From contig CBDATR010000009.1 of NCBI GenBank assembly GCA_965200155.1, forward strand, positions 64,001 to 128,000: a stretch of DNA of 64,000 nucleotides, read 5' to 3'. This document shows, piece by piece, positions 1 to 64,000 of the stretch. The notes below the pieces were generated by a model. It saw only the letters and a program-made list of their open reading frames with translations. It ran no database searches and was not told the DNA's origin. Numbering within the stretch: position 1 is the stretch's first letter; every line of letters starts with the position of its first letter. Source of the DNA: Nitrosopumilaceae archaeon (GTDB taxonomy: Archaea > Thermoproteota > Nitrososphaeria > Nitrososphaerales > Nitrosopumilaceae). Both the position numbers and the translations under genes were made by a program.

Positions 1-790
1 GATTCGGGCGCCACTACATTTTCGGTACCGGATAGATTCGCCGTCCAGTCATCCAGGATTCATCATGTATAGGGTCTGCGGGCTACTGATCAACTGTATG
101 TCAAACTTCAATGACGGTTCCAGAAGTGTTCTGGTATTATGAATGCGGAACGAAATCTCCCAGCCCTCATCCAACGATACTATGATGGTATTGTGACTCT
201 TCCGCTCTATCTCTTTTAGTCTGGTTGGCAGTTTGATATGATTCACACGTGACATGGGCTTTCGCCTGCCATCACCATGCCCTAATGAGCCATTCAGATT
301 ATACCCCTCTATTCTTACAAGATTACACTTGTCATCATTACTTTGTAAAAATCGTGCATCCCAATCAAATACTGGAGCAGCCGTCCGGGAACCATTCCGT
401 TACTCTCGGTCAGTCTGGTCATTACTGAATGCATCCAGGATCGGCTCATACATTTGTGAATCCTTTTCTGTCACATCTCTCCAGTGTGTGATTCCTTGGG
501 ACTGCCACTCCTGTACTTGATCAAAAATCATCCAGATATCATTCATGTATTCACGAGAGCAGTTAACCCCGACCCACTTTACCAAAATCTATGTTGGGCG
601 ATAACCGGGAATGCTTCAATGCTTTGTGGTTATTCTTTGCAGAGAACCCAATCTCCCAGGAGTCATCAGTTCTGGCGTTAATGACATCTCGGACATCGCC
701 GTCCTTGCCGCGGTAGTCCGGCTGAATCTCTATCACACTACCACTGGATATCATGGGTTCCAGATTCATTATGTGAATGATGGTCGCCCT

Positions 791-904
791 AGCTACCATA
801 CTGTAATCATTCCTCTCATTTTCTGCCATCAAGGACTCGTGGGGTGTCCAAAACGATGCATTTGCAGCTGCCATACTGTAATCATTCCTCTCATTTTCTG
901 TCAT
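791..904. repeat. 39-bp direct repeat (2 mismatches) flanking a unique 36-bp insert
   Basis: AGCT[A/G]CCATACTGTAATCATTCCTCTCATTTTCTG[C/T]CAT occurs at 791-829 and 866-904, with the insert at 830-865. It is visible in the protein as duplicated ENERNDYSM. Confidence 0.9.
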
Positions 905-1006
905 GGTGACCAATGCGTTCTGTGTTATCTCGTAAGATTCATCCTGGACTAGGCTGGCCCTGTTCCCGATGCAGTGTTCCAGCGCGTCTGCCAGTGCACA
1001 CTCAAA

Positions 1007-1098
1007 GTATGAGTTCATCTGTGTCTAAATTTACGCACAACTGATCGCGACAGTTAATGTGATTTGTGCACAAGATTCCGGAAGACGTGAACTCATAC
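1007..1098 (+). mobile_element. MITE (92 bp, subfamily A), TIR GTATGAGTTCA, 8-bp TSD CACTCAAA
   Basis: Terminal inverted repeats are present, with CACTCAAA at 999-1006 and 1099-1106. There are seven further copies in the window. Confidence 0.92.
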
Positions 1099-1132
1099 CA
1101 CTCAAAGGCCTTGTCGTTCAGGTGCTGTCTTG

Positions 1133-1961
1133 TCATGATTCCAACCCGTTTGTTACATTATGACTGAGTATCAACAACTCCCTGGAATGCTTATTCCTGG
1201 ACATGCCATACTTCCACTGTGGGGATATGATGGCGTAATTATGGTACAGGTGGCGCACCTAGAATCGGATAAGATAGTAGACGGGCTGCCCGCAGATATG
1301 ATGGTGTAATTATGGTACAGGTGGCGCACCTCTGGTGAGTCATTGTACGATAGTATCCAATTATCATACCGTTCCAGTAATGTGGCAAGTCCCTCATGGT
1401 TAAAACCGGTTGTGGTTCTATACCCGTACAGGTTGGTCCTTATATGGGGGATCAAGATAGATGAAATCATCATTCCACATCGTTCCCATGGACTGGTTAA
1501 AATCTGCTAACTGAACGGTCATGTTGGAACAACGGAATTGTTCCAGTCTCTCTATGGATGACTCTGTGAATCGTGGATGACCCGGCGACATACCGCCTCT
1601 CATAGTACTGCCAGAGAATGAGCAACGATTTATGACAAAGAATATAGCCGCTCTGGTATATTTTGACGGGGAATGATACTGTTGTAATTGGTAGAAGCGT
1701 TCCTTCTCTAGCAGATAATACTCCCGTACTAGATTGGCCAGTCTCTTCGGGTCATGGAACAGGCACTGCCAGAATTCCACTAATGGTTCAAAGTTGTCAT
1801 AGCCGTGAATAGTGATACCATTCCGGGCGCATGAGATTTCGACTGCCCCCCATGAAAGGTGAGTGTAATATTTTGACATGATCAGGGATATATTGCATGA
1901 TTTTCTTGACACCGCGGGTCTTGCCGCCTGCGTATCTCAGGGGGGAAATCATGGCGGCCAT
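1133..1961 (-). pseudogene. Dam/D12-class N6-adenine DNA methyltransferase, frameshifted
   Basis: Motifs SPLRYAGGKTR (N-terminal), FIYLDPPY and WILSYNDSPEVR are split over several frames. The stop overlaps the endonuclease start (ATGA at 1133-1136). Confidence 0.85.
1224..1331. repeat. 37-bp direct repeat (1 mismatch) flanking a unique 34-bp insert
   Basis: GATATGATGG[C/T]GTAATTATGGTACAGGTGGCGCACCT occurs at 1224-1260 and 1295-1331, with the insert at 1261-1294. Confidence 0.9.
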
Positions 1962-2093
1962 GTCACAATCGCTCTATTTATGCGGCCGCATCAGGTCAAA
2001 AGTGATTCATACAGAGCCGGGCACGACCACTAGAACGGTTACCTTTTCTCAATCCATGTATCCTTTTTTCAACATGTACCTACTTCTTTACGG

Positions 2094-2192
2094 GTATGAG
2101 TTCACCTGTGTCTAAATTTACGCATAACTGATCGCGACAGTTAAAGAACCGGTTCTTTTGTGCATAAGATTCCGGAAGACGTGAACTCATAC
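2094..2192 (+). mobile_element. MITE (99 bp, subfamily B with internal AAAGAACCGGTTCTTT palindrome), 8-bp TSD CTTTACGG
   Basis: TIRs GTATGAGTTCAC/GTGAACTCATAC, with CTTTACGG at 2086-2093 and 2193-2200. Confidence 0.92.
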
Positions 2193-2230
2193 CTTTACGG
2201 CGCCTTCCAGAGTCAAAGAATGTTTCTGGT

Positions 2231-2764
2231 TCATGAGGCTGGATTCCAGAGATGCTCCGGTATGTTATCATCATGGTTGACCTTTCGGGCCAGCACGAAC
2301 AGAAAGTCAGAGAGACGGTTTGTATAGCGAATACATTCGGGGTTTATGTGCTCACTCTCTGGTATACTGGTGATGTGGGTCTCGGCGCGCCGGACTATAG
2401 CCCTAGCCAAATGTAGTGCAGAGCCGGTATGGCCGCCGCCGGGCAGTATAAAGTTGGTCAGGGCTGGCAGTGTTGCATCCATTTTATCAATCATCCTCTC
2501 CAGAGAGTCGGTCATGGATGCGGTTACCTGCATGCCAACGTTATCGGGATTTGAGAGGTCTGCGCCCAGTATGAATATGTCCTTTTGAATGGAATGGATT
2601 ATGTCACGAACGGTTTTAGTTGAGTTGCAAGCGGCAAGTCCCAGCATGGCGCTGGCCTCATCCAGTGTACCGTATGCCATAATGCGGGGGTCTGATTTTG
2701 GGACCCGTTGGCCGCCGTACAGTCCCGTGTGGCCGGAATCGCCGGTCTTTGTGTATATCTTCAT
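2231..2764 (-). CDS. pduO: ATP:cob(I)alamin adenosyltransferase, PduO type
   Basis: Signature MKIYTKTGDSGHTGLYGG, GTLDE, FILPGG, HLARAIVRRAE and NRLSDFLFVLAR. The start is trimmed to ATG 2764. Confidence 0.93.
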   Translation of the reverse strand: MKIYTKTGDSGHTGLYGGQRVPKSDPRIMAYGTLDEASAMLGLAACNSTKTVRDIIHSIQKDIFILGADLSNPDNVGMQVTASMTDSLERMIDKMDATLPALTNFILPGGGHTGSALHLARAIVRRAETHITSIPESEHINPECIRYTNRLSDFLFVLARKVNHDDNIPEHLWNPAS

Positions 2765-2815
2765 GTTTGGAATGGTGTGGAGAGTGATATTAAATTTATA
2801 AGAGAAAGTGAATTT

Positions 2816-4618
2816 ATGATGGTGATGAGTAAACTTGGTATAGAACAGGTTGCAGGGAAGCGTATACCGGATGTGAACTGGTCCCGAATGGAGGAAGCCA
2901 ATGATTTTGCAGAGACAGTAAAAAAATTCCGCCAGGGCCAGTATCCGGAAGACATGTTCCGCCGGTATAGATTGCAGCATGGCGCGTACGGGACGCGCAT
3001 GACATCAGACTATGCAATGATACGCATCAAGATACCCGCGGGCCAGGTATATCCCATACAGCTAAAGAGGATTGCGGAGATGAGCGAGTACTTTTCAATT
3101 GGTAGTGCTCACATATCCACTCGGGAGAGTATACAACTACACTGGGTGGTATTAGAGGATGTATCAGAAGTGTTGCGGGGGTTGTCAGAAGTAGGCCTGA
3201 CATCAAGGGAGGCCTGTGGCAATGCCATAAGGAATGTAATGTGTAGCCCTACTGCCGGGGTGTGCCCCAGGGAAGCCTTTGATGCCACTCCCTATGCCAA
3301 GGCGACTGCCAAGTTCTTTTTGAGAAACCCTATGAACCAGAATCTGCCCCGGAAATTCAAGTTCACATATTCCTGCTGCGAGGAGCACGGTATGGCAAGG
3401 ATAGTGGACGTGGGATTGATACCCCAGACCAGAATGGTGAATGGCAAGACACAGCGGGGCTTTAGAATATTTGTGGGCGGCGGCTTGGGAAACAAGTCCT
3501 ATGTGGGACACCAGCTGGAGGAGTTCACACCCCAAGAGAATGTCATATATACGGCCATGGCGGTGGTCAGGCTCTTTGACAGGATGGGGAACAGGACCAA
3601 TCTGGCACGTAACCGCCTGAGGTATTTGGTGGCACAGGTAGGATGGGAGAAGTTCCGGGACATGGTACTAAAGGAGCGGGACGTGGTACGAGCCACTCAG
3701 TCTGCCATAGTGAAACTGCCCCTGGAGGATTCGGAGCCGGAGATTAGGCGACCCATCAGGGTGACAGAGGAGAATCAGGGTCAGGAGCCCGGTTATGCAC
3801 GGTGGCTTACAACCAATACCTTTGCGCAGAAGCAGGAGTCATATTATACGGTGTTTGTTGCCATGGAGGCGGGTGATATTACCGCCACCCAGATTGTGGC
3901 ATTATCGGATATAATACAAGAGTATTCTGCCGAGGGTGTCGGCAGACTGGGCTTTGTACAGAATATGGCCCTGCGGTATGTGCACGAGAGCGACTTGCCG
4001 GAACTATATTCCAAGTTGTTACAGAATGGGTTGGCTCGGTCCGGTGCGCTGAGCATGGCCGCACCCATAGGGTGTTCCGGGACCACTTCCTGTAATCTGG
4101 CGCTGACAAACTCGCACAGATTGGCAAAGGAGATACAGCGAAAATTCCTGGAGCTTGGACTGGACCAGGATGATGACTTGCGGGAGGCCAGCATAAAGAT
4201 AAGCGGTTGCCCCAACTCGTGTGGTCAGCATGGCATAGCCACTGTAGGACTGTTTGGTGGCGGGGGCCGGTTGGGCCATGACATGTATCCCTCATATATG
4301 ATGTCCATAGGGGGCAGGGCGGATCAGGATGCCATGCTAGGACATAATATGTTAAGGGTACCGGCAAAGCGCGTCATACCGGTGATATTGGAATTGGTAG
4401 CAATGTTCCGGGAGAGCAAGAATGATAATGATGATTTAAAGACATGGATACACCGTGTCTGTATGGGTGCGGATTCTATGACGGTACAGGATATACGGAA
4501 GCGGCTCAGCACATTGACCAATCCGCCCACCATGGAGGAGGATCCTGACTTTTACGCAGACTATGGTAGTGATACGTCATATCACACCAAGACCGGTCGT
4601 GGCGAGTGCGCCGCGTAA
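2816..4618 (+). CDS. Ferredoxin-dependent nitrite/sulfite reductase (siroheme, 4Fe-4S)
   Basis: FRRYRLQHG, STRESIQLH and LPRKFKF motifs, plus the siroheme/Fe-S cysteines CSGTTSC and SGCPNSCGQH. The start is ATG 2816 or 2825. Confidence 0.92.
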   Translation: MMVMSKLGIEQVAGKRIPDVNWSRMEEANDFAETVKKFRQGQYPEDMFRRYRLQHGAYGTRMTSDYAMIRIKIPAGQVYPIQLKRIAEMSEYFSIGSAHISTRESIQLHWVVLEDVSEVLRGLSEVGLTSREACGNAIRNVMCSPTAGVCPREAFDATPYAKATAKFFLRNPMNQNLPRKFKFTYSCCEEHGMARIVDVGLIPQTRMVNGKTQRGFRIFVGGGLGNKSYVGHQLEEFTPQENVIYTAMAVVRLFDRMGNRTNLARNRLRYLVAQVGWEKFRDMVLKERDVVRATQSAIVKLPLEDSEPEIRRPIRVTEENQGQEPGYARWLTTNTFAQKQESYYTVFVAMEAGDITATQIVALSDIIQEYSAEGVGRLGFVQNMALRYVHESDLPELYSKLLQNGLARSGALSMAAPIGCSGTTSCNLALTNSHRLAKEIQRKFLELGLDQDDDLREASIKISGCPNSCGQHGIATVGLFGGGGRLGHDMYPSYMMSIGGRADQDAMLGHNMLRVPAKRVIPVILELVAMFRESKNDNDDLKTWIHRVCMGADSMTVQDIRKRLSTLTNPPTMEEDPDFYADYGSDTSYHTKTGRGECAA

Positions 4619-4769
4619 TTGTTGTGCATAAACAGAAATTTCTACTAGCGTTTGTTATGGTACAATGGTGCAATGCTGCATGAAAGTGTAGTATGAAGAG
4701 CCTAGCAGGTCTGGCGATGATGGATGAGCATATGTAATTCGATTTCTTTAACAAGTATGGTTTGGGGTT

Positions 4770-6419
4770 ATGGCTATGGCCGTAAATGATATTATGATAC
4801 CGGTTCGGATGTTGACGCAGTATGTTTATTGTAACAGGTTGGGGTATATGGAATGGTTACAGGGTGAGTTTGAGACGTCAACAGACGTGGAACAGGGCAG
4901 ATTCGTGCACCGCAATGTGGATACCATATCCGGTACAAAGAAAATCCAGCAGGATGGGGAGATACACGCCACATCCGTTATGATATCGGATGTGAAACTT
5001 GGGCTGGTAGGAAAGCTGGACTTGCTTGAGATTGAGGGTCGCGCCGCGGTGCCAGTAGAATACAAAAAAGGCAAGGTACCCGATATCCAAGGAAATGTGT
5101 ACGATAGTACACTGGTGCAGGTTTGTGCGCAGGCACTACTCTTACGCGCAAACGGTTACAAGTGCACCGAGGGCGTGGTATATTATGTGGCGTCACGGCG
5201 CCGGGTTCGCGTGATTATAGATGACATACTGATAGCAAAGACTTTGCAGGCCATATGGGACCTAAAGGAGATGGTCAAGAAGAATATCATACCGCCACCT
5301 TTGGTGGATAGCCCAAAATGTCCGCGGTGTTCACTGGTGGGCATATGTCTTCCTGACGAGGTAAATCTGTTGTCAAACCAAAAGATAAAGGTAGACTCGG
5401 TGCGTCGTATGTATCCCATCAGGGCAGATGCAGTTCCAGTACATATACAGGAGCAGGGTGCATCTGTCTCTGTAACAGGAGATACGCTACAGGTGAAATC
5501 TACCGATGGGCAGAAACGGAAAATACGCATAATCGACGTGTTGGACTTGACTGTATATGGTAATGTTCAGATAACCACACAAGCACTACGTCGCTTGCTT
5601 GAGCGTGGCATATCCGTTTGCTATATGACATATGGAGGATGGTTCGTGGGCATGACCAACGCGGGTATGAACAGGAATATCGATTTGAGAATCCATCAGC
5701 ACAGGGTGTATGATGACAAGATTTCATCGCTAGATATATGCAAAAATATTGTTTATGGTAAGATAAGAAACTGCATGACGCTCTTGAGGCGCAACCACAA
5801 GTCTGATGCTACCAGGGTATTGGGAGAGATGTCGCAGATGGCAGATAAATCTCGGGGATGTAAAAAATACGAAACGCTCCTAGGTATAGAAGGAATGGCC
5901 GCCAGACTGTATTTTTCAAATTTTGCCGGTATGCTGAAAGACGATTCGGGGTTTGATTTTAAGCAGAGAAACCGGCGGCCGCCCAAGGATCCCGTTAATG
6001 CCATACTGTCGTTTTTGTATGCGTTGCTGGCCAGGCAAGCGACAGTTACCGTGATGGGGGTGGGGCTGGACCCATATATCGGGTATCTACATACGCCACA
6101 TCATGGCCGTCCATCACTGGCTCTGGATATGATGGAGGAGTTTCGCCCAATCATATGCGATAGTGTGTGTATTAGTATGATAAATAATTCCATGCTTGTC
6201 CCATCGGATTTTACAGATGCGGCCATGGGCGTATCGATGACGCAGAACGGACGGCGACGGGTTCTGGATGCCTTTGAAACACGCATGGACACTACCATAA
6301 AACACGAGATACTGGGTTACTCGGCAAGCTACAGACGCATACTGGAGACGCAGGTAAGGCTGCTGGCAAGGCGTGTTACAGGAGAGATACAAGCATACCC
6401 ACCTTTCAGGGTGAGGTAG
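4770..6419 (+). CDS. cas1: Cas4-Cas1 fusion (type I-G/I-U adaptation)
   Basis: N-terminal Cas4 RecB motif (GKLD..VEYKKG, Q..AQ.LLL) with Fe-S cysteines (YC; KCPRCSLVGIC). C-terminal Cas1 motifs GIEGMAARLYF, RRPPKDPVNAILS and LALDMMEEFRP. Confidence 0.95.
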   Translation: MAMAVNDIMIPVRMLTQYVYCNRLGYMEWLQGEFETSTDVEQGRFVHRNVDTISGTKKIQQDGEIHATSVMISDVKLGLVGKLDLLEIEGRAAVPVEYKKGKVPDIQGNVYDSTLVQVCAQALLLRANGYKCTEGVVYYVASRRRVRVIIDDILIAKTLQAIWDLKEMVKKNIIPPPLVDSPKCPRCSLVGICLPDEVNLLSNQKIKVDSVRRMYPIRADAVPVHIQEQGASVSVTGDTLQVKSTDGQKRKIRIIDVLDLTVYGNVQITTQALRRLLERGISVCYMTYGGWFVGMTNAGMNRNIDLRIHQHRVYDDKISSLDICKNIVYGKIRNCMTLLRRNHKSDATRVLGEMSQMADKSRGCKKYETLLGIEGMAARLYFSNFAGMLKDDSGFDFKQRNRRPPKDPVNAILSFLYALLARQATVTVMGVGLDPYIGYLHTPHHGRPSLALDMMEEFRPIICDSVCISMINNSMLVPSDFTDAAMGVSMTQNGRRRVLDAFETRMDTTIKHEILGYSASYRRILETQVRLLARRVTGEIQAYPPFRVR

Positions 6420-6587
6420 GTTGCGAAGCCTGTATATGCCCTCCACAAACTTGGCGGCGCTACTGTGCCGGAACACCTTTCAGGGTGAGGTAGGTTGCGA
6501 AGCCTGTATATGCGACTCAGGAGATGCCCGGTATCATAATGGTGAGGTATCTTTCAGGGTGAGGTAGGTTGCGAAGCCTGTATATGC
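6403..6587 (+). CRISPR. Non-canonical mini-array: 3 identical 37-bp repeats made of the cas1-stop/cas2-start junction, with 2 unique 37-bp spacers
   Basis: CTTTCAGGGTGAGGTAGGTTGCGAAGCCTGTATATGC occurs at 6403-6439, 6477-6513 and 6551-6587, with unique inserts at 6440-6476 and 6514-6550. The structure is seen directly; the CRISPR origin is inferred. Confidence 0.75.
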
Positions 6588-6844
6588 TATGTTATGATGT
6601 GCGCGATCCAAAAAGACTGAACAAAGTATACAAGATGATGAATGGGTATGGGGATCCGGTGCAGTACTCGGTGTTTTTGTGTGATTTAAGCGACACCGAA
6701 ATGGTATACATGAAGCGAGATTTGACAGAATTGCTGAATTTGAATGAAGACAGGGTAATTATTGTGAATACGGGAAAAGGTGATAAAATACAGACCATGG
6801 GCGAACCGCTAAAACACAGTCGTGAATCGGCAATCATAGTATAG
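6569..6844 (+). CDS. cas2: CRISPR-associated endonuclease Cas2
   Basis: YMLCYDVRDPKRL..V.K..GYG..VQYSVF.C motif, 91 aa, TTG start, located between cas1 and the leader. Confidence 0.93.
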   Translation: MRSLYMLCYDVRDPKRLNKVYKMMNGYGDPVQYSVFLCDLSDTEMVYMKRDLTELLNLNEDRVIIVNTGKGDKIQTMGEPLKHSRESAIIV

Positions 6845-7010
6845 CGAGAGGCCGGGTGCCAGGGTAGTCGTGTAGTGATAATCGCTAAATAACCATATAT
6901 AGTATGACCGTATTGTACGATTATGGCGGAGGCTGAACAAAACAAACGTAAAACATATGTAATTCTTATGAATTGGAAAGTATTGTTATGATGTTGTTAA
7001 CCTGCGCAGT
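6845..7010 (+). promoter_or_regulatory. Putative CRISPR leader
   Basis: Non-coding, AT-rich stretch between cas2 and the first repeat. The degenerate repeats lie at the opposite end of the array. Confidence 0.7.
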
Positions 7011-10000
7011 ATTTCCGCAGCCTAACGGTTGCGGCCTCATTGAAGGGATGGTTATAGCCACGAATGCGGCGGGGACGTCCACGGATTTCCGCAGCCTAAC
7101 GGTTGCGGCCTCATTGAAGGGAGAATCGACACGGCTAACGGTTGAGATACTCTAAGATGCCACGATTTCCGCAGCCTAACGGTTGCGGCCTCATTGAAGG
7201 CAGCGTATACCCGCCCGCGACCGTCTCTCTAATTAGATTTCCGCAGCCTAACGGTTGCGGCCTCATTGAAGGAGACTCCCACGACATATGTCTGTACGAA
7301 CATGCGAAGATTTCCGCAGCCTAACGGTTGCGGCCTCATTGAAGGAATATATAAGATTCAATTGAATGTATTCTGCCTAATAGATTTCCGCAGCCTAACG
7401 GTTGCGGCCTCATTGAAGGAGTCAGCTGTAAGTCCTCTAATGAGCCTGTCATATTATTTCCGCAGCCTAACGGTTGCGGCCTCATTGAAGGGCGGTGATA
7501 ATAAAATAATAGGAGAAAAGGGACAGGATTTCCGCAGCCTAACGGTTGCGGCCTCATTGAAGGCAATTACACGCCTAAATTCATTTCGGACTTCCGTTAA
7601 ATTTCCGCAGCCTAACGGTTGCGGCCTCATTGAAGGCGACATGAACATTCCAAATCGTTTTTTGACGTCGCGTAATTTCCGCAGCCTAACGGTTGCGGCC
7701 TCATTGAAGGTGAGGGTTTGATGGGACAATTAGAACCGGGCACGTATTTCCGCAGCCTAACGGTTGCGGCCTCATTGAAGGAGGCTGTCTGGTGTATTTT
7801 TTGCGTGGTTTTACGCATTTCCGCAGCCTAACGGTTGCGGCCTCATTGAAGGGCCTGCCACCACTGTAATCTCTGCCTCATGATTGTAATTTCCGCAGCC
7901 TAACGGTTGCGGCCTCATTGAAGGCCGACACACGCGTGGACGCGGCGGATGTACCTGCAATTTCCGCAGCCTAACGGTTGCGGCCTCATTGAAGGATTGT
8001 GGCCGGTGTCGATCAAGGTACGCCGGATCCACATTTCCGCAGCCTAACGGTTGCGGCCTCATTGAAGGTACGGTATACGCGTATTTTGTCACCTGATTGA
8101 CATTTGATTTCCGCAGCCTAACGGTTGCGGCCTCATTGAAGGGACGGCATCCAAGAGCAGTGCATGTACGAGCCCGAACACATTTCCGCAGCCTAACGGT
8201 TGCGGCCTCATTGAAGGGACCGTCCCACCCACATTCCGTCCATATATGGGATTGCCATTTCCGCAGCCTAACGGTTGCGGCCTCATTGAAGGACCTGTTA
8301 GAGACGAGCTGGTCCATGAGCTCAATTGCTATTTCCGCAGCCTAACGGTTGCGGCCTCATTGAAGGTGACTTGAGTGTCTCCACCCTCTGCAGATATGCC
8401 TGATTTCCGCAGCCTAACGGTTGCGGCCTCATTGAAGGTGTATCAGTGGACGGCATGATCTATGTAATCAATAAAGATTTCCGCAGCCTAACGGTTGCGG
8501 CCTCATTGAAGGTAGAGGCGGCGTTCATTTGTTTGATTCGTCGACAGGTATTTCCGCAGCCTAACGGTTGCGGCCTCATTGAAGGGATGATGACTCGGAA
8601 GAATTAACAGTCCCGGGATACTTATTTCCGCAGCCTAACGGTTGCGGCCTCATTGAAGGTGATGCCTGGTATCCATGCGCGTACGACTTTGCCAGATTTC
8701 CGCAGCCTAACGGTTGCGGCCTCATTGAAGGGGCCCAGACTCATGGATTTTGCAGAATTCACGGCATTTCCGCAGCCTAACGGTTGCGGCCTCATTGAAG
8801 GTATTCAGTGCCCACATCCCGATATTCATTCAGCGGTGATTTCCGCAGCCTAACGGTTGCGGCCTCATTGAAGGCCGCCCTCCGCATTGACGCCACTCGG
8901 TGCCGGTGGGGATTTCCGCAGCCTAACGGTTGCGGCCTCATTGAAGGGGCGATATGCGACAAAAGAAACAACGACAATAGCAGATTTCCGCAGCCTAACG
9001 GTTGCGGCCTCATTGAAGGACATGTTGCATGTTCTATAATGTGCTTAAGTGCCATAATTTCCGCAGCCTAACGGTTGCGGCCTCATTGAAGGTGCCAAAA
9101 GGCATGCCAACGTGTGCTTTGTGTGACAATATTTCCGCAGCCTAACGGTTGCGGCCTCATTGAAGGAACGAGAGGGCGGAATTCCGAGTTGCGTCTTATT
9201 AAGATTTCCGCAGCCTAACGGTTGCGGCCTCATTGAAGGGCGTCTTGGATTTTCACCGCTCCTTATACCGACTAAATTTCCGCAGCCTAACGGTTGCGGC
9301 CTCATTGAAGGCAGCATCCCACTCCAACATAACCTGACCACTCTGTGATATTTCCGCAGCCTAACGGTTGCGGCCTCATTGAAGGATTGATCTCTGATTG
9401 ATTCGCACCCTTGTCGATCAGTATTTCCGCAGCCTAACGGTTGCGGCCTCATTGAAGGCTGAAAATCGGATCTTGACTTTGCCAACGCCATATGATTTCC
9501 GCAGCCTAACGGTTGCGGCCTCATTGAAGGAGTCGTAAATCCTTTAATTCCCGGATCCGTCCTCCATATTTCCGCAGCCTAACGGTTGCGGCCTCATTGA
9601 AGGATAATGCTGGAATGTAACAAGTCGTTGGGCGTTGAAATTTCCGCAGCCTAACGGTTGCGGCCTCATTGAAGGCCCGGTATCAGGATCCTCCATATAG
9701 GGCCCAATTTCATTTCCGCAGCCTAACGGTTGCGGCCTCATTGAAGGTGACTGCTTTTATGCTGGTTTCGCCGAGCATGACTGATTTCCGCAGCCTAACG
9801 GTTGCGGCCTCATTGAAGGGCGGCCGCCTCCGCGAATCCACCTGCCGCCGCGGGCCCATTTCCGCAGCCTAACGGTTGCGGCCTCATTGAAGGGCATTAG
9901 ATACGAGTGCGAGAACAATGGCAGGCACCACATTTCCGCAGCCTAACGGTTGCGGCCTCATTGAAGGGCACCCGATCTGATATATTCACACATAATGCAA

Positions 10001-13000
10001 TTATATTTCCGCAGCCTAACGGTTGCGGCCTCATTGAAGGTACGGAATGGATTTCCAACTGGCGCTCCAGCGCTACCAATTTCCGCAGCCTAACGGTTGC
10101 GGCCTCATTGAAGGAACCGTGGAATTATTCATTACATTCGCACTTTGGTATTTCCGCAGCCTAACGGTTGCGGCCTCATTGAAGGAACTACTTTGTGTAC
10201 GCCGCATATGTCATGCCATGTGATTTCCGCAGCCTAACGGTTGCGGCCTCATTGAAGGGTTATTTTGGCGATCCCACGTGATTCTGGCCCATATATTTCC
10301 GCAGCCTAACGGTTGCGGCCTCATTGAAGGTAGAAGGATCTGTCCAAGAAACGCCATATGGATATAATTTCCGCAGCCTAACGGTTGCGGCCTCATTGAA
10401 GGTAAAAGTGGAGTCTGGCAAGATCCCACTTTTTTCATATTTCCGCAGCCTAACGGTTGCGGCCTCATTGAAGGCTTACCCTCGCCGTGAACAAAGTCAC
10501 ATTCTATGCAAATTTCCGCAGCCTAACGGTTGCGGCCTCATTGAAGGTAACACATATATGGGGGTATTATGTTAAACATGTTACAATTTCCGCAGCCTAA
10601 CGGTTGCGGCCTCATTGAAGGAGGATGTGGCGACCTATATGTCGCTCACGGGACCTGATTTCCGCAGCCTAACGGTTGCGGCCTCATTGAAGGACGCAAA
10701 ATCCTTGACATGCACCGGCCATTATTCAAATTTCCGCAGCCTAACGGTTGCGGCCTCATTGAAGGACGTGAACAGTGTAATTTTGTAGAGCTTTTGAGCC
10801 AGATTTCCGCAGCCTAACGGTTGCGGCCTCATTGAAGGCGATCATATGACTCACTCCACCCCACCAAAAAATTAAGATTTCCGCAGCCTAACGGTTGCGG
10901 CCTCATTGAAGGAGGAGGACTGAGGGTAAGGACTGGCAGTCGCAATATAATTTCCGCAGCCTAACGGTTGCGGCCTCATTGAAGGAGATTCTCGCGATAT
11001 GCGATTTGTGATGCATGTACTATTTCCGCAGCCTAACGGTTGCGGCCTCATTGAAGGTAACCCTAATACTCCTCATGGTATTCGTCCTGCTACTACTATA
11101 TTTCCGCAGCCTAACGGTTGCGGCCTCATTGAAGGAAAGCTGCGGAATCCAATAGACCTTGTGCCACTGCCTGATTTCCGCAGCCTAACGGTTGCGGCCT
11201 CATTGAAGGCAAACCCTCGATTATCAATATCCTTTAAAAGAGGTGCATTTCCGCAGCCTAACGGTTGCGGCCTCATTGAAGGTGTGATCGATTTAAAATT
11301 TGCGACGGGTTTAGATATATTTCCGCAGCCTAACGGTTGCGGCCTCATTGAAGGCATGTATCTTTATTGCACGGAATCATTGTGTCGACTATTTCCGCAG
11401 CCTAACGGTTGCGGCCTCATTGAAGGGACTCATCACAAACATTAATCTATGACCCTGTGCATTGCGGCCCCGCACGTCAAACCATTTCCGCAGCCTAACG
11501 GTTGCGGCCTCATTGAAGGGACTCATCACAAACATTAATGGCGGAGGATGTCGGGATTTCCGCAGCCTAACGGTTGCGGCCTCATTGAAGGCGGTGGTTG
11601 TACTAGTTAGTAATGAATCTGCCTTGGATTTCCGCAGCCTAACGGTTGCGGCCTCATTGAAGGCTTACTGAGTAGACTCGATCTGCGATGTGGACGTAAC
11701 GATTTCCGCAGCCTAACGGTTGCGGCCTCATTGAAGGGAATTCGTAAATAATCGCGGCGTTAATAGCACAATAATTTCCGCAGCCTAACGGTTGCGGCCT
11801 CATTGAAGGACCCGAATTGCAAATCTTAATATGGCCGCCGAATGGAAATTTCCGCAGCCTAACGGTTGCGGCCTCATTGAAGGGTTAAACCAAATTCGTT
11901 TGTGCCGTCTCCGAATTCTCCATTTCCGCAGCCTAACGGTTGCGGCCTCATTGAAGGAACGAACGCTCCAAAAATTCCAATTCCGGCGTTATGTATTTCC
12001 GCAGCCTAACGGTTGCGGCCTCATTGAAGGGACCATGTTAATATTACCTGTCCACTCTGTATGACACATTTCCGCAGCCTAACGGTTGCGGCCTCATTGA
12101 AGGACTGAGTTCATGTGCTTTGATCTCATGTTTGTATTATTTCCGCAGCCTAACGGTTGCGGCCTCATTGAAGGTGTCGATACTAATATTGCCTGGGATG
12201 CTTACGAAATTATTTCCGCAGCCTAACGGTTGCGGCCTCATTGAAGGTTGTAATATTGATCGAGAGCCCGCGATTCATTATATCATTTCCGCAGCCTAAC
12301 GGTTGCGGCCTCATTGAAGGTGGCATCAGTTGCATCTTATTCACAGAGGTTGGGAGAATTTCCGCAGCCTAACGGTTGCGGCCTCATTGAAGGACATATC
12401 CATTCCATGGTCTTTGCTCATCATATTGGTATTTCCGCAGCCTAACGGTTGCGGCCTCATTGAAGGAGTCAATTAAAAGGAGATATTGAGCCGGCGTGGA
12501 ATTCATTTCCGCAGCCTAACGGTTGCGGCCTCATTGAAGGGGGGAATTTTCCATGTAAGTTATGGGTGCTAATAGACATTTCCGCAGCCTAACGGTTGCG
12601 GCCTCATTGAAGGTATACACTCACTGCATATAGAGTGGCTCCTGAGGAGATTTCCGCAGCCTAACGGTTGCGGCCTCATTGAAGGTAATGACCGGTTTAC
12701 TTATCATATTTTCACCATACTTATTTCCGCAGCCTAACGGTTGCGGCCTCATTGAAGGCACACGCGCGACTCTATAGGCATGACCCAGGCTTGAATTTCC
12801 GCAGCCTAACGGTTGCGGCCTCATTGAAGGTTTTGTCCATTTTGCTTGTTGCATACTCTAGTATACGATTTCCGCAGCCTAACGGTTGCGGCCTCATTGA
12901 AGGGACATTCTAAAAGTGACCGTACCGGGTCCACTTTTATTTCCGCAGCCTAACGGTTGCGGCCTCATTGAAGGGACAATGGCGTGACAGGCAGCGATCT

Positions 13001-16000
13001 CCGAGGCAAGATTTCCGCAGCCTAACGGTTGCGGCCTCATTGAAGGTGTTAGTAGTGTTTTAGCAAATCCATGGCTATTAAGATTTCCGCAGCCTAACGG
13101 TTGCGGCCTCATTGAAGGTAGCATAATCGTTTGTCATAAGCCATTTTTTTACGCGGATTTCCGCAGCCTAACGGTTGCGGCCTCATTGAAGGTGGACTAA
13201 TGACACACGGGCGTCCGTGGCCTGAAATATTTCCGCAGCCTAACGGTTGCGGCCTCATTGAAGGCTCCCCAATGCCGCCATTAATTTTGTCTCGCGGCGG
13301 AATTTCCGCAGCCTAACGGTTGCGGCCTCATTGAAGGACGGCAACAGGCCTTAATGACGGCACGACATATTGGATTTCCGCAGCCTAACGGTTGCGGCCT
13401 CATTGAAGGGGTGCATATTTTGTGGCCGACAGTCTGTATGGCGCTTATTTCCGCAGCCTAACGGTTGCGGCCTCATTGAAGGTGACTATTACTGCTTTTT
13501 TTGGGCTTCGCTTTTTGATTTCCGCAGCCTAACGGTTGCGGCCTCATTGAAGGTCCTGATAAAAATCGATCCTATATACTTTCCATGTGCGATTTCCGCA
13601 GCCTAACGGTTGCGGCCTCATTGAAGGACGAATGGAGGGCCTGAAAGGTAAACTGACTGGCGGGATTTCCGCAGCCTAACGGTTGCGGCCTCATTGAAGG
13701 GTCGAGTTCATGGAGATTACATCAAGCCGGGATATAATTTCCGCAGCCTAACGGTTGCGGCCTCATTGAAGGTACTATACACTCGAATCCTCGCACTCCT
13801 CATTCTACTATTTCCGCAGCCTAACGGTTGCGGCCTCATTGAAGGACTTAGTAAAAGTGACCGCCCAAGGTCCACTTTTTAATTTCCGCAGCCTAACGGT
13901 TGCGGCCTCATTGAAGGTGTGGTAAACCAAATTGGCGTGGGCGACGGCACGGATATTTCCGCAGCCTAACGGTTGCGGCCTCATTGAAGGCCCGCCCTGC
14001 ACCCCTTGCCACCATACCGCATACAAATTTCCGCAGCCTAACGGTTGCGGCCTCATTGAAGGGTTCGATGTTAGGACTGAGTCCACCGCAGGATATGGGA
14101 TTTCCGCAGCCTAACGGTTGCGGCCTCATTGAAGGACATTGTGGTTGGCAGGTCTAGTCGGCGCGGGAATGGCATTTCCGCAGCCTAACGGTTGCGGCCT
14201 CATTGAAGGTGAGATAGCAGTAGTAGGATCTTTAAGGATTTCTTTATTTCCGCAGCCTAACGGTTGCGGCCTCATTGAAGGAGGATGAGGCAAAAGCAGC
14301 AAGACGCCGCGATTATGTATTTCCGCAGCCTAACGGTTGCGGCCTCATTGAAGGTTCGAAGAGATGGATCTTACCAGAAAAAAACAATGGGCATTTCCGC
14401 AGCCTAACGGTTGCGGCCTCATTGAAGGTTGTGACCTGTCCATTACCGCTCTCTGCAATAGCAATTTCCGCAGCCTAACGGTTGCGGCCTCATTGAAGGG
14501 TGCCTATGTTGTTGCCGATGTATTTTTTTTGGCTCGAGATTTCCGCAGCCTAACGGTTGCGGCCTCATTGAAGGCGCCAGGTTCATAAAGCTCGCATTGA
14601 CCCGTGCCATATTTCCGCAGCCTAACGGTTGCGGCCTCATTGAAGGGATAATGTAACAGGTGAATTTTTGAGCGGGACAGATTATTTCCGCAGCCTAACG
14701 GTTGCGGCCTCATTGAAGGCAAATTCCATGTTGTATATTTCCCTCATGTCTTTTTTATTTCCGCAGCCTAACGGTTGCGGCCTCATTGAAGGGAACAAGC
14801 GGTCAAGTCACAATAAGTTGGAATGCCGATTTCCGCAGCCTAACGGTTGCGGCCTCATTGAAGGAATCGCCCATTGCTCATGAATGTACTTAGTTAATTC
14901 CTATTTCCGCAGCCTAACGGTTGCGGCCTCATTGAAGGTTCAATGTCCATACGGCATATGTCGGCGATTGATTTATTTCCGCAGCCTAACGGTTGCGGCC
15001 TCATTGAAGGAATCCGTAATGCTCATACGAGCCGTCAGTGTCGCTCATATTTCCGCAGCCTAACGGTTGCGGCCTCATTGAAGGTATAAAAACAACCATG
15101 CATACTGTAAAGCATGTAACAATTTCCGCAGCCTAACGGTTGCGGCCTCATTGAAGGGCCTCAACCACGTGCATCTCTTTCTTGGCGGCCTCAAATTTCC
15201 GCAGCCTAACGGTTGCGGCCTCATTGAAGGTGTTCAAGCCAAGCTTATGGTTGAATATTCAACGCCTTATTTCCGCAGCCTAACGGTTGCGGCCTCATTG
15301 AAGGTGCTTGTTGCATAGTATACATACGGCATTACGGTATAATTTCCGCAGCCTAACGGTTGCGGCCTCATTGAAGGGATCAAAGCCCTAAACCACAGGC
15401 CGCCGCGAGCATAATATTTCCGCAGCCTAACGGTTGCGGCCTCATTGAAGGTTGGCAAAATCATTGTATTATTCGTACCACCACCTATGATTTCCGCAGC
15501 CTAACGGTTGCGGCCTCATTGAAGGGTGTAAGGGCGCGCAATGCAACTGGTTGGGGTGCATAATTTCCGCAGCCTAACGGTTGCGGCCTCATTGAAGGGC
15601 GTGCGCCAGGGCTCGCGAATCGCATGGATCAATATTTCCGCAGCCTAACGGTTGCGGCCTCATTGAAGGCCTCGATATTGTTGGCCGTGTCTATAAGAGT
15701 ATTAAATTTCCGCAGCCTAACGGTTGCGGCCTCATTGAAGGTACTCAACCCAAAAGAAGTCCTCGGGTATCTGGTTCATATTTCCGCAGCCTAACGGTTG
15801 CGGCCTCATTGAAGGCGACGTTCCCTTGTATAAGACACATTTTGTTATACATATTTCCGCAGCCTAACGGTTGCGGCCTCATTGAAGGACCAAAAGTCGC
15901 TAATTACAAAAAATACGCATGGTGTATTTCCGCAGCCTAACGGTTGCGGCCTCATTGAAGGGATGGTATAGTCACGATTAATTACCTGTCCCTTTTCATT

Positions 16001-19000
16001 TCCGCAGCCTAACGGTTGCGGCCTCATTGAAGGTTAGTCGCTGTATATCTCGATATAATTTACCTAATGGGGATTTCCGCAGCCTAACGGTTGCGGCCTC
16101 ATTGAAGGCAGTTAGGAGCCATGCGGTATATTTGTGGTACAATAATTTCCGCAGCCTAACGGTTGCGGCCTCATTGAAGGAATTTGCTGGGCGTGCCTGC
16201 TCTTGCGACTCTATCTAATTTCCGCAGCCTAACGGTTGCGGCCTCATTGAAGGAGGACGCAGGCAGGGCGATATATGATGACAGCATATAATTTCCGCAG
16301 CCTAACGGTTGCGGCCTCATTGAAGGGTTGAGTGGTTTGATAATTTAGGATTGCATGGTGTATATTTCCGCAGCCTAACGGTTGCGGCCTCATTGAAGGG
16401 TGCGATGTATCTGGTTTGTTTTGGAGCGCTGTTATAAATTTCCGCAGCCTAACGGTTGCGGCCTCATTGAAGGCACATATCTGTAACCACATTGCTCGCA
16501 CTCAAAAGCAAATTTCCGCAGCCTAACGGTTGCGGCCTCATTGAAGGGCCGATTCATATTCCGTAAGAAGGTATAGCAGTGAAACATTTCCGCAGCCTAA
16601 CGGTTGCGGCCTCATTGAAGGATTACCCGCGGGAACAAAAACCAATGTGGCAATTAATTTCCGCAGCCTAACGGTTGCGGCCTCATTGAAGGTATTCCCC
16701 AAGGTGTCAATCGACGTAAAGAAAGTAGAATTTCCGCAGCCTAACGGTTGCGGCCTCATTGAAGGATGAATTACAGTTGGATCTTAATGAAACTGAACGT
16801 GAATTTCCGCAGCCTAACGGTTGCGGCCTCATTGAAGGATATTGTAATTAAGTATACATCTATATATGCCAGGCAATTTCCGCAGCCTAACGGTTGCGGC
16901 CTCATTGAAGGGCATCGGCCCAGGCACCACAGTCACATCTCTTTTTGATTTCCGCAGCCTAACGGTTGCGGCCTCATTGAAGGGTCTTTGTGGCGCGGCT
17001 CAAAACTAGTGATGTGTCCTATTTCCGCAGCCTAACGGTTGCGGCCTCATTGAAGGGGAACCAAAAGTCACGACGATATGTCGCACTTAGTATAATTTCC
17101 GCAGCCTAACGGTTGCGGCCTCATTGAAGGTATTTGCCGTGGTCACTGGCGGCAACATACTTACCCGATTTCCGCAGCCTAACGGTTGCGGCCTCATTGA
17201 AGGGCGGCGCGCCTGGCAATACAATCGGGGCCGCGGGCCTTGATTTCCGCAGCCTAACGGTTGCGGCCTCATTGAAGGGTGGAGCTGTTGGGGCTGCTAA
17301 CGGCGCCACAGGTGATTTCCGCAGCCTAACGGTTGCGGCCTCATTGAAGGCACATGGCGGCGGATCAATTGAGCAAATATATTCCAATTTCCGCAGCCTA
17401 ACGGTTGCGGCCTCATTGAAGGCAACCACCTGGTCGTCAAATATCACGGCCGCTGGCGATTTCCGCAGCCTAACGGTTGCGGCCTCATTGAAGGATTGAT
17501 CGCATGAATGAAGTGGCCGCTTATTGGCAAAATTTCCGCAGCCTAACGGTTGCGGCCTCATTGAAGGGATCTCGTGTTGTTTGTCTATTACCTCTGCCGA
17601 TACAAATTTCCGCAGCCTAACGGTTGCGGCCTCATTGAAGGTACGCGATTTGTTGCGTGGTTTTTTGACCAACACCCTATTTCCGCAGCCTAACGGTTGC
17701 GGCCTCATTGAAGGGACGTGGCCTCGGAAAAAAATGGCGTATGACAAAAGGCATTTCCGCAGCCTAACGGTTGCGGCCTCATTGAAGGTTTCCAGTATGT
17801 AATTCCACCGGGTGCGTTCTCGTAATTATTTCCGCAGCCTAACGGTTGCGGCCTCATTGAAGGTACTGTCCAACATCCACCACCGCCAATACTTCATAAT
17901 TTCCGCAGCCTAACGGTTGCGGCCTCATTGAAGGTTATCATCATGAGCATAATAGACGCGGCCAGTGTATTATTTCCGCAGCCTAACGGTTGCGGCCTCA
18001 TTGAAGGGTCTTTCCTTGCCATTGAATGGGATCTTTACATATACATTTCCGCAGCCTAACGGTTGCGGCCTCATTGAAGGGCCTCTATGAGTGCTTCTTT
18101 AAGGACTTTGTTAGTATAATTTCCGCAGCCTAACGGTTGCGGCCTCATTGAAGGTACCAAGTTGGGATGCTGCTTCGCGACTGCCTGATACAATTTCCGC
18201 AGCCTAACGGTTGCGGCCTCATTGAAGGTGGGTTATACCTACACCGCTCACATGCCTGCTCTATTATTTCCGCAGCCTAACGGTTGCGGCCTCATTGAAG
18301 GAGTAAGGCAGGGGGCGTGTGGCAAGGGGGGGTAATAGATTTCCGCAGCCTAACGGTTGCGGCCTCATTGAAGGTCTGGAGCACACAGTGCACTCAACCA
18401 AATGGCAAGATATTTCCGCAGCCTAACGGTTGCGGCCTCATTGAAGGTCTCAACAGCCGACGACGATCGCGAGGTATACGAGATTTCCGCAGCCTAACGG
18501 TTGCGGCCTCATTGAAGGTCAACCATTTCGGCCAATAAAATGTTCGATTTTTCAATTTCCGCAGCCTAACGGTTGCGGCCTCATTGAAGGGTAATGGTGT
18601 TGTTACCATTTCACCGGTATTTGGGTCATTTCCGCAGCCTAACGGTTGCGGCCTCATTGAAGGAATGTACCTTTGATTACGATACATTGCCCTATTTGTA
18701 TTTCCGCAGCCTAACGGTTGCGGCCTCATTGAAGGAATGTACCTTTGATTACGATACATTGCCCTATTTGTATTTCCGCAGCCTAACGGTTGCGGCCTCA
18801 TTGAAGGTAACGGTCACGCACACATTCGCGGCGGGGGAGGCCAATTTCCGCAGCCTAACGGTTGCGGCCTCATTGAAGGATCCCCATTATTGCTATGTTG
18901 TATTTGACTCGTATTATTTCCGCAGCCTAACGGTTGCGGCCTCATTGAAGGTTGTGATGAGGATATATTTCATGACACGATCCCGCCGATTTCCGCAGCC

Positions 19001-22000
19001 TAACGGTTGCGGCCTCATTGAAGGGTTTGAGGTTCGCTCAATTAACAGCGTAGGCACAGGGATTTCCGCAGCCTAACGGTTGCGGCCTCATTGAAGGGCA
19101 AATAGATGCATGTCATGCAACCAAACAATACATATTTCCGCAGCCTAACGGTTGCGGCCTCATTGAAGGTATATCTGCATATACGTCATGTGTCGACAGG
19201 AAGAATGATTTCCGCAGCCTAACGGTTGCGGCCTCATTGAAGGTTAGCAGTATTTGGGTTGGGCGTGCACATAACCATTACTGATTTCCGCAGCCTAACG
19301 GTTGCGGCCTCATTGAAGGCACGCATATTACTGCTACAGAGTTGGCAAAAGGAGCGATTTCCGCAGCCTAACGGTTGCGGCCTCATTGAAGGTTGGGCTT
19401 GGTGTGGATTCTGTCGTCGGCCTCAATATTTCCGCAGCCTAACGGTTGCGGCCTCATTGAAGGCGTGTGCGTATAATCGTACTCAAACTCACCAAGTATT
19501 AATTTCCGCAGCCTAACGGTTGCGGCCTCATTGAAGGGCCTCTTTCCGTCGCAATCACTTATCTGGTAAAAATATTTCCGCAGCCTAACGGTTGCGGCCT
19601 CATTGAAGGATGGCATAAGCCCAAGCACCACCGCGAATTACTTTAAATTTCCGCAGCCTAACGGTTGCGGCCTCATTGAAGGATTGTGCCCACAGAGACA
19701 GGTCAACGCAATTTGGTGATTTCCGCAGCCTAACGGTTGCGGCCTCATTGAAGGGGCAAAGGATCACAACAGGCATGGCAATTTGTGAGTAATATTTCCG
19801 CAGCCTAACGGTTGCGGCCTCATTGAAGGCATTAGACTTCCTCCACAATGGGGACTCTATATGCAATTTCCGCAGCCTAACGGTTGCGGCCTCATTGAAG
19901 GTCATCTTTCACGTCCTCAAGCAGGCCGCCTGTAAATATTTCCGCAGCCTAACGGTTGCGGCCTCATTGAAGGGGATTTTACAGCTTTTGGATCGATTGT
20001 GAGCGTGATATTTCCGCAGCCTAACGGTTGCGGCCTCATTGAAGGCGTGGTCACTGGCGGCAACATACTTACCCGATACGGGATTTCCGCAGCCTAACGG
20101 TTGCGGCCTCATTGAAGGCATTTTCCATACTCCATATGCACATGACATGTTATAATTTCCGCAGCCTAACGGTTGCGGCCTCATTGAAGGCTGAGTTCTG
20201 GCAATTTGCCGCCCTCTGCTATACCACATTTCCGCAGCCTAACGGTTGCGGCCTCATTGAAGGCGGGTGGTGCTGATATTGTGACTTGTGCCTGTGACAT
20301 TGATTTCCGCAGCCTAACGGTTGCGGCCTCATTGAAGGAGTGTAAATAATGAGAAATACATAGCACATATTGAGATTTCCGCAGCCTAACGGTTGCGGCC
20401 TCATTGAAGGGCCCAATACCGTGTCCGCACCTACCGTAACTTTACCGATTTCCGCAGCCTAACGGTTGCGGCCTCATTGAAGGAAGCGATTGTTTGTTTT
20501 CGTGCATTATCGAGTGCATTAATTTCCGCAGCCTAACGGTTGCGGCCTCATTGAAGGATGGGGACGGTCAGGTAACAATCAGGTGGAATGCCGATTTCCG
20601 CAGCCTAACGGTTGCGGCCTCATTGAAGGTGTTTGGTATTTAGCCAAATAGAAATATCCACATATTATTTCCGCAGCCTAACGGTTGCGGCCTCATTGAA
20701 GGTCATAACAGGACTAACTAATGGGGTTACGTATTGGTTATTTCCGCAGCCTAACGGTTGCGGCCTCATTGAAGGGAGACATCGTGACGGGTAACGACGG
20801 CGACGACATAGATTTCCGCAGCCTAACGGTTGCGGCCTCATTGAAGGCTGGTTTTCGACACAAAATCTGTACCTCTTCATTACTAATTTCCGCAGCCTAA
20901 CGGTTGCGGCCTCATTGAAGGAAATGACTTAAGTAGTCGCCCACACGTAAGCACGGAATTTCCGCAGCCTAACGGTTGCGGCCTCATTGAAGGCAATTCA
21001 TTAATTATATTACCATTCAATGGTATATAATTTCCGCAGCCTAACGGTTGCGGCCTCATTGAAGGGAATATACACCATAAAAGATATTAGTGTCGCATGT
21101 CAAATTTCCGCAGCCTAACGGTTGCGGCCTCATTGAAGGACGACTGCAGAATCGAGTTTAACAAATTTGGTGAGCTATTTCCGCAGCCTAACGGTTGCGG
21201 CCTCATTGAAGGATTGGTGAGTACGCGTTCGGTGCGAACAAGGCAGGATATTTCCGCAGCCTAACGGTTGCGGCCTCATTGAAGGTTGCTCTTCTCGTCT
21301 CTGGCGGTCTCTTCCTTCTAGATTTCCGCAGCCTAACGGTTGCGGCCTCATTGAAGGATTTGGGGGCAGTTCTTATAATCATGAGTCTCAAAGATTTCCG
21401 CAGCCTAACGGTTGCGGCCTCATTGAAGGAGATCTTAAAAAGTTCATTTTATCGAAAGCAGGTTCGAATTTCCGCAGCCTAACGGTTGCGGCCTCATTGA
21501 AGGTCCAATTTGCGGGTTAATTCCACATCACGCATGTTATTTCCGCAGCCTAACGGTTGCGGCCTCATTGAAGGCAACCACAAGTTAGTTAGCGGCTCCT
21601 TAGATATGACCGATTTCCGCAGCCTAACGGTTGCGGCCTCATTGAAGGGTTTCCTGGCGTTGTCTAGGGCGTTGTCAGAATGGGATTTCCGCAGCCTAAC
21701 GGTTGCGGCCTCATTGAAGGCACCAAAGATTAAACCTTGATAATTATGCGGGTGCCGATTTCCGCAGCCTAACGGTTGCGGCCTCATTGAAGGGTCGTCA
21801 TCATCGCCGCCGCCGTTACCGCCGTCATCAATTTCCGCAGCCTAACGGTTGCGGCCTCATTGAAGGCACAAAGCTACGGACTCGCTTGCCATGACAACTT
21901 GGGATTTCCGCAGCCTAACGGTTGCGGCCTCATTGAAGGTTTCACAACCCGTCAAAATCGCATGGATCAGGGGGGGGATTTCCGCAGCCTAACGGTTGCG

Positions 22001-25000
22001 GCCTCATTGAAGGCTGACAATTTTTCCAAAATCTCGTATACATCCTGGGTCATTTCCGCAGCCTAACGGTTGCGGCCTCATTGAAGGACCAACAGCGAGA
22101 CTAAAATTATCCAGAGCCTGATTAAAATTTCCGCAGCCTAACGGTTGCGGCCTCATTGAAGGCTGGTCTCACTGGTGCATTCCGGCTTACATATGGTGTA
22201 TTTCCGCAGCCTAACGGTTGCGGCCTCATTGAAGGCGACCCAGTGGCCGCATGCCGCGCATTTGTGCTTGCCAATTTCCGCAGCCTAACGGTTGCGGCCT
22301 CATTGAAGGCTTGGCATCACAGATATTGAGGATCAGCGAGTTGACATTTCCGCAGCCTAACGGTTGCGGCCTCATTGAAGGCCCATTTTGGCTTTGTTAC
22401 AGACCTCAAAGAAATATATTTCCGCAGCCTAACGGTTGCGGCCTCATTGAAGGCAGGGCTTGAATTTTAATTATCGCCGTATATATCGGATTTCCGCAGC
22501 CTAACGGTTGCGGCCTCATTGAAGGTAAATTGTATTCACCAATTTTGGCGCGGCATTACTATTTCCGCAGCCTAACGGTTGCGGCCTCATTGAAGGATTC
22601 GTTAAACCGGTGATTACTATCTCATTACTAGGAGATTTCCGCAGCCTAACGGTTGCGGCCTCATTGAAGGCAGGGGCGGAGGCATATAGGGTATATTGGC
22701 ATATTGATTTCCGCAGCCTAACGGTTGCGGCCTCATTGAAGGTATTAGACACGAATTTATCCGCCAAACAAATTAGGGAATTTCCGCAGCCTAACGGTTG
22801 CGGCCTCATTGAAGGGGCGTGAGAGCTCGCAATGCAACAGGATGGGGTGTATAATTTCCGCAGCCTAACGGTTGCGGCCTCATTGAAGGTACCAGTAAAC
22901 CCAGACAATGCATCCTTAAAGCTTTTTACATTTCCGCAGCCTAACGGTTGCGGCCTCATTGAAGGATTTTGTCATGCTGCAATGTCATGAGCCAGTCGGC
23001 GATTTCCGCAGCCTAACGGTTGCGGCCTCATTGAAGGTAATACCACATGGGCTCATATCGGTGCTAATAATGTCAATTTCCGCAGCCTAACGGTTGCGGC
23101 CTCATTGAAGGGTCTATTAATCTACTTCGTCGCGATGTGCTTGATCATTTCCGCAGCCTAACGGTTGCGGCCTCATTGAAGGCCGCCCCCGCCTATGATG
23201 TCAATTGTGACTGATCGATATTTCCGCAGCCTAACGGTTGCGGCCTCATTGAAGGTTACTAACTTCGATGCATTGAATCAAGAATCTAAGATATTTCCGC
23301 AGCCTAACGGTTGCGGCCTCATTGAAGGGGAAAATATCTCGCAAAAACAAAACACAAACAAGCTAATTTCCGCAGCCTAACGGTTGCGGCCTCATTGAAG
23401 GGGCAGAGATCACCGCAAAGGCAGGTATACAATTGTTGATTTCCGCAGCCTAACGGTTGCGGCCTCATTGAAGGAATTGATGTTAAAAAGGTGGATCCGG
23501 TTGACAATAATAATTTCCGCAGCCTAACGGTTGCGGCCTCATTGAAGGATAGACGAGACGGCTCGAGCCAAAAGAAATACATCGGATTTCCGCAGCCTAA
23601 CGGTTGCGGCCTCATTGAAGGCCTGATATACCGACAGGAATTGGATATGCACCTGGAAAATTTCCGCAGCCTAACGGTTGCGGCCTCATTGAAGGAGAGC
23701 CGAATTCGAGGACTTTGACATATTCAGCATGTATTTCCGCAGCCTAACGGTTGCGGCCTCATTGAAGGCTCCAATAATACTTGGTCTTTCCTTTACCCTC
23801 TCGGATTTCCGCAGCCTAACGGTTGCGGCCTCATTGAAGGAGATAACTTAGCATTGATGCGCGGCCATATGCGTGGATATTTCCGCAGCCTAACGGTTGC
23901 GGCCTCATTGAAGGGTCAATGCGGCCCGACCATATATCACCCGCCAGGTCATAATTTCCGCAGCCTAACGGTTGCGGCCTCATTGAAGGTCGAGGTCATC
24001 AAAAGTATCCCAAGGTGCTGTGGATATTTCCGCAGCCTAACGGTTGCGGCCTCATTGAAGGGTGCCGAATGCATATCCGCCTATGGTCCTCTCGCCGAGA
24101 TATTTCCGCAGCCTAACGGTTGCGGCCTCATTGAAGGCGCGGCAGCAGAATCTTTGCCAGCAGGATCCATGGAAATTTCCGCAGCCTAACGGTTGCGGCC
24201 TCATTGAAGGCAATCACATGGGATCCGGTAAATACCGCCACTGTATAATTTCCGCAGCCTAACGGTTGCGGCCTCATTGAAGGTCATGTAGCAAGGCAGG
24301 GAGGTGCATGGCAGGGTGGAATTTCCGCAGCCTAACGGTTGCGGCCTCATTGAAGGGCGGGGCCTCCCCCCGCTCATAATATGTGTATTCAAATTTCCGC
24401 AGCCTAACGGTTGCGGCCTCATTGAAGGATTGTTGAGGTAAATCCTCCAATGCACCAATTGCATATTTCCGCAGCCTAACGGTTGCGGCCTCATTGAAGG
24501 CTCTCTATACCACGACTTCCGTGCACAACTCGTCGATAAATTTCCGCAGCCTAACGGTTGCGGCCTCATTGAAGGGTATCTTAGAGCACCAAGGATGAGG
24601 TAACCAGGTCCAGATTTCCGCAGCCTAACGGTTGCGGCCTCATTGAAGGACCTGTCGAACTATCAAACACGCCAATACCATTACCAATTTCCGCAGCCTA
24701 ACGGTTGCGGCCTCATTGAAGGTTGTATATGAACTAAATAGCTTAACATATATCTGACATTTCCGCAGCCTAACGGTTGCGGCCTCATTGAAGGTTTGCA
24801 GGCCTCCATGATGATATTGGCCTGCGCTTGGGATTTCCGCAGCCTAACGGTTGCGGCCTCATTGAAGGTTCGGATCCGCCCAAAATCGCATGGATCAGGG
24901 GGGGGGGATTTCCGCAGCCTAACGGTTGCGGCCTCATTGAAGGAGTCGTGGGTATACCCCTTGAAGGCACGGCCGCGGCATTTCCGCAGCCTAACGGTTG

Positions 25001-28000
25001 CGGCCTCATTGAAGGTCGTTACTTGCCAAGACCCACGGATCGCCCTGATACATTTCCGCAGCCTAACGGTTGCGGCCTCATTGAAGGGCATTGTGGTGTG
25101 TCAATAAAGGATAGATCACCTCATTATTTCCGCAGCCTAACGGTTGCGGCCTCATTGAAGGAAGGCCATCTGCGACCTCCTCCAATAGATCGTCAAAATT
25201 TCCGCAGCCTAACGGTTGCGGCCTCATTGAAGGGGTTCAGAGCCACGTGGGTAGTCGTTGAGGATGATTGATTTCCGCAGCCTAACGGTTGCGGCCTCAT
25301 TGAAGGTCCGTGCCAATCCGTCCACTTCATCGCTGTATGGAGTATTTCCGCAGCCTAACGGTTGCGGCCTCATTGAAGGAAAGCCACTCACTTCGGACTT
25401 GACAATTTCTGAAAAATTTCCGCAGCCTAACGGTTGCGGCCTCATTGAAGGATGCCGCCCCATGAGTCGTCGTCGGTTCGTGTGGCTAATTTCCGCAGCC
25501 TAACGGTTGCGGCCTCATTGAAGGTCCTACTATGATGAATGCTGGTGCTCGATTAGGACAATTTCCGCAGCCTAACGGTTGCGGCCTCATTGAAGGTAAG
25601 ACGCCGCGAATATGTGGATATGGAGCAGTTCAATTTCCGCAGCCTAACGGTTGCGGCCTCATTGAAGGAAAGGGATTTGGATGTTGCCGACGATGCATAT
25701 TTGCTATTTCCGCAGCCTAACGGTTGCGGCCTCATTGAAGGAATCGCGTGCATTATATAGCACAGACATATGTGGACGCATTTCCGCAGCCTAACGGTTG
25801 CGGCCTCATTGAAGGTCGCATGGCGGCGGGACCGTGGGTGATGTATATTCTATTTCCGCAGCCTAACGGTTGCGGCCTCATTGAAGGGGGGCGCCGCAAA
25901 ATGTCATGGCCACGGGGGGTAATGATTTCCGCAGCCTAACGGTTGCGGCCTCATTGAAGGTCTACTGCATTATCTTCTTTTTTAACTTCTTTTTCATATT
26001 TCCGCAGCCTAACGGTTGCGGCCTCATTGAAGGATATGTAATGATATGTATTTACATAATGGTGATATATATTTCCGCAGCCTAACGGTTGCGGCCTCAT
26101 TGAAGGGGCTTTAAATTCTCCCGATCGTGGGCGCGTTCGTAATATTTCCGCAGCCTAACGGTTGCGGCCTCATTGAAGGATACCACTTTGTGGATCCATT
26201 CCGAATTTTGAATTTGATTTCCGCAGCCTAACGGTTGCGGCCTCATTGAAGGCACATTATTATCTGAGTATAATCCGGCAAGAGAAGGATTATTTCCGCA
26301 GCCTAACGGTTGCGGCCTCATTGAAGGATGGCAAATTAGAGGATGCTGGGCGCGCCATATATGATTTCCGCAGCCTAACGGTTGCGGCCTCATTGAAGGT
26401 GGCACTGAGTTATTTGATTATTCAACCGATCAATTATTTCCGCAGCCTAACGGTTGCGGCCTCATTGAAGGGGGTGAAAATTCATCATTAAATATATCGG
26501 TACATATATTTCCGCAGCCTAACGGTTGCGGCCTCATTGAAGGAACATTCAGTTTCTTTGCACTCCCACGTGTATATATAATTTCCGCAGCCTAACGGTT
26601 GCGGCCTCATTGAAGGAAGAAATTAATGACAAATTAGATTCGCTATTATGCAGATTTCCGCAGCCTAACGGTTGCGGCCTCATTGAAGGGTGCCCGGCTT
26701 GAATGATCTATTAGACACAGCGTACGATTTCCGCAGCCTAACGGTTGCGGCCTCATTGAAGGATTATCCACCATGAGCATGCTATTTATCCAATAGACAA
26801 ATTTCCGCAGCCTAACGGTTGCGGCCTCATTGAAGGATGGAGCGACGGGGCGTGCCGACACACGCGTGGATGCATTTCCGCAGCCTAACGGTTGCGGCCT
26901 CATTGAAGGCATTTCCACCCGTAATGATTGTAACAATGTCACTATTAATTTCCGCAGCCTAACGGTTGCGGCCTCATTGAAGGTAGGGATTATGTCGCTC
27001 AATATGTGCGAGACGAATTAATTTCCGCAGCCTAACGGTTGCGGCCTCATTGAAGGCCAGTATATTTTGCCTTTAACTTATCGATACCATCAGATTTCCG
27101 CAGCCTAACGGTTGCGGCCTCATTGAAGGTTGCGGCGAGGACATGCAATACTCCGGTTGGTATGACATTTCCGCAGCCTAACGGTTGCGGCCTCATTGAA
27201 GGTACTCAATCAGCTCTATACTTTGACTGGGTATTGCCATTTCCGCAGCCTAACGGTTGCGGCCTCATTGAAGGACGTCGCGGCCTGATCCGCATATGTT
27301 TCAGAGACTGTTAATTTCCGCAGCCTAACGGTTGCGGCCTCATTGAAGGTATAATGTTGGAATGCAATAAATCCCTTGGTGTTGAGATTTCCGCAGCCTA
27401 ACGGTTGCGGCCTCATTGAAGGTTGCCTGATCCCGACACAAGCACGTTAACGATTGAGAATATTTCCGCAGCCTAACGGTTGCGGCCTCATTGAAGGGTA
27501 ATTCAGCGTATCGTTTACCGCTTGGCCAAAGAATAATTTCCGCAGCCTAACGGTTGCGGCCTCATTGAAGGTACGTATTTGAGGCATATGAAGAAAAATA
27601 CCCGACATATTTCCGCAGCCTAACGGTTGCGGCCTCATTGAAGGCAAACATAGAGCACAAACGGCGAATGAAAAAAAGGAAGATTTCCGCAGCCTAACGG
27701 TTGCGGCCTCATTGAAGGAACACAGGCATGACGCAATTGGCAATTTGTAGGTGATATTTCCGCAGCCTAACGGTTGCGGCCTCATTGAAGGTGGTGGGGT
27801 TTGATCCCGGTTCAAAATATCATAATAAGATTTCCGCAGCCTAACGGTTGCGGCCTCATTGAAGGCGTCGGCATATGAGTCCAATACCACACCGGATAAA
27901 CCCATTTCCGCAGCCTAACGGTTGCGGCCTCATTGAAGGGAAGGAGTGGAGGAAGTGGGGCCCGACGCCGCAGAGATGGATTTCCGCAGCCTAACGGTTG

Positions 28001-28087
28001 CGGCCTCATTGAAGAATACCATTTCCACTTTGCATTTCGTGATATTACGATATTTCCGCAGCTTAATTGCTGCGGCCTCATTGAAGG
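7011..28087 (+). CRISPR. Large type I-G CRISPR array, repeat ATTTCCGCAGCCTAACGGTTGCGGCCTCATTGAAGG (36 bp), spacers mostly ~33-39 bp, roughly 290-300 units
   Basis: Perfect repeats recur every ~71-72 bp, each with hairpin CCGCAGCC/GGTTGCGG and a 3' ATTGAAGG handle. The last two repeats are degenerate. The count is estimated as span divided by unit length, not enumerated. Confidence 0.99.
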
Positions 28088-28102
28088 CTTGAGCAGCTCA
28101 AG

Positions 28103-29062
28103 CTATATACGTGTGGTCTGGGAATTACTCCATATCACCTCAGCAGGGCCAAATGTACCATAACCACCCTCCTTTGTACGACGTATTGGTGCGCCCATTA
28201 TTTTTGTAATGCCCCAAGAATCAAACCATTTTGCTCTCTTTGATTTAAAATGAGTTCCAACGTTTCGTTTTTTGGAACGTTCACCCACAGCAGGTTTGTA
28301 AAAAGAATGTGCGAGGAGGGATCTTGTGACGTTGATAGTGGTAGGACGATCCCAGATTGGCCAAGAATAATAACCACATTTCCATTTACCAGAACAACCT
28401 TGCGTGAGTGTTCCCTTTTTACCTGGAAACACAGGATGCATGCTGAGTCCTAAAACTGCTAGTGCTTCAGGTCCAGGATTGATGCGTTTTTTTCTGTCAC
28501 TTGGGTTTTCTGCCATTAATGCATATATACGCTCATCAGCTATATCCCATTTCAGCGAACTCAACTCGCAGTTATCATACTTCCACGGACCACAGAGTCC
28601 AGTATGAATATCTGCATCAGTAACATGATTCAATATATTGCGGGCAATTTCCAGAAATTTCTGTTGGCCTGCCGAAAAGTAGAGATCAGAAGGTTTTGAC
28701 TTGCCAGATCTATCTAAACTTCCCTCTGCCAACAATGCACAAGCAAGCGATCCACCACCCTCTTTTTGCGCATCTTTCAGATATTTACGGATATCATCAG
28801 CCGCCAACTTCAACTCATCGCCCTTTTTGATGTTGGGCTTCATTGCTGGCGAGTTCTTCCATTCTTCAAATACTCGTTGCGCCTGTTTTACAACTTCATC
28901 AACAGTGAATTTCTGATCAATTGTTGCATATGGTATCACACCACCCGACCACCATAAACGGGGCTGGTCTTTCTGTCCAGCATATGCAACCTGTATTCCA
29001 AGGGCAGCCAAGAACCCTAGTGGATTTGTACCATCTAGACCTCTTAACTGTAATCCGTTCAT
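28103..29062 (-). CDS. csb3: Type I-G large-subunit-like protein (Csb3/Cas8u-type)
   Basis: N-terminal LRGLDGTNPLGFLAALG, AGQQKFL and WPIW motifs. It is the last gene of the csb1-csb2-cas3 operon and overlaps the cas3 stop by 4 bp. Confidence 0.75.
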   Translation of the reverse strand: MNGLQLRGLDGTNPLGFLAALGIQVAYAGQKDQPRLWWSGGVIPYATIDQKFTVDEVVKQAQRVFEEWKNSPAMKPNIKKGDELKLAADDIRKYLKDAQKEGGGSLACALLAEGSLDRSGKSKPSDLYFSAGQQKFLEIARNILNHVTDADIHTGLCGPWKYDNCELSSLKWDIADERIYALMAENPSDRKKRINPGPEALAVLGLSMHPVFPGKKGTLTQGCSGKWKCGYYSWPIWDRPTTINVTRSLLAHSFYKPAVGERSKKRNVGTHFKSKRAKWFDSWGITKIMGAPIRRTKEGGYGTFGPAEVIWSNSQTTRI

Positions 29063-31836
29063 CGGGCGGCCTCTTCACTACTTATTTGATGATCTGCCAG
29101 ACGCACAATAGCTTCAAGCCATGCTAATCCATAGTAGCCATACTTTGCAACGAGATTCCAAAATCTGTCTGCCATGTCAAGAGCTAGCATTTCATCAAAT
29201 TTTGTGGACGTGGATAATTCCTGACCTTCGAAATTGTAGCACAATCTCTGATTATTTTCATCCTTAATAACAGGTGGCAATGGTCGCCCATGCCCATGAT
29301 GAGTGCCGATCAGATGTAATACTAGATCAGAGTCATGTGCGTTGGCAAGTACTTCTTCGCATGAAGCAACCATTGCCATACTAGCGATTTCATGGCGCAT
29401 GCCTCTTGGATAATGGTACACCCTAGGGATACCGGGTAATGATTTGGCCAACGGTTCACCCAGCTTTGCCATCTCAATCAGATCACCGCCTACCAATTGC
29501 ATTTGGAATCGTCTATCCACCTTGCCTATGTCATGTAGTCGACCTGCCAGCCCGATGTCGTCCACAATCTCCTTCGGCAAGCCAAGACATTTCGCCACAT
29601 AAACTGCCTTGTTACCTACTCGTTCAAGATGCTGATTTAATGTCATGCCAGATCCAGTTCTCCACCTCGACTCTTCTGCACCATCCATGCTTACGGTGGT
29701 ATGCTGGTGTTTTGTCTTGCTGGCAGGTTTTTGTATCAGGATGTAATATTTGGTATTAGCATCCACCACATCTATGCAAGACATCTTGACATCATCCAAC
29801 TTGTATTTTTTAATCGGAGTTTGATGCTCAACTTCTTGTGCACGCATCAGCCACTGTCTAATCTGTTCCTCTAGGTTAGAATCAGGATCTGGGTCCTGGC
29901 TCGGTGTGGGCGGCGATTTCCACAGGTCTGGATGTAGTCTGAGAGTACTAGGATTCACTAGATCCCCTATATCGCTTACTGGTACATCTGATTCAGGATC
30001 CCACGTTCCCTCTGTTAGACCACCACGGCTTGGATCCACTACAAGCACATCACCGGCCCGAACATCACAGGTATCTATGGTCTCTGGCTTATCCTTTATG
30101 CCATTCCATCTCACCAAGTCTTTGCTAGCCTTTATACCATCTGTTTTTGTGTGTACAACTTTAGATTTTCCTGCGGAACTGGTTTTTCCACCTTCAGGAT
30201 CTGTGGTGGGTATGTCTGCAGTTTCTACTTCCGGCTCCCCAGCAAGCCACACCTTGGCCGCATTTATTGGCACCTGTAAAAATTCAGCCTGGTGGGGATG
30301 AACCTTCTCAAGTCCTTCTTGAGTTCTGTCAACGCGCCAAAGAATAGACACATCAATGCTTGTATTTGTGCCAATGCCATGCAGAAACGGTTCAATGCTT
30401 GGTTGTGTGAGCGGTTCGGGATTGGTTTGGACCCATGCATTCATGTAGGTTTCCAATAGCAAGGGTGCATTGGGTTTGTCCATAACTGCATCCTCTGGAA
30501 AATCGCGCATGTCTTTTGAATCTAGTTCTATGGATTCTGCGCCAGCTAGCCGTTTCTTCAATTCCTTCCATGTCTCTTTGACCGAATCACTGTAGATAGG
30601 ATCTGGTTTTTTGGATCCTACTACTGTCTTGGGCCCGATGATGTATGCTTTGGCAGGTATGCCCTGACTGGACAGTTTGCCCCTCCGATCAAGACGTCCG
30701 AATCTCTGGCGTATACTGTCTATTGATGCGCATTCGGTTATTAGTGCTTCAAAATTAAAATCTGCGCCAACTTCTATCGCCTGAGTAGAAACAATCACTA
30801 CAAGACCATCTGGATCACGGTCAGGATTAATTTTGTTCTGTATGTTCTCAACAACATTTGCTTTGTCATACGGTCTCATGCGTCCAGTCAGAAGATGAGT
30901 TTCGGCAAGTTCTTTGATCTCATTGTAAGTCTGTCGTGCAGTACGCACTCTGTTTACAATTACGCCTATGCTGCGTGGACCATGCTCTTGTGCCTTAATC
31001 TGGCTTACAATCTTTGCCACTTTCTGCGGTATGTGATCAGGACTGGCAACGTCTATGAGTTCTACTTCTTTTTTGGCCTCAACACGATGACGCAGTTCAT
31101 CACAGCCTGCCAGATCCGTATCATAGTCCAGCGTGAATCTGTCGGTACTATTGCCGTCTGGCGTTGCAGACATCTTTACAACATGAAACCGTCTAGGCAG
31201 TATGCTGGTGCCAGCTCTACTAATTTCAGACAGCGTCTCTGCAAAAGGAGCACTCAGATGCACTTCGTCTAGAATAACCAGACAGTCATTGCCTGCCAAA
31301 CCTGCATATATAGAACGCATCTTTGGGCGCACACCATAACCACGGAACAGTAGTCTAGAGCCAAATTGATCCACAGTAGATACTACTATCCATGGCCTTT
31401 CCGGCCGCGCCGACCATTCTCGGTCTACTGGGATTCCACCCCGCAGGGAAGATATGCCAAGATCTGCGGCGCCAAGCGACTTTAATCGCTCCCGTATCTT
31501 GAGCAGTGTGGGATTGTTAGCCTGCTTGATCCCCTCACGGATCTTTTCCGCTCTTTTGTATACCTGATCAACAACTATACGACGATCTATAACGAATACC
31601 ACACGTCGTGGAGATTCTCGTGGTCTTGCCGCCAATACAAACACTGCCGTATCCAACACGGATGTCTTTCCGGTTCCGGTGGGTAGATCAATCACATGTG
31701 GCCAGCCGTCATTTAGTACTTGCCTGGTCAGACGAACCTGCCACGGAAATGGTTTCTGATTGTGTATGGCGTAGAAAAATTCTTTAAAATCGTCTTCGGT
31801 CAGATCGTGTTTAGATGATGTGGAATGTTCAGACAC
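29059..31836 (-). CDS. cas3: Type I-G Cas3 helicase with C-terminal HD nuclease
   Basis: PFPWQ, DLPTGTGKT, DRRIVVDQ, STVDQFGSRLLFRGYG, DEVH and QRFGRLDR motifs, with a C-terminal HDIGK/RHE/HHGHGRP HD domain. Confidence 0.95.
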   Translation of the reverse strand: MSEHSTSSKHDLTEDDFKEFFYAIHNQKPFPWQVRLTRQVLNDGWPHVIDLPTGTGKTSVLDTAVFVLAARPRESPRRVVFVIDRRIVVDQVYKRAEKIREGIKQANNPTLLKIRERLKSLGAADLGISSLRGGIPVDREWSARPERPWIVVSTVDQFGSRLLFRGYGVRPKMRSIYAGLAGNDCLVILDEVHLSAPFAETLSEISRAGTSILPRRFHVVKMSATPDGNSTDRFTLDYDTDLAGCDELRHRVEAKKEVELIDVASPDHIPQKVAKIVSQIKAQEHGPRSIGVIVNRVRTARQTYNEIKELAETHLLTGRMRPYDKANVVENIQNKINPDRDPDGLVVIVSTQAIEVGADFNFEALITECASIDSIRQRFGRLDRRGKLSSQGIPAKAYIIGPKTVVGSKKPDPIYSDSVKETWKELKKRLAGAESIELDSKDMRDFPEDAVMDKPNAPLLLETYMNAWVQTNPEPLTQPSIEPFLHGIGTNTSIDVSILWRVDRTQEGLEKVHPHQAEFLQVPINAAKVWLAGEPEVETADIPTTDPEGGKTSSAGKSKVVHTKTDGIKASKDLVRWNGIKDKPETIDTCDVRAGDVLVVDPSRGGLTEGTWDPESDVPVSDIGDLVNPSTLRLHPDLWKSPPTPSQDPDPDSNLEEQIRQWLMRAQEVEHQTPIKKYKLDDVKMSCIDVVDANTKYYILIQKPASKTKHQHTTVSMDGAEESRWRTGSGMTLNQHLERVGNKAVYVAKCLGLPKEIVDDIGLAGRLHDIGKVDRRFQMQLVGGDLIEMAKLGEPLAKSLPGIPRVYHYPRGMRHEIASMAMVASCEEVLANAHDSDLVLHLIGTHHGHGRPLPPVIKDENNQRLCYNFEGQELSTSTKFDEMLALDMADRFWNLVAKYGYYGLAWLEAIVRLADHQISSEEAAR

Positions 31837-33466
31837 TGTGATTTACCTCTGGTATGACAGGGCGCATCAATCCAAGCCCAAAGAATCTGCCAGTTCCTAT
31901 CAGCAGAGGCCCGCTCACGGGTCGCTCAAAGGTGATCGCTGCATGTATCAACTGCCGTCTGACACTACCGCCCAAACCCGTCTTTTGTATGAATGGAGGA
32001 AAGCGGTTTACTGCATATGCGCCTGTGATAAAAGGTGTAAGACTGACTTCAACGCTTTTTGGTTTTGGAATGCCCACATGCTTACATGCATCCTTTACAG
32101 CAGACTTTGCCTTGGCCCATGCCATGACGCGTTTATGCATACTACCGCGCGCTAGATTGCCCGGATGCCTTGGCAGTGCAATAGGGGTTGCAGATACCCA
32201 CAAGTGAGAGGGTTTTTTCCAGATCTCTTGACGTAGTGATGTGAGGGAAGCCGTACCGCGAAGTCTAGAAATGTTTGTCTCTCCAGTAGCACCCATTGTC
32301 AGTTTCATACGTCCAGGTTGTATCTCTTTTTCCCACTCGGCAATAGAATGGATTATTGCATATCGAGAATCGCTATCTAATGATGTGGGTACGGATATGG
32401 CTATTCCCAAGAGTCGGCCATCGGAATGGCCAAATCCCACATATGGTAATGGGACAAATGCCACATGTGATGGATTAAGGGTAGGAGAGCCATTGGATTT
32501 GTGTCCGCTGAGTCCTTCTGGTATATTTTTGGCATATCTGAATATTGCAGCCCTCATCGTTTTAGCCAGATCTACGACTCGGGTTGAGGGTAGTACACGG
32601 GAGCCTCGTTCAAATTCAAACACATACCACTCGCCAGCAGTATTAGGAATATCAGAAATCATCTGGGAACTGGTCCGGTCATCTTTCGTATACACGGTAT
32701 TCACACAAGGAAGTGGACGTAATTTAGATCCTTCGTGATATATGTATAGTCGTTCCAATTCTTTCAGCTGACCACTGCTGACATTGCGCAGCAGATCATT
32801 GCCCGCATTGAGTCCAAGTTGGGGCTTCCAAGTTGGTTCTGGGGGATCAGAAAAAATCCTGCACGACACCAATGACGAAGCATGACCAAGTCTGGCCACA
32901 CGCGCCAATATAGCATCCATGGCATTGCGTACATGTACATCAGGACTGTCCTCCTGTACATCCCAAGCGTATACGACATGTGGATCATAAGGGGTAACCG
33001 ATGGGAAGAACCGCTCTTGTTTGGGGCGATGATCCGGCAACAGCCCCATAGCTGACTTTACAGTAGTTCTACCAGCATCATCTGTCAGTTTCTTGATACG
33101 TTCCAAATTCTCTGGCGTAGTACCAGTCAATCTTTCCTGAGCGTGTAATTTTGTATGATCGAACAGATTCTTGTACTTTGTTCTGGAGATAATTTCGGTA
33201 TCGTTTACTGGTACAAAATGTGATACTACCGTGCGGGTGGTGTAATCCGAGGCGGTAATCGCAGGAGGATCCTGCATCTCCAGCCATTCAAGTGATTGGC
33301 GTTCCATTATATCAGGACTGTCAGTATCAGCCCATGAGGCAACCATTGCAGAGAACAGTCGCGCCGGATGTGGGGGCCACTCTGCCGCATCTCGGCGGTT
33401 GTAGTATGTGGCAACATATCTGCCAGTAAGAAGCGTCACCTCAATGCAGAATTTGGAAGTATCCAT
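31829..33466 (-). CDS. csb2: Csb2 (Cas5/Cas6 fusion), type I-G
   Basis: EWPPHPARLFSAMVA, LGHASSLV and WVSATP motifs, with the C-terminal Cas6 G-loop GPLLIGTGRFFGLGL. Confidence 0.92.
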   Translation of the reverse strand: MDTSKFCIEVTLLTGRYVATYYNRRDAAEWPPHPARLFSAMVASWADTDSPDIMERQSLEWLEMQDPPAITASDYTTRTVVSHFVPVNDTEIISRTKYKNLFDHTKLHAQERLTGTTPENLERIKKLTDDAGRTTVKSAMGLLPDHRPKQERFFPSVTPYDPHVVYAWDVQEDSPDVHVRNAMDAILARVARLGHASSLVSCRIFSDPPEPTWKPQLGLNAGNDLLRNVSSGQLKELERLYIYHEGSKLRPLPCVNTVYTKDDRTSSQMISDIPNTAGEWYVFEFERGSRVLPSTRVVDLAKTMRAAIFRYAKNIPEGLSGHKSNGSPTLNPSHVAFVPLPYVGFGHSDGRLLGIAISVPTSLDSDSRYAIIHSIAEWEKEIQPGRMKLTMGATGETNISRLRGTASLTSLRQEIWKKPSHLWVSATPIALPRHPGNLARGSMHKRVMAWAKAKSAVKDACKHVGIPKPKSVEVSLTPFITGAYAVNRFPPFIQKTGLGGSVRRQLIHAAITFERPVSGPLLIGTGRFFGLGLMRPVIPEVNHSV

Positions 33467-34716
33467 TATTCGTCGCTAGACATATCTTTGGAAACCTTAC
33501 GACTGCGCCGGATCAGTTCCAGTAGTTTTGGTGCCGGAACCAGCGCGAGTTTGTCGTTATCTGTTTCCCATCCTAGGCCCGATTCGGCAGCGCGGGTTAC
33601 GGCCATATCCAATATCTCTGTAGTACTGGTTTGGGTTAGATTCACCGGAATGTTTGAGCCGTCTCTCTTTAATAGCTCAATAGTTGGCTCGCCGGTAGGA
33701 ATTAAAAGACAACGTGAGCGCAGATCATAATCATTCGCGTATTGATATGCTATAGCTGCAATACCCAATGCGGCAATGGCCGTGCGTGCATTTATGGATG
33801 CCTCAGCACTGACATCTTTGAACTGCAGACGGCGCAGAGAAACAAAAGATAACAAAATTGTCTGAAGAGCTCCGGATATAGTAACGCCGCCAGATGTAGA
33901 ATCTATTTGAGGTGGTATATTACCATGGTTTATCTTGGAAGGTTGACCGGGCTTACCATCAGAGCCACGGGCTGCATATACCGGTTTTTTATGTTTATCT
34001 TTCTCTGCCTCATCTTCTTCGGTAGTCCATACCTCATCTTTGTTGTTATGATTGTATATACGATCCTCATCAGCAAGTCTTTCTATTTGTAGGGGATCAA
34101 TACGACTAGATACTTTGACACCCACACTGGCATCAAAACCCATAATTTCGGATACATAAGATCGTTGGAACTTGGATCCCAAACCGCCTTTTGGGCCAGT
34201 GGAATCCCACATCCCAAACAGAATAGATGTGGGCGAATATTTGTACAAGGCTATTGCATTACGGGGAGTAGTATTAGTAATAGCCCGACCCACATCTGAC
34301 AGGCGAAATAATGTGCCATCCAAGAGACTGTCCCGGAATATAGCATCGGCAATCCGGTGCGGAGTTTCCAGTACGGTCAGCTTTTCATAGTCGATGTCTT
34401 CGTGTTGGGTAAAATCAACATATGGAACAGGAAACTTCAGGGCACCAGATTTCCACCCATCCAACAAGGCTAGTTCTGCTCGGTTGGCTTCCGCAGCTAC
34501 TGAATTGAGCAGAACTGCTGTTTTGCCCGAACGATCTTCTATAGCATATTTTGTCTTTTCGTTGGGTCCAACCAAGTATGTAGGTGGGAATACCTTATCG
34601 TCGGTACCACCTGCTGGTTGCAGACTTGTACTAGAACGCAAAGCCACAGCACCGCCAGAGACTGCCTCTCGCAGTTGTTCGTATGTAATATCCACATTCA
34701 TCACACCATTAGGCAC
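33466..34716 (-). CDS. csb1: Csb1 (Cas7 backbone), type I-G
   Basis: LQPAGG..DKVFPPTY, SV..EANR.E, PHRIADA, PTSILFGMWDS, HGNIPP and LRSRCLL motifs. Confidence 0.93.
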   Translation of the reverse strand: MPNGVMNVDITYEQLREAVSGGAVALRSSTSLQPAGGTDDKVFPPTYLVGPNEKTKYAIEDRSGKTAVLLNSVAAEANRAELALLDGWKSGALKFPVPYVDFTQHEDIDYEKLTVLETPHRIADAIFRDSLLDGTLFRLSDVGRAITNTTPRNAIALYKYSPTSILFGMWDSTGPKGGLGSKFQRSYVSEIMGFDASVGVKVSSRIDPLQIERLADEDRIYNHNNKDEVWTTEEDEAEKDKHKKPVYAARGSDGKPGQPSKINHGNIPPQIDSTSGGVTISGALQTILLSFVSLRRLQFKDVSAEASINARTAIAALGIAAIAYQYANDYDLRSRCLLIPTGEPTIELLKRDGSNIPVNLTQTSTTEILDMAVTRAAESGLGWETDNDKLALVPAPKLLELIRRSRKVSKDMSSDE

Positions 34717-34875
34717 TATTTATAGTATAACAAGCATGTATGACCATATCTACTTTGGGAACATACACATGATGATTAAGTTTTGGCGGGCCACACATCA
34801 AGACACATGCTAATTTAGATAGTGGATCCTGTTCTGTCCGTTTGAATCTTTGGTAGCATGGGATGCTCAACGGCA

Positions 34876-35360
34876 GTATGAGTTCACGTGATTGGTGTAA
34901 CTGCATTCTATTACAGAAAGGCCCGGTGTGGACTTTATCTGGCCGGGAATCATCCCCGGAACATGTCCATGAATGATTCCATCCCTTCTGCAGAATGGCT
35001 CCGGCCTCAATTTGAGCGAACGGCTTTGATCCGGGCGTGATCGGGATCTATACCCGGGTATCACACAACTGGTACTCTTTAGTCATCAAACCGGCTGTAC
35101 TCCCCGGTAACCGTCCATTGCATCATCCAAATCTAGGAACGATTCCCCGCCATTTCGCACACATGATTCTTTGGAACCATTACTGGAACCAATTGGACCG
35201 CATACACATTCTAGTTCCGTTATGTGTACTCTGTGGGAATAGGATATGCGCCAGCCTTACTGTTTTTCACTGCTGCTTGAGGGATTGGATATGAGTCAGG
35301 TTATGATTACCAACTAAACGCATACACGTTCCTGGAAGGGTTCATCACGTGAACTCATAC
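34876..35360. mobile_element. Non-autonomous element bounded by TIRs GTATGAGTTCACGTGA (larger relative of the MITE; IS1595-like remnant)
   Basis: 16-bp perfect inverted ends. The interior is homologous to 56100-56660. No TSD seen. Confidence 0.7.
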
Positions 35361-35363
35361 ATA

Positions 35364-36637
35364 AACTTGGTTTAAACGTGTAAGGTGGGGCAAGTGATTC
35401 TGCGCATACGGTCCAATATCACGGAAATTATGGACAGATATTTTGCAAAAATTTCTTGTATCTGGTATGCTTGTGCATAATGTGCAAATTATGCAACCCG
35501 GATACTACGAGTAGATCTTCCCGGAATTCATCACGACTACCATCATATACCTGACTTAATCTACGATATACCTTTAGCATTCGAATTACATGCTCGATTA
35601 ATATGCACCTTTTTGATATAGTTTGGTTGTATTTCCTTTCAGTTTTAGTGAGGGATTCCCCACTCCTGTATGGAATTATGACCTTTGCGCAGGGTAGGAA
35701 GTCTTTCATCCCCTGGTATCCTGCATCTGCTATTACTGTTATCTTATCAGATGGCGGCGTGGTTGATTCTTTTAGGGACTTGCCACCGAGGGGAATATCA
35801 TTCTTGAATATACCATAATCGTGTCTTTTTCCCTCATATACTCCACTGATGTGAATTATCAGTCTTGTTTGATGTGTTCTGTACGTTGTATGGGTGGGTT
35901 TTTTGTTTACCAGAGTACATTGCCTCGTGATTTTTTTCAGGACGTTGTACGCGTACATGTGTCCTGCCAGTCTTTATCTCCCCTCCGGCTCGGCCTGGAA
36001 CAATTTCCTTAAAGTCCGATGCTGACTTGATTTGTGATATTGCTTTTGCAACGGTATAGGCCGTTGGGAGTATCTTGATCAGTCCCTGCTTTGTAAACTG
36101 GATGTAACGACATATGTTTGACTGGTTTATCTTGAGTATTGCTGCCAGCAGCTCCTGCTTTGTATTGCAGCGCAGACGTATCAGTGTAACTAAGAGTACA
36201 TGCCTAATGGAAACGTGCCCGCGATCATTTGTAAACTCCATGAATCGCCGTGCATCATCGCCTTCCGTGGACTCTACGTATTCTGGGAACTGGTTAGTAT
36301 CCATTTGAACTCTTCCGGGGCACATCCGGTCAGGGAATGAAGCTGATCCTTGCGTTCTATGATGTCATCAAGATTTGAAACGAGGGCATTCTTTGTTTGA
36401 GCTTCAAGTTCGCCATGCAGGTTTGTTACTTCGGCCTCGGTGCGTAGCCGGTTGTACTCTGTGACTAACTGCTCCTTGGTGAGTTCTTCTGCTTTTAGCA
36501 TACCTGGTACTACAAAATTAGGTCTTTTCTGTTTCACACGAGTCTGTGGGAAAACCCATGATACTAGATCAATTGCTCGCATCTAACAACTTGGTTTAGA
36601 CGTGCAGAGTGGGAGAAGTGATTCTGCGCATACGGTC
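35364..36637. repeat. 50-bp imperfect direct repeat pair (35364-35413 and 36588-36637)
   Basis: AACTTGGTTTA.ACGTG.A..GTGGG..AAGTGATTCTGCGCATACGGTC, 44/50 identical by manual alignment. Confidence 0.85.
35428..36582 (-). pseudogene. IS5-like (DDE_Tnp_4 + HTH) transposase, frameshifted into three ORFs
   Basis: HTH-like LLVTLIRLR..KQELLA..L.INQSNICRYI and the motifs YSGKQK, G.RHD, ADAGYQG and YNQ.ISK..IEH..LK. It is flanked by 50-bp direct repeats. Confidence 0.8.
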
Positions 36638-36752
36638 TAATGACAAGGATGGAAATCCCCGAGCCACCACAGATGTGATAAGAAATGAGCACCGTTTTCT
36701 TTAGAGCGATTCTTTGAGCTGGTTAATCCCGGCTGTAATTTTAACAATGGGA

Positions 36753-39428
36753 CTATATGTACCCGTCCAGATTTCTCTGGTTGGTGTTGTATGATTCTGA
36801 TCTTCCTGCTCTGAATGCCTCTAGTTCCCGCTTTTCTGCCGTCTCTACATGTACATCTGACCGGGCGGCCCCTGCCTCTATTATGGCCTGTATTATACTC
36901 CAAAACTGGGAGTTATTTTTTGTGGTTTGTAGTAACTCATCCATCTCATCATTCCTTTGATCACGCCACAGTTGCAATGCCTTGTGTAGTATGTCTATTA
37001 CATTCTTTGTACGTATGTCTTTTTCACGCCGTGTTGAGTCCAGCATTGTTATGGCCTGGCCGGTCTTTTTGAGTACATTACCGATATAATCATAGATGTT
37101 CAGGCCCACCCCGATGAATAACTTACGCGCATCATCATAGGGAACCATTCCATCACCATACGCCCACCGCCACGATATGTACAACTTTGACATTGCATCT
37201 ATATCCCCTACATCTTCGTTGATTAGTGTCTTGACTATGTGATCAGAGCATATCTCTCGTATATCTGAAAGCATGTCACTGACGGTGACCGTACTGCCAT
37301 CATTATCGCGTATAACACGCTCATACTTGCCAAACACCTCGCATGACGCACCTATGGCGGAAATGTAAAAATCGGCGCCGCCTATACCTTGACTCATGAA
37401 CTGATCCAGCTTAGAACATACATGCGCCCGCAGCTCTTCCCGAACATTCCCATAGTACGCTTTGGACTGCTTCTCCCACTTGCGGCCGACCATGTATATT
37501 GAGGATGCCAGTGCTGCTTTGTTTTGTGCACTCATTCTACTCTTACTTTCAGTGTCTATCGGCCATGCTGCCGTCACCACGAACCCTGCATCCAGCATAG
37601 CCTGTATGAGTGCCTCCCATCCGTCTGTCGATTTGTGTGTATATACCAGTGTTAGAATGCCGTCCTGTTTAAGAACACGATACATCTCTTTTAATGAATG
37701 GGTCATCAAATGTTGGTAGCCATCCTTATTACGTAGTATACTACTAGTACGGGAAAGGTTACTCACAAGTCCTGTTGTCTGTACTGCTTCCTCACGATCC
37801 GGCGACGACACACCTCTGAACAACTTTTCATACATTGGTAAGTGACCCACCACTCGCTTCAACCACACGTAGAAAAAGTCTGCTATCTTGGAGTAATGTA
37901 TGGAATCATAGTATGGTGGGTCGGTGCATATAACATCAAAAAATTTATTCTCATAGGGAAGCTTAGTGGCCGAGCCCCTTTGGACTTTATATATACTACC
38001 ATCTGCCCCTGAAAGCGCCGCCTTTAGTCCTTCCAACACGGACTTGGTGCTATTATGCCATACAGGATATAAGTTGAGTTCCGCATAGTCTGTAATTGGT
38101 TTAAGAGCATGTGACGAAAAACAGGGCACACCCCTCTCGTTTACGGCTTCCCAACGTGACAGCCTACAGTATTTTTCAACGGTTCTGTCTAATATGAGCG
38201 CCACATATGACATAATCACACATCCATAATCCTCACCATATCGTTCTATGAGTTGCGCCTCGGCCCGCCGGAGTATATCCAATAGAGTCACCAAACATAA
38301 TAATTGCCGTGTGTTAAACAAGTGCTCCCAGCGTGTATAACCGTGTTTCACAATCAGTGTAGAATGCCAATTCGGCCCATCCTTATGATATTCCTTCCCG
38401 TCTGGTGTTGGTATGATATCTGTTGGTATGGGGTCTACTCCATACTTTGTCCTAAATTGTGCACGGCGGCGCTCAAGTTCGACCGCGCATTGTTCATATA
38501 ATGTGATGTCATCTTCATCTATCTCAATATAGAACCGCCCTTGTTTCTTTGGGTGTGTATATATGGCAACTAGCATCTGCTCACCACCTAGCATGGTATG
38601 CATCTCTTTGTTGGTATATGTGTGACCACACACCAAACACTTGATAACATTACCCCCTATTGACCCCATTTTAGGGTCAAAGCCATCAGGTATGGTGTCA
38701 TATGGCCCGCCCACAACATCAAACTTACCGTCTGCCTTTGGACATAGGTGAATGTTACGTCCTCTTGATGTTTCATATGATTTTACCAGTGGTATAGTCG
38801 CCCCACAAATACATGGGATGGTGCGGCACCATCTGTACCCATAGAGGTCATACGTCATACCGTCATCCATCTCAATACTGGGATAGATTTCTTTAACCAT
38901 CTCGTGAATCTCCTGCTGTATTATCTCTGCCACATCTTGCACATCCTTGAGAAGTTTAACTCCATATCTGGCTGGGTATTCTAATGTACATTTTTGTATG
39001 AATACCGCAACCGGATTATAGTCCATACTGTGCGACTCGCACCCAAGCCAGCCAGCTGCAAACGGTATGGCACCGGAACCCCCGAATGGGTCCAGTACTT
39101 TTGGTGTATCATCCCCCCAGACCTTTCGTATATGACCCCGTATGCGCTCCCGGATGTCAGGTTTAGTATAGTCGGTAGACTTGACATAATCATACATGTC
39201 TCGCAACACTTCCTCATGGTCAGGTAGTGGGGGCGACACCAAGGCAGCATACGTAGTTATTCGGGAGACATTGGTAGGTCGCGTAGCCCACCAGCGATGT
39301 AGGTTGTTTATTCTTCCATTTCCTCTATTCTTCTCTTTAGCCCCGGCCTCGGATATCTTCTGTATGGGAAGCATCTCGCCGATAAGCCGCCGCTCACCAG
39401 CTTTCGTCTTCCTTGTATTCCCAGTCAT
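36753..39428 (-). CDS. DUF1156-domain adenine DNA methyltransferase with Zn ribbon
   Basis: LHRWWATRP, VLDPFGGSGAIP, DYNPVA, CxC/CxxC, TDPPYYD and ADFFYVWLKR motifs. Confidence 0.9.
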   Translation of the reverse strand: MTGNTRKTKAGERRLIGEMLPIQKISEAGAKEKNRGNGRINNLHRWWATRPTNVSRITTYAALVSPPLPDHEEVLRDMYDYVKSTDYTKPDIRERIRGHIRKVWGDDTPKVLDPFGGSGAIPFAAGWLGCESHSMDYNPVAVFIQKCTLEYPARYGVKLLKDVQDVAEIIQQEIHEMVKEIYPSIEMDDGMTYDLYGYRWCRTIPCICGATIPLVKSYETSRGRNIHLCPKADGKFDVVGGPYDTIPDGFDPKMGSIGGNVIKCLVCGHTYTNKEMHTMLGGEQMLVAIYTHPKKQGRFYIEIDEDDITLYEQCAVELERRRAQFRTKYGVDPIPTDIIPTPDGKEYHKDGPNWHSTLIVKHGYTRWEHLFNTRQLLCLVTLLDILRRAEAQLIERYGEDYGCVIMSYVALILDRTVEKYCRLSRWEAVNERGVPCFSSHALKPITDYAELNLYPVWHNSTKSVLEGLKAALSGADGSIYKVQRGSATKLPYENKFFDVICTDPPYYDSIHYSKIADFFYVWLKRVVGHLPMYEKLFRGVSSPDREEAVQTTGLVSNLSRTSSILRNKDGYQHLMTHSLKEMYRVLKQDGILTLVYTHKSTDGWEALIQAMLDAGFVVTAAWPIDTESKSRMSAQNKAALASSIYMVGRKWEKQSKAYYGNVREELRAHVCSKLDQFMSQGIGGADFYISAIGASCEVFGKYERVIRDNDGSTVTVSDMLSDIREICSDHIVKTLINEDVGDIDAMSKLYISWRWAYGDGMVPYDDARKLFIGVGLNIYDYIGNVLKKTGQAITMLDSTRREKDIRTKNVIDILHKALQLWRDQRNDEMDELLQTTKNNSQFWSIIQAIIEAGAARSDVHVETAEKRELEAFRAGRSESYNTNQRNLDGYI

Positions 39429-41803
39429 GAGATATACTTTCCTTTATGTCATCAGCCACTTTCCTTGGTATCTTACCATTCACATCCAATTGTATGTTGA
39501 ACTCATTCCCACTCTTTTGATCAACGTTGAACTTTAGCGTGGTGGTGGCGACATCATTCAGTGTATTAAATAGACCACCGACCCAGTTCAAATTCTCCCG
39601 GTCAATTACACCGCTACAATGCACACCATCGATTGGAGGGGATTCGGTGACGTCCACTTCAGACTGCCCGATTGTGGTATGGACAGACCCTGTCAAATCA
39701 ACAGGCGGCTTCCTTGTCGGCGACTCTGCCGCCCTTGTCGGCGGCTTCCTTGTCGGCGACTCTGCCGCCCTTGTCATTGCATCCCTGACCACGCTCAACG
39801 ATGCTGGGCGGCGCTCCCCACAAGTTCTCATCATTGAGTCGAATTTATCCTCCGGAGTGCCATCATACTTGTCAAACAGTCCAGAGTCTAACCGCTCTGA
39901 TATCTGGTACACACCTACTAGTTTCTCCCAGATGACATCACCCAGAGGCCGCTTCTCATCCTTGGGGTGCGTGCTCGATATGTTACACTTTTGAATGGTA
40001 TCGTTCCTGTTGGGCAGCCACACGTCGGCGTATTTTTTATGTAGTCCACTCTCTATGCCCCCTTGGCATCCCTTCTCCGCCTTGTCCAGTATGGCTTTAT
40101 CTACTGGCTTTAACGGTGTTCTTTGGCGCACGGCCTGTATTGCTAATAATTCCCGTATGGCATTTTGTAATACACCATCTACACCAGGTAGAATGAATAC
40201 AAGCGCATTCTGGTTAACACGAGCACTCTTGGTGGTGATATTTGTGACTGTCTTTTTACAGTAATCGATATCCGCTGTTCTCATTATGATTAATTGTAAC
40301 CCCGGAATGTCCTCTATCTTGGTGGTGTGATCTGGCCACACGTATGTGCGACGGAACTTGGAGCCCGCACGCTTTTGTAGTATTTCATGTTCCATAGCAT
40401 CTGTATCGCTAACACTACGTTTTGCACGGTCAAGTACCGAGTTTATGTTCTCATTACTAGTGAACCTGAACATTTGGTCGTCTGTCAGTTCCAAATAGAA
40501 CAGTTGGTGGCGCAGCGTCTCCAACATGTCACCTACCTGATGGTGGCCGCACACAGTAGTGAACGCGGCCCGTTTTACATCATCACGTGTGGCACCCTTG
40601 TGCTCGGCGGGAAATGAATACATGAATATTGCACGGGCCACTCGTACGGCATTCCCCCCCCCCCCGTACGGCTCCAGACTGTTTTGAAATTATATCAGAA
40701 TGTATGAGGGATTCCACATTCTCCCCAGCGTGTAGTAAAAGCTCTTTTCGTATTACATCGACACGCAAGTCTATATCAGATAATGTAATGTATGGTCGTT
40801 CTGACTTTAATAATGAGTGTACTACACTTGATAACAGCCGCAGAACGCCGCGCGTACGCTGGAATGAAGGGTAGTTTCCCCATCTCTCATATAATACATC
40901 TATCACATCCGGTGTGAATGGATAGGTAGCACGGAATCGTTCTGTGTAATCGTCTGCCTCACTTTGTGAGATAGAGTGACCCTCAACACACTGCTCTACA
41001 TACTCTTGTATTATGTCGTCGGCGCGGTCCATAATGATATCCTCGCCGGTCTTGAACAATCTGCGGCGTATTATATGTGGAATATCCGCGCTACTGGAAA
41101 CGGTTATGATCTGTTTCTGTCGACCGGCCACTCGTTGAACTTGGCCATAATATTCCTTTTCTATCACCTCGTCGCGGTCAGGTAGGCTTATCACCACACA
41201 TACACGTGGCAACTGCCCCACCTTGTTGAACAGTTTTTGTAGAAAGTTAACAGTCTGTATCGCCATATTAGAATCGCCTACGGTCACCCCCTTTGAGCCA
41301 TCAAAATAGTGAGATATCTCATCTATCAATATTAGAACGGGTTTCTCCCTATCCAGAAGCTCAAGTATGGCCGTGCCGCCCGGTGCCACCTTACCAGACA
41401 TTTTATCAACATTCCCGTCCAGTTGCCGCTCTATCTCGCCCCAGACAGTATCTGTGGACGGATCAAGATCAGCGCCGTCTATCACTATTGGAATGACATC
41501 CCAGTCCTTACACATGTGGTACATTGCCATCATAGAATGGGTCTTACCTCCACCGAAACTGGTCTCTATCTGACGGAACCCGTTACCTCTACCCTCGTGT
41601 AACCTGATCCTAATGTTCTCTAGCGCCTCCTCCATCCCCCTTGTGCGGTATGTTAGCTTGTCAAACTCTTTTTTATTCCAGTATGGTTTTCCTGCATCAC
41701 TGTGCCGGAGTAAATCACCTAGGCTAGCGGCATAAACACTCTTGTCCATGATTCCCTCCCGAACGTCAGTACGGGGTTCCACCATTTCGTAGAATGACTC
41801 CAC
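39394..41803 (-). pseudogene. DUF499 AAA+ ATPase, split by a frameshift in a G12 run (possibly phase-variable)
   Basis: Walker A TSFGGGKTH, Walker B LILIDE, IIRRRLF, YPF.P and FQRTRGVLRLL, continuing as ARAIFMYS in the next frame. The C12 run is at 40654-40665. Confidence 0.85.
39704..39775. repeat. Perfect 36-bp tandem duplication (TRAAESPTRKPP x2)
   Basis: GGCGGCTTCCTTGTCGGCGACTCTGCCGCCCTTGTC occurs at 39704 and 39740. Confidence 0.95.
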
Positions 41804-41853
41804 ACCAGCATGGCATGAGGTCGATATTTATTTTTTTACTCGCCGGCGCCGAA

Positions 41854-42811
41854 TGTAATGTATGAAAAGTCGGTCCGCTAGTCATTGACATCCCGCTCCA
41901 TCCATTTTGCATCATTTGCCCTAATTGTCTGGGTCGCCTTTTTATTCCTGGAGTGGTGTTTCGCCGTTATCTATATCCAGTGAGACGTGCAACCTTCTCT
42001 CATTGTAGTAGTCCACATAACCCCGGAGACTGTCATAATGCCATATCTCGTTGGACTCTTAAATAAGAGTCCCCTCGTCCTCAATCATTCCATGGAAGCG
42101 CTCCAGTTTGCCATTTGTCTGCGGGTGGTATGGTCTGGAATTGATTAGTATGATGTCTTGATTCAGCAGTTCTTCCTCGAATAGTGTGGGTTTCCAGTTA
42201 TTTTTGCCCTTTTATTGTCCTACGAAACACGCGCCGTTATCCGAGATGCAGGGGCGCCGAATCGTTTCATTGCCAGTCTCAGTAATAGAGTGGCGTTCTC
42301 TGAGGTCGCATGCTCAAATAGTGCCGCCCCGACGATTTACCTAGATGCATCATCTATGAGATTCAGTCCCCCCTGAAGCGCTCATCTTTTCATGACATGC
42401 CAGTGCCACATTGCATTGGAATATTTACGCTCATAGCGTACCCACTCTGACTTGTGATGATCCTGTCGTGCCGTTCTTTTTCATTATGCGATATACTACG
42501 CGATATATTGTAATTCTGTCTAAGCCTCTTTGCAATACGTACTACTCCGGCGGGATCCTTGCTGTATGCTTCAGTTACCATTCGTATCTGGGTGGCGGTG
42601 ATTGGTATCATGGGTCTGCCCATCTTTACTCGAGTCGTTCCCGTCCTCTGGTTCACAATCTTCGTACGTATCTTGTCTCAGGTCTTGAGCTATTTTGGTG
42701 GTGGCAACGCCTCTTGTCTTGATTCCTCTGTTATTCTCTTTACCATCTGGCTTGTGTAATCTGAACTACTGTACGCCGGATCCTAAGCGAACTTACTTTT
42801 CGTACTATTGA
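41854..42811 (-). mobile_element. IS481-family element remnant (copy 1)
   Basis: Decayed rve integrase-core motifs (RYERKYSNAMWH, DDASR, PYHPQTNGKLERFH) and a TGTAATG end. Homologous to 52617-53690 and 58686-59819. Confidence 0.8.
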
Positions 42812-42865
42812 TGATGGCTCTGCCGTTGAATCGAATATAAGTGGCCTCCCTTCTGTGGTTATAGC

Positions 42866-45800
42866 ATGGCCGAGGAAGTGAAACTAACACAGCTGAAACC
42901 ATACACAATGATAGAGGGACCCATGTGGACCGGACCGGTAACTTTCCGCATGATGGGACATGATTCGACGTCCATTTTCATAGAAAAAGATGGTGTCTTA
43001 AAGGAGATTCACATAGAAGAAACCGGACACGGCATAAAGTTGGCTAAACAAAAACAAGGTGAGCCGTGGAAGGCGTTCTTGGCGGTAGAAAGGCTTCGTC
43101 ATAAACATGCAATGAATATCGACACCGAGGGGTCGGCTGATCAGCTACCGCATCAGCTCAAGACCATATACCAGGTGTCTGGGGAATCGGGTAGAATAAG
43201 ATACATGATAGCTGATGAGCCCGGCGGTGGAAAAACCATCGTTGCCAGCAGAATAATCCAGGAATTACTCATACAGAAGCAGGTGCGGCGGGTATTAGTA
43301 GTTGTTCCCGCGCTGCTAAAGTACCAGTGGAAGGAGGAATTAAAGAAGTTCGTGAATATAGATAGCCGCGTCATAGAGAGTGGTACACAAGGATACACCA
43401 ACCCGTGGCTGTCAAATGATGTACCTGTACTAATAACATCCATGGATTATGCCAAAACAGAAAGGCAGAAACAATTACTGGAACAGGTCGAGTTCGATTT
43501 GGTGGTTATAGATGAGGCACATAACCTCAATGCCACCACCAAGAAAGCTACAGAACGATATCATCTAGCCGAGCTACTAGGCCGGATAACACGTCACATG
43601 ATATTCCTGACGGCAACGCCACACCGGGGCAAACCGGATAACTTTAGGCTATTACTGAAATTATTGGAGCCGGATTTATTTAGTAACAAAAAAATGACCG
43701 CGGAGGATGTTTTCAATACCAAAGATCGGCTGTTCATACGACACTCAAAGGATGAGATGGTTGACATGGACAACAACAAGCTATTCCGCGATAGAAGTGT
43801 TAGAACAATCAAGTACAACATGTCATCAATAGAGCAGAGGCTATATGAGACTGTTACAGATTATGTGAGTCGTCAGTATAACTTACAAATGGGCCGTGAT
43901 GCCAACCAGATAGCCACATTTGCTGTTCTAATAATACAGAAACGGATGGCTTCCAGCACACACGCCCTCCTGGAATCGCTCAAGAACCGGCGGAAAAAGC
44001 TTGGTGATAAATTGGAAAAATGGGATGGACCGATGAAAAATCACAGTATTGATGACATTGATGATATGGACGAGGATGATTTAGACGACGTGGAAGAAAA
44101 AGCCGCCGGGTACACATCTGCACTCTCTTATGATGAGTTGGAGGCCGAGTTGAATGAACTTGATGGATTAATAGAGTTAGCCAAGGAAGCAACTAGAAAG
44201 AAACCAGACACAAAATTGAAAAAACTAATCGAGGAAATACGCGGCATTGGTGATGATAAGTTACTGATATTCAGTGAGTATAAGGACACACTGGATTATC
44301 TAGAGAGAAAAATATCAGAGATTCGTCATAATGATGGAACCCCATATGAGATATGTCGCATAGATGGGACGATGAAGATGCGCGAGCGTGAGGACGCACA
44401 GAAGAAATTCCGCGGCACCGCACAGATAATGTTAGCAACAGATGCCGCGCGCGAAGGTATCAACCTACAATTCTGTCATAGAATGATAAATTATGACCTG
44501 CCATGGACACCCATATCATTAGAGCAGCGCATGGGCAGGTTGCATAGATACGGTCAGGAACATGATGTGGTAATATCAAATTTGGTGGCGGATGGAACGC
44601 GAGAGGGACACGTGATGGAGACATTATTTGAAAAGATACACGAAATTGAACAACAATATCCTACATTCAACGTCATGGGACAAGTCTTGGCCGGGGGTGA
44701 CTTGAAGGGATTAATGACAGATGCCATACAGAGTGGCCCCACACAAGACATAGGCGATAAGGTGGATAAGGCCGCAGAACGTGCCAAGGAAGTTGATGAA
44801 ATGCTAGGCCGTACACCAATAGACGTTGAGGATGTCAAGAATAGGATGAACATGATCAAGGAACAACGCACCGATGGGAAATACCTAATTAACATGGTCG
44901 AGGAATTATTCCGCAGCCTGGGCGGCTCAATACGTCAGGTTGGCGAACATACAAAGATGGATGTGCCGGAAGCTATACGGTACGGCCCATTTACCAAGAG
45001 GTATATGCGATTTAAATCTACACCCATTACGTTGCTGGCGCGTAGTGGCAAAATATACGACCACATAGAAGAGTGGATTGCAAAGCACTGCTCCGGTGAC
45101 CTAAAGAATGGTTCTGTGTTCCGGGATCCCGGCGGCTTTGACGGATATATCATATTCCATACAATACCAATCTGTGACAAGAGTATGAGAAAAGTGGCTA
45201 GCCTGTTCACGGCACATAAATACGCGGACGGGGTTACGGTAGTGGCTCCATACGTACTACACGGTTTGAAATATGAGAGTGAGGATGTAGGTACAGCGCC
45301 ACATGACATACAGAAAGCAGTCAGGGAGATGGGACGCGCCGAGACGGACAAAATGATCATGGAGCGGAAGAAGATATGGGATCATCGCACCAAAGCCGCC
45401 AAAGAGCGTATGCAGAATGAGATAAAAGAGATACAGAAAGAGATGAGTAGTACCGGATTTGGTTCCGAATGGAATGAGTTGGCTGCAAGACGGGATAATC
45501 TAAAGCGGAGAATAAAGGAGGTGGAAGATGAGCGAGAGAATGCGGTTACACTTACACCATACGAGCCCACAATGGAGGGGTGGGTCAGGGTGATACCTGA
45601 CGGAAAACATAATGGTAGTAATACAGAGAAGATTGGCATAGATACAAGTATGAAACATGAGCGAGATGAGGGATTTGTTGTACAGGATGTACAAGGTGAG
45701 TATGGTCGTGGATATGACTTGATATCTGAAAATAAAGACGGATGGCGGCGCGAGATAGAGGTAAAGGCATTATGTAATAGTGCCGCTGTCCATTTCACAC

Positions 45801-45976
45801 CTGCAGAGAAGTTACATCTGAAAAATGAAAACGCGGTGGTACACGTGATAAGTAATGCCGGACAATCTGATCAGAGACTCGATATCATTTACAACACAAA
45901 AGATATAGTAACAAAAGAGGAAACTGTGCATGTAATGTCTCGCTCCGAGATACATAAACTATCCAGTACAGGGTGA
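42866..45976 (+). CDS. SNF2-family helicase with C-terminal DUF3883-like PD-(D/E)XK nuclease domain
   Basis: ADEPGGGKT, DEAH, LTATPH.GK, TDAAREGINLQ, YDLPW and EQRMGRLHRYGQ motifs, with C-terminal GYDL..IEVK. Confidence 0.92.
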   Translation: MAEEVKLTQLKPYTMIEGPMWTGPVTFRMMGHDSTSIFIEKDGVLKEIHIEETGHGIKLAKQKQGEPWKAFLAVERLRHKHAMNIDTEGSADQLPHQLKTIYQVSGESGRIRYMIADEPGGGKTIVASRIIQELLIQKQVRRVLVVVPALLKYQWKEELKKFVNIDSRVIESGTQGYTNPWLSNDVPVLITSMDYAKTERQKQLLEQVEFDLVVIDEAHNLNATTKKATERYHLAELLGRITRHMIFLTATPHRGKPDNFRLLLKLLEPDLFSNKKMTAEDVFNTKDRLFIRHSKDEMVDMDNNKLFRDRSVRTIKYNMSSIEQRLYETVTDYVSRQYNLQMGRDANQIATFAVLIIQKRMASSTHALLESLKNRRKKLGDKLEKWDGPMKNHSIDDIDDMDEDDLDDVEEKAAGYTSALSYDELEAELNELDGLIELAKEATRKKPDTKLKKLIEEIRGIGDDKLLIFSEYKDTLDYLERKISEIRHNDGTPYEICRIDGTMKMREREDAQKKFRGTAQIMLATDAAREGINLQFCHRMINYDLPWTPISLEQRMGRLHRYGQEHDVVISNLVADGTREGHVMETLFEKIHEIEQQYPTFNVMGQVLAGGDLKGLMTDAIQSGPTQDIGDKVDKAAERAKEVDEMLGRTPIDVEDVKNRMNMIKEQRTDGKYLINMVEELFRSLGGSIRQVGEHTKMDVPEAIRYGPFTKRYMRFKSTPITLLARSGKIYDHIEEWIAKHCSGDLKNGSVFRDPGGFDGYIIFHTIPICDKSMRKVASLFTAHKYADGVTVVAPYVLHGLKYESEDVGTAPHDIQKAVREMGRAETDKMIMERKKIWDHRTKAAKERMQNEIKEIQKEMSSTGFGSEWNELAARRDNLKRRIKEVEDERENAVTLTPYEPTMEGWVRVIPDGKHNGSNTEKIGIDTSMKHERDEGFVVQDVQGEYGRGYDLISENKDGWRREIEVKALCNSAAVHFTPAEKLHLKNENAVVHVISNAGQSDQRLDIIYNTKDIVTKEETVHVMSRSEIHKLSSTG

Positions 45977-46040
45977 ACAGGCACCCCCCGATCTGTTTAT
46001 AATTATATCAAATGCCCATAGGAAGGGCACCAAAAAAAAG

Positions 46041-46137
46041 GTGTGAGTTCACCTGTCTAAATTTACGCATAACCGATCGCGACAGTTAAAGAACCGGTTC
46101 TTTTGTGCATAAGATTCCGGAAGACGTGAACTCATAC
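46041..46137 (+). mobile_element. MITE (subfamily B), no TSD
   Basis: GTGTGAGTTCAC...GTGAACTCATAC. The flanks do not match each other. Confidence 0.88.
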
Positions 46138-46448
46138 AAAACATCTACAATCAAAACTGAAGTAGTCAGGAATGGTAAGTGTATGGTCATCCAAAATTAC
46201 ATACTTGATTCTACCTATATAATTCCCCAACAAGTCCATATTTCTCACATGCAATCCTCATATATGCCACAAACTTTCAGGGCACACTATCGTTGCGCTC
46301 TGTTCTGTACAGATTGAGTTGTAGGTTAACTCATACCATCTGGTCATACGCGAGACTTCAAGAACACCCGACCCAACGATTTTGAGAAATGCGCGGAGAC
46401 AGACAGCCCATCATAACTATAGTCACACTGCTTAGCGACACACCACCA

Positions 46449-49400
46449 CTATCTCCTTGCCTTATATGGTAACATGGATATCTCTTTTATTATCTTGCCT
46501 GACTCCACCCCCACATACACCATCCGCTCCACCAGCGCAATAACATCATCCTGTGTCATGCGGGTACAAGGATCATCAATAACCAGGGCTTTCTTGTTTA
46601 CTTTTACACGATACTGATCAACAGCCCACTCCAGTGGTGTCCGGCCTCCAATACTATATGTTATCTCCGGTATGCCCTTAACTACCACATTCCCGTTTAT
46701 CATTAACCTGTCCTGTGGGGATTTACGACTCCAGTATGAGCCGGAAAGCGACATTTCCGTGAAAGAGTCAAACGGTCCAACCCACTCCAGGCTGTACCGG
46801 GGACCGGTCTCATAATTCAGGTGCAAGTCCACAAGACGCTTGCCATATTGGGCTATCATGTCGAAGTTCGGGGCCATGGGAATTCTGGGTAAATTACTCA
46901 AAAGGGAGTCCTTGAATCTCTTACGGTAACCCTCATGATGCAATAAACCATAGACGTAATGGAATATGTCAAGTTTGGTAATGGTATCATCATTATAATG
47001 TCCCCGGTATCGCGCCAGCGTAGAGTCCAGTATATTCTCGGTACCGGCGCCATCAGTATAATATGGAAAACAGTGCACATTACTCAGGACATTACTGTCC
47101 GGCGTTGTATCTGTCACAAGTACAGAGAGTCTTGTCTTTTGCGTCACCATAATGACGAGATTCTCCCGGCCACTACCAAAAATATTACAGCGTAACTGCC
47201 CCAAAGGCGTACGGTCCAAATCATCGCCCCGGGGAAAGAGTGAGGGAATTTCATGTGGCTTATTTATGAATATGTCAGTATCAAAGTACACGTATCTCTT
47301 GAAGAATGGGCGGTACAGTGCACGCCTTATCAGACTCCTGTCAAGTTCCGGATCAATATACGACTGATCCAGTCTGTCCAACACATACGGCGGCCGGGAG
47401 CCATAACGACTAACTCCCGGAAGCAGCGGGTTTATACAGTAACTTATGTATGATGCCATATTTATTACAAGCTCACTCTTGGATGAATTGTACAGCCACA
47501 AATCCCGTTGGGCATACAGCCCCAAAGAGTGCAGTCGGAATACGGAATTACCCACTGCACGGGTCCTCTTTTTACTCATGGGCATGTAACTCTCAAACTC
47601 ACGATCACTCTTGTCCTGCTTGACTATCTTCCAGCGTTGTATCTTGTCTACGGATTTTGTTTCCTTAAATTCATCCATACCCATCTCCTTGTAACGAACA
47701 GCACGGGTAGCCTTGTCATAATTCTTGACCAGAATGGTAATGAACATATCACCGGGTATCTTTACGCACCAGACGTTGGTAAATTTCTTGTGTAATAGTT
47801 TCTGGGCAACCCCGGCATCAATAAAACTGGCATCGGTCACCACCGCAATAATCCCCGTGTACTCTATACTGTCTGATGCCCAGCGCAAGGCCCGTATATA
47901 TGCAGCCTCGGACTTTTTCCCGGAATGCCCCGTTCCGGAATGGAACAGGCTGCCCATTATTACCAGCTGATCCGGAGGTGCCAGCGATTCAATTTTTTCA
48001 TATGGACTGAGAGTGGCTATCGATGATGCAGGCTGCCTATACCTTGGCGGTATGGGCGAGTCCATGGCAAGAGTGTCCGCATATCCCATGCCGCCAAAGG
48101 GCACGTACACGCCACCATTCCTGTTCTGGTATACGGTCTCGATATTTGCCCGGCTCACACAGTATGCAAGCAGATCAGACTGATTGGCATACAGATTATG
48201 TCCGTACATGTTAGTCGCGCCATAGTTCATGTACCGGGACTCGATTAGTCGCGCCATAAAGGAGCCCGTTACGGCAAAGGGCTCCAGCACTTTTACATAT
48301 GGATGGTTGAGCGCGACCTCGAACTGCCGTTTCAGGATATGGTTCACAGAATTTATGATAAACTCAATCACGGGAACGGGGACATTCACTATACCGCACG
48401 TTTCACCAAGAAAATTCCCGCACATCTTTTGTATGTACGACTGCCTTGCGGACCCGGTTGGTTTGGTCTCCCGGGATGCCTTCCCGGAGAAATTTCCCCC
48501 CAAACCCAGGACAACCATCATCCTTGCAAATTCACGCATGAGGGGATTATCCGGCGATACATAACCGGAGAATAACGAGTCAAGAACCGGCGAGAGGGCG
48601 GCATATTGCGAGACGGCACGCACTGCCGCATCCTGTGTTACCGGGTAGCTGACTAAATCCTCCACCTCCCCGCGGAACCGCTCCATTTCGGATTTGACGT
48701 GCTCATCATGAGTCATTCGGTCCCTCAAATTAGTCTCCATTCGGATAGCAGCCGCACTCAGTACCTGATCATTAATGTCACCCACCTTCTCCACAAGCTT
48801 TGACTTTATGCCGGTGAACATGCCACCCACCATTCCGGAGTCTTCCACTCCCAGAATGGACGTACTTATTCGGGAAGCGGAACTCGTATTGCCGTTACTG
48901 GAATTCAGCATCACTTCGTGAGCCAGGCTCTCATCATGCGATCGCAGTGCATTTAGTACCTGCCACACTACCTTGAAGGTCTTGTTATCATTCAGTGCCT
49001 CGTGGAATTTCACGCCGGCAGGCAGGGCAACAGGCAGTATCACATAACCGTACTGCTTTCCCGGCGACTTTCTCATTACGCGGCCCACCGACTGAATTAC
49101 ATCAACCCAGGACTTGCGGGGGTTCAGAAATATGACACCATCCAGTGCCGGAACGTCCACCCCCTCTGAGAGACACCTGGCGTTGGAGATTATCCTGCAC
49201 GTATCATCCCTGTCATTATCATCCAGCCACTGGAGACGGTCACGCCTTTTCATGGCGCCGGTCTTGCCGTCCACATGACTTACCTGCACACTATTTCCGG
49301 TACTAAGCTTCGCCATACTCTCATATTGCTCCACTATTCTTGCCATGCTGCGGTCCCGCCCCTCATGATCACTCATGGCTCCCGCAAACATCATGGAGCG

Positions 49401-50825
49401 ATCTATTCTATTGGTAAAGGCTATCACTTTTTTCAGCAATCGCGGCTTGTTCTCATCATCATCAGGATAATTCAGGCCGTGCCAGACCGCCGACAACAGT
49501 GTCCGCTCATCCAGCGGTACTGTTACATCATCAGAGCCGGTTGTATCCACTTGTGGAACCACTGCTATCTTTACGCGAAAATCCGCCAGTATTCCCCGAC
49601 TCACGGCATCTGTAAAGCCTAGATGATAAAACTGGGGCCCAAACTTTGACTCATCATCCATGGAATACACCATACTGTCCGTTTTGACCTTGACTGTATC
49701 GCTGTACATACTGGGGGTAGCCGTCATATAGAGCCGCTTTCGGCCGGAAATGTTCCTGTCCTCGTGTATCATTGTAAAGGATGACTTGTCCTCCACGCCG
49801 GTGGTGCGGTGCGCCTCATCGGCCAAAATGATATCAAACTTTCGCTTCCCCATGGCGTCTTTCACCACATCCAATGAGTGGTACGTGGAGAATACCACCG
49901 TCATGGCCTGCCTTGGCCGCCTTTTCAGGGACTCTTGCAGTATTGAATAATCGGTAGTAACCTCTGACTCCAGTTCTGTAATGGATGAATCCTCACTTAG
50001 GGACTGATCCGAGCATACGGCGATATAGTTGTGCTGCATATCGGCATTATCTGACCATGCACGCATGCTCTGCTGCACCAGTGATATGGACGGGACCGCA
50101 TACAGGATTAGGCTTCCGGGACCGGCGTATCTCTCCGCTATACGCAATGCCGTAATGGTCTTTCCCGTACCGCACGCCATGATTAACTTGCCCCGATCAT
50201 TTTTCTTGAACCCCTCAAGGACACCACTTATCGCGTCCTGCTGGTGCGGCCACAACTCCTTGGGCTCTTTTCTTTTTATCTCCGGGTAAGCGCTCCAGTC
50301 TATACCGGAGTAGCGGAACTTGTCCGTATCCAGTACGGAGCACCCGCTATATTTTATCAGATTCTCCGTGTCGCCAGTCAGAGGGTCGCCCGTGTACACC
50401 AGAATAGTATTAGTTATTTTCAGGGAGGCGGCCATGGCAAGAAACTCCTCCACCGATTTTATGTCCAGCGTTGACATAGTCTCATAGCACCTGCACAGAA
50501 TGGCGCATAACTGCCCGTCGTGCTGCCGGGCTATCATGTCTATTTTAGCATCATTACCGTCCCGGCCTGGCCACTCACTCCATGACCATACATTCTTGAA
50601 CCGGTTATGATACATGGAATCAGTAGCCAGAAAGTCCCGGCTTAATTTCACCATTATCTTGCCAAGCTGCTCAACGTCGCCGGATTCGGCCCTGACATAC
50701 TCCAGTACATCATCGAATGTATTCAACGGAAATGATGAATTTACCTCATTAAATAAAGTGTGGCTGTACCACATAACAGGATACAATGACCCGGGATGAT
50801 TCCGCGCAGTCGTGAAATCTGCCAC
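46449..50825 (-). CDS. Type ISP (LlaBIII/LlaGI-like) restriction-modification-like protein: intact helicase, degenerate nuclease and methyltransferase motifs
   Basis: Helicase motifs MACGTGKT, DEAHRTTG, MTATP, SEGVDVPALD and QSVGRVMRK are present. The C-terminal target-recognition region has YRPFFK, DIFHYVYGLLH, LPRIP and EWAVDQY. The start codon is uncertain. Confidence 0.85.
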   Translation of the reverse strand: MADFTTARNHPGSLYPVMWYSHTLFNEVNSSFPLNTFDDVLEYVRAESGDVEQLGKIMVKLSRDFLATDSMYHNRFKNVWSWSEWPGRDGNDAKIDMIARQHDGQLCAILCRCYETMSTLDIKSVEEFLAMAASLKITNTILVYTGDPLTGDTENLIKYSGCSVLDTDKFRYSGIDWSAYPEIKRKEPKELWPHQQDAISGVLEGFKKNDRGKLIMACGTGKTITALRIAERYAGPGSLILYAVPSISLVQQSMRAWSDNADMQHNYIAVCSDQSLSEDSSITELESEVTTDYSILQESLKRRPRQAMTVVFSTYHSLDVVKDAMGKRKFDIILADEAHRTTGVEDKSSFTMIHEDRNISGRKRLYMTATPSMYSDTVKVKTDSMVYSMDDESKFGPQFYHLGFTDAVSRGILADFRVKIAVVPQVDTTGSDDVTVPLDERTLLSAVWHGLNYPDDDENKPRLLKKVIAFTNRIDRSMMFAGAMSDHEGRDRSMARIVEQYESMAKLSTGNSVQVSHVDGKTGAMKRRDRLQWLDDNDRDDTCRIISNARCLSEGVDVPALDGVIFLNPRKSWVDVIQSVGRVMRKSPGKQYGYVILPVALPAGVKFHEALNDNKTFKVVWQVLNALRSHDESLAHEVMLNSSNGNTSSASRISTSILGVEDSGMVGGMFTGIKSKLVEKVGDINDQVLSAAAIRMETNLRDRMTHDEHVKSEMERFRGEVEDLVSYPVTQDAAVRAVSQYAALSPVLDSLFSGYVSPDNPLMREFARMMVVLGLGGNFSGKASRETKPTGSARQSYIQKMCGNFLGETCGIVNVPVPVIEFIINSVNHILKRQFEVALNHPYVKVLEPFAVTGSFMARLIESRYMNYGATNMYGHNLYANQSDLLAYCVSRANIETVYQNRNGGVYVPFGGMGYADTLAMDSPIPPRYRQPASSIATLSPYEKIESLAPPDQLVIMGSLFHSGTGHSGKKSEAAYIRALRWASDSIEYTGIIAVVTDASFIDAGVAQKLLHKKFTNVWCVKIPGDMFITILVKNYDKATRAVRYKEMGMDEFKETKSVDKIQRWKIVKQDKSDREFESYMPMSKKRTRAVGNSVFRLHSLGLYAQRDLWLYNSSKSELVINMASYISYCINPLLPGVSRYGSRPPYVLDRLDQSYIDPELDRSLIRRALYRPFFKRYVYFDTDIFINKPHEIPSLFPRGDDLDRTPLGQLRCNIFGSGRENLVIMVTQKTRLSVLVTDTTPDSNVLSNVHCFPYYTDGAGTENILDSTLARYRGHYNDDTITKLDIFHYVYGLLHHEGYRKRFKDSLLSNLPRIPMAPNFDMIAQYGKRLVDLHLNYETGPRYSLEWVGPFDSFTEMSLSGSYWSRKSPQDRLMINGNVVVKGIPEITYSIGGRTPLEWAVDQYRVKVNKKALVIDDPCTRMTQDDVIALVERMVYVGVESGKIIKEISMLPYKARR

Positions 50826-50910
50826 CCATAATCGTTTGAAGACACATTACCACTATCCCCCATAAGGCAGCATGGATATCTCTTTTATTATTCTGTCCGA
50901 CTCCACCATC

Positions 50911-51019
50911 CTCTCTATCAGCGCAATGACGTCTTTCCGTTTCATGTCAACCCCGTAATGGCGATAGAAGTGCCCACCTGATCTCTCTATCAGCGCAATG
51001 ACGTCTTTCCGTTTCATGT
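50911..51019. repeat. Perfect 37-bp direct repeat flanking a unique 35-bp insert
   Basis: CTCTCTATCAGCGCAATGACGTCTTTCCGTTTCATGT occurs at 50911-50947 and 50983-51019. The intact paralog has a single copy and no insert at ~46525-46560. Confidence 0.93.
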
Positions 51020-51914
51020 GGGCACACGGATCATCAACAACCATGGCTTGTTCACTTTTACCTGATACTGATAAACAGCCCACTGTAGCGGTGTCCAGCC
51101 TCCAATGTTGTATTTTATCTTCGGGATTCCCTTAACGACCACATGCCCGTTTATCTTCAACTTGTCCTGTGAATATTTACGACTATGAACCCGAAAACGA
51201 CATTCCCGTAAAAAAGTTAAACTTCCCAACCCACTCCAGGCCGTACCGGGGACCACTCTCATAATTCAAGTGTAAATCAGCAAGACGCTTGCCATAATGT
51301 GATATCATCTCAAAGTCCGGGCCATGGGAATTCTGGGCAGATTACTCAAAAGAGAGTCCGCAAATCTCTTACGGTAACCCTCATGATGCAGTAACCCATA
51401 GACGTAATAGAATATGTCCAGTTTCATAATGGAGTCATCATTATAATGCTCCCTGTACTGCCCCAGTGTGTCCCGTATATTCTCGGTACCGGCGCCATCA
51501 GTATGGAAAGCAGTGCCCATCATTCAGGACATTGCTGTCCGGTGTTGTATCGGTCATCAAAACTGAAAACGGTACATTCTTCGTCACCATAATGACAAGA
51601 TTCTCCCGGCCACCCGGGGATGCCCATTCGTTACATCTCCCCGTGGAAAGAGTGAGGGAATTTCATGTGACCTATTTATGAATATGCCAGTATCAAAGTA
51701 CACGTATCTCTTGAAGAATGGGCGGTACAGTGCCCTTCTTATCAGGCGCTCATCAAATTCCGTATAATCATACGACTTATACATCCTCTCCAATATGTAT
51801 GAGGGTTGCGGACCAAAGCGGCTCCTGCCAGGAGGCAAACCCGGACCCCGGTATTTACAATACTCCATGTATAACGCCACATTTTTCGCAAGCTCATCCC
51901 TGGACGAGTTATAC

Positions 51915-52011
51915 GTATGAGTTCACGTCTTCCGGAATCTTGTGCACAAAAGAACCGGTTCTTTAACTGTCGCGATCAGTTATGCGTAAATTTAGACAGG
52001 TGAACTCACAC
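51915..52011 (-). mobile_element. MITE (subfamily B) at a deletion junction, no TSD
   Basis: Reverse-oriented copy with the same GTGTGAG end variant as the copy at 46041. Confidence 0.88.
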
Positions 52012-52616
52012 GCACAGGATGGCTTACAACTGCCCGTCATGCTGCCGGGCTACCATGTCTATTCCCGTATCATGCACGTCCCGTTCTGGCCAGTCACTCC
52101 ATGACCATACATTCTTGAACCGGTTATGATACATGGAGTCGGTGGCCAGAAAGCCCTTAGCCTCTCCATTTTCTCGCCAAGCTGGTGTATGTCACCGGAT
52201 TCTGCCCCAATACGCTCTAGTACATCATCTAAGGTCTTCAACGGGAATGATGGATTTACCTAATCAAATAAAGTGTAGTGACGCCCTGGCCCATAACGGG
52301 ATACGGTATCGCCGGACATATGAGTCCGCGCATATAGCGGCGATCATAAGTTTTTGACTATGATCTTCATGGTACCTTGTTGTGGAGCGCAACACTCCCC
52401 TTGCCATTTGACAGTGTAGCGACCACCATAAGTCTTTGGGCGACTAATTTGATTAAAATATCACAATTATCACAGGCTTATTTGCGCGCCCCCAGGGGGC
52501 GGTTAATTTGGTATGTCGGTATGGTATTGTGCGCAACTAAATATGGTACTCTAAAGCAAGCTAAAAGTTAAAAATCTTGATCTTATATACTAGTGTAATT
52601 GATCGCGTCCAACAAA

Positions 52617-53690
52617 TCAATAGTACGAAAAGTAAGTCCGCTTAGGATCCGGCGTACAGTAGTTCCGATTGCACAAGCCAGATGGTAAAGAGAATACAGA
52701 GGAATCAAGAGAATCGCGAAGCGATTCAGCAAGACAAAAGAGGCGTTGCCACAACCAAAATAGCTCAAGACCTGAGACGAGACACGTACGAAGATTGTGA
52801 ATTAGAGGACGGGAACGACTCAAGATGGGCAGGTCCATGATGCCAATCACCGCCACCCAGATACTAATGGTAACTGAAGCATATCACAAGGATCCCGCCG
52901 TAGTACGTATTGCAAAGAGAATTAGACATAATACATATCACGCAGTATATCGCATAATGAAAAAGAACGGTACGGCAGGATCATCACATGTAAAGTCAGA
53001 GTGGGTACGCTATGAGCGTAAATATTCCAATGCAATGTGGCACTGGCATGTCATGAAAAGATGAGCGCTTCAGGGGACTGAATCTCATAGATGATGCATC
53101 CAGGTGCATAGTCGGAGCTGCACTATTTGAGCATGCGACCTCAGAGAACGCCACTCTATTACTGAGACTGGCGATAAAGAGATTCGGCGCCCCTGCATCT
53201 TGGATAACGGCGCGTGTTTCGTAGGACAATAAAAGGGCAAGAAAAGCTGGAAACCCACACTATTCTAGGAAGAACTGCTGGATCAAGACATCATACTAAT
53301 CAATTCCAGACCATACTACCCGCAGACAAATGGCAAACTGGAGCGCTTCCATAGAACGATTGAGGACTAGGGGACTCTTATTTAAGAGTCCAACGAGATA
53401 TGGCATTATGACAGTCTCCGGGATTATGTAGACTACTACAATGAGAGAAGGTTGCACTTCTCACTGGATATAGATAACGGCGAAACACCACTCCAGGAAT
53501 AAAAAGGCGACCCAGACAATTAGAGCAAATGATACAAAATGGTATGAGTTCACCTGTGTCTAAATTTACGCACAACTGATCGCGACAGTTAATGTGATTT
53601 GTGCACAAGATTCCGGAAGACGTGAACTCATACACAAAATGGGTGGAGCGGGATGCCAATGACTAGCGGACCGACTTTTCATACATTACA
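52617..53690 (+). mobile_element. IS481-family element remnant (copy 2)
   Basis: Same decayed rve motifs as copy 1. It ends ...CATACATTACA and contains the MITE at 53542-53633. Confidence 0.8.
53542..53633 (+). mobile_element. MITE (subfamily A), TSD ACAAAATG
   Basis: TIRs plus an 8-bp duplication at 53534-53541 and 53634-53641. Confidence 0.92.
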
Positions 53691-53771
53691 TATTCCAGAC
53701 CGGCACTTCACGTGTTGTTGAATCTGAGGGGACGGGACATGTGCTAGCCTTACTGTATGTTTTTCTTCCTG

Positions 53772-53848
53772 CTTGTTAGGACTGGAACCATTCCCAGGAA
53801 TAGTCCCCTTGTTAGGACTGGAACCATTCCCAGGAATAGTCCCCTTGT
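53772..53848. repeat. Perfect 36-bp-period tandem duplication
   Basis: CTTGTTAGGACTGGAACCATTCCCAGGAATAGTCCC occurs at 53772 and 53808, followed by a further CTTGT. Confidence 0.93.
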
Positions 53849-53967
53849 ACTGGAAAATGGGCATTAAGCCGGGTTTACCATTCTGAAAGGGCACCACCCG
53901 TTGGCGTCTGCTTATAACGTGAACACATAAAGTCCGAGAAACGGACGAATATAAAAAGTAAAAAATA

Positions 53968-55215
53968 TCACTCTGTGATAGTATCTGTGACACCAATGTA
54001 GCTTTCCCCGGTGGGGACCCAATGGCCATTATCAGTCTTGTATACTATGTAATTACCAAGTGCCAAGTCTCCATACTCATTTAAGGTGCCGGATCCGTCA
54101 CTCTTCATTGTAGCTGCGACATCAAAGATTACTTCTTTTATATCGTCTACCTCGGCGCTTTGGGCCTCTATAATTGAGAGTCCTGCCAACCATACGGCAT
54201 CATACGATGCGTATACAAATGTAGATGGCTCAGTAGCACCTGTTGCATGGGTCAAATGCAGCTTTAGTCTGTAATCATTTCTTGAGACATCTGGTAGATA
54301 GCCTGTCAGTTCTACTTTATCTACAAATTCACTTACTATAGGGTCATTAATATCCGGATTTGTAACAAAGCCTTCTGCGGTATACCACTGTACTGAACTT
54401 AGTATTTCATAGTTTGATGCAGACTGCATGATTGATATGGTATTATCGAATTCTACAATGACTACAGCCACCTTGTCTTGTCCATATTCATCTGCTGCCT
54501 TTTGTACTTCACTAGCCAGGGCGGATACTTCTACAGAGAATTCTTTTTGTTCCGGACTGAGTCTAATTCCTTCCAGACTATTCAACCCACGGTCATGGAA
54601 GCTATTCCTTGTTTCTTCTACTAGTGCATCACCATATGTGTCTCCGCGCCATATTGGTACGAATATTTCATACCCATTTGCCTCCATGATTTTAGCAATT
54701 CCCTTACCTTGGATTTTATCATCTTGGACTGTTCGGAATATGTTGTCATCGGCGATTGCCAATGCTGGACTAGTTGAACAGCAACTTATGACTAGCATGT
54801 TATTTGTATCAGCATATGGTTTTATCTGAGAGACAGCTCCGCTACTTGGCGGCCCTATCACTATGTCAATACCTTTTGCGTTTATAGCTTGTATTTTTTC
54901 AAAGCTTATGGCTGGATTATTACCATTGTCTTCTCTAGTGAGAACAAAGTGCCATGACTCCCCGATTACCTCCAGATAGTGATTAAAGTCCTCAACTGCC
55001 AATGCAGCAGCGGCATCAATCTGACCACCAGTGGCAGACCAGTCTCCTGTTAGTGGGTATAAGGTGGCAATGCCTACCTCGCCCTCTACCATCATCATGG
55101 AATCTTCCATCATGGAATCTTCCATCATGGAATCTTCCATCATGGAATCTTCTTGAGCAAATGCGCTTGGTATTATGAAGCTCGCCATTATGACGAGCAT
55201 TATTGTTGTTTTCAT
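53968..55215 (-). CDS. ABC transporter substrate-binding protein, LivJ/branched-chain amino-acid type (periplasmic binding protein type 1)
   Basis: Signal peptide, then EDSMM x4 (15-bp repeats), then IATLYPLTG, IVIGP.SS, STSPAL..DNIFR...DD..QG and YDAVWL. Confidence 0.85.
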   Translation of the reverse strand: MKTTIMLVIMASFIIPSAFAQEDSMMEDSMMEDSMMEDSMMMVEGEVGIATLYPLTGDWSATGGQIDAAAALAVEDFNHYLEVIGESWHFVLTREDNGNNPAISFEKIQAINAKGIDIVIGPPSSGAVSQIKPYADTNNMLVISCCSTSPALAIADDNIFRTVQDDKIQGKGIAKIMEANGYEIFVPIWRGDTYGDALVEETRNSFHDRGLNSLEGIRLSPEQKEFSVEVSALASEVQKAADEYGQDKVAVVIVEFDNTISIMQSASNYEILSSVQWYTAEGFVTNPDINDPIVSEFVDKVELTGYLPDVSRNDYRLKLHLTHATGATEPSTFVYASYDAVWLAGLSIIEAQSAEVDDIKEVIFDVAATMKSDGSGTLNEYGDLALGNYIVYKTDNGHWVPTGESYIGVTDTITE

Positions 55216-55499
55216 TTTATGTTATAATATGATTATAATATAAATGTCATGTCATGGAATTATACGATAGTCATAAATAGTATGGAGTAATCAACGGCCA
55301 TCTGACACTCATATTTAATCGCTTTATGATGGTTTTACTATTCTCTACATTCCAGAAGCCTGGTATGGGTTCACGTGATTAGAAACAGTCTGGTAGAATA
55401 GACCTTATGCGCATGGTTGACATCAGGTCGCTCCAAATTGGGGTGGAATGATACCAAGCGTGTGTTACAACCTGATTTTGCTTGAGCGACCTATATGGA

Positions 55500-56090
55500 T
55501 TCATTGAACTGGAATAGTAGTCCCCTTGTTTGTGCAGCCCGGATACTACAATCCGGAATTCATCACGACTGCCATTTAGCATGCGGATGACATGCTCGAT
55601 TAATATGCGCGGATATATTTCCTCGTGAGTGATTCTCCGCCTTTGCTCCGGTTAACATTCCATGGTATCTTGTAACTGCTAGGCGTGGTTGATTTATCCC
55701 CACCTGCCGCCAAGGAGAATCGTGTGTTTTCAATCTTGTTTGCTCCCTGATTTCTCTCGGGACGCTGAACATGTATTCTTCAGCCTGGAACATACTGACT
55801 TGATCGATATTACACTGATATCTGCTGTTGGATCATACCCCGCCTTGTAAACTGCATTTGAGTATCACTACCAGCAGCTCCTGTTTTGTATTGCAGCGGC
55901 AGAAGAGATGCCGAATGGTAACGTGTCCACGATCATTTGTAAGATCTAGGAATGCGACACCCCAGAGATTCTACATATTCCTTGAATCTGGCCAATATTC
56001 CGGAGAGCATCTGATCAGCGAATCCGTGCATTCTATGATATTCACTTCAAGTTTGGCGTGCAGACTTTAATCTCGGTGTGTAGCCGGATG
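55500..56090 (-). pseudogene. Heavily decayed copy of the IS5-like transposase at 35428-36582
   Basis: Shared nucleotide blocks such as CCGGAATTCATCACGACT, ACATGCTCGATTAATATGC and CCAGCAGCTCCTG.TTTGTATTGCAGCG. Confidence 0.7.
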
Positions 56091-56099
56091 TGAGTTCTT

Positions 56100-56751
56100 G
56101 TATGAGTTCACGTGTTTAGATTGGCGTAATGCATTCTACGTATGAGTTCACGTCTTCGGAATCTTATGCACAAAAGAACCGGTTCTTTAACTGTCGCGAT
56201 CAGTTATAGAATGACCCGTTCCATTTAGACACAGGTGAACTCATACCATTCTACTACAGAAAGGCCCGGTGTGGACTTTAACTGGCCGGGAATCATTCCC
56301 GGAACACATCCAAGAATGATTCAATCCCCTCAGTAATTTGCGCGGACGACCCACAACGATTCAGGGATGATCCGGGCGTCCTGATAGCGCCCAGGTGCTG
56401 ATACACGCCATTCTGTGACTCATTCCATGGTAGCCGTCCATATGAACTACTTACATCATCCAAATCTAGCCACTGTTCTCCGCTATTCCACATGTACCAT
56501 GAATTGTTCCCAGGCATAATTGGCCCTGGAATGGTCGCCCCTTTATTTACCGCACCCAATTGGAATCATTCCCGCTCACTGCTACCGCACATTCTAGCTG
56601 GCATTAATTCCGTTATGTGTACTCTGTCGGGACAGGATATACGCCAGCCTTACTGTCTTTTGGCTATTGGGCGGCTAGAACAGTACCATAGCTATGCCGT
56701 CCCGTGGTTGGGCGGCTAGAACAATTTCGTGGCTATGCCACACTCTCATAC
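56100..56751 (-). mobile_element. IS1595-like transposon remnant starting with TIR GTATGAGTTCACGTG; right end uncertain
   Basis: Homologous to 34876-35360. ORF 56293-56559 (DD.SSSY..L...YQH...ITEGIESF) resembles the IS1595 DDE C-terminus, and the family's 8-bp TSD matches the MITEs. Confidence 0.5.
56140..56246 (-). mobile_element. MITE (subfamily B variant) nested in the larger element, TSD CATTCTAC
   Basis: TIRs plus a duplication at 56132-56139 and 56247-56254. Confidence 0.9.
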
Positions 56752-56801
56752 AAGCCGGGTTGGCATCTGAACGCGTGAGACAACTTAAACTGAGAAAAAA
56801 A

Positions 56802-58631
56802 TTAACTAGTGATGGTAAAGGTTACAGTGTTGGACATGGTATGAGTTCCTGAGGGTCCAGGGGTTCTCACAAATGCCGTATATGTGTCAGCATCTAGGTC
56901 ATTGAGGGTATAGGAGTTAGGTGATACGCGTGCTGCTCCGCCTTCAATGACTCGATCTCCGTCCCCATCAAATACCGCCACGATATAGATAGTATCTGCC
57001 AAGTCGTTCCAGCTTAGAGTAACATCATTGCCACTTATGGTTCTACTTAGTACTAATGTCTGACTGTTATCAGGTGATGTCTGACTGTTATCAGGTGATG
57101 TCTGACTGTTATCAGGTGATGTCTGATCTTCACTGCTACTAGATGATGTAGTGAACTTTAGGGTTCCCAGAAGTCCAGTGGGATCACAGTATTTATACAC
57201 ATTTATGGTGTATGCAGTATCAGGTGTGAGGCCCGTAATTGTCAAGGGGTTTGATTCGAAATCCTCTATTTCAGCACCTAAAAACCCGGAGGAGGTTTCG
57301 AAGATACCGGCGGTTGTACAGGTTGCGTCTTGTGGATTATAGTCCTCTGAGGCGACCTCTATAGTTACAGAGGTGCTATTTTGAGTTTTGATTTGGGGTG
57401 GATCAATACCAGGATCACTTACGGTAAGTACAAATTCATCACGTATGATGTCGCTACCAGCAGTTGCTGTGACACGTAGAGTGTATTCTCCTGCTGCTGT
57501 TCTATCAGGCTCCAAAACGAGGTAACCATTTGATGTTCCTTCAGACCCAGGTAATGTCTTGTCGTTCAGGACCTCTACATTATATGTGATGGCTCTATCA
57601 TTATAATCAGTTGCATTTAGCTTTATTTGACGTGATGTACCCTCGTCCATGGTAATGTCTGGTATAGTATTAGTGAATCTGAGGGGGTTAGTATTGACAT
57701 TGAAGGTTGCTAAACTTAGCGCTTTGCATTCGTTGACCACACTGATGGTGTAATCAGTATTAGGTAAGAGGTTTGTGATTGTCATGTTACCATGAATAGT
57801 CAGAGATTCGGTCCAAATAAGCTTCCATGGGGAAGATTCAAAGACATCAGCTACTACACAAAGAGGTGAGTCTTTATCATTTGTTGGTTCAGTTCCAGGT
57901 ACTTCGATAGTTATAGAATTTGCCGTTCTTTTTGAGATTATAGGTGGATCTATATTGTCGTCATTTACGGTAAGTACAAAGTCCTCATGTATGGTGTCGC
58001 TACCAATAGTTGCTGTGACACGCAGTGAATATTGTCCACTATCGGTTCTGGCAGGAAGCAAAACAATGTGGTCTGTAATTGCACCGTCAGAAGATATGGG
58101 AGCTATGAATACAAAACTGGGTGCAGCCGTGCCGTCCTGTTTGGTTATTGCATATGTGACAGAATCACTCGCAGGGGTTACACTGAGTGGTATGGTTTTC
58201 TTCTCGGTCTCATCCATGGTAATGTCTGGTATAGTATTAATGGAACTAGAGGGAGCGACTTTTGTCTTAAACTGTACAATGTTGGACTTGACAAAGCCGT
58301 CTCCAATGGTTCTGACAAATACCCTATAGTCGGTGTCAGGAGTCAGTCCGGTAATATCATGTGTGGTTCCGGTAACGCGTGTTGCCCCAAGTCTATTTCC
58401 ATCTCCATCACGTAACGCCACGACATAATCGTTATGGTTTGAGTACTGATTCCATGTAACGGTGGCACCAGTGGAGGTGGTGCTAGATACAGATATGGTG
58501 ATAGACTCGCTTGCTTGAGCAAACGCAAGATCAGTGGCCGGTACTAATACTAGTAAAAGTGCAAGGAGGAGACCCCCCCCCCCGATTAAAGCTTTAAGTA
58601 CGATATTGCTACGGTTCGTAGATTGTAACAT
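56802..58631 (-). CDS. Secreted/surface protein with fibronectin type III and cadherin/Ig-like repeats
   Basis: Hydrophobic signal region, FN3 motifs (TVTW, ITGLTPDTDY.V.V, LLPNTDY, LTPDTAY), duplicated NTIPDITMDE...Y.LRVTAT.GSD modules, and a SQTSPDN x3 linker. Confidence 0.85.
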   Translation of the reverse strand: MLQSTNRSNIVLKALIGGGGLLLALLLVLVPATDLAFAQASESITISVSSTTSTGATVTWNQYSNHNDYVVALRDGDGNRLGATRVTGTTHDITGLTPDTDYRVFVRTIGDGFVKSNIVQFKTKVAPSSSINTIPDITMDETEKKTIPLSVTPASDSVTYAITKQDGTAAPSFVFIAPISSDGAITDHIVLLPARTDSGQYSLRVTATIGSDTIHEDFVLTVNDDNIDPPIISKRTANSITIEVPGTEPTNDKDSPLCVVADVFESSPWKLIWTESLTIHGNMTITNLLPNTDYTISVVNECKALSLATFNVNTNPLRFTNTIPDITMDEGTSRQIKLNATDYNDRAITYNVEVLNDKTLPGSEGTSNGYLVLEPDRTAAGEYTLRVTATAGSDIIRDEFVLTVSDPGIDPPQIKTQNSTSVTIEVASEDYNPQDATCTTAGIFETSSGFLGAEIEDFESNPLTITGLTPDTAYTINVYKYCDPTGLLGTLKFTTSSSSSEDQTSPDNSQTSPDNSQTSPDNSQTLVLSRTISGNDVTLSWNDLADTIYIVAVFDGDGDRVIEGGAARVSPNSYTLNDLDADTYTAFVRTPGPSGTHTMSNTVTFTITS

Positions 58632-58987
58632 TTTGATAAAATATGGTCTACAGTAATATAACTATTGTCATTACATTAGTTTGTTTCAATAGTACGAAAA
58701 GTAAGTCCGCTTAGGATCCGGCGTACAGTAGTTCAGATTGCACAAGCCACGAAATGATATGGTAGAGAGAATAACAGAGGAATCAAGACAAAAGAGGTGT
58801 TGCCACAACCAACATAGCTCAAGACCTGAAACAAGGCACGTACGAAGATTGTGAACCAGAGAACGGGAACGACTCGAGTAAAGATGGACAGGTCATGATA
58901 CCAATCACCGCTACCCAGATACGAATGGTAACTGAAGCATACAGCAAGGATCCCGCCGGAGTAGTACGTATTGCAAAGAGGCTTAGA

Positions 58988-59079
58988 GTATGAGTTCACG
59001 TCTTCCGGAATCTTGTGCACAAATCACATTAACTGTCGCGATCAGTTGTGCGTAAATTTAGACACAGGTGAACTCATAC
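58988..59079 (-). mobile_element. MITE (subfamily A), TSD GGCTTAGA
   Basis: TIRs plus a duplication at 58980-58987 and 59080-59087. Confidence 0.92.
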
Positions 59080-59545
59080 GGCTTAGACATAATACATATC
59101 GCGCAGTATATCGCATAATGAAAAAGAACGGTACGACAGGCTCATCACCTGCAAAGTCAGAGTGGGTACGCTATGAGCGTAAATATTCCAATGCAATGTG
59201 GCACTGGCATGTCATGAAAAGATGAGCGCTTCAGGGGACTGAATCTCATAGATGATGCATCCAGGTGCATAGTCGGAGCGGCACTATTTGAGCATGTAAC
59301 CTCAGAGAACGCCGTTCTATTACTGAGACTGGCAATGAAACGATTCGGCGCCCCTGCATCTTGGATAACGGCGCGTGTTTCGTAGGACAATAAAAGGGCA
59401 AAAAGAACTGGAAGCCCACTATTCTAGGAAGAACTGCTGAATCAAGACATCATACTAATCAATTCCAGACCATACCACCCGCAGACAAATGGCAAACTGG
59501 AGCGCTTCCATGGAATGATTGAGGATAAGATATGGCATTATGACA

Positions 59546-59637
59546 GTATGAGTTCACCTATGTCTAAATTTACGCACAACTGATCGCGACAGTTAATGTG
59601 ATTTGTGCATAAGATTCCAGAAGACGTGAACTCATAC
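59546..59637 (+). mobile_element. MITE (subfamily A), TSD TTATGACA
   Basis: TIRs plus a duplication at 59538-59545 and 59638-59645. Confidence 0.92.
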
Positions 59638-60521
59638 TTATGACAGTCTCCGGGATTATGTGGACTACTACAATGAGAGAAGATTGCACTTCTCACTGGA
59701 TAGATAACGGCGAGACACCACTCCAGGAATAAAAAGGCGACCAGACAATTAGGGCAAATGATGCAAAATGGATGGAGCGGGATGCCAATGACTAGCGGAC
59801 CGACTTTTCATACATTACACCGGTTATGCAGTACGCCAATATTTAAATACTAGATGAAGGTAGTTAAGGTACGATTCCACCTAGTTATTGGCTAGAGAGG
59901 TTGCAGCAACTCCCAAGGAATCGTCTTTCATTTTGCTTCCCTTTATTCAACCATGACATGAAATGCCTGGCGCCATTAAGGGTGCCACGTATAAGAGTGA
60001 ATCACTCCCAATAATGACACTATGTTCTCCAACAAGTAACTTAACTATATAATTCCCAAATTAGTCGCCCAAAGACTTATGGTGGCCGCTATACGCCATA
60101 GACTTATAGAACACACTATATGTCTCGTCAAGCGCTGAAAACAGGAGAATAACATGCTGTTCACGTTTATTGATAGTAGAATCCGGTGACACAAGAATAC
60201 AGCTAAGCGCGCAATACGAAAACGAATAGACAAGCGCAAGATATCCGGTGACAGTAAGTTACTTCAGAGTGTACAGGACGTGCATGATTAGGGGCAGGGA
60301 TTTCTACCATCACATCAGAGGGTATTTGATGACTTACACTTCAAAAATCTAAACAGAAACCAAGATTGTGCTAATCATCGCCATCCATCTTGCGTAAATT
60401 GAGATATAGGTGAACACATGTCAAGCATGGTCGAGAGAAGGATTCAGAAAATGACCCATATACCAGATCCAGAGATTGTGGTGTTCGCATACTAATTAAG
60501 GCGCCTTACACAACAATAGCA

Positions 60522-61484
60522 ATGACAGGATTCGTGGAAGAGTGCTGTATACAGGTGATGGAAGGTACACCCATATCTCAGGATGATGCAAGACTGCTCT
60601 TTGAATCTGATATAACAGAGCTGGCTACAGCTGCCAACCACATAACCAGACATACACGGGGAGACATTATAGAGATAGAGCAGCTCTACAACATAAAGAA
60701 GAACGGGTGCAGTGAGGACTGTACGTTCTGTAGCCAGTCAGCCTTCTTTGATACAGAAACGGATTCTTATCAGCTGCCCCCTGCTGATGAAATAGTGCAG
60801 GGAGCACTGCGTGCCAAGAGTCAGGGCGCCACATCATACTGTTTGGTGGCCGCCTGGCGGGAACCATCAGATAGAGACTTTGAGAAGGTGTGCGATATCA
60901 TACTCAAGATACAGGCTGCCACAGACATTGGAATAGAGTGCAGTCTGGGATTCCTGAGTATGGAGCAGGCCAAAACCCTGAAACGGCTGGGGGTAAAACG
61001 TTACAATCACAATCTTGAGACGGCGCCCTCAAAATTTGCACAGATTTGCACGACACATACATTCCAAGACAGGCTGGACACACTACACAAAGCCAGGACC
61101 GCGGGCCTCGAGTTGTGTACAGGAGGCATTATAGGAATAGGGGAAACCAAGTCTCAGCGGCTGGAGCTTATTCTCGAGATAGCCAAGCTGCATCCAGAGG
61201 AGGTGACCATAAACATGCTGGTCCCCATACCAGGCACACCATTAGAGCTTCAAACGCCCCTGCCACCTCACGAGATAGGAAGGGTCTTTGCTGTAATGAG
61301 ATTCCTGCTACCCCAATCCACAATCAAGATATCAGGAGGCAGAGAGACGGCCACTCCAGACGGAGGCGAGTCCCTGCTGAGGAGTGGAGCTGACGGGATA
61401 ATAACTAATGGTTACCTGACCATACCGGGTAACACTCCCACCCAGGACGCGACCATGATACGGCGCATGGGCCTTGAGGCGTAG
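60522..61484 (+). CDS. bioB: Biotin synthase (radical SAM)
   Basis: CSEDCTFCSQS, YNHNLET, LC.GGIIG.GE, N.L.P.PGTP and I.ISGGRE motifs. Adjacent to bioF. Confidence 0.95.
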   Translation: MTGFVEECCIQVMEGTPISQDDARLLFESDITELATAANHITRHTRGDIIEIEQLYNIKKNGCSEDCTFCSQSAFFDTETDSYQLPPADEIVQGALRAKSQGATSYCLVAAWREPSDRDFEKVCDIILKIQAATDIGIECSLGFLSMEQAKTLKRLGVKRYNHNLETAPSKFAQICTTHTFQDRLDTLHKARTAGLELCTGGIIGIGETKSQRLELILEIAKLHPEEVTINMLVPIPGTPLELQTPLPPHEIGRVFAVMRFLLPQSTIKISGGRETATPDGGESLLRSGADGIITNGYLTIPGNTPTQDATMIRRMGLEA

Positions 61485-62595
61485 CATACCCCATATAACG
61501 CGTCATTTGGAACGTATTAGATCCCAGGGTCTGTACCGGAACATGCAGTATAGTCGCGTTACGGGTTCTCGTATTATCATAGGAGACAACAGTATGATAA
61601 ACATGGGATCAAATGATTACCTGTCCATACCTAGTCGCGCCATTCCAGGTAGTCACACCTCCAGTTCCCGACTGATAGCGGGCAATGATGAGGCATATAG
61701 TCAAACCGAAGAGTTGCTGGCCGGGAATAGAGGTCACCAGGCAGCCCTGATATACCCCACCGGATACATGGCCATCTCCGGGTGCATACCGGTTCTTGCC
61801 ATGCAAGGTCAGACCATACTCAGCGATGAACTGAATCATGCCAGCATAATAGAGGGCTGTCGCTTATCCGGAGCCAAGACCAGAATATACGCGCATAATG
61901 ATATGCAGGACCTGGAATCCAAGCTTGCCCAGTCTGGCGAGGATTCTATAGTAATTACCGAGGGCATATTCAGTATGGACGGGGATCATGCCATGCTACA
62001 AGATACATGCAGAATTGCCGCAGACCACGGTGCCTTTGTTATTGTAGATGATGCCCACGGGGACTTTGTGGTAGGCGAAGGTCACGGAACTCCCCGCATG
62101 ATGGGAGTGGAGAATGACACTTACTGCATCATGAGCAGCCTAAGCAAGGCGCTGGGCGCCTTTGGCGGCTATATTGCCGGAGACCAAGATGTGATAGAGA
62201 TGTTAATCAACACATCCCGTCCCTTCATGTATACATCAGCATTACCCACAGGAATAGTGCAGGACATACTATACCGGTTACAGTATGATGCAGATATGCA
62301 AAGGCGCCGACTGGAGAGGAACGTGAATAGGCTAGCCACAGGACTAGAGCAGATGGGATTATGTCAGGGACCCCAGACCCACATAATACCGGTCATGGTA
62401 GGAGATGAGCGCAATGCCACGGCTATTTCAGACGAGCTTGCCCGGCGGGGAGTATATGCACGCGCCATTAGATACCCAACAGTGGCGCGGGGCTCTGCAC
62501 GTATCAGGATATCTGTAACAGCTGCACTATCTGATGATGACATAGATTGCGTACTGGAAGCCTTTGATGGTGTCACATCGAGCATGCGTTCCTAG
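61474..62595 (+). CDS. bioF: 8-amino-7-oxononanoate synthase (PLP class II)
   Basis: SNDYL, SDELNHASII, TEGIFSMDGD, DDAHG, SLSKALG and IRYPTV motifs. Confidence 0.9.
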   Translation: MRRSIPHITRHLERIRSQGLYRNMQYSRVTGSRIIIGDNSMINMGSNDYLSIPSRAIPGSHTSSSRLIAGNDEAYSQTEELLAGNRGHQAALIYPTGYMAISGCIPVLAMQGQTILSDELNHASIIEGCRLSGAKTRIYAHNDMQDLESKLAQSGEDSIVITEGIFSMDGDHAMLQDTCRIAADHGAFVIVDDAHGDFVVGEGHGTPRMMGVENDTYCIMSSLSKALGAFGGYIAGDQDVIEMLINTSRPFMYTSALPTGIVQDILYRLQYDADMQRRRLERNVNRLATGLEQMGLCQGPQTHIIPVMVGDERNATAISDELARRGVYARAIRYPTVARGSARIRISVTAALSDDDIDCVLEAFDGVTSSMRS

Positions 62596-62687
62596 TCAAA
62601 ACCGCCAAACATGGGAGACCCGGCAAAGAAGGCTAGAATGATCAGGCTACCTAACACCACACCTACCAAAACCATCCTCTTGTTCAC
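62592..62687 (-). CDS. Possible small single-pass membrane protein
   Basis: The end of ORF 62592-62906 reads (V)NKRMVLVGVVLGSLIILAFFAGSPMFGGFD. The longer ORF would overlap the next gene, so a short version is proposed. Confidence 0.35.
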   Translation of the reverse strand: MNKRMVLVGVVLGSLIILAFFAGSPMFGGFD

Positions 62688-62838
62688 AAGCGTTGCAAAG
62701 TACCGGATAATAAATAGTAAGTCAGGACGTTTCTGCGCAGGCAGGCATGGTGACACCTCATTCCACTCAATAATAGCCATGATGTGCATATCAAGGCAGA
62801 TTTCTGGATTTATAATGTAGTTCAGATAGTCCTGTTTC

Positions 62839-64000
62839 ATGACGGCAAGCAAGGAGGTAGAGGTACGGGGACACCTCATAGATTCCATGATTCTGGCAAA
62901 AGTCATGGACAGGGTAATGAATCACAAGGGCAGTTTTGAGTTCATAGACTTCAATGTAGGTACCAAGGTAAGTGACACCAGTTATGCGAAACTTCGCATC
63001 ATCGGACATGATGAGGCCCATCTCAAGAGCATACTAGATGACATCCACAAGGAAGGCGCAGAAGATATCATGCCAGCTCCCATTATGCTCATGGAGGCTC
63101 CCGATGACATGGTTTTGCCGGTGGATTTCTACAGTACGACCAATAACAAGACGCTACTATTCCATGACGATACATGGATTACCGTTGAGAACCAGATGAT
63201 GGACAAGTGTATCAGGGTAAGAGGTCATGAGGCCGCGTGTATAACCATACGGGAAGTCAGGAAGGGCGATATGATAGTGTGTGGCGAGATCGGCATACGG
63301 GTGGTACCACCACAACGACCCCGGGAAGAGGCCAACATATTCTCGTTCATGGGGAGTAGTAGCTCCAGCGAGAGGCCAACTCAGCATATAGCTAGGCGCG
63401 TCGCGGAGAACCTGCTTCGAACCAAGGAGAGGGGCGGCAAGGTCGTGATGGTTGGAGGGCCAGCCATAGTACACACTGGTGCTGCGCCATCAATAGCATC
63501 GCTCATACGCCGAGGTTACATAAACGGGGTTCTGGCAGGAAATGCCCTGGCAGTACACGACATAGAGAATGCCCTATTCGGCACATCCTTGGGGATGCAT
63601 GTCAAGAATGCCACTCTGGCCAGCAAGGGATACAGGAACCACATGGATACTGTGAATGCGGTATTCACTTATGGCTCCATACGAAATATGGTAGAGTCGG
63701 GCAGACTTAGTAGAGGAATATTCTATGAGTGCATCAAGGCAGATATCCCATTCGTGTTGGCGGGCTCCATAAGAGATGACGGACCATTACCGGATGTCAT
63801 TACCGATGTTGTGGAGGCCCAAAAAGAGTACAAAAAAATAGTAAAAGGCGCAGACATGGTTCTCATGATATCCACCATGCTGCACTCCATAGCCACGGGG
63901 AACATGTTACCGTCCAGTGTTGATATAGTGGCCATGGACATAAACCAGTCCACGGTGACCAAGCTTATTGACCGGGGTACATGGCAGGCACTGGGTATAG
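62839..64000 (+). CDS. TIGR00300-family (LOR/SDH-like, ornithine cyclodeaminase-related) protein, runs off the window end
   Basis: Manual translation gives MTASKEVEVRGHLIDS..., FYSTTN, MDKCI, FSFMGS.SSSERP, GGPAIVHTG, GNALAVHDIE, LAGSIRDDGPLP and STMLHSIATGN. Confidence 0.88.
   Translation, partial: MTASKEVEVRGHLIDSMILAKVMDRVMNHKGSFEFIDFNVGTKVSDTSYAKLRIIGHDEAHLKSILDDIHKEGAEDIMPAPIMLMEAPDDMVLPVDFYSTTNNKTLLFHDDTWITVENQMMDKCIRVRGHEAACITIREVRKGDMIVCGEIGIRVVPPQRPREEANIFSFMGSSSSSERPTQHIARRVAENLLRTKERGGKVVMVGGPAIVHTGAAPSIASLIRRGYINGVLAGNALAVHDIENALFGTSLGMHVKNATLASKGYRNHMDTVNAVFTYGSIRNMVESGRLSRGIFYECIKADIPFVLAGSIRDDGPLPDVITDVVEAQKEYKKIVKGADMVLMISTMLHSIATGNMLPSSVDIVAMDINQSTVTKLIDRGTWQALGI

Follow-up and report, generated by a model that had tools for sequence, protein, structure and literature searches.

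We found that the genome assembly hosting the window (the whole 64,000-nucleotide stretch that was analysed) carries 65 different insert sequences, each a piece of 34-39 bp of unrelated DNA enclosed by a target duplication of 36-37 bp. Judging from the sequence, these loci are very probably scars left where the resident type I-G Cas4/Cas1 fusion, together with Cas2, integrated spacers off target in full-site reactions. Such genome-wide integration had been suggested in a sequence-only reading of the window, and it is now supported by the length peaks of repeats and inserts, the low scar count of a relative, the exact distant copies of many inserts and a target motif that resembles the CRISPR repeat. 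The excess of scars may stem from an integrase that errs more often, from weak purifying selection, or from both.

The type I-G system and the scars of the window

The window contains an adaptation module, a long array and several interference genes:

4770..6419, + strand: cas4g/cas1g fusion gene (NF049935, 710.7 bits), the sole Cas1 in the assembly
6569..6844, + strand: cas2 (PF09827, 67.7 bits), the sole Cas2 in the assembly
6845..7010, + strand: leader of the main array, the 3' part of which recurs elsewhere
7011..28087, + strand: main type I-G CRISPR array, with 289 repeats of 36 nt and 288 spacers of 34-57 nt (mode 37)
28103..34716, - strand: interference genes Cas3-extension, Cas3g, Csb2 (Cas5/6) and Csb1 (Cas7g)

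The product of the cas4/1 fusion, presumed to be the integrase, retains all columns that are invariant across 10 homologues, and the reading frames of cas4/1 and cas2 are both open. Two degraded leader-repeat remnants in other parts of the genome also contain the 3' part of the leader. Within the main array, periods of 71, 72, 73, 74 and 75 bp occur 16, 85, 101, 63 and 15 times, respectively. By profile search (TIGR04113), Csx17/Cas8g was not found in this assembly, nor in three relatives that all possess Cas4/1 (G005, G006 and G008), and this absence may be either a trait of the lineage or a limit of the model. We considered the loss of Csx17 as the cause of the scars and rejected it, because the gene is likewise not found in these three relatives, whose Cas4/1 is intact.

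Four loci with the geometry of a direct duplication around an insert had been noticed in the window. All of them are present, with periods (75, 71, 74 and 72 bp) that equal the size of the array unit (71-75 bp):

791-829 / 866-904: scar 1, copies of 39 nt, 95% identical, with an insert at 830-865 and a period of 75
1224-1260 / 1295-1331: scar 2, copies of 37 nt, 97% identical, with an insert at 1261-1294 and a period of 71
6400-6439 / 6474-6513 / 6548-6587: scar 3, three repeats and two inserts, with periods of 74 and 74
50911-50947 / 50983-51019: scar 4, copies of 37 nt, 100% identical, with an insert at 50948-50982 and a period of 72

The sequence-only reading had assigned three of these loci to dead restriction-modification genes, which proved to be only partly correct. 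Scar 1 does lie in such a fragment, a truncated HaeIII-like restriction endonuclease ORF (563-1018, minus strand; PF09556 fragment), to which it adds 75 bp in frame. Its insert matches C10:478564-478599 with 100% identity over 36-37 nt, and the flanks are unrelated. Scar 2 is hosted instead in a 100-aa ORF that has no family match and adjoins a D12 methyltransferase fragment; its insert has no second match anywhere in the assembly. The context of scar 4, upstream of a 1458-aa helicase/restriction-like ORF, is a fragment paralogous to that neighbouring gene (window 50985-51600 and window 46527-47160 are 81% identical), and no source of its insert was found in the assembly.

The locus whose two neighbours remain intact is scar 3, a mini-array placed exactly at the junction between cas4/1 and cas2. 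It was thought to hold one insert at 6403-6587, while it actually holds two and spans 6400-6587. The duplicated 36-37-mer includes the cas4/1 stop (TAG, 6417-6419) and the cas2 TTG start, and the distance from stop to start, 1 nt before the formation of the scar, is now 149 nt. The first insert corresponds to C10:291117-291150 (100%, 37 nt after extension) and the second to C24:421310-421346 (97.3%, 38 nt).

Census of the scars and possible causes of their excess

We scanned the whole 2.38-Mb assembly, which is 87.6% complete, for interspaced, non-tandem direct-repeat pairs outside the main array, at all periods between 10 and 400. Out of 108 pairs of 35-40 nt, 64 have a period of 70-79, and the other 10-bp bins contain 0-6 pairs each, a pattern far above chance. 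These 64 pairs are distributed over periods of 71 (4 pairs), 72 (29), 73 (17), 74 (8) and 75 bp (6). As anticipated from the four loci of the window, lengths peak genome-wide, at 36-37 nt for the repeat and at 35-38 nt for the insert. The 81 listed loci were reduced to 65 independent inserts by removing 11 junk loci and 3 native 66-bp units and by merging paralogous copies. The ruler is not strict, since some duplications measure 38-40 nt (for example, scar 1), and most duplication copies are still 100% identical. Several sites were struck repeatedly, the resulting mini-arrays reaching 4 repeats, and one mini-array family is carried on a multicopy element. Furthermore, the 8.6 kb that adjoin the array on its leader side contain five inserts, compared to 0.25 expected (Poisson, 7e-6; scan statistic, 10/2000).

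The excess of scars held when relatives were analyzed. G005, which has its own I-G system with an array of around 120 repeats, contains 1-2 candidate scars (one clean and one doubtful) in the 2.0 of 2.21 Mb scanned, compared to about 65 in the present assembly, and no scar was found in the 0.8 of 2.74 Mb of G006 that was scanned. The peak that relatives display at periods of 70-79 is made of 25-residue protein repeats, so that the period alone is not diagnostic there.

Scars are scarce in long ORFs. An ancestral ORF of at least 200 aa spans 16 of 70 loci, compared to 59.5% of genome positions covered by such ORFs. Dispersed repeats, which occupy 24.8% of the genome, host 27 of the 65 inserts (P-value = 0.002). 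We also considered whether insertions had been selected for preserving the reading frame, as 33 out of 65 are multiples of three compared to 102 out of 288 array units (P-value = 0.024). We do not claim such a selection, because long ORFs (8 out of 16) and short ones (25 out of 49) do not differ in this share.

The genome itself departs from that of G005: dispersed repeats are more abundant (24.8% and 19,096 HSPs, compared to 11.5% and 1,118 HSPs) and the coverage by ORFs of at least 200 aa is lower (59.5% and 72.9%, respectively), at similar G+C. In addition, the window was recovered from sponge metagenomes. These features would fit an ordinary integrase whose approximately 65 scars accumulated under weak purifying selection in a bottlenecked, host-associated and decaying genome, an explanation to which we grant slightly less than an even chance. 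It would agree also with the retention of all invariant columns in Cas4/1 and with the avoidance of long ORFs. The sequence-only reading had proposed an integrase that is hyperactive or relaxed in its specificity. Such an integrase is one possible cause, but the invariant columns are intact and the genome is unusually repeat-laden and gene-poor, which makes drift an equally good account of why so many scars were retained. What speaks against drift is that most duplications and most pairs of insert and source are still 100% identical, which indicates that many events are recent, and that the five inserts beside the leader and the repeatedly struck sites suggest a high rate of integration. Moreover, the separation of the cas4/1 stop from the cas2 start could alter the dosage of Cas1 and Cas2.

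It is conceivable, though we hold it to be unlikely, that off-target integration in this genome is still going on and reinforces itself as a mutator, instead of having left only a passive residue. If so, the two spacers at the cas4/1-cas2 junction would have uncoupled the two genes and may have shifted the Cas1:Cas2 dosage and lowered fidelity. The mini-arrays would be newborn CRISPR arrays in the wild, one family of which, on a multicopy element, gains spacers at one end, and the self-derived half of the inserts would represent an unselected natural record of what the type I-G adaptation complex captures.

Origin of the inserts and features of the target sites

A source elsewhere in the same assembly was identified for 32 of the 65 inserts, with exact matches (100% identity) in 23 cases. 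One additional insert overlaps array spacer 58 by 26-28 nt, and the other 32 have no match in the assembly or among the array spacers. These figures do not agree with the idea that orphan inserts are mainly records of infections. None of the 288 array spacers matches the chromosome, which differs significantly from the inserts (P-value = 1e-27, Fisher test). In 25 cases the insert has one or two sources, and there the similarity stops at the borders of the insert (30-42 nt), with unrelated sequence on both sides. The sources are concentrated on contig C10, and the cumulative G-C skew, which we tried in relation to this concentration, revealed no clear origin or terminus. TTN flanks 7-8 of the 25 sources on either side, compared to 12.6% by chance, which is a weak PAM signal. 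Searches for protospacers of array spacers found none: the 26-mer common to array spacer 58 and one scar is absent from viral and metagenome contig collections, and the portion of the array between 7011 and 15000 has no match in a phage collection. We take the lack of self-derived spacers in the array to mean that autoimmunity purges them there; at scars they would survive because they are not part of an expressed array.

To describe the target sites, we pooled 96 ends of 48 target families. T occurs at position +3 in 48 of the 96 ends (P-value = 7e-7), G or T at +4 in 70 and C at +5 in 42; at the inner positions, G or C is found at +11 in 71 ends and C at +12 in 43. The CRISPR repeat has TTC at +3 to +5 on both ends. 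A target motif, as envisaged when the four loci were first noticed, can therefore be derived, and it mirrors the ends of the CRISPR repeat. A weight matrix trained on the target sites alone reached a leave-one-out AUC of 0.82 and, against random 36-mers, scored the CRISPR repeat at the 99.98th percentile. The repeats of relatives rank at the 99.88th and 99.93rd percentiles, and a hot spot with nine events at the 99.8th, while one hot spot with four events scores only at the 54th percentile.

Single-copy (empty) targets are detectable in paralogues, with 10, 19 and 65 copies for events 4, 5 and 14, respectively (10 families examined). Orthologous empty sites could not be aligned because relatives are too diverged: the DNA of window 50300-51600 returned only matches of 59-80 nt to a repeated element when compared to 21 genomes, and the protein of event 80, which bears an in-frame scar at residues 52-87, aligned to relatives only over 78-264, missing the scar.

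According to the established chemistry of Cas1-Cas2, a complex loaded with a prespacer of approximately 36 bp would attack two phosphodiesters located 36-37 bp apart, on opposite strands, at an ordinary chromosomal site. The two ends of this site would resemble those of the CRISPR repeat (NNT-T/G-C, followed by G/C-C at +11/+12). Gap repair would then duplicate the 36-37-bp target on each side of the insert, and the insertions that persist would be the tolerated ones, in repeated elements, pseudogenes, gene ends and defence genes.

A process unrelated to CRISPR, for example a new kind of mobile element or an insertion templated by repair, would have to produce 36-bp staggered cuts and fill them with short ectopic DNA. 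We consider it very improbable, even if the weakness of the PAM signal is in its favour, because the lengths of both duplication and insert match the array unit, the CRISPR repeat is predicted from the target motif, one of the inserts shares sequence with an array spacer, and scars cluster beside the leader. In addition, no two inserts are alike, and none is a multicopy element or bears terminal inverted repeats, which bears out the initial view that the loci are not MITE scars. Insertion of a MITE or of another transposon was rejected also because there are 65 different inserts of 34-39 nt and the 36-37-bp duplication matches the insert in length.

An artefact of assembly or binning is less probable still. 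The assembly is made of 51 contigs and includes small low-G+C contigs that look foreign, and the cross-check was done on three loci only (window 500-7000). Within this interval, two studies provide runs whose contigs, built independently, also carry scars 1, 2 and 3; one of the two studies may have supplied the assembly itself. Contigs of runs X1, X5 and X6 span 1072-2120, including scar 2, with 0-1 differences, and contigs of runs X5 and X6 cover 6484-6580 in scar 3. One contig of run X3 leaves the window between 796 and 1098, with 128 letters replacing 303, so that scar 1 is unconfirmed in that sample. Among the joints listed, none skips 71-75 or 148 bp in the way that an empty allele would, but contigs drop rare variants, so that this is no evidence against such alleles. 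Moreover, no known artefact yields duplications of 36-37 bp together with exact distant copies of 36 bp and a junction motif. Finally, it is hardly credible that the loci are true CRISPR arrays of small size or repeat units that serve a regulatory function of their own, because, although a few loci have 3-4 repeats and one family lies on a multicopy element, each locus has its own "repeat", which is ordinary coding or repeated-element sequence and is single in paralogues, many of the loci lie inside ORFs and no common hairpin or processing signal was seen when reading the duplicated sequences.

Comparison with known cases of off-target integration

Non-canonical spacer integration in E. coli was reportedly described by Nivala, Shipman and Church (Nat Microbiol, 2018), a study that we know through the papers citing it. 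In the accessible parts of three reports, E. coli overproducing Cas1-Cas2 acquires a spacer-sized insert with a repeat-length duplication at a non-CRISPR site, and these "neo-CRISPR" sites can be struck again and start new arrays (10.1101/148544, PMC7054753, PMC9456107). As far as the available text of one of them goes, natural cases amount to "circumstantial evidence" in two other species only (10.1101/148544). The E. coli case, as presented in these excerpts, concerns a type I-E system under artificial overexpression, with events that are rare in culture, whereas here the assembled genome of a wild archaeon with a type I-G system has around 65 scars, and half of the inserts are self-derived. 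The mechanism is known from overexpression in E. coli, and here it would have acted in nature on an exceptional scale. We found no natural genome-wide case of such scars in the literature, subscription papers and supplements being outside our reach.

A further similarity concerns Pyrococcus furiosus. In the sections of the paper that were accessible, off-target sites of its Cas1-Cas2 in vitro are paired one repeat length apart on opposite strands, and share border and internal bases with the repeat, thus revealing what the integrase reads (PMC6698737). Both the paired spacing of one repeat length and the repeat-like bases at non-CRISPR sites recur in our data. The substrates described there are plasmids in vitro and the repeat is 30 bp, whereas we observe chromosomal scars with a ruler of 36-37 bp, a symmetric T-(T/G)-C at +3 to +5 and G/C-C at +11/+12. 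In Geobacter sulfurreducens, the available portion of the report on the type I-U/I-G Cas4/1-Cas2 gives 36 bp as the predominant spacer length and a TTN PAM for 50% of unique naive spacers, with integration scored in the array (PMC6547450). That Cas4/1 belongs to the same family of fused Cas4/Cas1 (NF049935) as the one in the window, and its 50% of TTN compares to 7-8 of the 25 identified sources here.

A natural set of about 65 events makes the mutational cost of keeping an adaptation module testable. The same is true for the way in which a type I-G integrase reads its target, owing to the 36-37-bp ruler and the symmetric end motif, and for the birth of new CRISPR arrays at such sites and their spread on mobile elements. 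A simple scan for repeat-length duplications around spacer-length inserts can be applied to all genomes.

Self-targeting spacers inside CRISPR arrays likewise derive from the chromosome of the host. Here, the 32 self-derived inserts are all located outside the array, and hence should not make crRNA. The genome therefore allows the separation of self and non-self to be examined before selection, with 32 of 65 self-derived sequences outside the array and 0 of 288 inside it.

Repeat-insert-repeat loci in the window and in the genome

The window corresponds to C9:64001-128000 in the 2.38-Mb, 51-contig assembly of the archaeon (G000). We searched all contigs for direct repeats without gaps, testing each period between 10 and 400, and counted interspaced, non-tandem pairs with at least 90% identity lying outside the CRISPR array. 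Of 108 pairs of 35-40 nt, 64 had a period of 70-79 (71:4, 72:29, 73:17, 74:8, 75:6), and the remaining 10-bp period bins held 0-6 pairs each. The sequence-only reading had attributed four such loci in the window to genome-wide off-target spacer integration by Cas4/1-Cas2 of the resident type I-G system, and had staked this on a genome-wide length peak near 36-37 nt. The repeat length of the scanned pairs does peak at 36-37 nt, and the core of that reading is supported. From 81 candidate loci we removed 11 (tandem protein repeats, low-complexity DNA, small low-G+C contigs), kept apart 3 native 66-bp units that belong to a multicopy element and merged loci whose common insert derives from paralogous copying. 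This curation left 65 independent inserts, with periods of 69-78.

All four loci of the window were recovered with the geometry first described. At 6403-6587 the duplication stands, and the supposed single insert is in fact two inserts between three copies.

Scars and type I-G locus in the window
791-829 and 866-904, scar 1, copies of 39 nt with two mismatches, period 75
1224-1260 and 1295-1331, scar 2, copies of 37 nt with one mismatch, period 71
6400, 6474 and 6548, starts of the three copies of scar 3, periods 74 and 74 (two inserts)
50911-50947 and 50983-51019, scar 4, identical copies of 37 nt, period 72
4770-6419, cas4g/cas1g fusion
6569-6844, cas2
166 bp directly before the array, leader
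7011-28087, CRISPR array, 289 repeats of 36 nt
strand opposite to cas4/1-cas2-array, Cas3-extension, Cas3g, Csb2 and Csb1

Three scars had been placed in dead R-M genes and the fourth described as leaving both flanking genes intact. Scar 1 does lie within a HaeIII-like fragment, scar 2 only adjoins a D12 methylase fragment, and scar 4 is within a fragment paralogous to the adjacent helicase/restriction-like gene. The event with intact neighbours is scar 3, the most informative of the four, whose duplicated 36-37-mer holds the cas4/1 stop and the cas2 start, formerly 1 nt apart. Both genes are still open, their spacing is now 149 nt with two spacers in between, and the first two repeat copies contain decoy cas2 starts. 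The integrase struck its own operon. The window also contains perfect short tandem repeats at 39704-39775 and 53772-53848 (36 nt x2 each), 55093-55152 (15 nt x4) and 57056-57126 (21 nt x3.4); the 21-nt unit occurs elsewhere in the genome as well.

The type I-G system and the target motif

The type I-G locus looks complete, with array periods (71:16, 72:85, 73:101, 74:63, 75:15) in the range of those of the scars, and it provides the one Cas1 and the one Cas2 of the assembly. Cas4/1 retains all columns invariant among 10 homologues, including the Cys cluster and the Cas1 acidic and histidine positions. Csx17/Cas8g was not found in G000 or in three genomes of the same genus (G005, G006, G008), all with Cas4/1, and is present in two others (G009, G001). 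Csb1 has 416 aa, of which the Cas7g model matches residues 26-197 only. An IS5-like fragment lies at 35428-35958, within the stretch 34716-36750. Remnants of other type I-G loci occur on contigs C43 (128228-128263, minus) and C22 (~30402 and ~19218). One is a leader-like stretch that has one repeat with 3 mismatches and lacks spacers; in another, a second copy of the leader goes with a repeat that has lost an internal part; a third is a shortened repeat adjoining a palindromic multicopy element of small size.

To derive a target motif, as the sequence-only reading had proposed, we pooled both ends of the duplicated target from 48 independent target families (96 ends). The result is a symmetric end motif with T at +3 in 48 of 96 ends (P = 7e-7), G/T at +4 in 70, C at +5 in 42, G/C at +11 in 71 and C at +12 in 43, and with T avoided at -3. 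It mirrors the CRISPR repeat, which reads TTC at +3 to +5 from each end, as do the repeats of relatives. A weight matrix trained on the scars alone separated them from random sites with a leave-one-out AUC of 0.82. Against random 36-mers, this matrix places the G000 repeat at the 99.98th percentile and the repeats of G005 and G006 at the 99.88th and 99.93rd, respectively; the repeat next to the leader, taken in its context, outscores all 100,000 random sites. The site hit most often, with 9 loci in a single multicopy element, is at the 99.8th percentile, and a second hot spot (4 events) only at the 54th.

The inserts also cluster near the array. Five inserts fall within 8.6 kb on its leader side (C9:62508-70587, that is, window 791-6587 and one locus 1.5 kb before the window) compared with 0.25 expected (Poisson 7e-6), and a cluster as dense arose in 10 of 2000 random placements. 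The integrase appears to sample DNA around its proper target.

Multicopy elements abound in the genome and provide unoccupied sites within it. For events 4, 5 and 14, the target is present once in at least 10, at least 19 and at least 65 other copies, respectively, and forms a repeat-insert-repeat unit in one copy. Some sites were hit repeatedly, with two inserts at scar 3 and at C24:237593, three at C24:500844, and two staggered, overlapping events at C24:352098 and C24:352190. One multicopy element family (for example C10:6462, C24:500844, C13:47756, C24:454178) carries an old scar unit, spread by the element's own copying and measuring 66 bp in many copies through a 6-nt deletion in the insert. 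Some of these copies gained one or two more inserts, always at the same end, up to four repeats.

Origin of the inserts

Out of the 65 inserts, 32 match elsewhere in the assembly (at least 30 nt, at least 94% identity), 28 of them with one or two sources and 4 with a multicopy one; 23 agree with their source at 100% identity. The insert of scar 1 corresponds to C10:478564-478599, and those of scar 3 to C10:291117-291150 and C24:421310-421346. In 25 cases with one or two sources, only the insert is matched (30-42 nt, mostly 36-38); the similarity ends at or a few bases from the duplication, and the flanks are unrelated. The donors were therefore copied, not moved. Another 32 inserts have no match in the same assembly or among the array spacers. 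The last one (C25:4797-4831) overlaps array spacer 58 (window 11210-11246) by 26-28 nt on opposite strands, which indicates that the same foreign element was sampled twice, once correctly and once off-target. The common 26-mer is absent from viral and metagenome collections.

Matches outside the array exist for just 2 of the 288 array spacers, namely the C25 scar and a 17-nt chance match; therefore no array spacer matches the chromosome. Self-derived sequences thus account for 32 of 65 scar inserts and 0 of 288 array spacers (P = 1e-27, Fisher test). This corrects the proposal that the inserts record infections, as they are largely self. We infer that the adaptation complex captures much self DNA, and that self spacers, neutral elsewhere, are lost from the expressed array through autoimmunity. 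The PAM search that had been suggested returned a weak signal, with TTN flanking 7-8 of 25 sources compared with 12.6% by chance. Of these 25 sources, which belong to self-derived inserts having no more than two each, contig C10, 24% of the genome, holds 15 (binomial P = 1.6e-4), spread over 450 kb (28 kb to 479 kb). G-C skew revealed no origin or terminus. C10 could be a region where prespacers are captured preferentially, or a replicon with higher copy number.

The mechanism of off-target integration is already known. Papers citing Nivala et al. 2018 (10.1101/148544, PMC7054753, PMC9456107) describe it in E. coli overproducing Cas1-Cas2, where a repeat length is duplicated and new arrays can arise, and 10.1101/148544 calls the evidence in two other species 'circumstantial'. 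PMC6698737 reports in vitro plasmid integration by P. furiosus Cas1-Cas2 at repeat-like sites one repeat length apart. The spacers that Geobacter Cas4/1 acquires measure 36 bp, and 50% of the unique naive events show a TTN PAM (PMC6547450), above the share seen here. A comparable natural case was not found in searches of the openly accessible literature. The novelty lies in the scale reached in nature, the occurrence in an archaeal type I-G system, the self-derived origin of half the inserts and the target motif.

Retention of scars, relatives and sequencing runs

Before insertion, a frame of at least 200 aa spanned the site at 16 of 70 loci, compared with 59.5% of genome positions. Dispersed repeats of at least 300 bp make up about a quarter (24.8%) of G000, in families of 50-66 copies, and host 27 of the 65 inserts (P = 0.002). 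Among the 38 inserts in unique DNA, just 8 are in frames of at least 200 aa, and these have a mild effect or are in defence genes. One splits an Mrr-type restriction endonuclease by a frameshift, another precedes the start of serine hydroxymethyltransferase, a third falls behind an amidohydrolase domain, and a fourth affects a metallo-beta-lactamase-fold gene at its 3' end, leaving the frame whole because the target was duplicated; others add 24 residues in frame. Around 27 small contigs with 36-43% G+C and microsatellites look foreign, possibly host DNA.

A Cas4/1 relative with 25-66% identity occurs in 6 of 9 same-genus genomes (66% in G006 and G001, 59% in G005 and G008). We scanned the first 2.0 of 2.21 Mb of G005, whose own array has about 120 repeats of 36 nt, in the same way. 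This yielded 8 pairs of 35-40 nt at period 70-79 outside the array. Six are 75-bp units in repetitive sequence, five of which, on reading, resemble 25-residue protein repeats; one is doubtful and one is a clean scar-like locus (C1:586038-586147, a duplication of 36 nt with 100% identity and period 74). Of the 2.74 Mb of G006, the first 0.8 Mb gave 12 pairs, every one a coding-type repeat. Such scars are therefore rarer, by a factor of about 30 or more, in a relative whose type I-G system looks active. G000 is more decayed than G005, with dispersed repeats covering 24.8% and 11.5% of bases and frames of at least 200 aa covering 59.5% and 72.9% of positions, respectively. A raised integrase error rate and better scar retention are therefore inseparable in these data; either fits the excess, and the hyperactivity originally proposed is one of two options.

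The stretch 500-7000 is present (at least 92% of sampled words) in seven sequencing runs from two studies, one labelled sponge metagenome; either of the two may be the assembly's own source. Independently built contigs of runs X1, X5 and X6 span scar 2 (1072-2120, 0-1 differences), X5 contigs 500-859 and 837-1036 cover scar 1, and X5 and X6 contigs carry the second insert of scar 3 (6484-6580). In run X3, one contig departs from the window between 796 and 1098, and scar 1 has no confirmation there. For the small-subunit rRNA, the archaeal model gives 1437.6 bits and the bacterial model 1093; with the sponge-labelled runs, this identifies the organism as an archaeon found in sponge samples. A short element at ~1007-1100 and 2093-2196 reaches summed contig depths of ~23,000-84,000, compared with 25-75 around it, and is a point where many contigs meet or break off. 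In these samples it is a repeat of very high copy number.

Follow-up and report, generated by a model that had tools for sequence, protein, structure and literature searches.

A CRISPR-like structure between cas4/1 and cas2 in a Nitrosopumilaceae archaeon, very probably the product of off-target spacer integration

How did the stretch that joins the end of one CRISPR adaptation gene to the start of the next come to stand three times in a row, with two spacer-sized sequences in between? This question is raised by the type I-G locus of a Nitrosopumilaceae archaeon (GenBank assembly GCA_965200155.1), in which the cas4/1-cas2 junction resembles a small array outside the main one. Here, we report a computational analysis of this junction and of similar structures across the genome, which points, as the very probable origin, to two events in which the resident type I-G integrase, Cas4/1-Cas2, inserted a spacer off target. 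The window is the whole stretch analyzed (64,000 nucleotides; contig CBDATR010000009.1, positions 64,001 to 128,000), and coordinates refer to it unless a contig is named.

The cas4/1-cas2 junction and the main type I-G locus

A complete cas4g/cas1g fusion gene (4770..6419, plus strand; 549 aa; NF049935, 710.7 bits, model positions 1-546 of 546) precedes cas2 (6569..6844, plus strand; 91 aa; TTG start; TIGR01573), the product of which begins MRSLYMLCYDV and aligns to the M/V-R-N-R-Y..CYDV of relatives. The fusion gave the only Cas1 match genome-wide. Across the junction, the 37-nt unit CTTTCAGGGTGAGGTAGGTTGCGAAGCCTGTATATGC was present in three exact plus-strand copies (6403..6439, 6477..6513, and 6551..6587; period, 74) and occurred nowhere else in the 2.38-Mb genome. 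Two 37-nt inserts without mutual similarity lie between the copies (insert 1, 6440..6476; insert 2, 6514..6550; both plus strand). Copy 1 contains the final five cas4/1 codons, TAG, G, TTG, and six cas2-like codons, and copy 3 bears the working TTG start of cas2 and covers its first six codons. The initial annotation had described this arrangement from the letters; the copies, period, and inserts were found again, and open reading frames and family matches agreed on what copies 1 and 3 contain. Because each copy of the duplicated unit includes the cas4/1 end together with the cas2 start, both genes are intact. A 48-codon open reading frame (6421..6567, plus strand) opens at the copy 1 TTG, closes at the copy 3 TAG, and retains the stop-G-TTG geometry at either end.

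Downstream lie the leader (6845..7010, plus strand) and the main type I-G array (7011..28087, plus strand; array end by arithmetic from the printed sequence), with 289 repeats, namely, 287 exact 36-nt repeats and 2 degenerate terminal repeats. Spacers were mostly 36 to 38 nt long, and the modal length (37 nt; 101/286 repeat-to-repeat intervals) is that of both junction inserts. The effector genes follow on the minus strand (28103..34716; Cas3-extension protein, Cas3g, Csb2 [Cas5/6], and Csb1/Cas7g, all above the NCBIfam cut-off), so that the type I-G gene set found comprises the Cas4/1 fusion, Cas2, Cas3g, Csb1/Cas7g, and Csb2. An IS5 fragment adjoins csb1. Cas8g/Csx17 (TIGR04113) was not found in this genome (G000), which is 87.6% complete; as a positive control, the same model found it in two same-genus genomes (G001 and G009). 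The whole main array gave no protospacer match in phage or plasmid collections, and four spacer cores gave none in viral contigs. The match of one spacer (25525-25560) in nine family genomes was rejected as a protospacer, being to conserved coding homologues. None of the 285 main-array spacers was self-derived. A permissive search of these spacers against their own genome returned 31 weak hits, all at 25/37 or below save one of 32/37 on contig C25, which is itself an off-target insert.

As given in the initial annotation, the unit matched the true 36-nt repeat at 16/36 positions in register (6 to 11 in other registers) and lacked both its hairpin and its handle. It folded no better than shuffled controls (z, 0.12; true repeat, 8-bp hairpin, −14.3 kcal/mol, z of −2.85), and the 3′ handle ATTGAAGG was not found in it. 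Upstream of the unit, no leader similarity was present in register, and leader mimicry was rejected at 17/80 identity. The hairpin, 3′ handle, leader, and foreign spacers of a functional type I-G array are thus all missing at the junction. Lacking hairpin and handle, the unit makes an improbable substrate for crRNA processing, which is probably absent here, and the self-derived inserts would be harmless. The unit measures 37 nt and the repeat 36 nt, a difference that speaks against off-target integration.

Both inserts came from the host chromosome and are not foreign. Insert 1 is an exact copy (37/37) of G000:C10:291114-291150 (minus strand), within the gene for an archaeal CCA tRNA nucleotidyltransferase (CCA-adding enzyme), and insert 2 matches G000:C24:421310-421346 (plus strand) at 36/37, within a gene for a Cache-domain protein. 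These contigs are unlinked to the junction, and identity to the sources ends at the insert ends, except that the final 3′ base of insert 2 is ambiguous. The initial annotation had named locally rearranged host sequence in the inserts as evidence against integration. They are indeed host sequence, but they are spacer-sized and drawn from unlinked contigs, so self-spacer capture fits and local rearrangement does not. TTG stands immediately 5′ of the insert 1 source and precedes the insert 2 source on the opposite strand (probability of TTG beside both by chance, 0.0013; of TTN, 0.017). If TTG is the protospacer-adjacent motif (PAM), then the two inserts have opposite orientations.

Insertion events across the genome

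A genome-wide scan identified 49 exact direct-repeat pairs of 33 to 41 nt (mostly 36 to 37 nt) at spacings of 70 to 76, on a background of 0 to 3 per spacing value. Isolated 30- to 45-nt repeats numbered 3, 20, 13, 7, and 6 at spacings of 71 to 75, respectively, and 0 to 3 per value elsewhere, the one exception being a tandem-repeat family at spacing 82. Across the 49 loci, duplications cluster at 36 to 37 nt and inserts at 35 to 38 nt. Three further events lie within the window, with no strand assigned: a 39-nt direct repeat, 95% identical, at spacing 75 (791..904); a 37-nt direct repeat, 97% identical, at spacing 71 (1224..1331); and an exact 37-nt direct repeat at spacing 72 (50911..51019), the 35-nt insert of which has no second match in the genome. 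A relaxed scan for diverged events gave a total of 37, which is not comparable with the 49, many exact pairs having been lost to its span filter.

Out of the 49 inserts, 23 were self-derived, with full-length matches (18 exact) to unlinked host loci. With the source match maximally extended, the duplicated target was 36 nt long in 13/23 and 37 nt long in 4/23. At a genome completeness of 87.6%, the missing part could hold a second integrase or the sources of the 25 inserts left unmatched. The insert at C25:4760 and the main-array spacer sp_11210 have 26 identical nucleotides in common at an 11-nt offset, a sequence absent from the rest of the genome; the off-target insert and the spacer derive from one protospacer, in overlapping segments.

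Events recurred at two hot spots in dispersed elements. For the first, a 36-nt target in an IS66-family transposase gene, 55 loci were counted, of which 42 were single, 6 double, 6 triple, and 1 quadruple, and the inserts were of 12 kinds. The second was present at 75 loci, 70 of them single and 5 double, and its inserts were of 5 kinds, so that 42/55 and 70/75 of these paralogous targets are empty. Boundaries were identical although the inserts differed, which marks independent hits. The junction is not a special site, a point on which the initial annotation needs correction: it is one of 49 exact events, and a different locus carries four copies. Out of the 49 events, 10 fell within an open frame of at least 150 aa, 7 of these with a period of 72, and the period was divisible by 3 in 25/49, versus 35% expected from main-array lengths (p = 0.015). 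Both the in-frame bias toward period 72 and the excess of periods divisible by 3 are signs of selection. No such events were detected in 400 kb each of two Cas1-positive same-genus genomes, whereas the same scan found 8 and 10 events in 400 kb of contigs C10 and C24 of this genome; Cas4/1 alone is therefore not sufficient to produce them.

Targets resembled the repeat slightly more than matched random sites did (mean best identity, 13.63 versus 12.31; standard deviation, 0.256; z, 5.2; the observed mean is slightly lowered by one event [L = 33] scored −1). Overall identity was nevertheless rejected as the reason for site choice, because a score of 16/36 or higher is reached at about 37,000 positions in the genome. 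Among 42 distinct targets, repeat positions C5, C11, and C26 were modestly enriched (z of about 3) and positions 17 to 23 were not. The initial annotation had suggested that TTTC (positions 2 to 5) and GGTTGCG (positions 17 to 23) mark the bases that the integrase reads, and the enrichment profile does not support this. Outside the main array, the combination, which is rare and was defined post hoc, occurred at the junction, at C24:127323, and in an orphan repeat on contig C43; it is not common to the other targets and was rejected as an integrase target motif. TT at −3/−2 on either side of the 23 source loci was counted 7 times with minimal boundaries (2.3 expected; p = 0.006) and 5 times with maximal boundaries (p = 0.077), and the 5′ flanks obtained from three overlapping main-array spacers were TGC, GTG, and CAG (TTN, 0/3). 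No clear PAM emerged from the 23 source loci or the three spacer-overlap flanks. Given this weak TT enrichment and the 0/3 TTN flanks, TTG beside both junction inserts may be coincidence.

Probable off-target integration and its rivals

The junction combines the marks of off-target integration, namely, a repeat-length duplication, spacer-length inserts, an empty form of the site in relatives, and intact Cas4g/Cas1g and Cas2. In the proposed mechanism, a prespacer of about 37 bp would be joined through both its 3′ ends to opposite chromosome strands, at two points in the cas4/1-cas2 junction that lie 37 bp from each other. The 37 bp between these points would then be duplicated by gap repair, yielding unit-insert-unit, and a second event at one unit copy would yield unit-insert-unit-insert-unit; Cas4/1-Cas2 is the likely catalyst and this the likely order. 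The same process would have acted across the chromosome, in no fewer than 49 recent events for which two dispersed repeat elements are hot spots, and the junction exemplifies a phenomenon that is strain-wide. Two integrations at a non-CRISPR site in the integrase's own operon, each with duplication of a repeat-length target, are strongly supported. This much of the initial annotation stands, on the strength of the spacer-length host inserts, the empty relatives, some 47 similar events, and the protospacer common to an off-target insert and a main-array spacer; the standing of the site, the reading of host inserts, and the motif need correction.

That the triplication is an assembly or sequencing artefact absent from the organism is extremely improbable. 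Because the unit exceeds the length of a 31-mer, short-read graphs branch at the junction, and the best DNA runs may be the assembly's own data, its source possibly being among the four runs that contain the structure. The spanning-read check proposed in the initial annotation nonetheless came out in favor of the triplication: all six unit-insert junctions were present in Logan contigs of four runs from two studies (X1, an RNA library of study P1, and X5, X6, and X8 of study P2), and one 151-nt record in X8 covers 6414-6564, joining copy 1, insert 1, copy 2, and insert 2 into copy 3. Insert and flank depths were equal (X5, 64.5 to 80.5 over insert pieces versus flanks of 67.7 and 69.8; X6, 39.3 to 40 versus 43.3 and 38.8), and an artefact would not explain why exact 37-nt pieces from two further contigs separate duplications that are themselves exactly 37 nt long. 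Logan contigs are built from 31-mers and are blind to any co-existing empty-site form; the run support covers the junction, and the other 47 events were read from the assembly. A 26-mer of the unit, searched for other copy numbers in close strains, retrieved 0 metagenome contigs. Tandem duplication without CRISPR machinery (replication slippage, unequal recombination) or template switching that takes in filler DNA has in its favor that slippage can yield direct repeats and that the inserts are host DNA. It is very unlikely here: the inserts are unlike the unit and come from other contigs, microhomology at the ends of the junction inserts is only 0 to 1 nt, the duplication and insert lengths at the 49 loci fit CRISPR repeats and spacers, and identical boundaries were reused with different inserts.

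An old conserved type I-G element between cas1 and cas2 could also leave repeats there, such as a crRNA-like mini-array with a regulatory role, of the CreR/CreTA type, in which degenerate cognate repeats surround a spacer partly matching a promoter or toxin RNA. Among 80 diverse Cas4/1 loci, 14 had a cas1-cas2 gap of 43 to 287 nt, three of them with internal direct repeats (L055, period 71; L067, period 74; L072, duplicated cas1 end), but the gap was −4 to 15 nt in 59, and none of the 80 had a clean structure like this one. Closer to home, 41 genomes were searched, and the junction was compact in 6/6 same-family relatives with a match (stop, 1 to 13 nt, cas2 start); the old conserved intergenic element that the initial annotation had named as a refutation was not seen in these relatives. 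The unit is a coding junction rather than a degenerate repeat (16/36) and is missing the processing hairpin and handle, and each insert is matched from end to end by a host gene instead of partially by a promoter. The event is recent, since no differences separate the three units from one another or insert 1 from its source; we consider a conserved element most improbable. A functional, selected array, as opposed to a neutral accident, is unlikely, though less remote. The 48-codon frame may relay translational coupling and so tune cas2: it ends in the TAG of copy 3, one base ahead of the cas2 TTG, and by composition-based arithmetic a stop-free run of 48 codons in the right frame has a chance of roughly 3%. 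Each unit copy already contains the cas2 start context, however, so a relay is unneeded, and dozens of similar events occur without such a feature.

Off-target integration by Cas4/1-Cas2, preferred on these grounds, has a broader implication that we regard as likely: in this strain, the integrase is an insertional mutagen of the whole genome and gives rise to new arrays. On this reading, the insertions outside the array comprise at least 49 that are recent and about 20 that are older, in stacks of up to four copies, some in frame, and one site in an IS66-family transposase gene has been struck repeatedly. Because the inserts would not be expressed as crRNAs, they would preserve the unselected intake of the adaptation machinery. 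If so, an intake that is 47% self (23/49), versus 0/285 in the working array, is a natural measure of the autoimmune purging of self spacers. Should the events be confirmed, the junction would represent a clean natural birth of a CRISPR-like array from ordinary DNA, in the integrase's operon and with both genes unbroken. Confirmed events would also provide about 42 target and 23 source sites for learning which targets and prespacers a type I-G integrase prefers, would allow unselected and selected spacer repertoires to be compared in nature, and would be evidence that a CRISPR integrase can insert about 24 residues in frame and disrupt insertion sequences. As a practical warning, CRISPR finders may call such two- and three-repeat structures arrays.

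Comparison with known systems

Self-targeting spacers are host-derived sequences within CRISPR arrays; the inserts described here lie outside any functional array, and the main array has 0/285 self spacers. In the literature searched, no natural genome-wide ectopic or off-target integration was found, and the term "neo-CRISPR" appeared in one preprint only.

Canonical type I-G adaptation, in the available portions of the published accounts, relies on Cas2 and a Cas4/1 fusion, yields spacers of about 36 bp, and has TTN as its reported PAM, with the PAM end of the spacer adjoining the upstream repeat (Almendros et al. 2019, PMC6547450; Dhingra and Sashital 2023, PMC10504553). The same proteins are present here and each junction insert has TTG on one flank, but the insertion site is no leader-repeat junction, PAM enrichment is weak (5 to 7 of 23), and the inserts have opposite orientations if TTG is the PAM. 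In vitro, the Pyrococcus furiosus Cas1-Cas2 integrates into plasmids at non-CRISPR sites resembling the repeat, with cut sites 30 to 31 bp apart for a 30-bp repeat, no need of a leader, and mid-repeat bases 16 to 22 critical, as far as the accessible part of that report extends (Grainy et al. 2019, PMC6698737). Loose repeat resemblance and paired cuts at repeat length or one base more are common to both systems, whereas positions 17 to 23 were not enriched among our 42 targets.

The nearest counterpart is the neo-CRISPR of Escherichia coli type I-E, described with overproduced Cas1-Cas2 (Nivala, Shipman, and Church 2018, Nat Microbiol 3:310); in the portions of the sources available, natural evidence is circumstantial only and concerns two other species (PMC7054753, PMC11788318, 10.1101/148544). 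Here as there, a spacer-sized insert lies between duplicates of a repeat-length non-CRISPR target, a small array arises by repeated hits, and the process depends, in our case by inference, on the Cas1-Cas2 integrase. The present case differs in its setting, a natural genome of an archaeon whose type I-G system has a Cas4/1 fusion; in its extent, with about fifty recent and further older events, hot spots in dispersed elements, and one site in the cas operon; and in the half of its inserts that are self-derived. Under the best explanation, the cas4/1-cas2 structure nonetheless belongs to the known neo-CRISPR kind.

The cas4/1-cas2 junction

A 37-nt unit occurs in three exact copies, at 6403, 6477 and 6551 (span 6403-6587; period, 74), with two mutually unrelated 37-nt inserts between them. 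Sequence comparison bore out the initial annotation, which had described three identical 37-bp copies at a 74-bp period. Within the genome (2.38 Mb, 51 contigs searched), the unit was confined to this junction. Copy 1 contains the end (...PPFRVR-TAG) of a complete cas4g/cas1g fusion (4770-6419; NF049935, 710.7 bits, model positions 1-546 of 546), the only Cas1 match in the genome, and copy 3 holds the TTG and first six codons of cas2 (6569-6844; TIGR01573). Both genes are intact because the duplicated unit spans the end of cas4/1 and the start of cas2. An open reading frame of 48 codons (6421-6567) runs from the TTG of copy 1 to the TAG of copy 3, with its stop one base 5' of the cas2 TTG, and may act as a relay of termination-reinitiation coupling. 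A NirA/sulfite-reductase-like gene (2708-4618) lies directly upstream of cas4/1, and no effector gene stands on the adaptation module's side.

The stretch is present in nine public sequencing runs, of which four were examined (X1, an RNA library of study P1, and X5, X6, and X8 of study P2). Every unit-insert junction was covered by contigs in all four, these contigs being built from 31-mers, hence blind to a co-existing empty-site form, and one run possibly underlying the assembly. A single 151-nt X8 record begins in copy 1 and ends in copy 3, covering both inserts and copy 2 on the way, and in X5 and X6 the depth of insert-bearing pieces equals that of the flanks. The spanning-read check proposed for the triplication is thus supported by the contigs of four runs and the X8 record, and the junction structure is real.

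Related events across the genome

When the whole genome was scanned for closely spaced exact direct repeats, it yielded ordinary tandem repeats and a sharp class of isolated pairs (repeat length, 36-37; period, 72-74). There were 49 pairs at length 33-41 and period 70-76, two of which are the junction. Isolated exact repeats of 30-45 nt numbered 3, 20, 13, 7, and 6 at spacings 71-75, compared with 0-3 at each other spacing from 46 to 200, except for one tandem family at 82; a minor echo at 145-148 was due to three-copy loci. The repeat sequence differs from pair to pair, with 42 distinct targets among the 47 events whose repeat length is at least 35. Relaxing the scan brought in a further 23 pairs, spaced alike but diverged (31-35 of 36 positions identical), and older events therefore exist too. 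Three further events in the window (791/866, 1224/1295, and 50911/50983) were confirmed with an independent tool. Outside the window, C24:352098-352298 carries two overlapping events, the second target starting 21 nt into the second copy of the first; an earlier product was therefore itself struck in another register.

The same scan of 400 kb from each of two Cas1-positive genomes of the same genus (G005 and G006) found zero such events; the G005 sample held no isolated repeat whatever, and the 26 in G006 were tandem repeats in coding sequence or low-complexity repeats. Contigs C10 and C24 of this genome gave 8 and 10 events, respectively, in their first 400 kb.

Full-length unlinked matches in the genome were found for 23 of the 49 event inserts; 18 were exact, and the other 5 differed at one or two positions. 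When source matches were extended maximally, the duplicated target was 36 nt in 13/23 and 37 nt in 4/23. A 24th matching insert, at C25:4760, shares 26 identical nucleotides with main-array spacer sp_11210 at an 11-nt offset, and the shared sequence occurs nowhere else in the genome; one foreign DNA was therefore sampled once each by the main array and an off-target site. Although contig C10 accounts for 22.7% of the genome, it supplies 12 of the 23 self-derived inserts (binomial p 0.002); its sources are scattered across ~390 kb outside the window (between 28035 and 414241), and it may be a preferred source region of prespacers.

Two targets in dispersed elements are hot spots. The first is a 36-nt stretch in the region encoding the N-terminal part of an IS66-family transposase (PF03050). 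Of its 55 loci, 42 are single, 6 double, 6 triple, and 1 quadruple; the 12 distinct inserts measure 30-37 nt, and the boundaries never vary. Some of these inserts are common to several element copies and therefore inherited; others occur in one copy only. The second belongs to a different dispersed element; among its 75 loci, 70 are single and 5 double, and 5 distinct inserts were counted. That the same boundaries were used again with unrelated inserts argues for cut sites set by an enzyme. Only 10/49 events fall inside an open frame of 150 amino acids or more, 7 of them with an in-frame period of 72; as protein, in-frame events read LASTKKDLAHYK, 12 residues, and LASTKKDLAHYK again. The period is divisible by three in 25/49, where main-array lengths would predict 35% (p 0.015).

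Target choice, PAM, and the main array

As a set, the targets resemble the true repeat slightly more closely than matched random sites do (mean best identity, 13.63 versus 12.31; standard deviation, 0.256; z 5.2). The in-register identity of 16/36 initially reported for the unit was counted correctly (other registers, 6-11), and a contiguity statistic ranks the unit among the top 0.035% of genome positions. The accompanying proposal that the integrase reads TTTC and GGTTGCG found no support: across the 42 distinct targets, repeat positions 17-23 were not enriched, and base enrichment was confined to C5, C11, and C26 and modest (z 2.8-3.3). TTTC at 2-5 with GGTTGCG at 17-23, a pattern picked post hoc, occurs at three loci only outside the main array. 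Target specificity is thus loose, with a few sequences favored.

A Geobacter Cas4/1-Cas2 module is described as using a TTN PAM upstream of the protospacer, with spacers mostly of 36 bp (PMC6547450), and the PAM end is reported to be joined at the spacer side (PMC10504553). Here, TTG lies upstream of the insert 1 source and, on the opposite strand, of the insert 2 source (chance for both, 0.0013 for TTG and 0.017 for TTN). TT at -3/-2 on either side was seen at 7 of the 23 source loci with minimal boundaries (p 0.006) and at 5 with maximal boundaries (p 0.077), with 2.3 expected. Overlapping main-array spacers gave three readable 5' flanks (TGC, GTG, and CAG). Protospacers of the main array were found neither in phage and plasmid collections nor, for four spacer cores, in viral contigs. 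The PAM evidence is thus weak, and the interpretation does not lean on it.

The main array (36-nt repeats, 287 of them exact and two terminal ones degenerate) lies on the same strand as cas2, downstream of a 166-nt leader; from the opposite side, the genes of the effector proteins (Cas7g, Csb2, Cas3g, and a Cas3-extension protein) run toward it. Its 286 intervals are mostly 37 (101), 36 (84), or 38 nt (63). Csx17 (cas8g, TIGR04113) was not found in this genome and was found in two same-genus genomes; its expected place upstream of csb1 (34716-36753) holds only short open reading frames and part of an IS5-family transposase (35428-35958). This large subunit may have diverged; alternatively, interference may be impaired. 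The array contains a single pair of identical spacers (sp_18664 and sp_18736; 18664-18771) which, together with several overlapping or variant spacers from common targets (e.g., sp_17131/sp_20046 and sp_21940/sp_24869/sp_15599), points to a few invaders sampled repeatedly. The spacer at 25525-25560 matches conserved coding sequence (...PTMMNAGG...) at 84-89% in nine genomes from other genera of the family and nothing in this organism's own genome; its probable origin is a housekeeping-gene homologue, either foreign or carried by a mobile element. Outside the window, an orphan degenerate repeat (G000:C43:128228-128264, minus strand; 33/36) follows a leader remnant (last ~40 nt) and has no spacers, and two fragments resembling the cas2 3' part and leader start (74-76% identity; G000:C22:9852-9979 and C22:30274-30378) are remnants of other CRISPR-Cas loci.

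Identity of the junction structure

The initial annotation had named an old conserved intergenic element as a possible refutation. A region search matched 7/41 genomes, this one included, and all six relatives have a compact junction, in which the cas4/1 stop is followed after 1-13 nt by M/V-R-N-R-Y..CYDV, aligning with MRSLYMLCYDV of this cas2; two share the stop-N-start spacing of the reconstructed TAG-G-TTG. Among the genomes searched, the 148 extra bases are therefore peculiar to this one, and a conserved regulatory mini-array was rejected. Local rearrangement of host sequence was another refutation raised, and host origin did hold: insert 1 agrees at 37/37 positions with C10:291114-291150 (minus strand), within an archaeal-type CCA tRNA nucleotidyltransferase gene, and insert 2 matches C24:421310-421346, within a Cache-domain protein gene, at 36/37. 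The refutation did not follow, since the inserts are spacer-sized and come from unlinked loci. Their 37 nt is the commonest main-array spacer length, identity to the sources stops at the insert boundaries, save for an ambiguous 3'-terminal base of insert 2, and they look like self-spacer capture. The single mismatch in insert 2 is compatible with, and no proof of, insert 1 (cas4/1 side) being younger. A working CRISPR array, which the repeat-insert layout resembles, was ruled out, as hairpin, handle, leader, and foreign spacers are all missing; the unit folds no better than shuffled controls (z 0.12), the true repeat forms an 8-bp hairpin (-14.3 kcal/mol, z -2.85), and nothing leader-like lies upstream of the unit (17/80).

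Among 80 diverse Cas4/1 loci surveyed, no second clean case was found. The cas1-cas2 gap is expanded in 14, three of which have internal direct repeats that deserve a look: in a Thermoguttaceae locus (L072:4239-4413), the cas1 3' end including the stop is duplicated (64 nt, 94% identical) and a 30-nt unit occurs four times; a Sorangium locus (L067:2350-2458) has two 35-nt copies (period, 74; 86% identical); and a Schlesneria MAG (L055:2632-2728) has two 26-nt copies (period, 71; 88% identical). They may represent old, decayed events or have another origin.

The junction structure is best explained as off-target Cas1-Cas2 integration, a known kind of event. What is new is its setting and scale, with one event in the operon that encodes the integrase, mobile elements containing hot spots, and self-derived inserts at 47%, versus none in the functional array (0/285 spacers with a full-length match in the organism's own genome, the one partial hit being the C25:4760 insert). 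General off-target behavior is the same as that described for P. furiosus Cas1-Cas2 in vitro, where off-target sites resemble the repeat and cuts fall at repeat length or one base more (PMC6698737). In E. coli, off-target integration has been shown experimentally, and natural evidence for it is cited as circumstantial only, whereas here a natural archaeal type I-G genome carries about fifty recent events.
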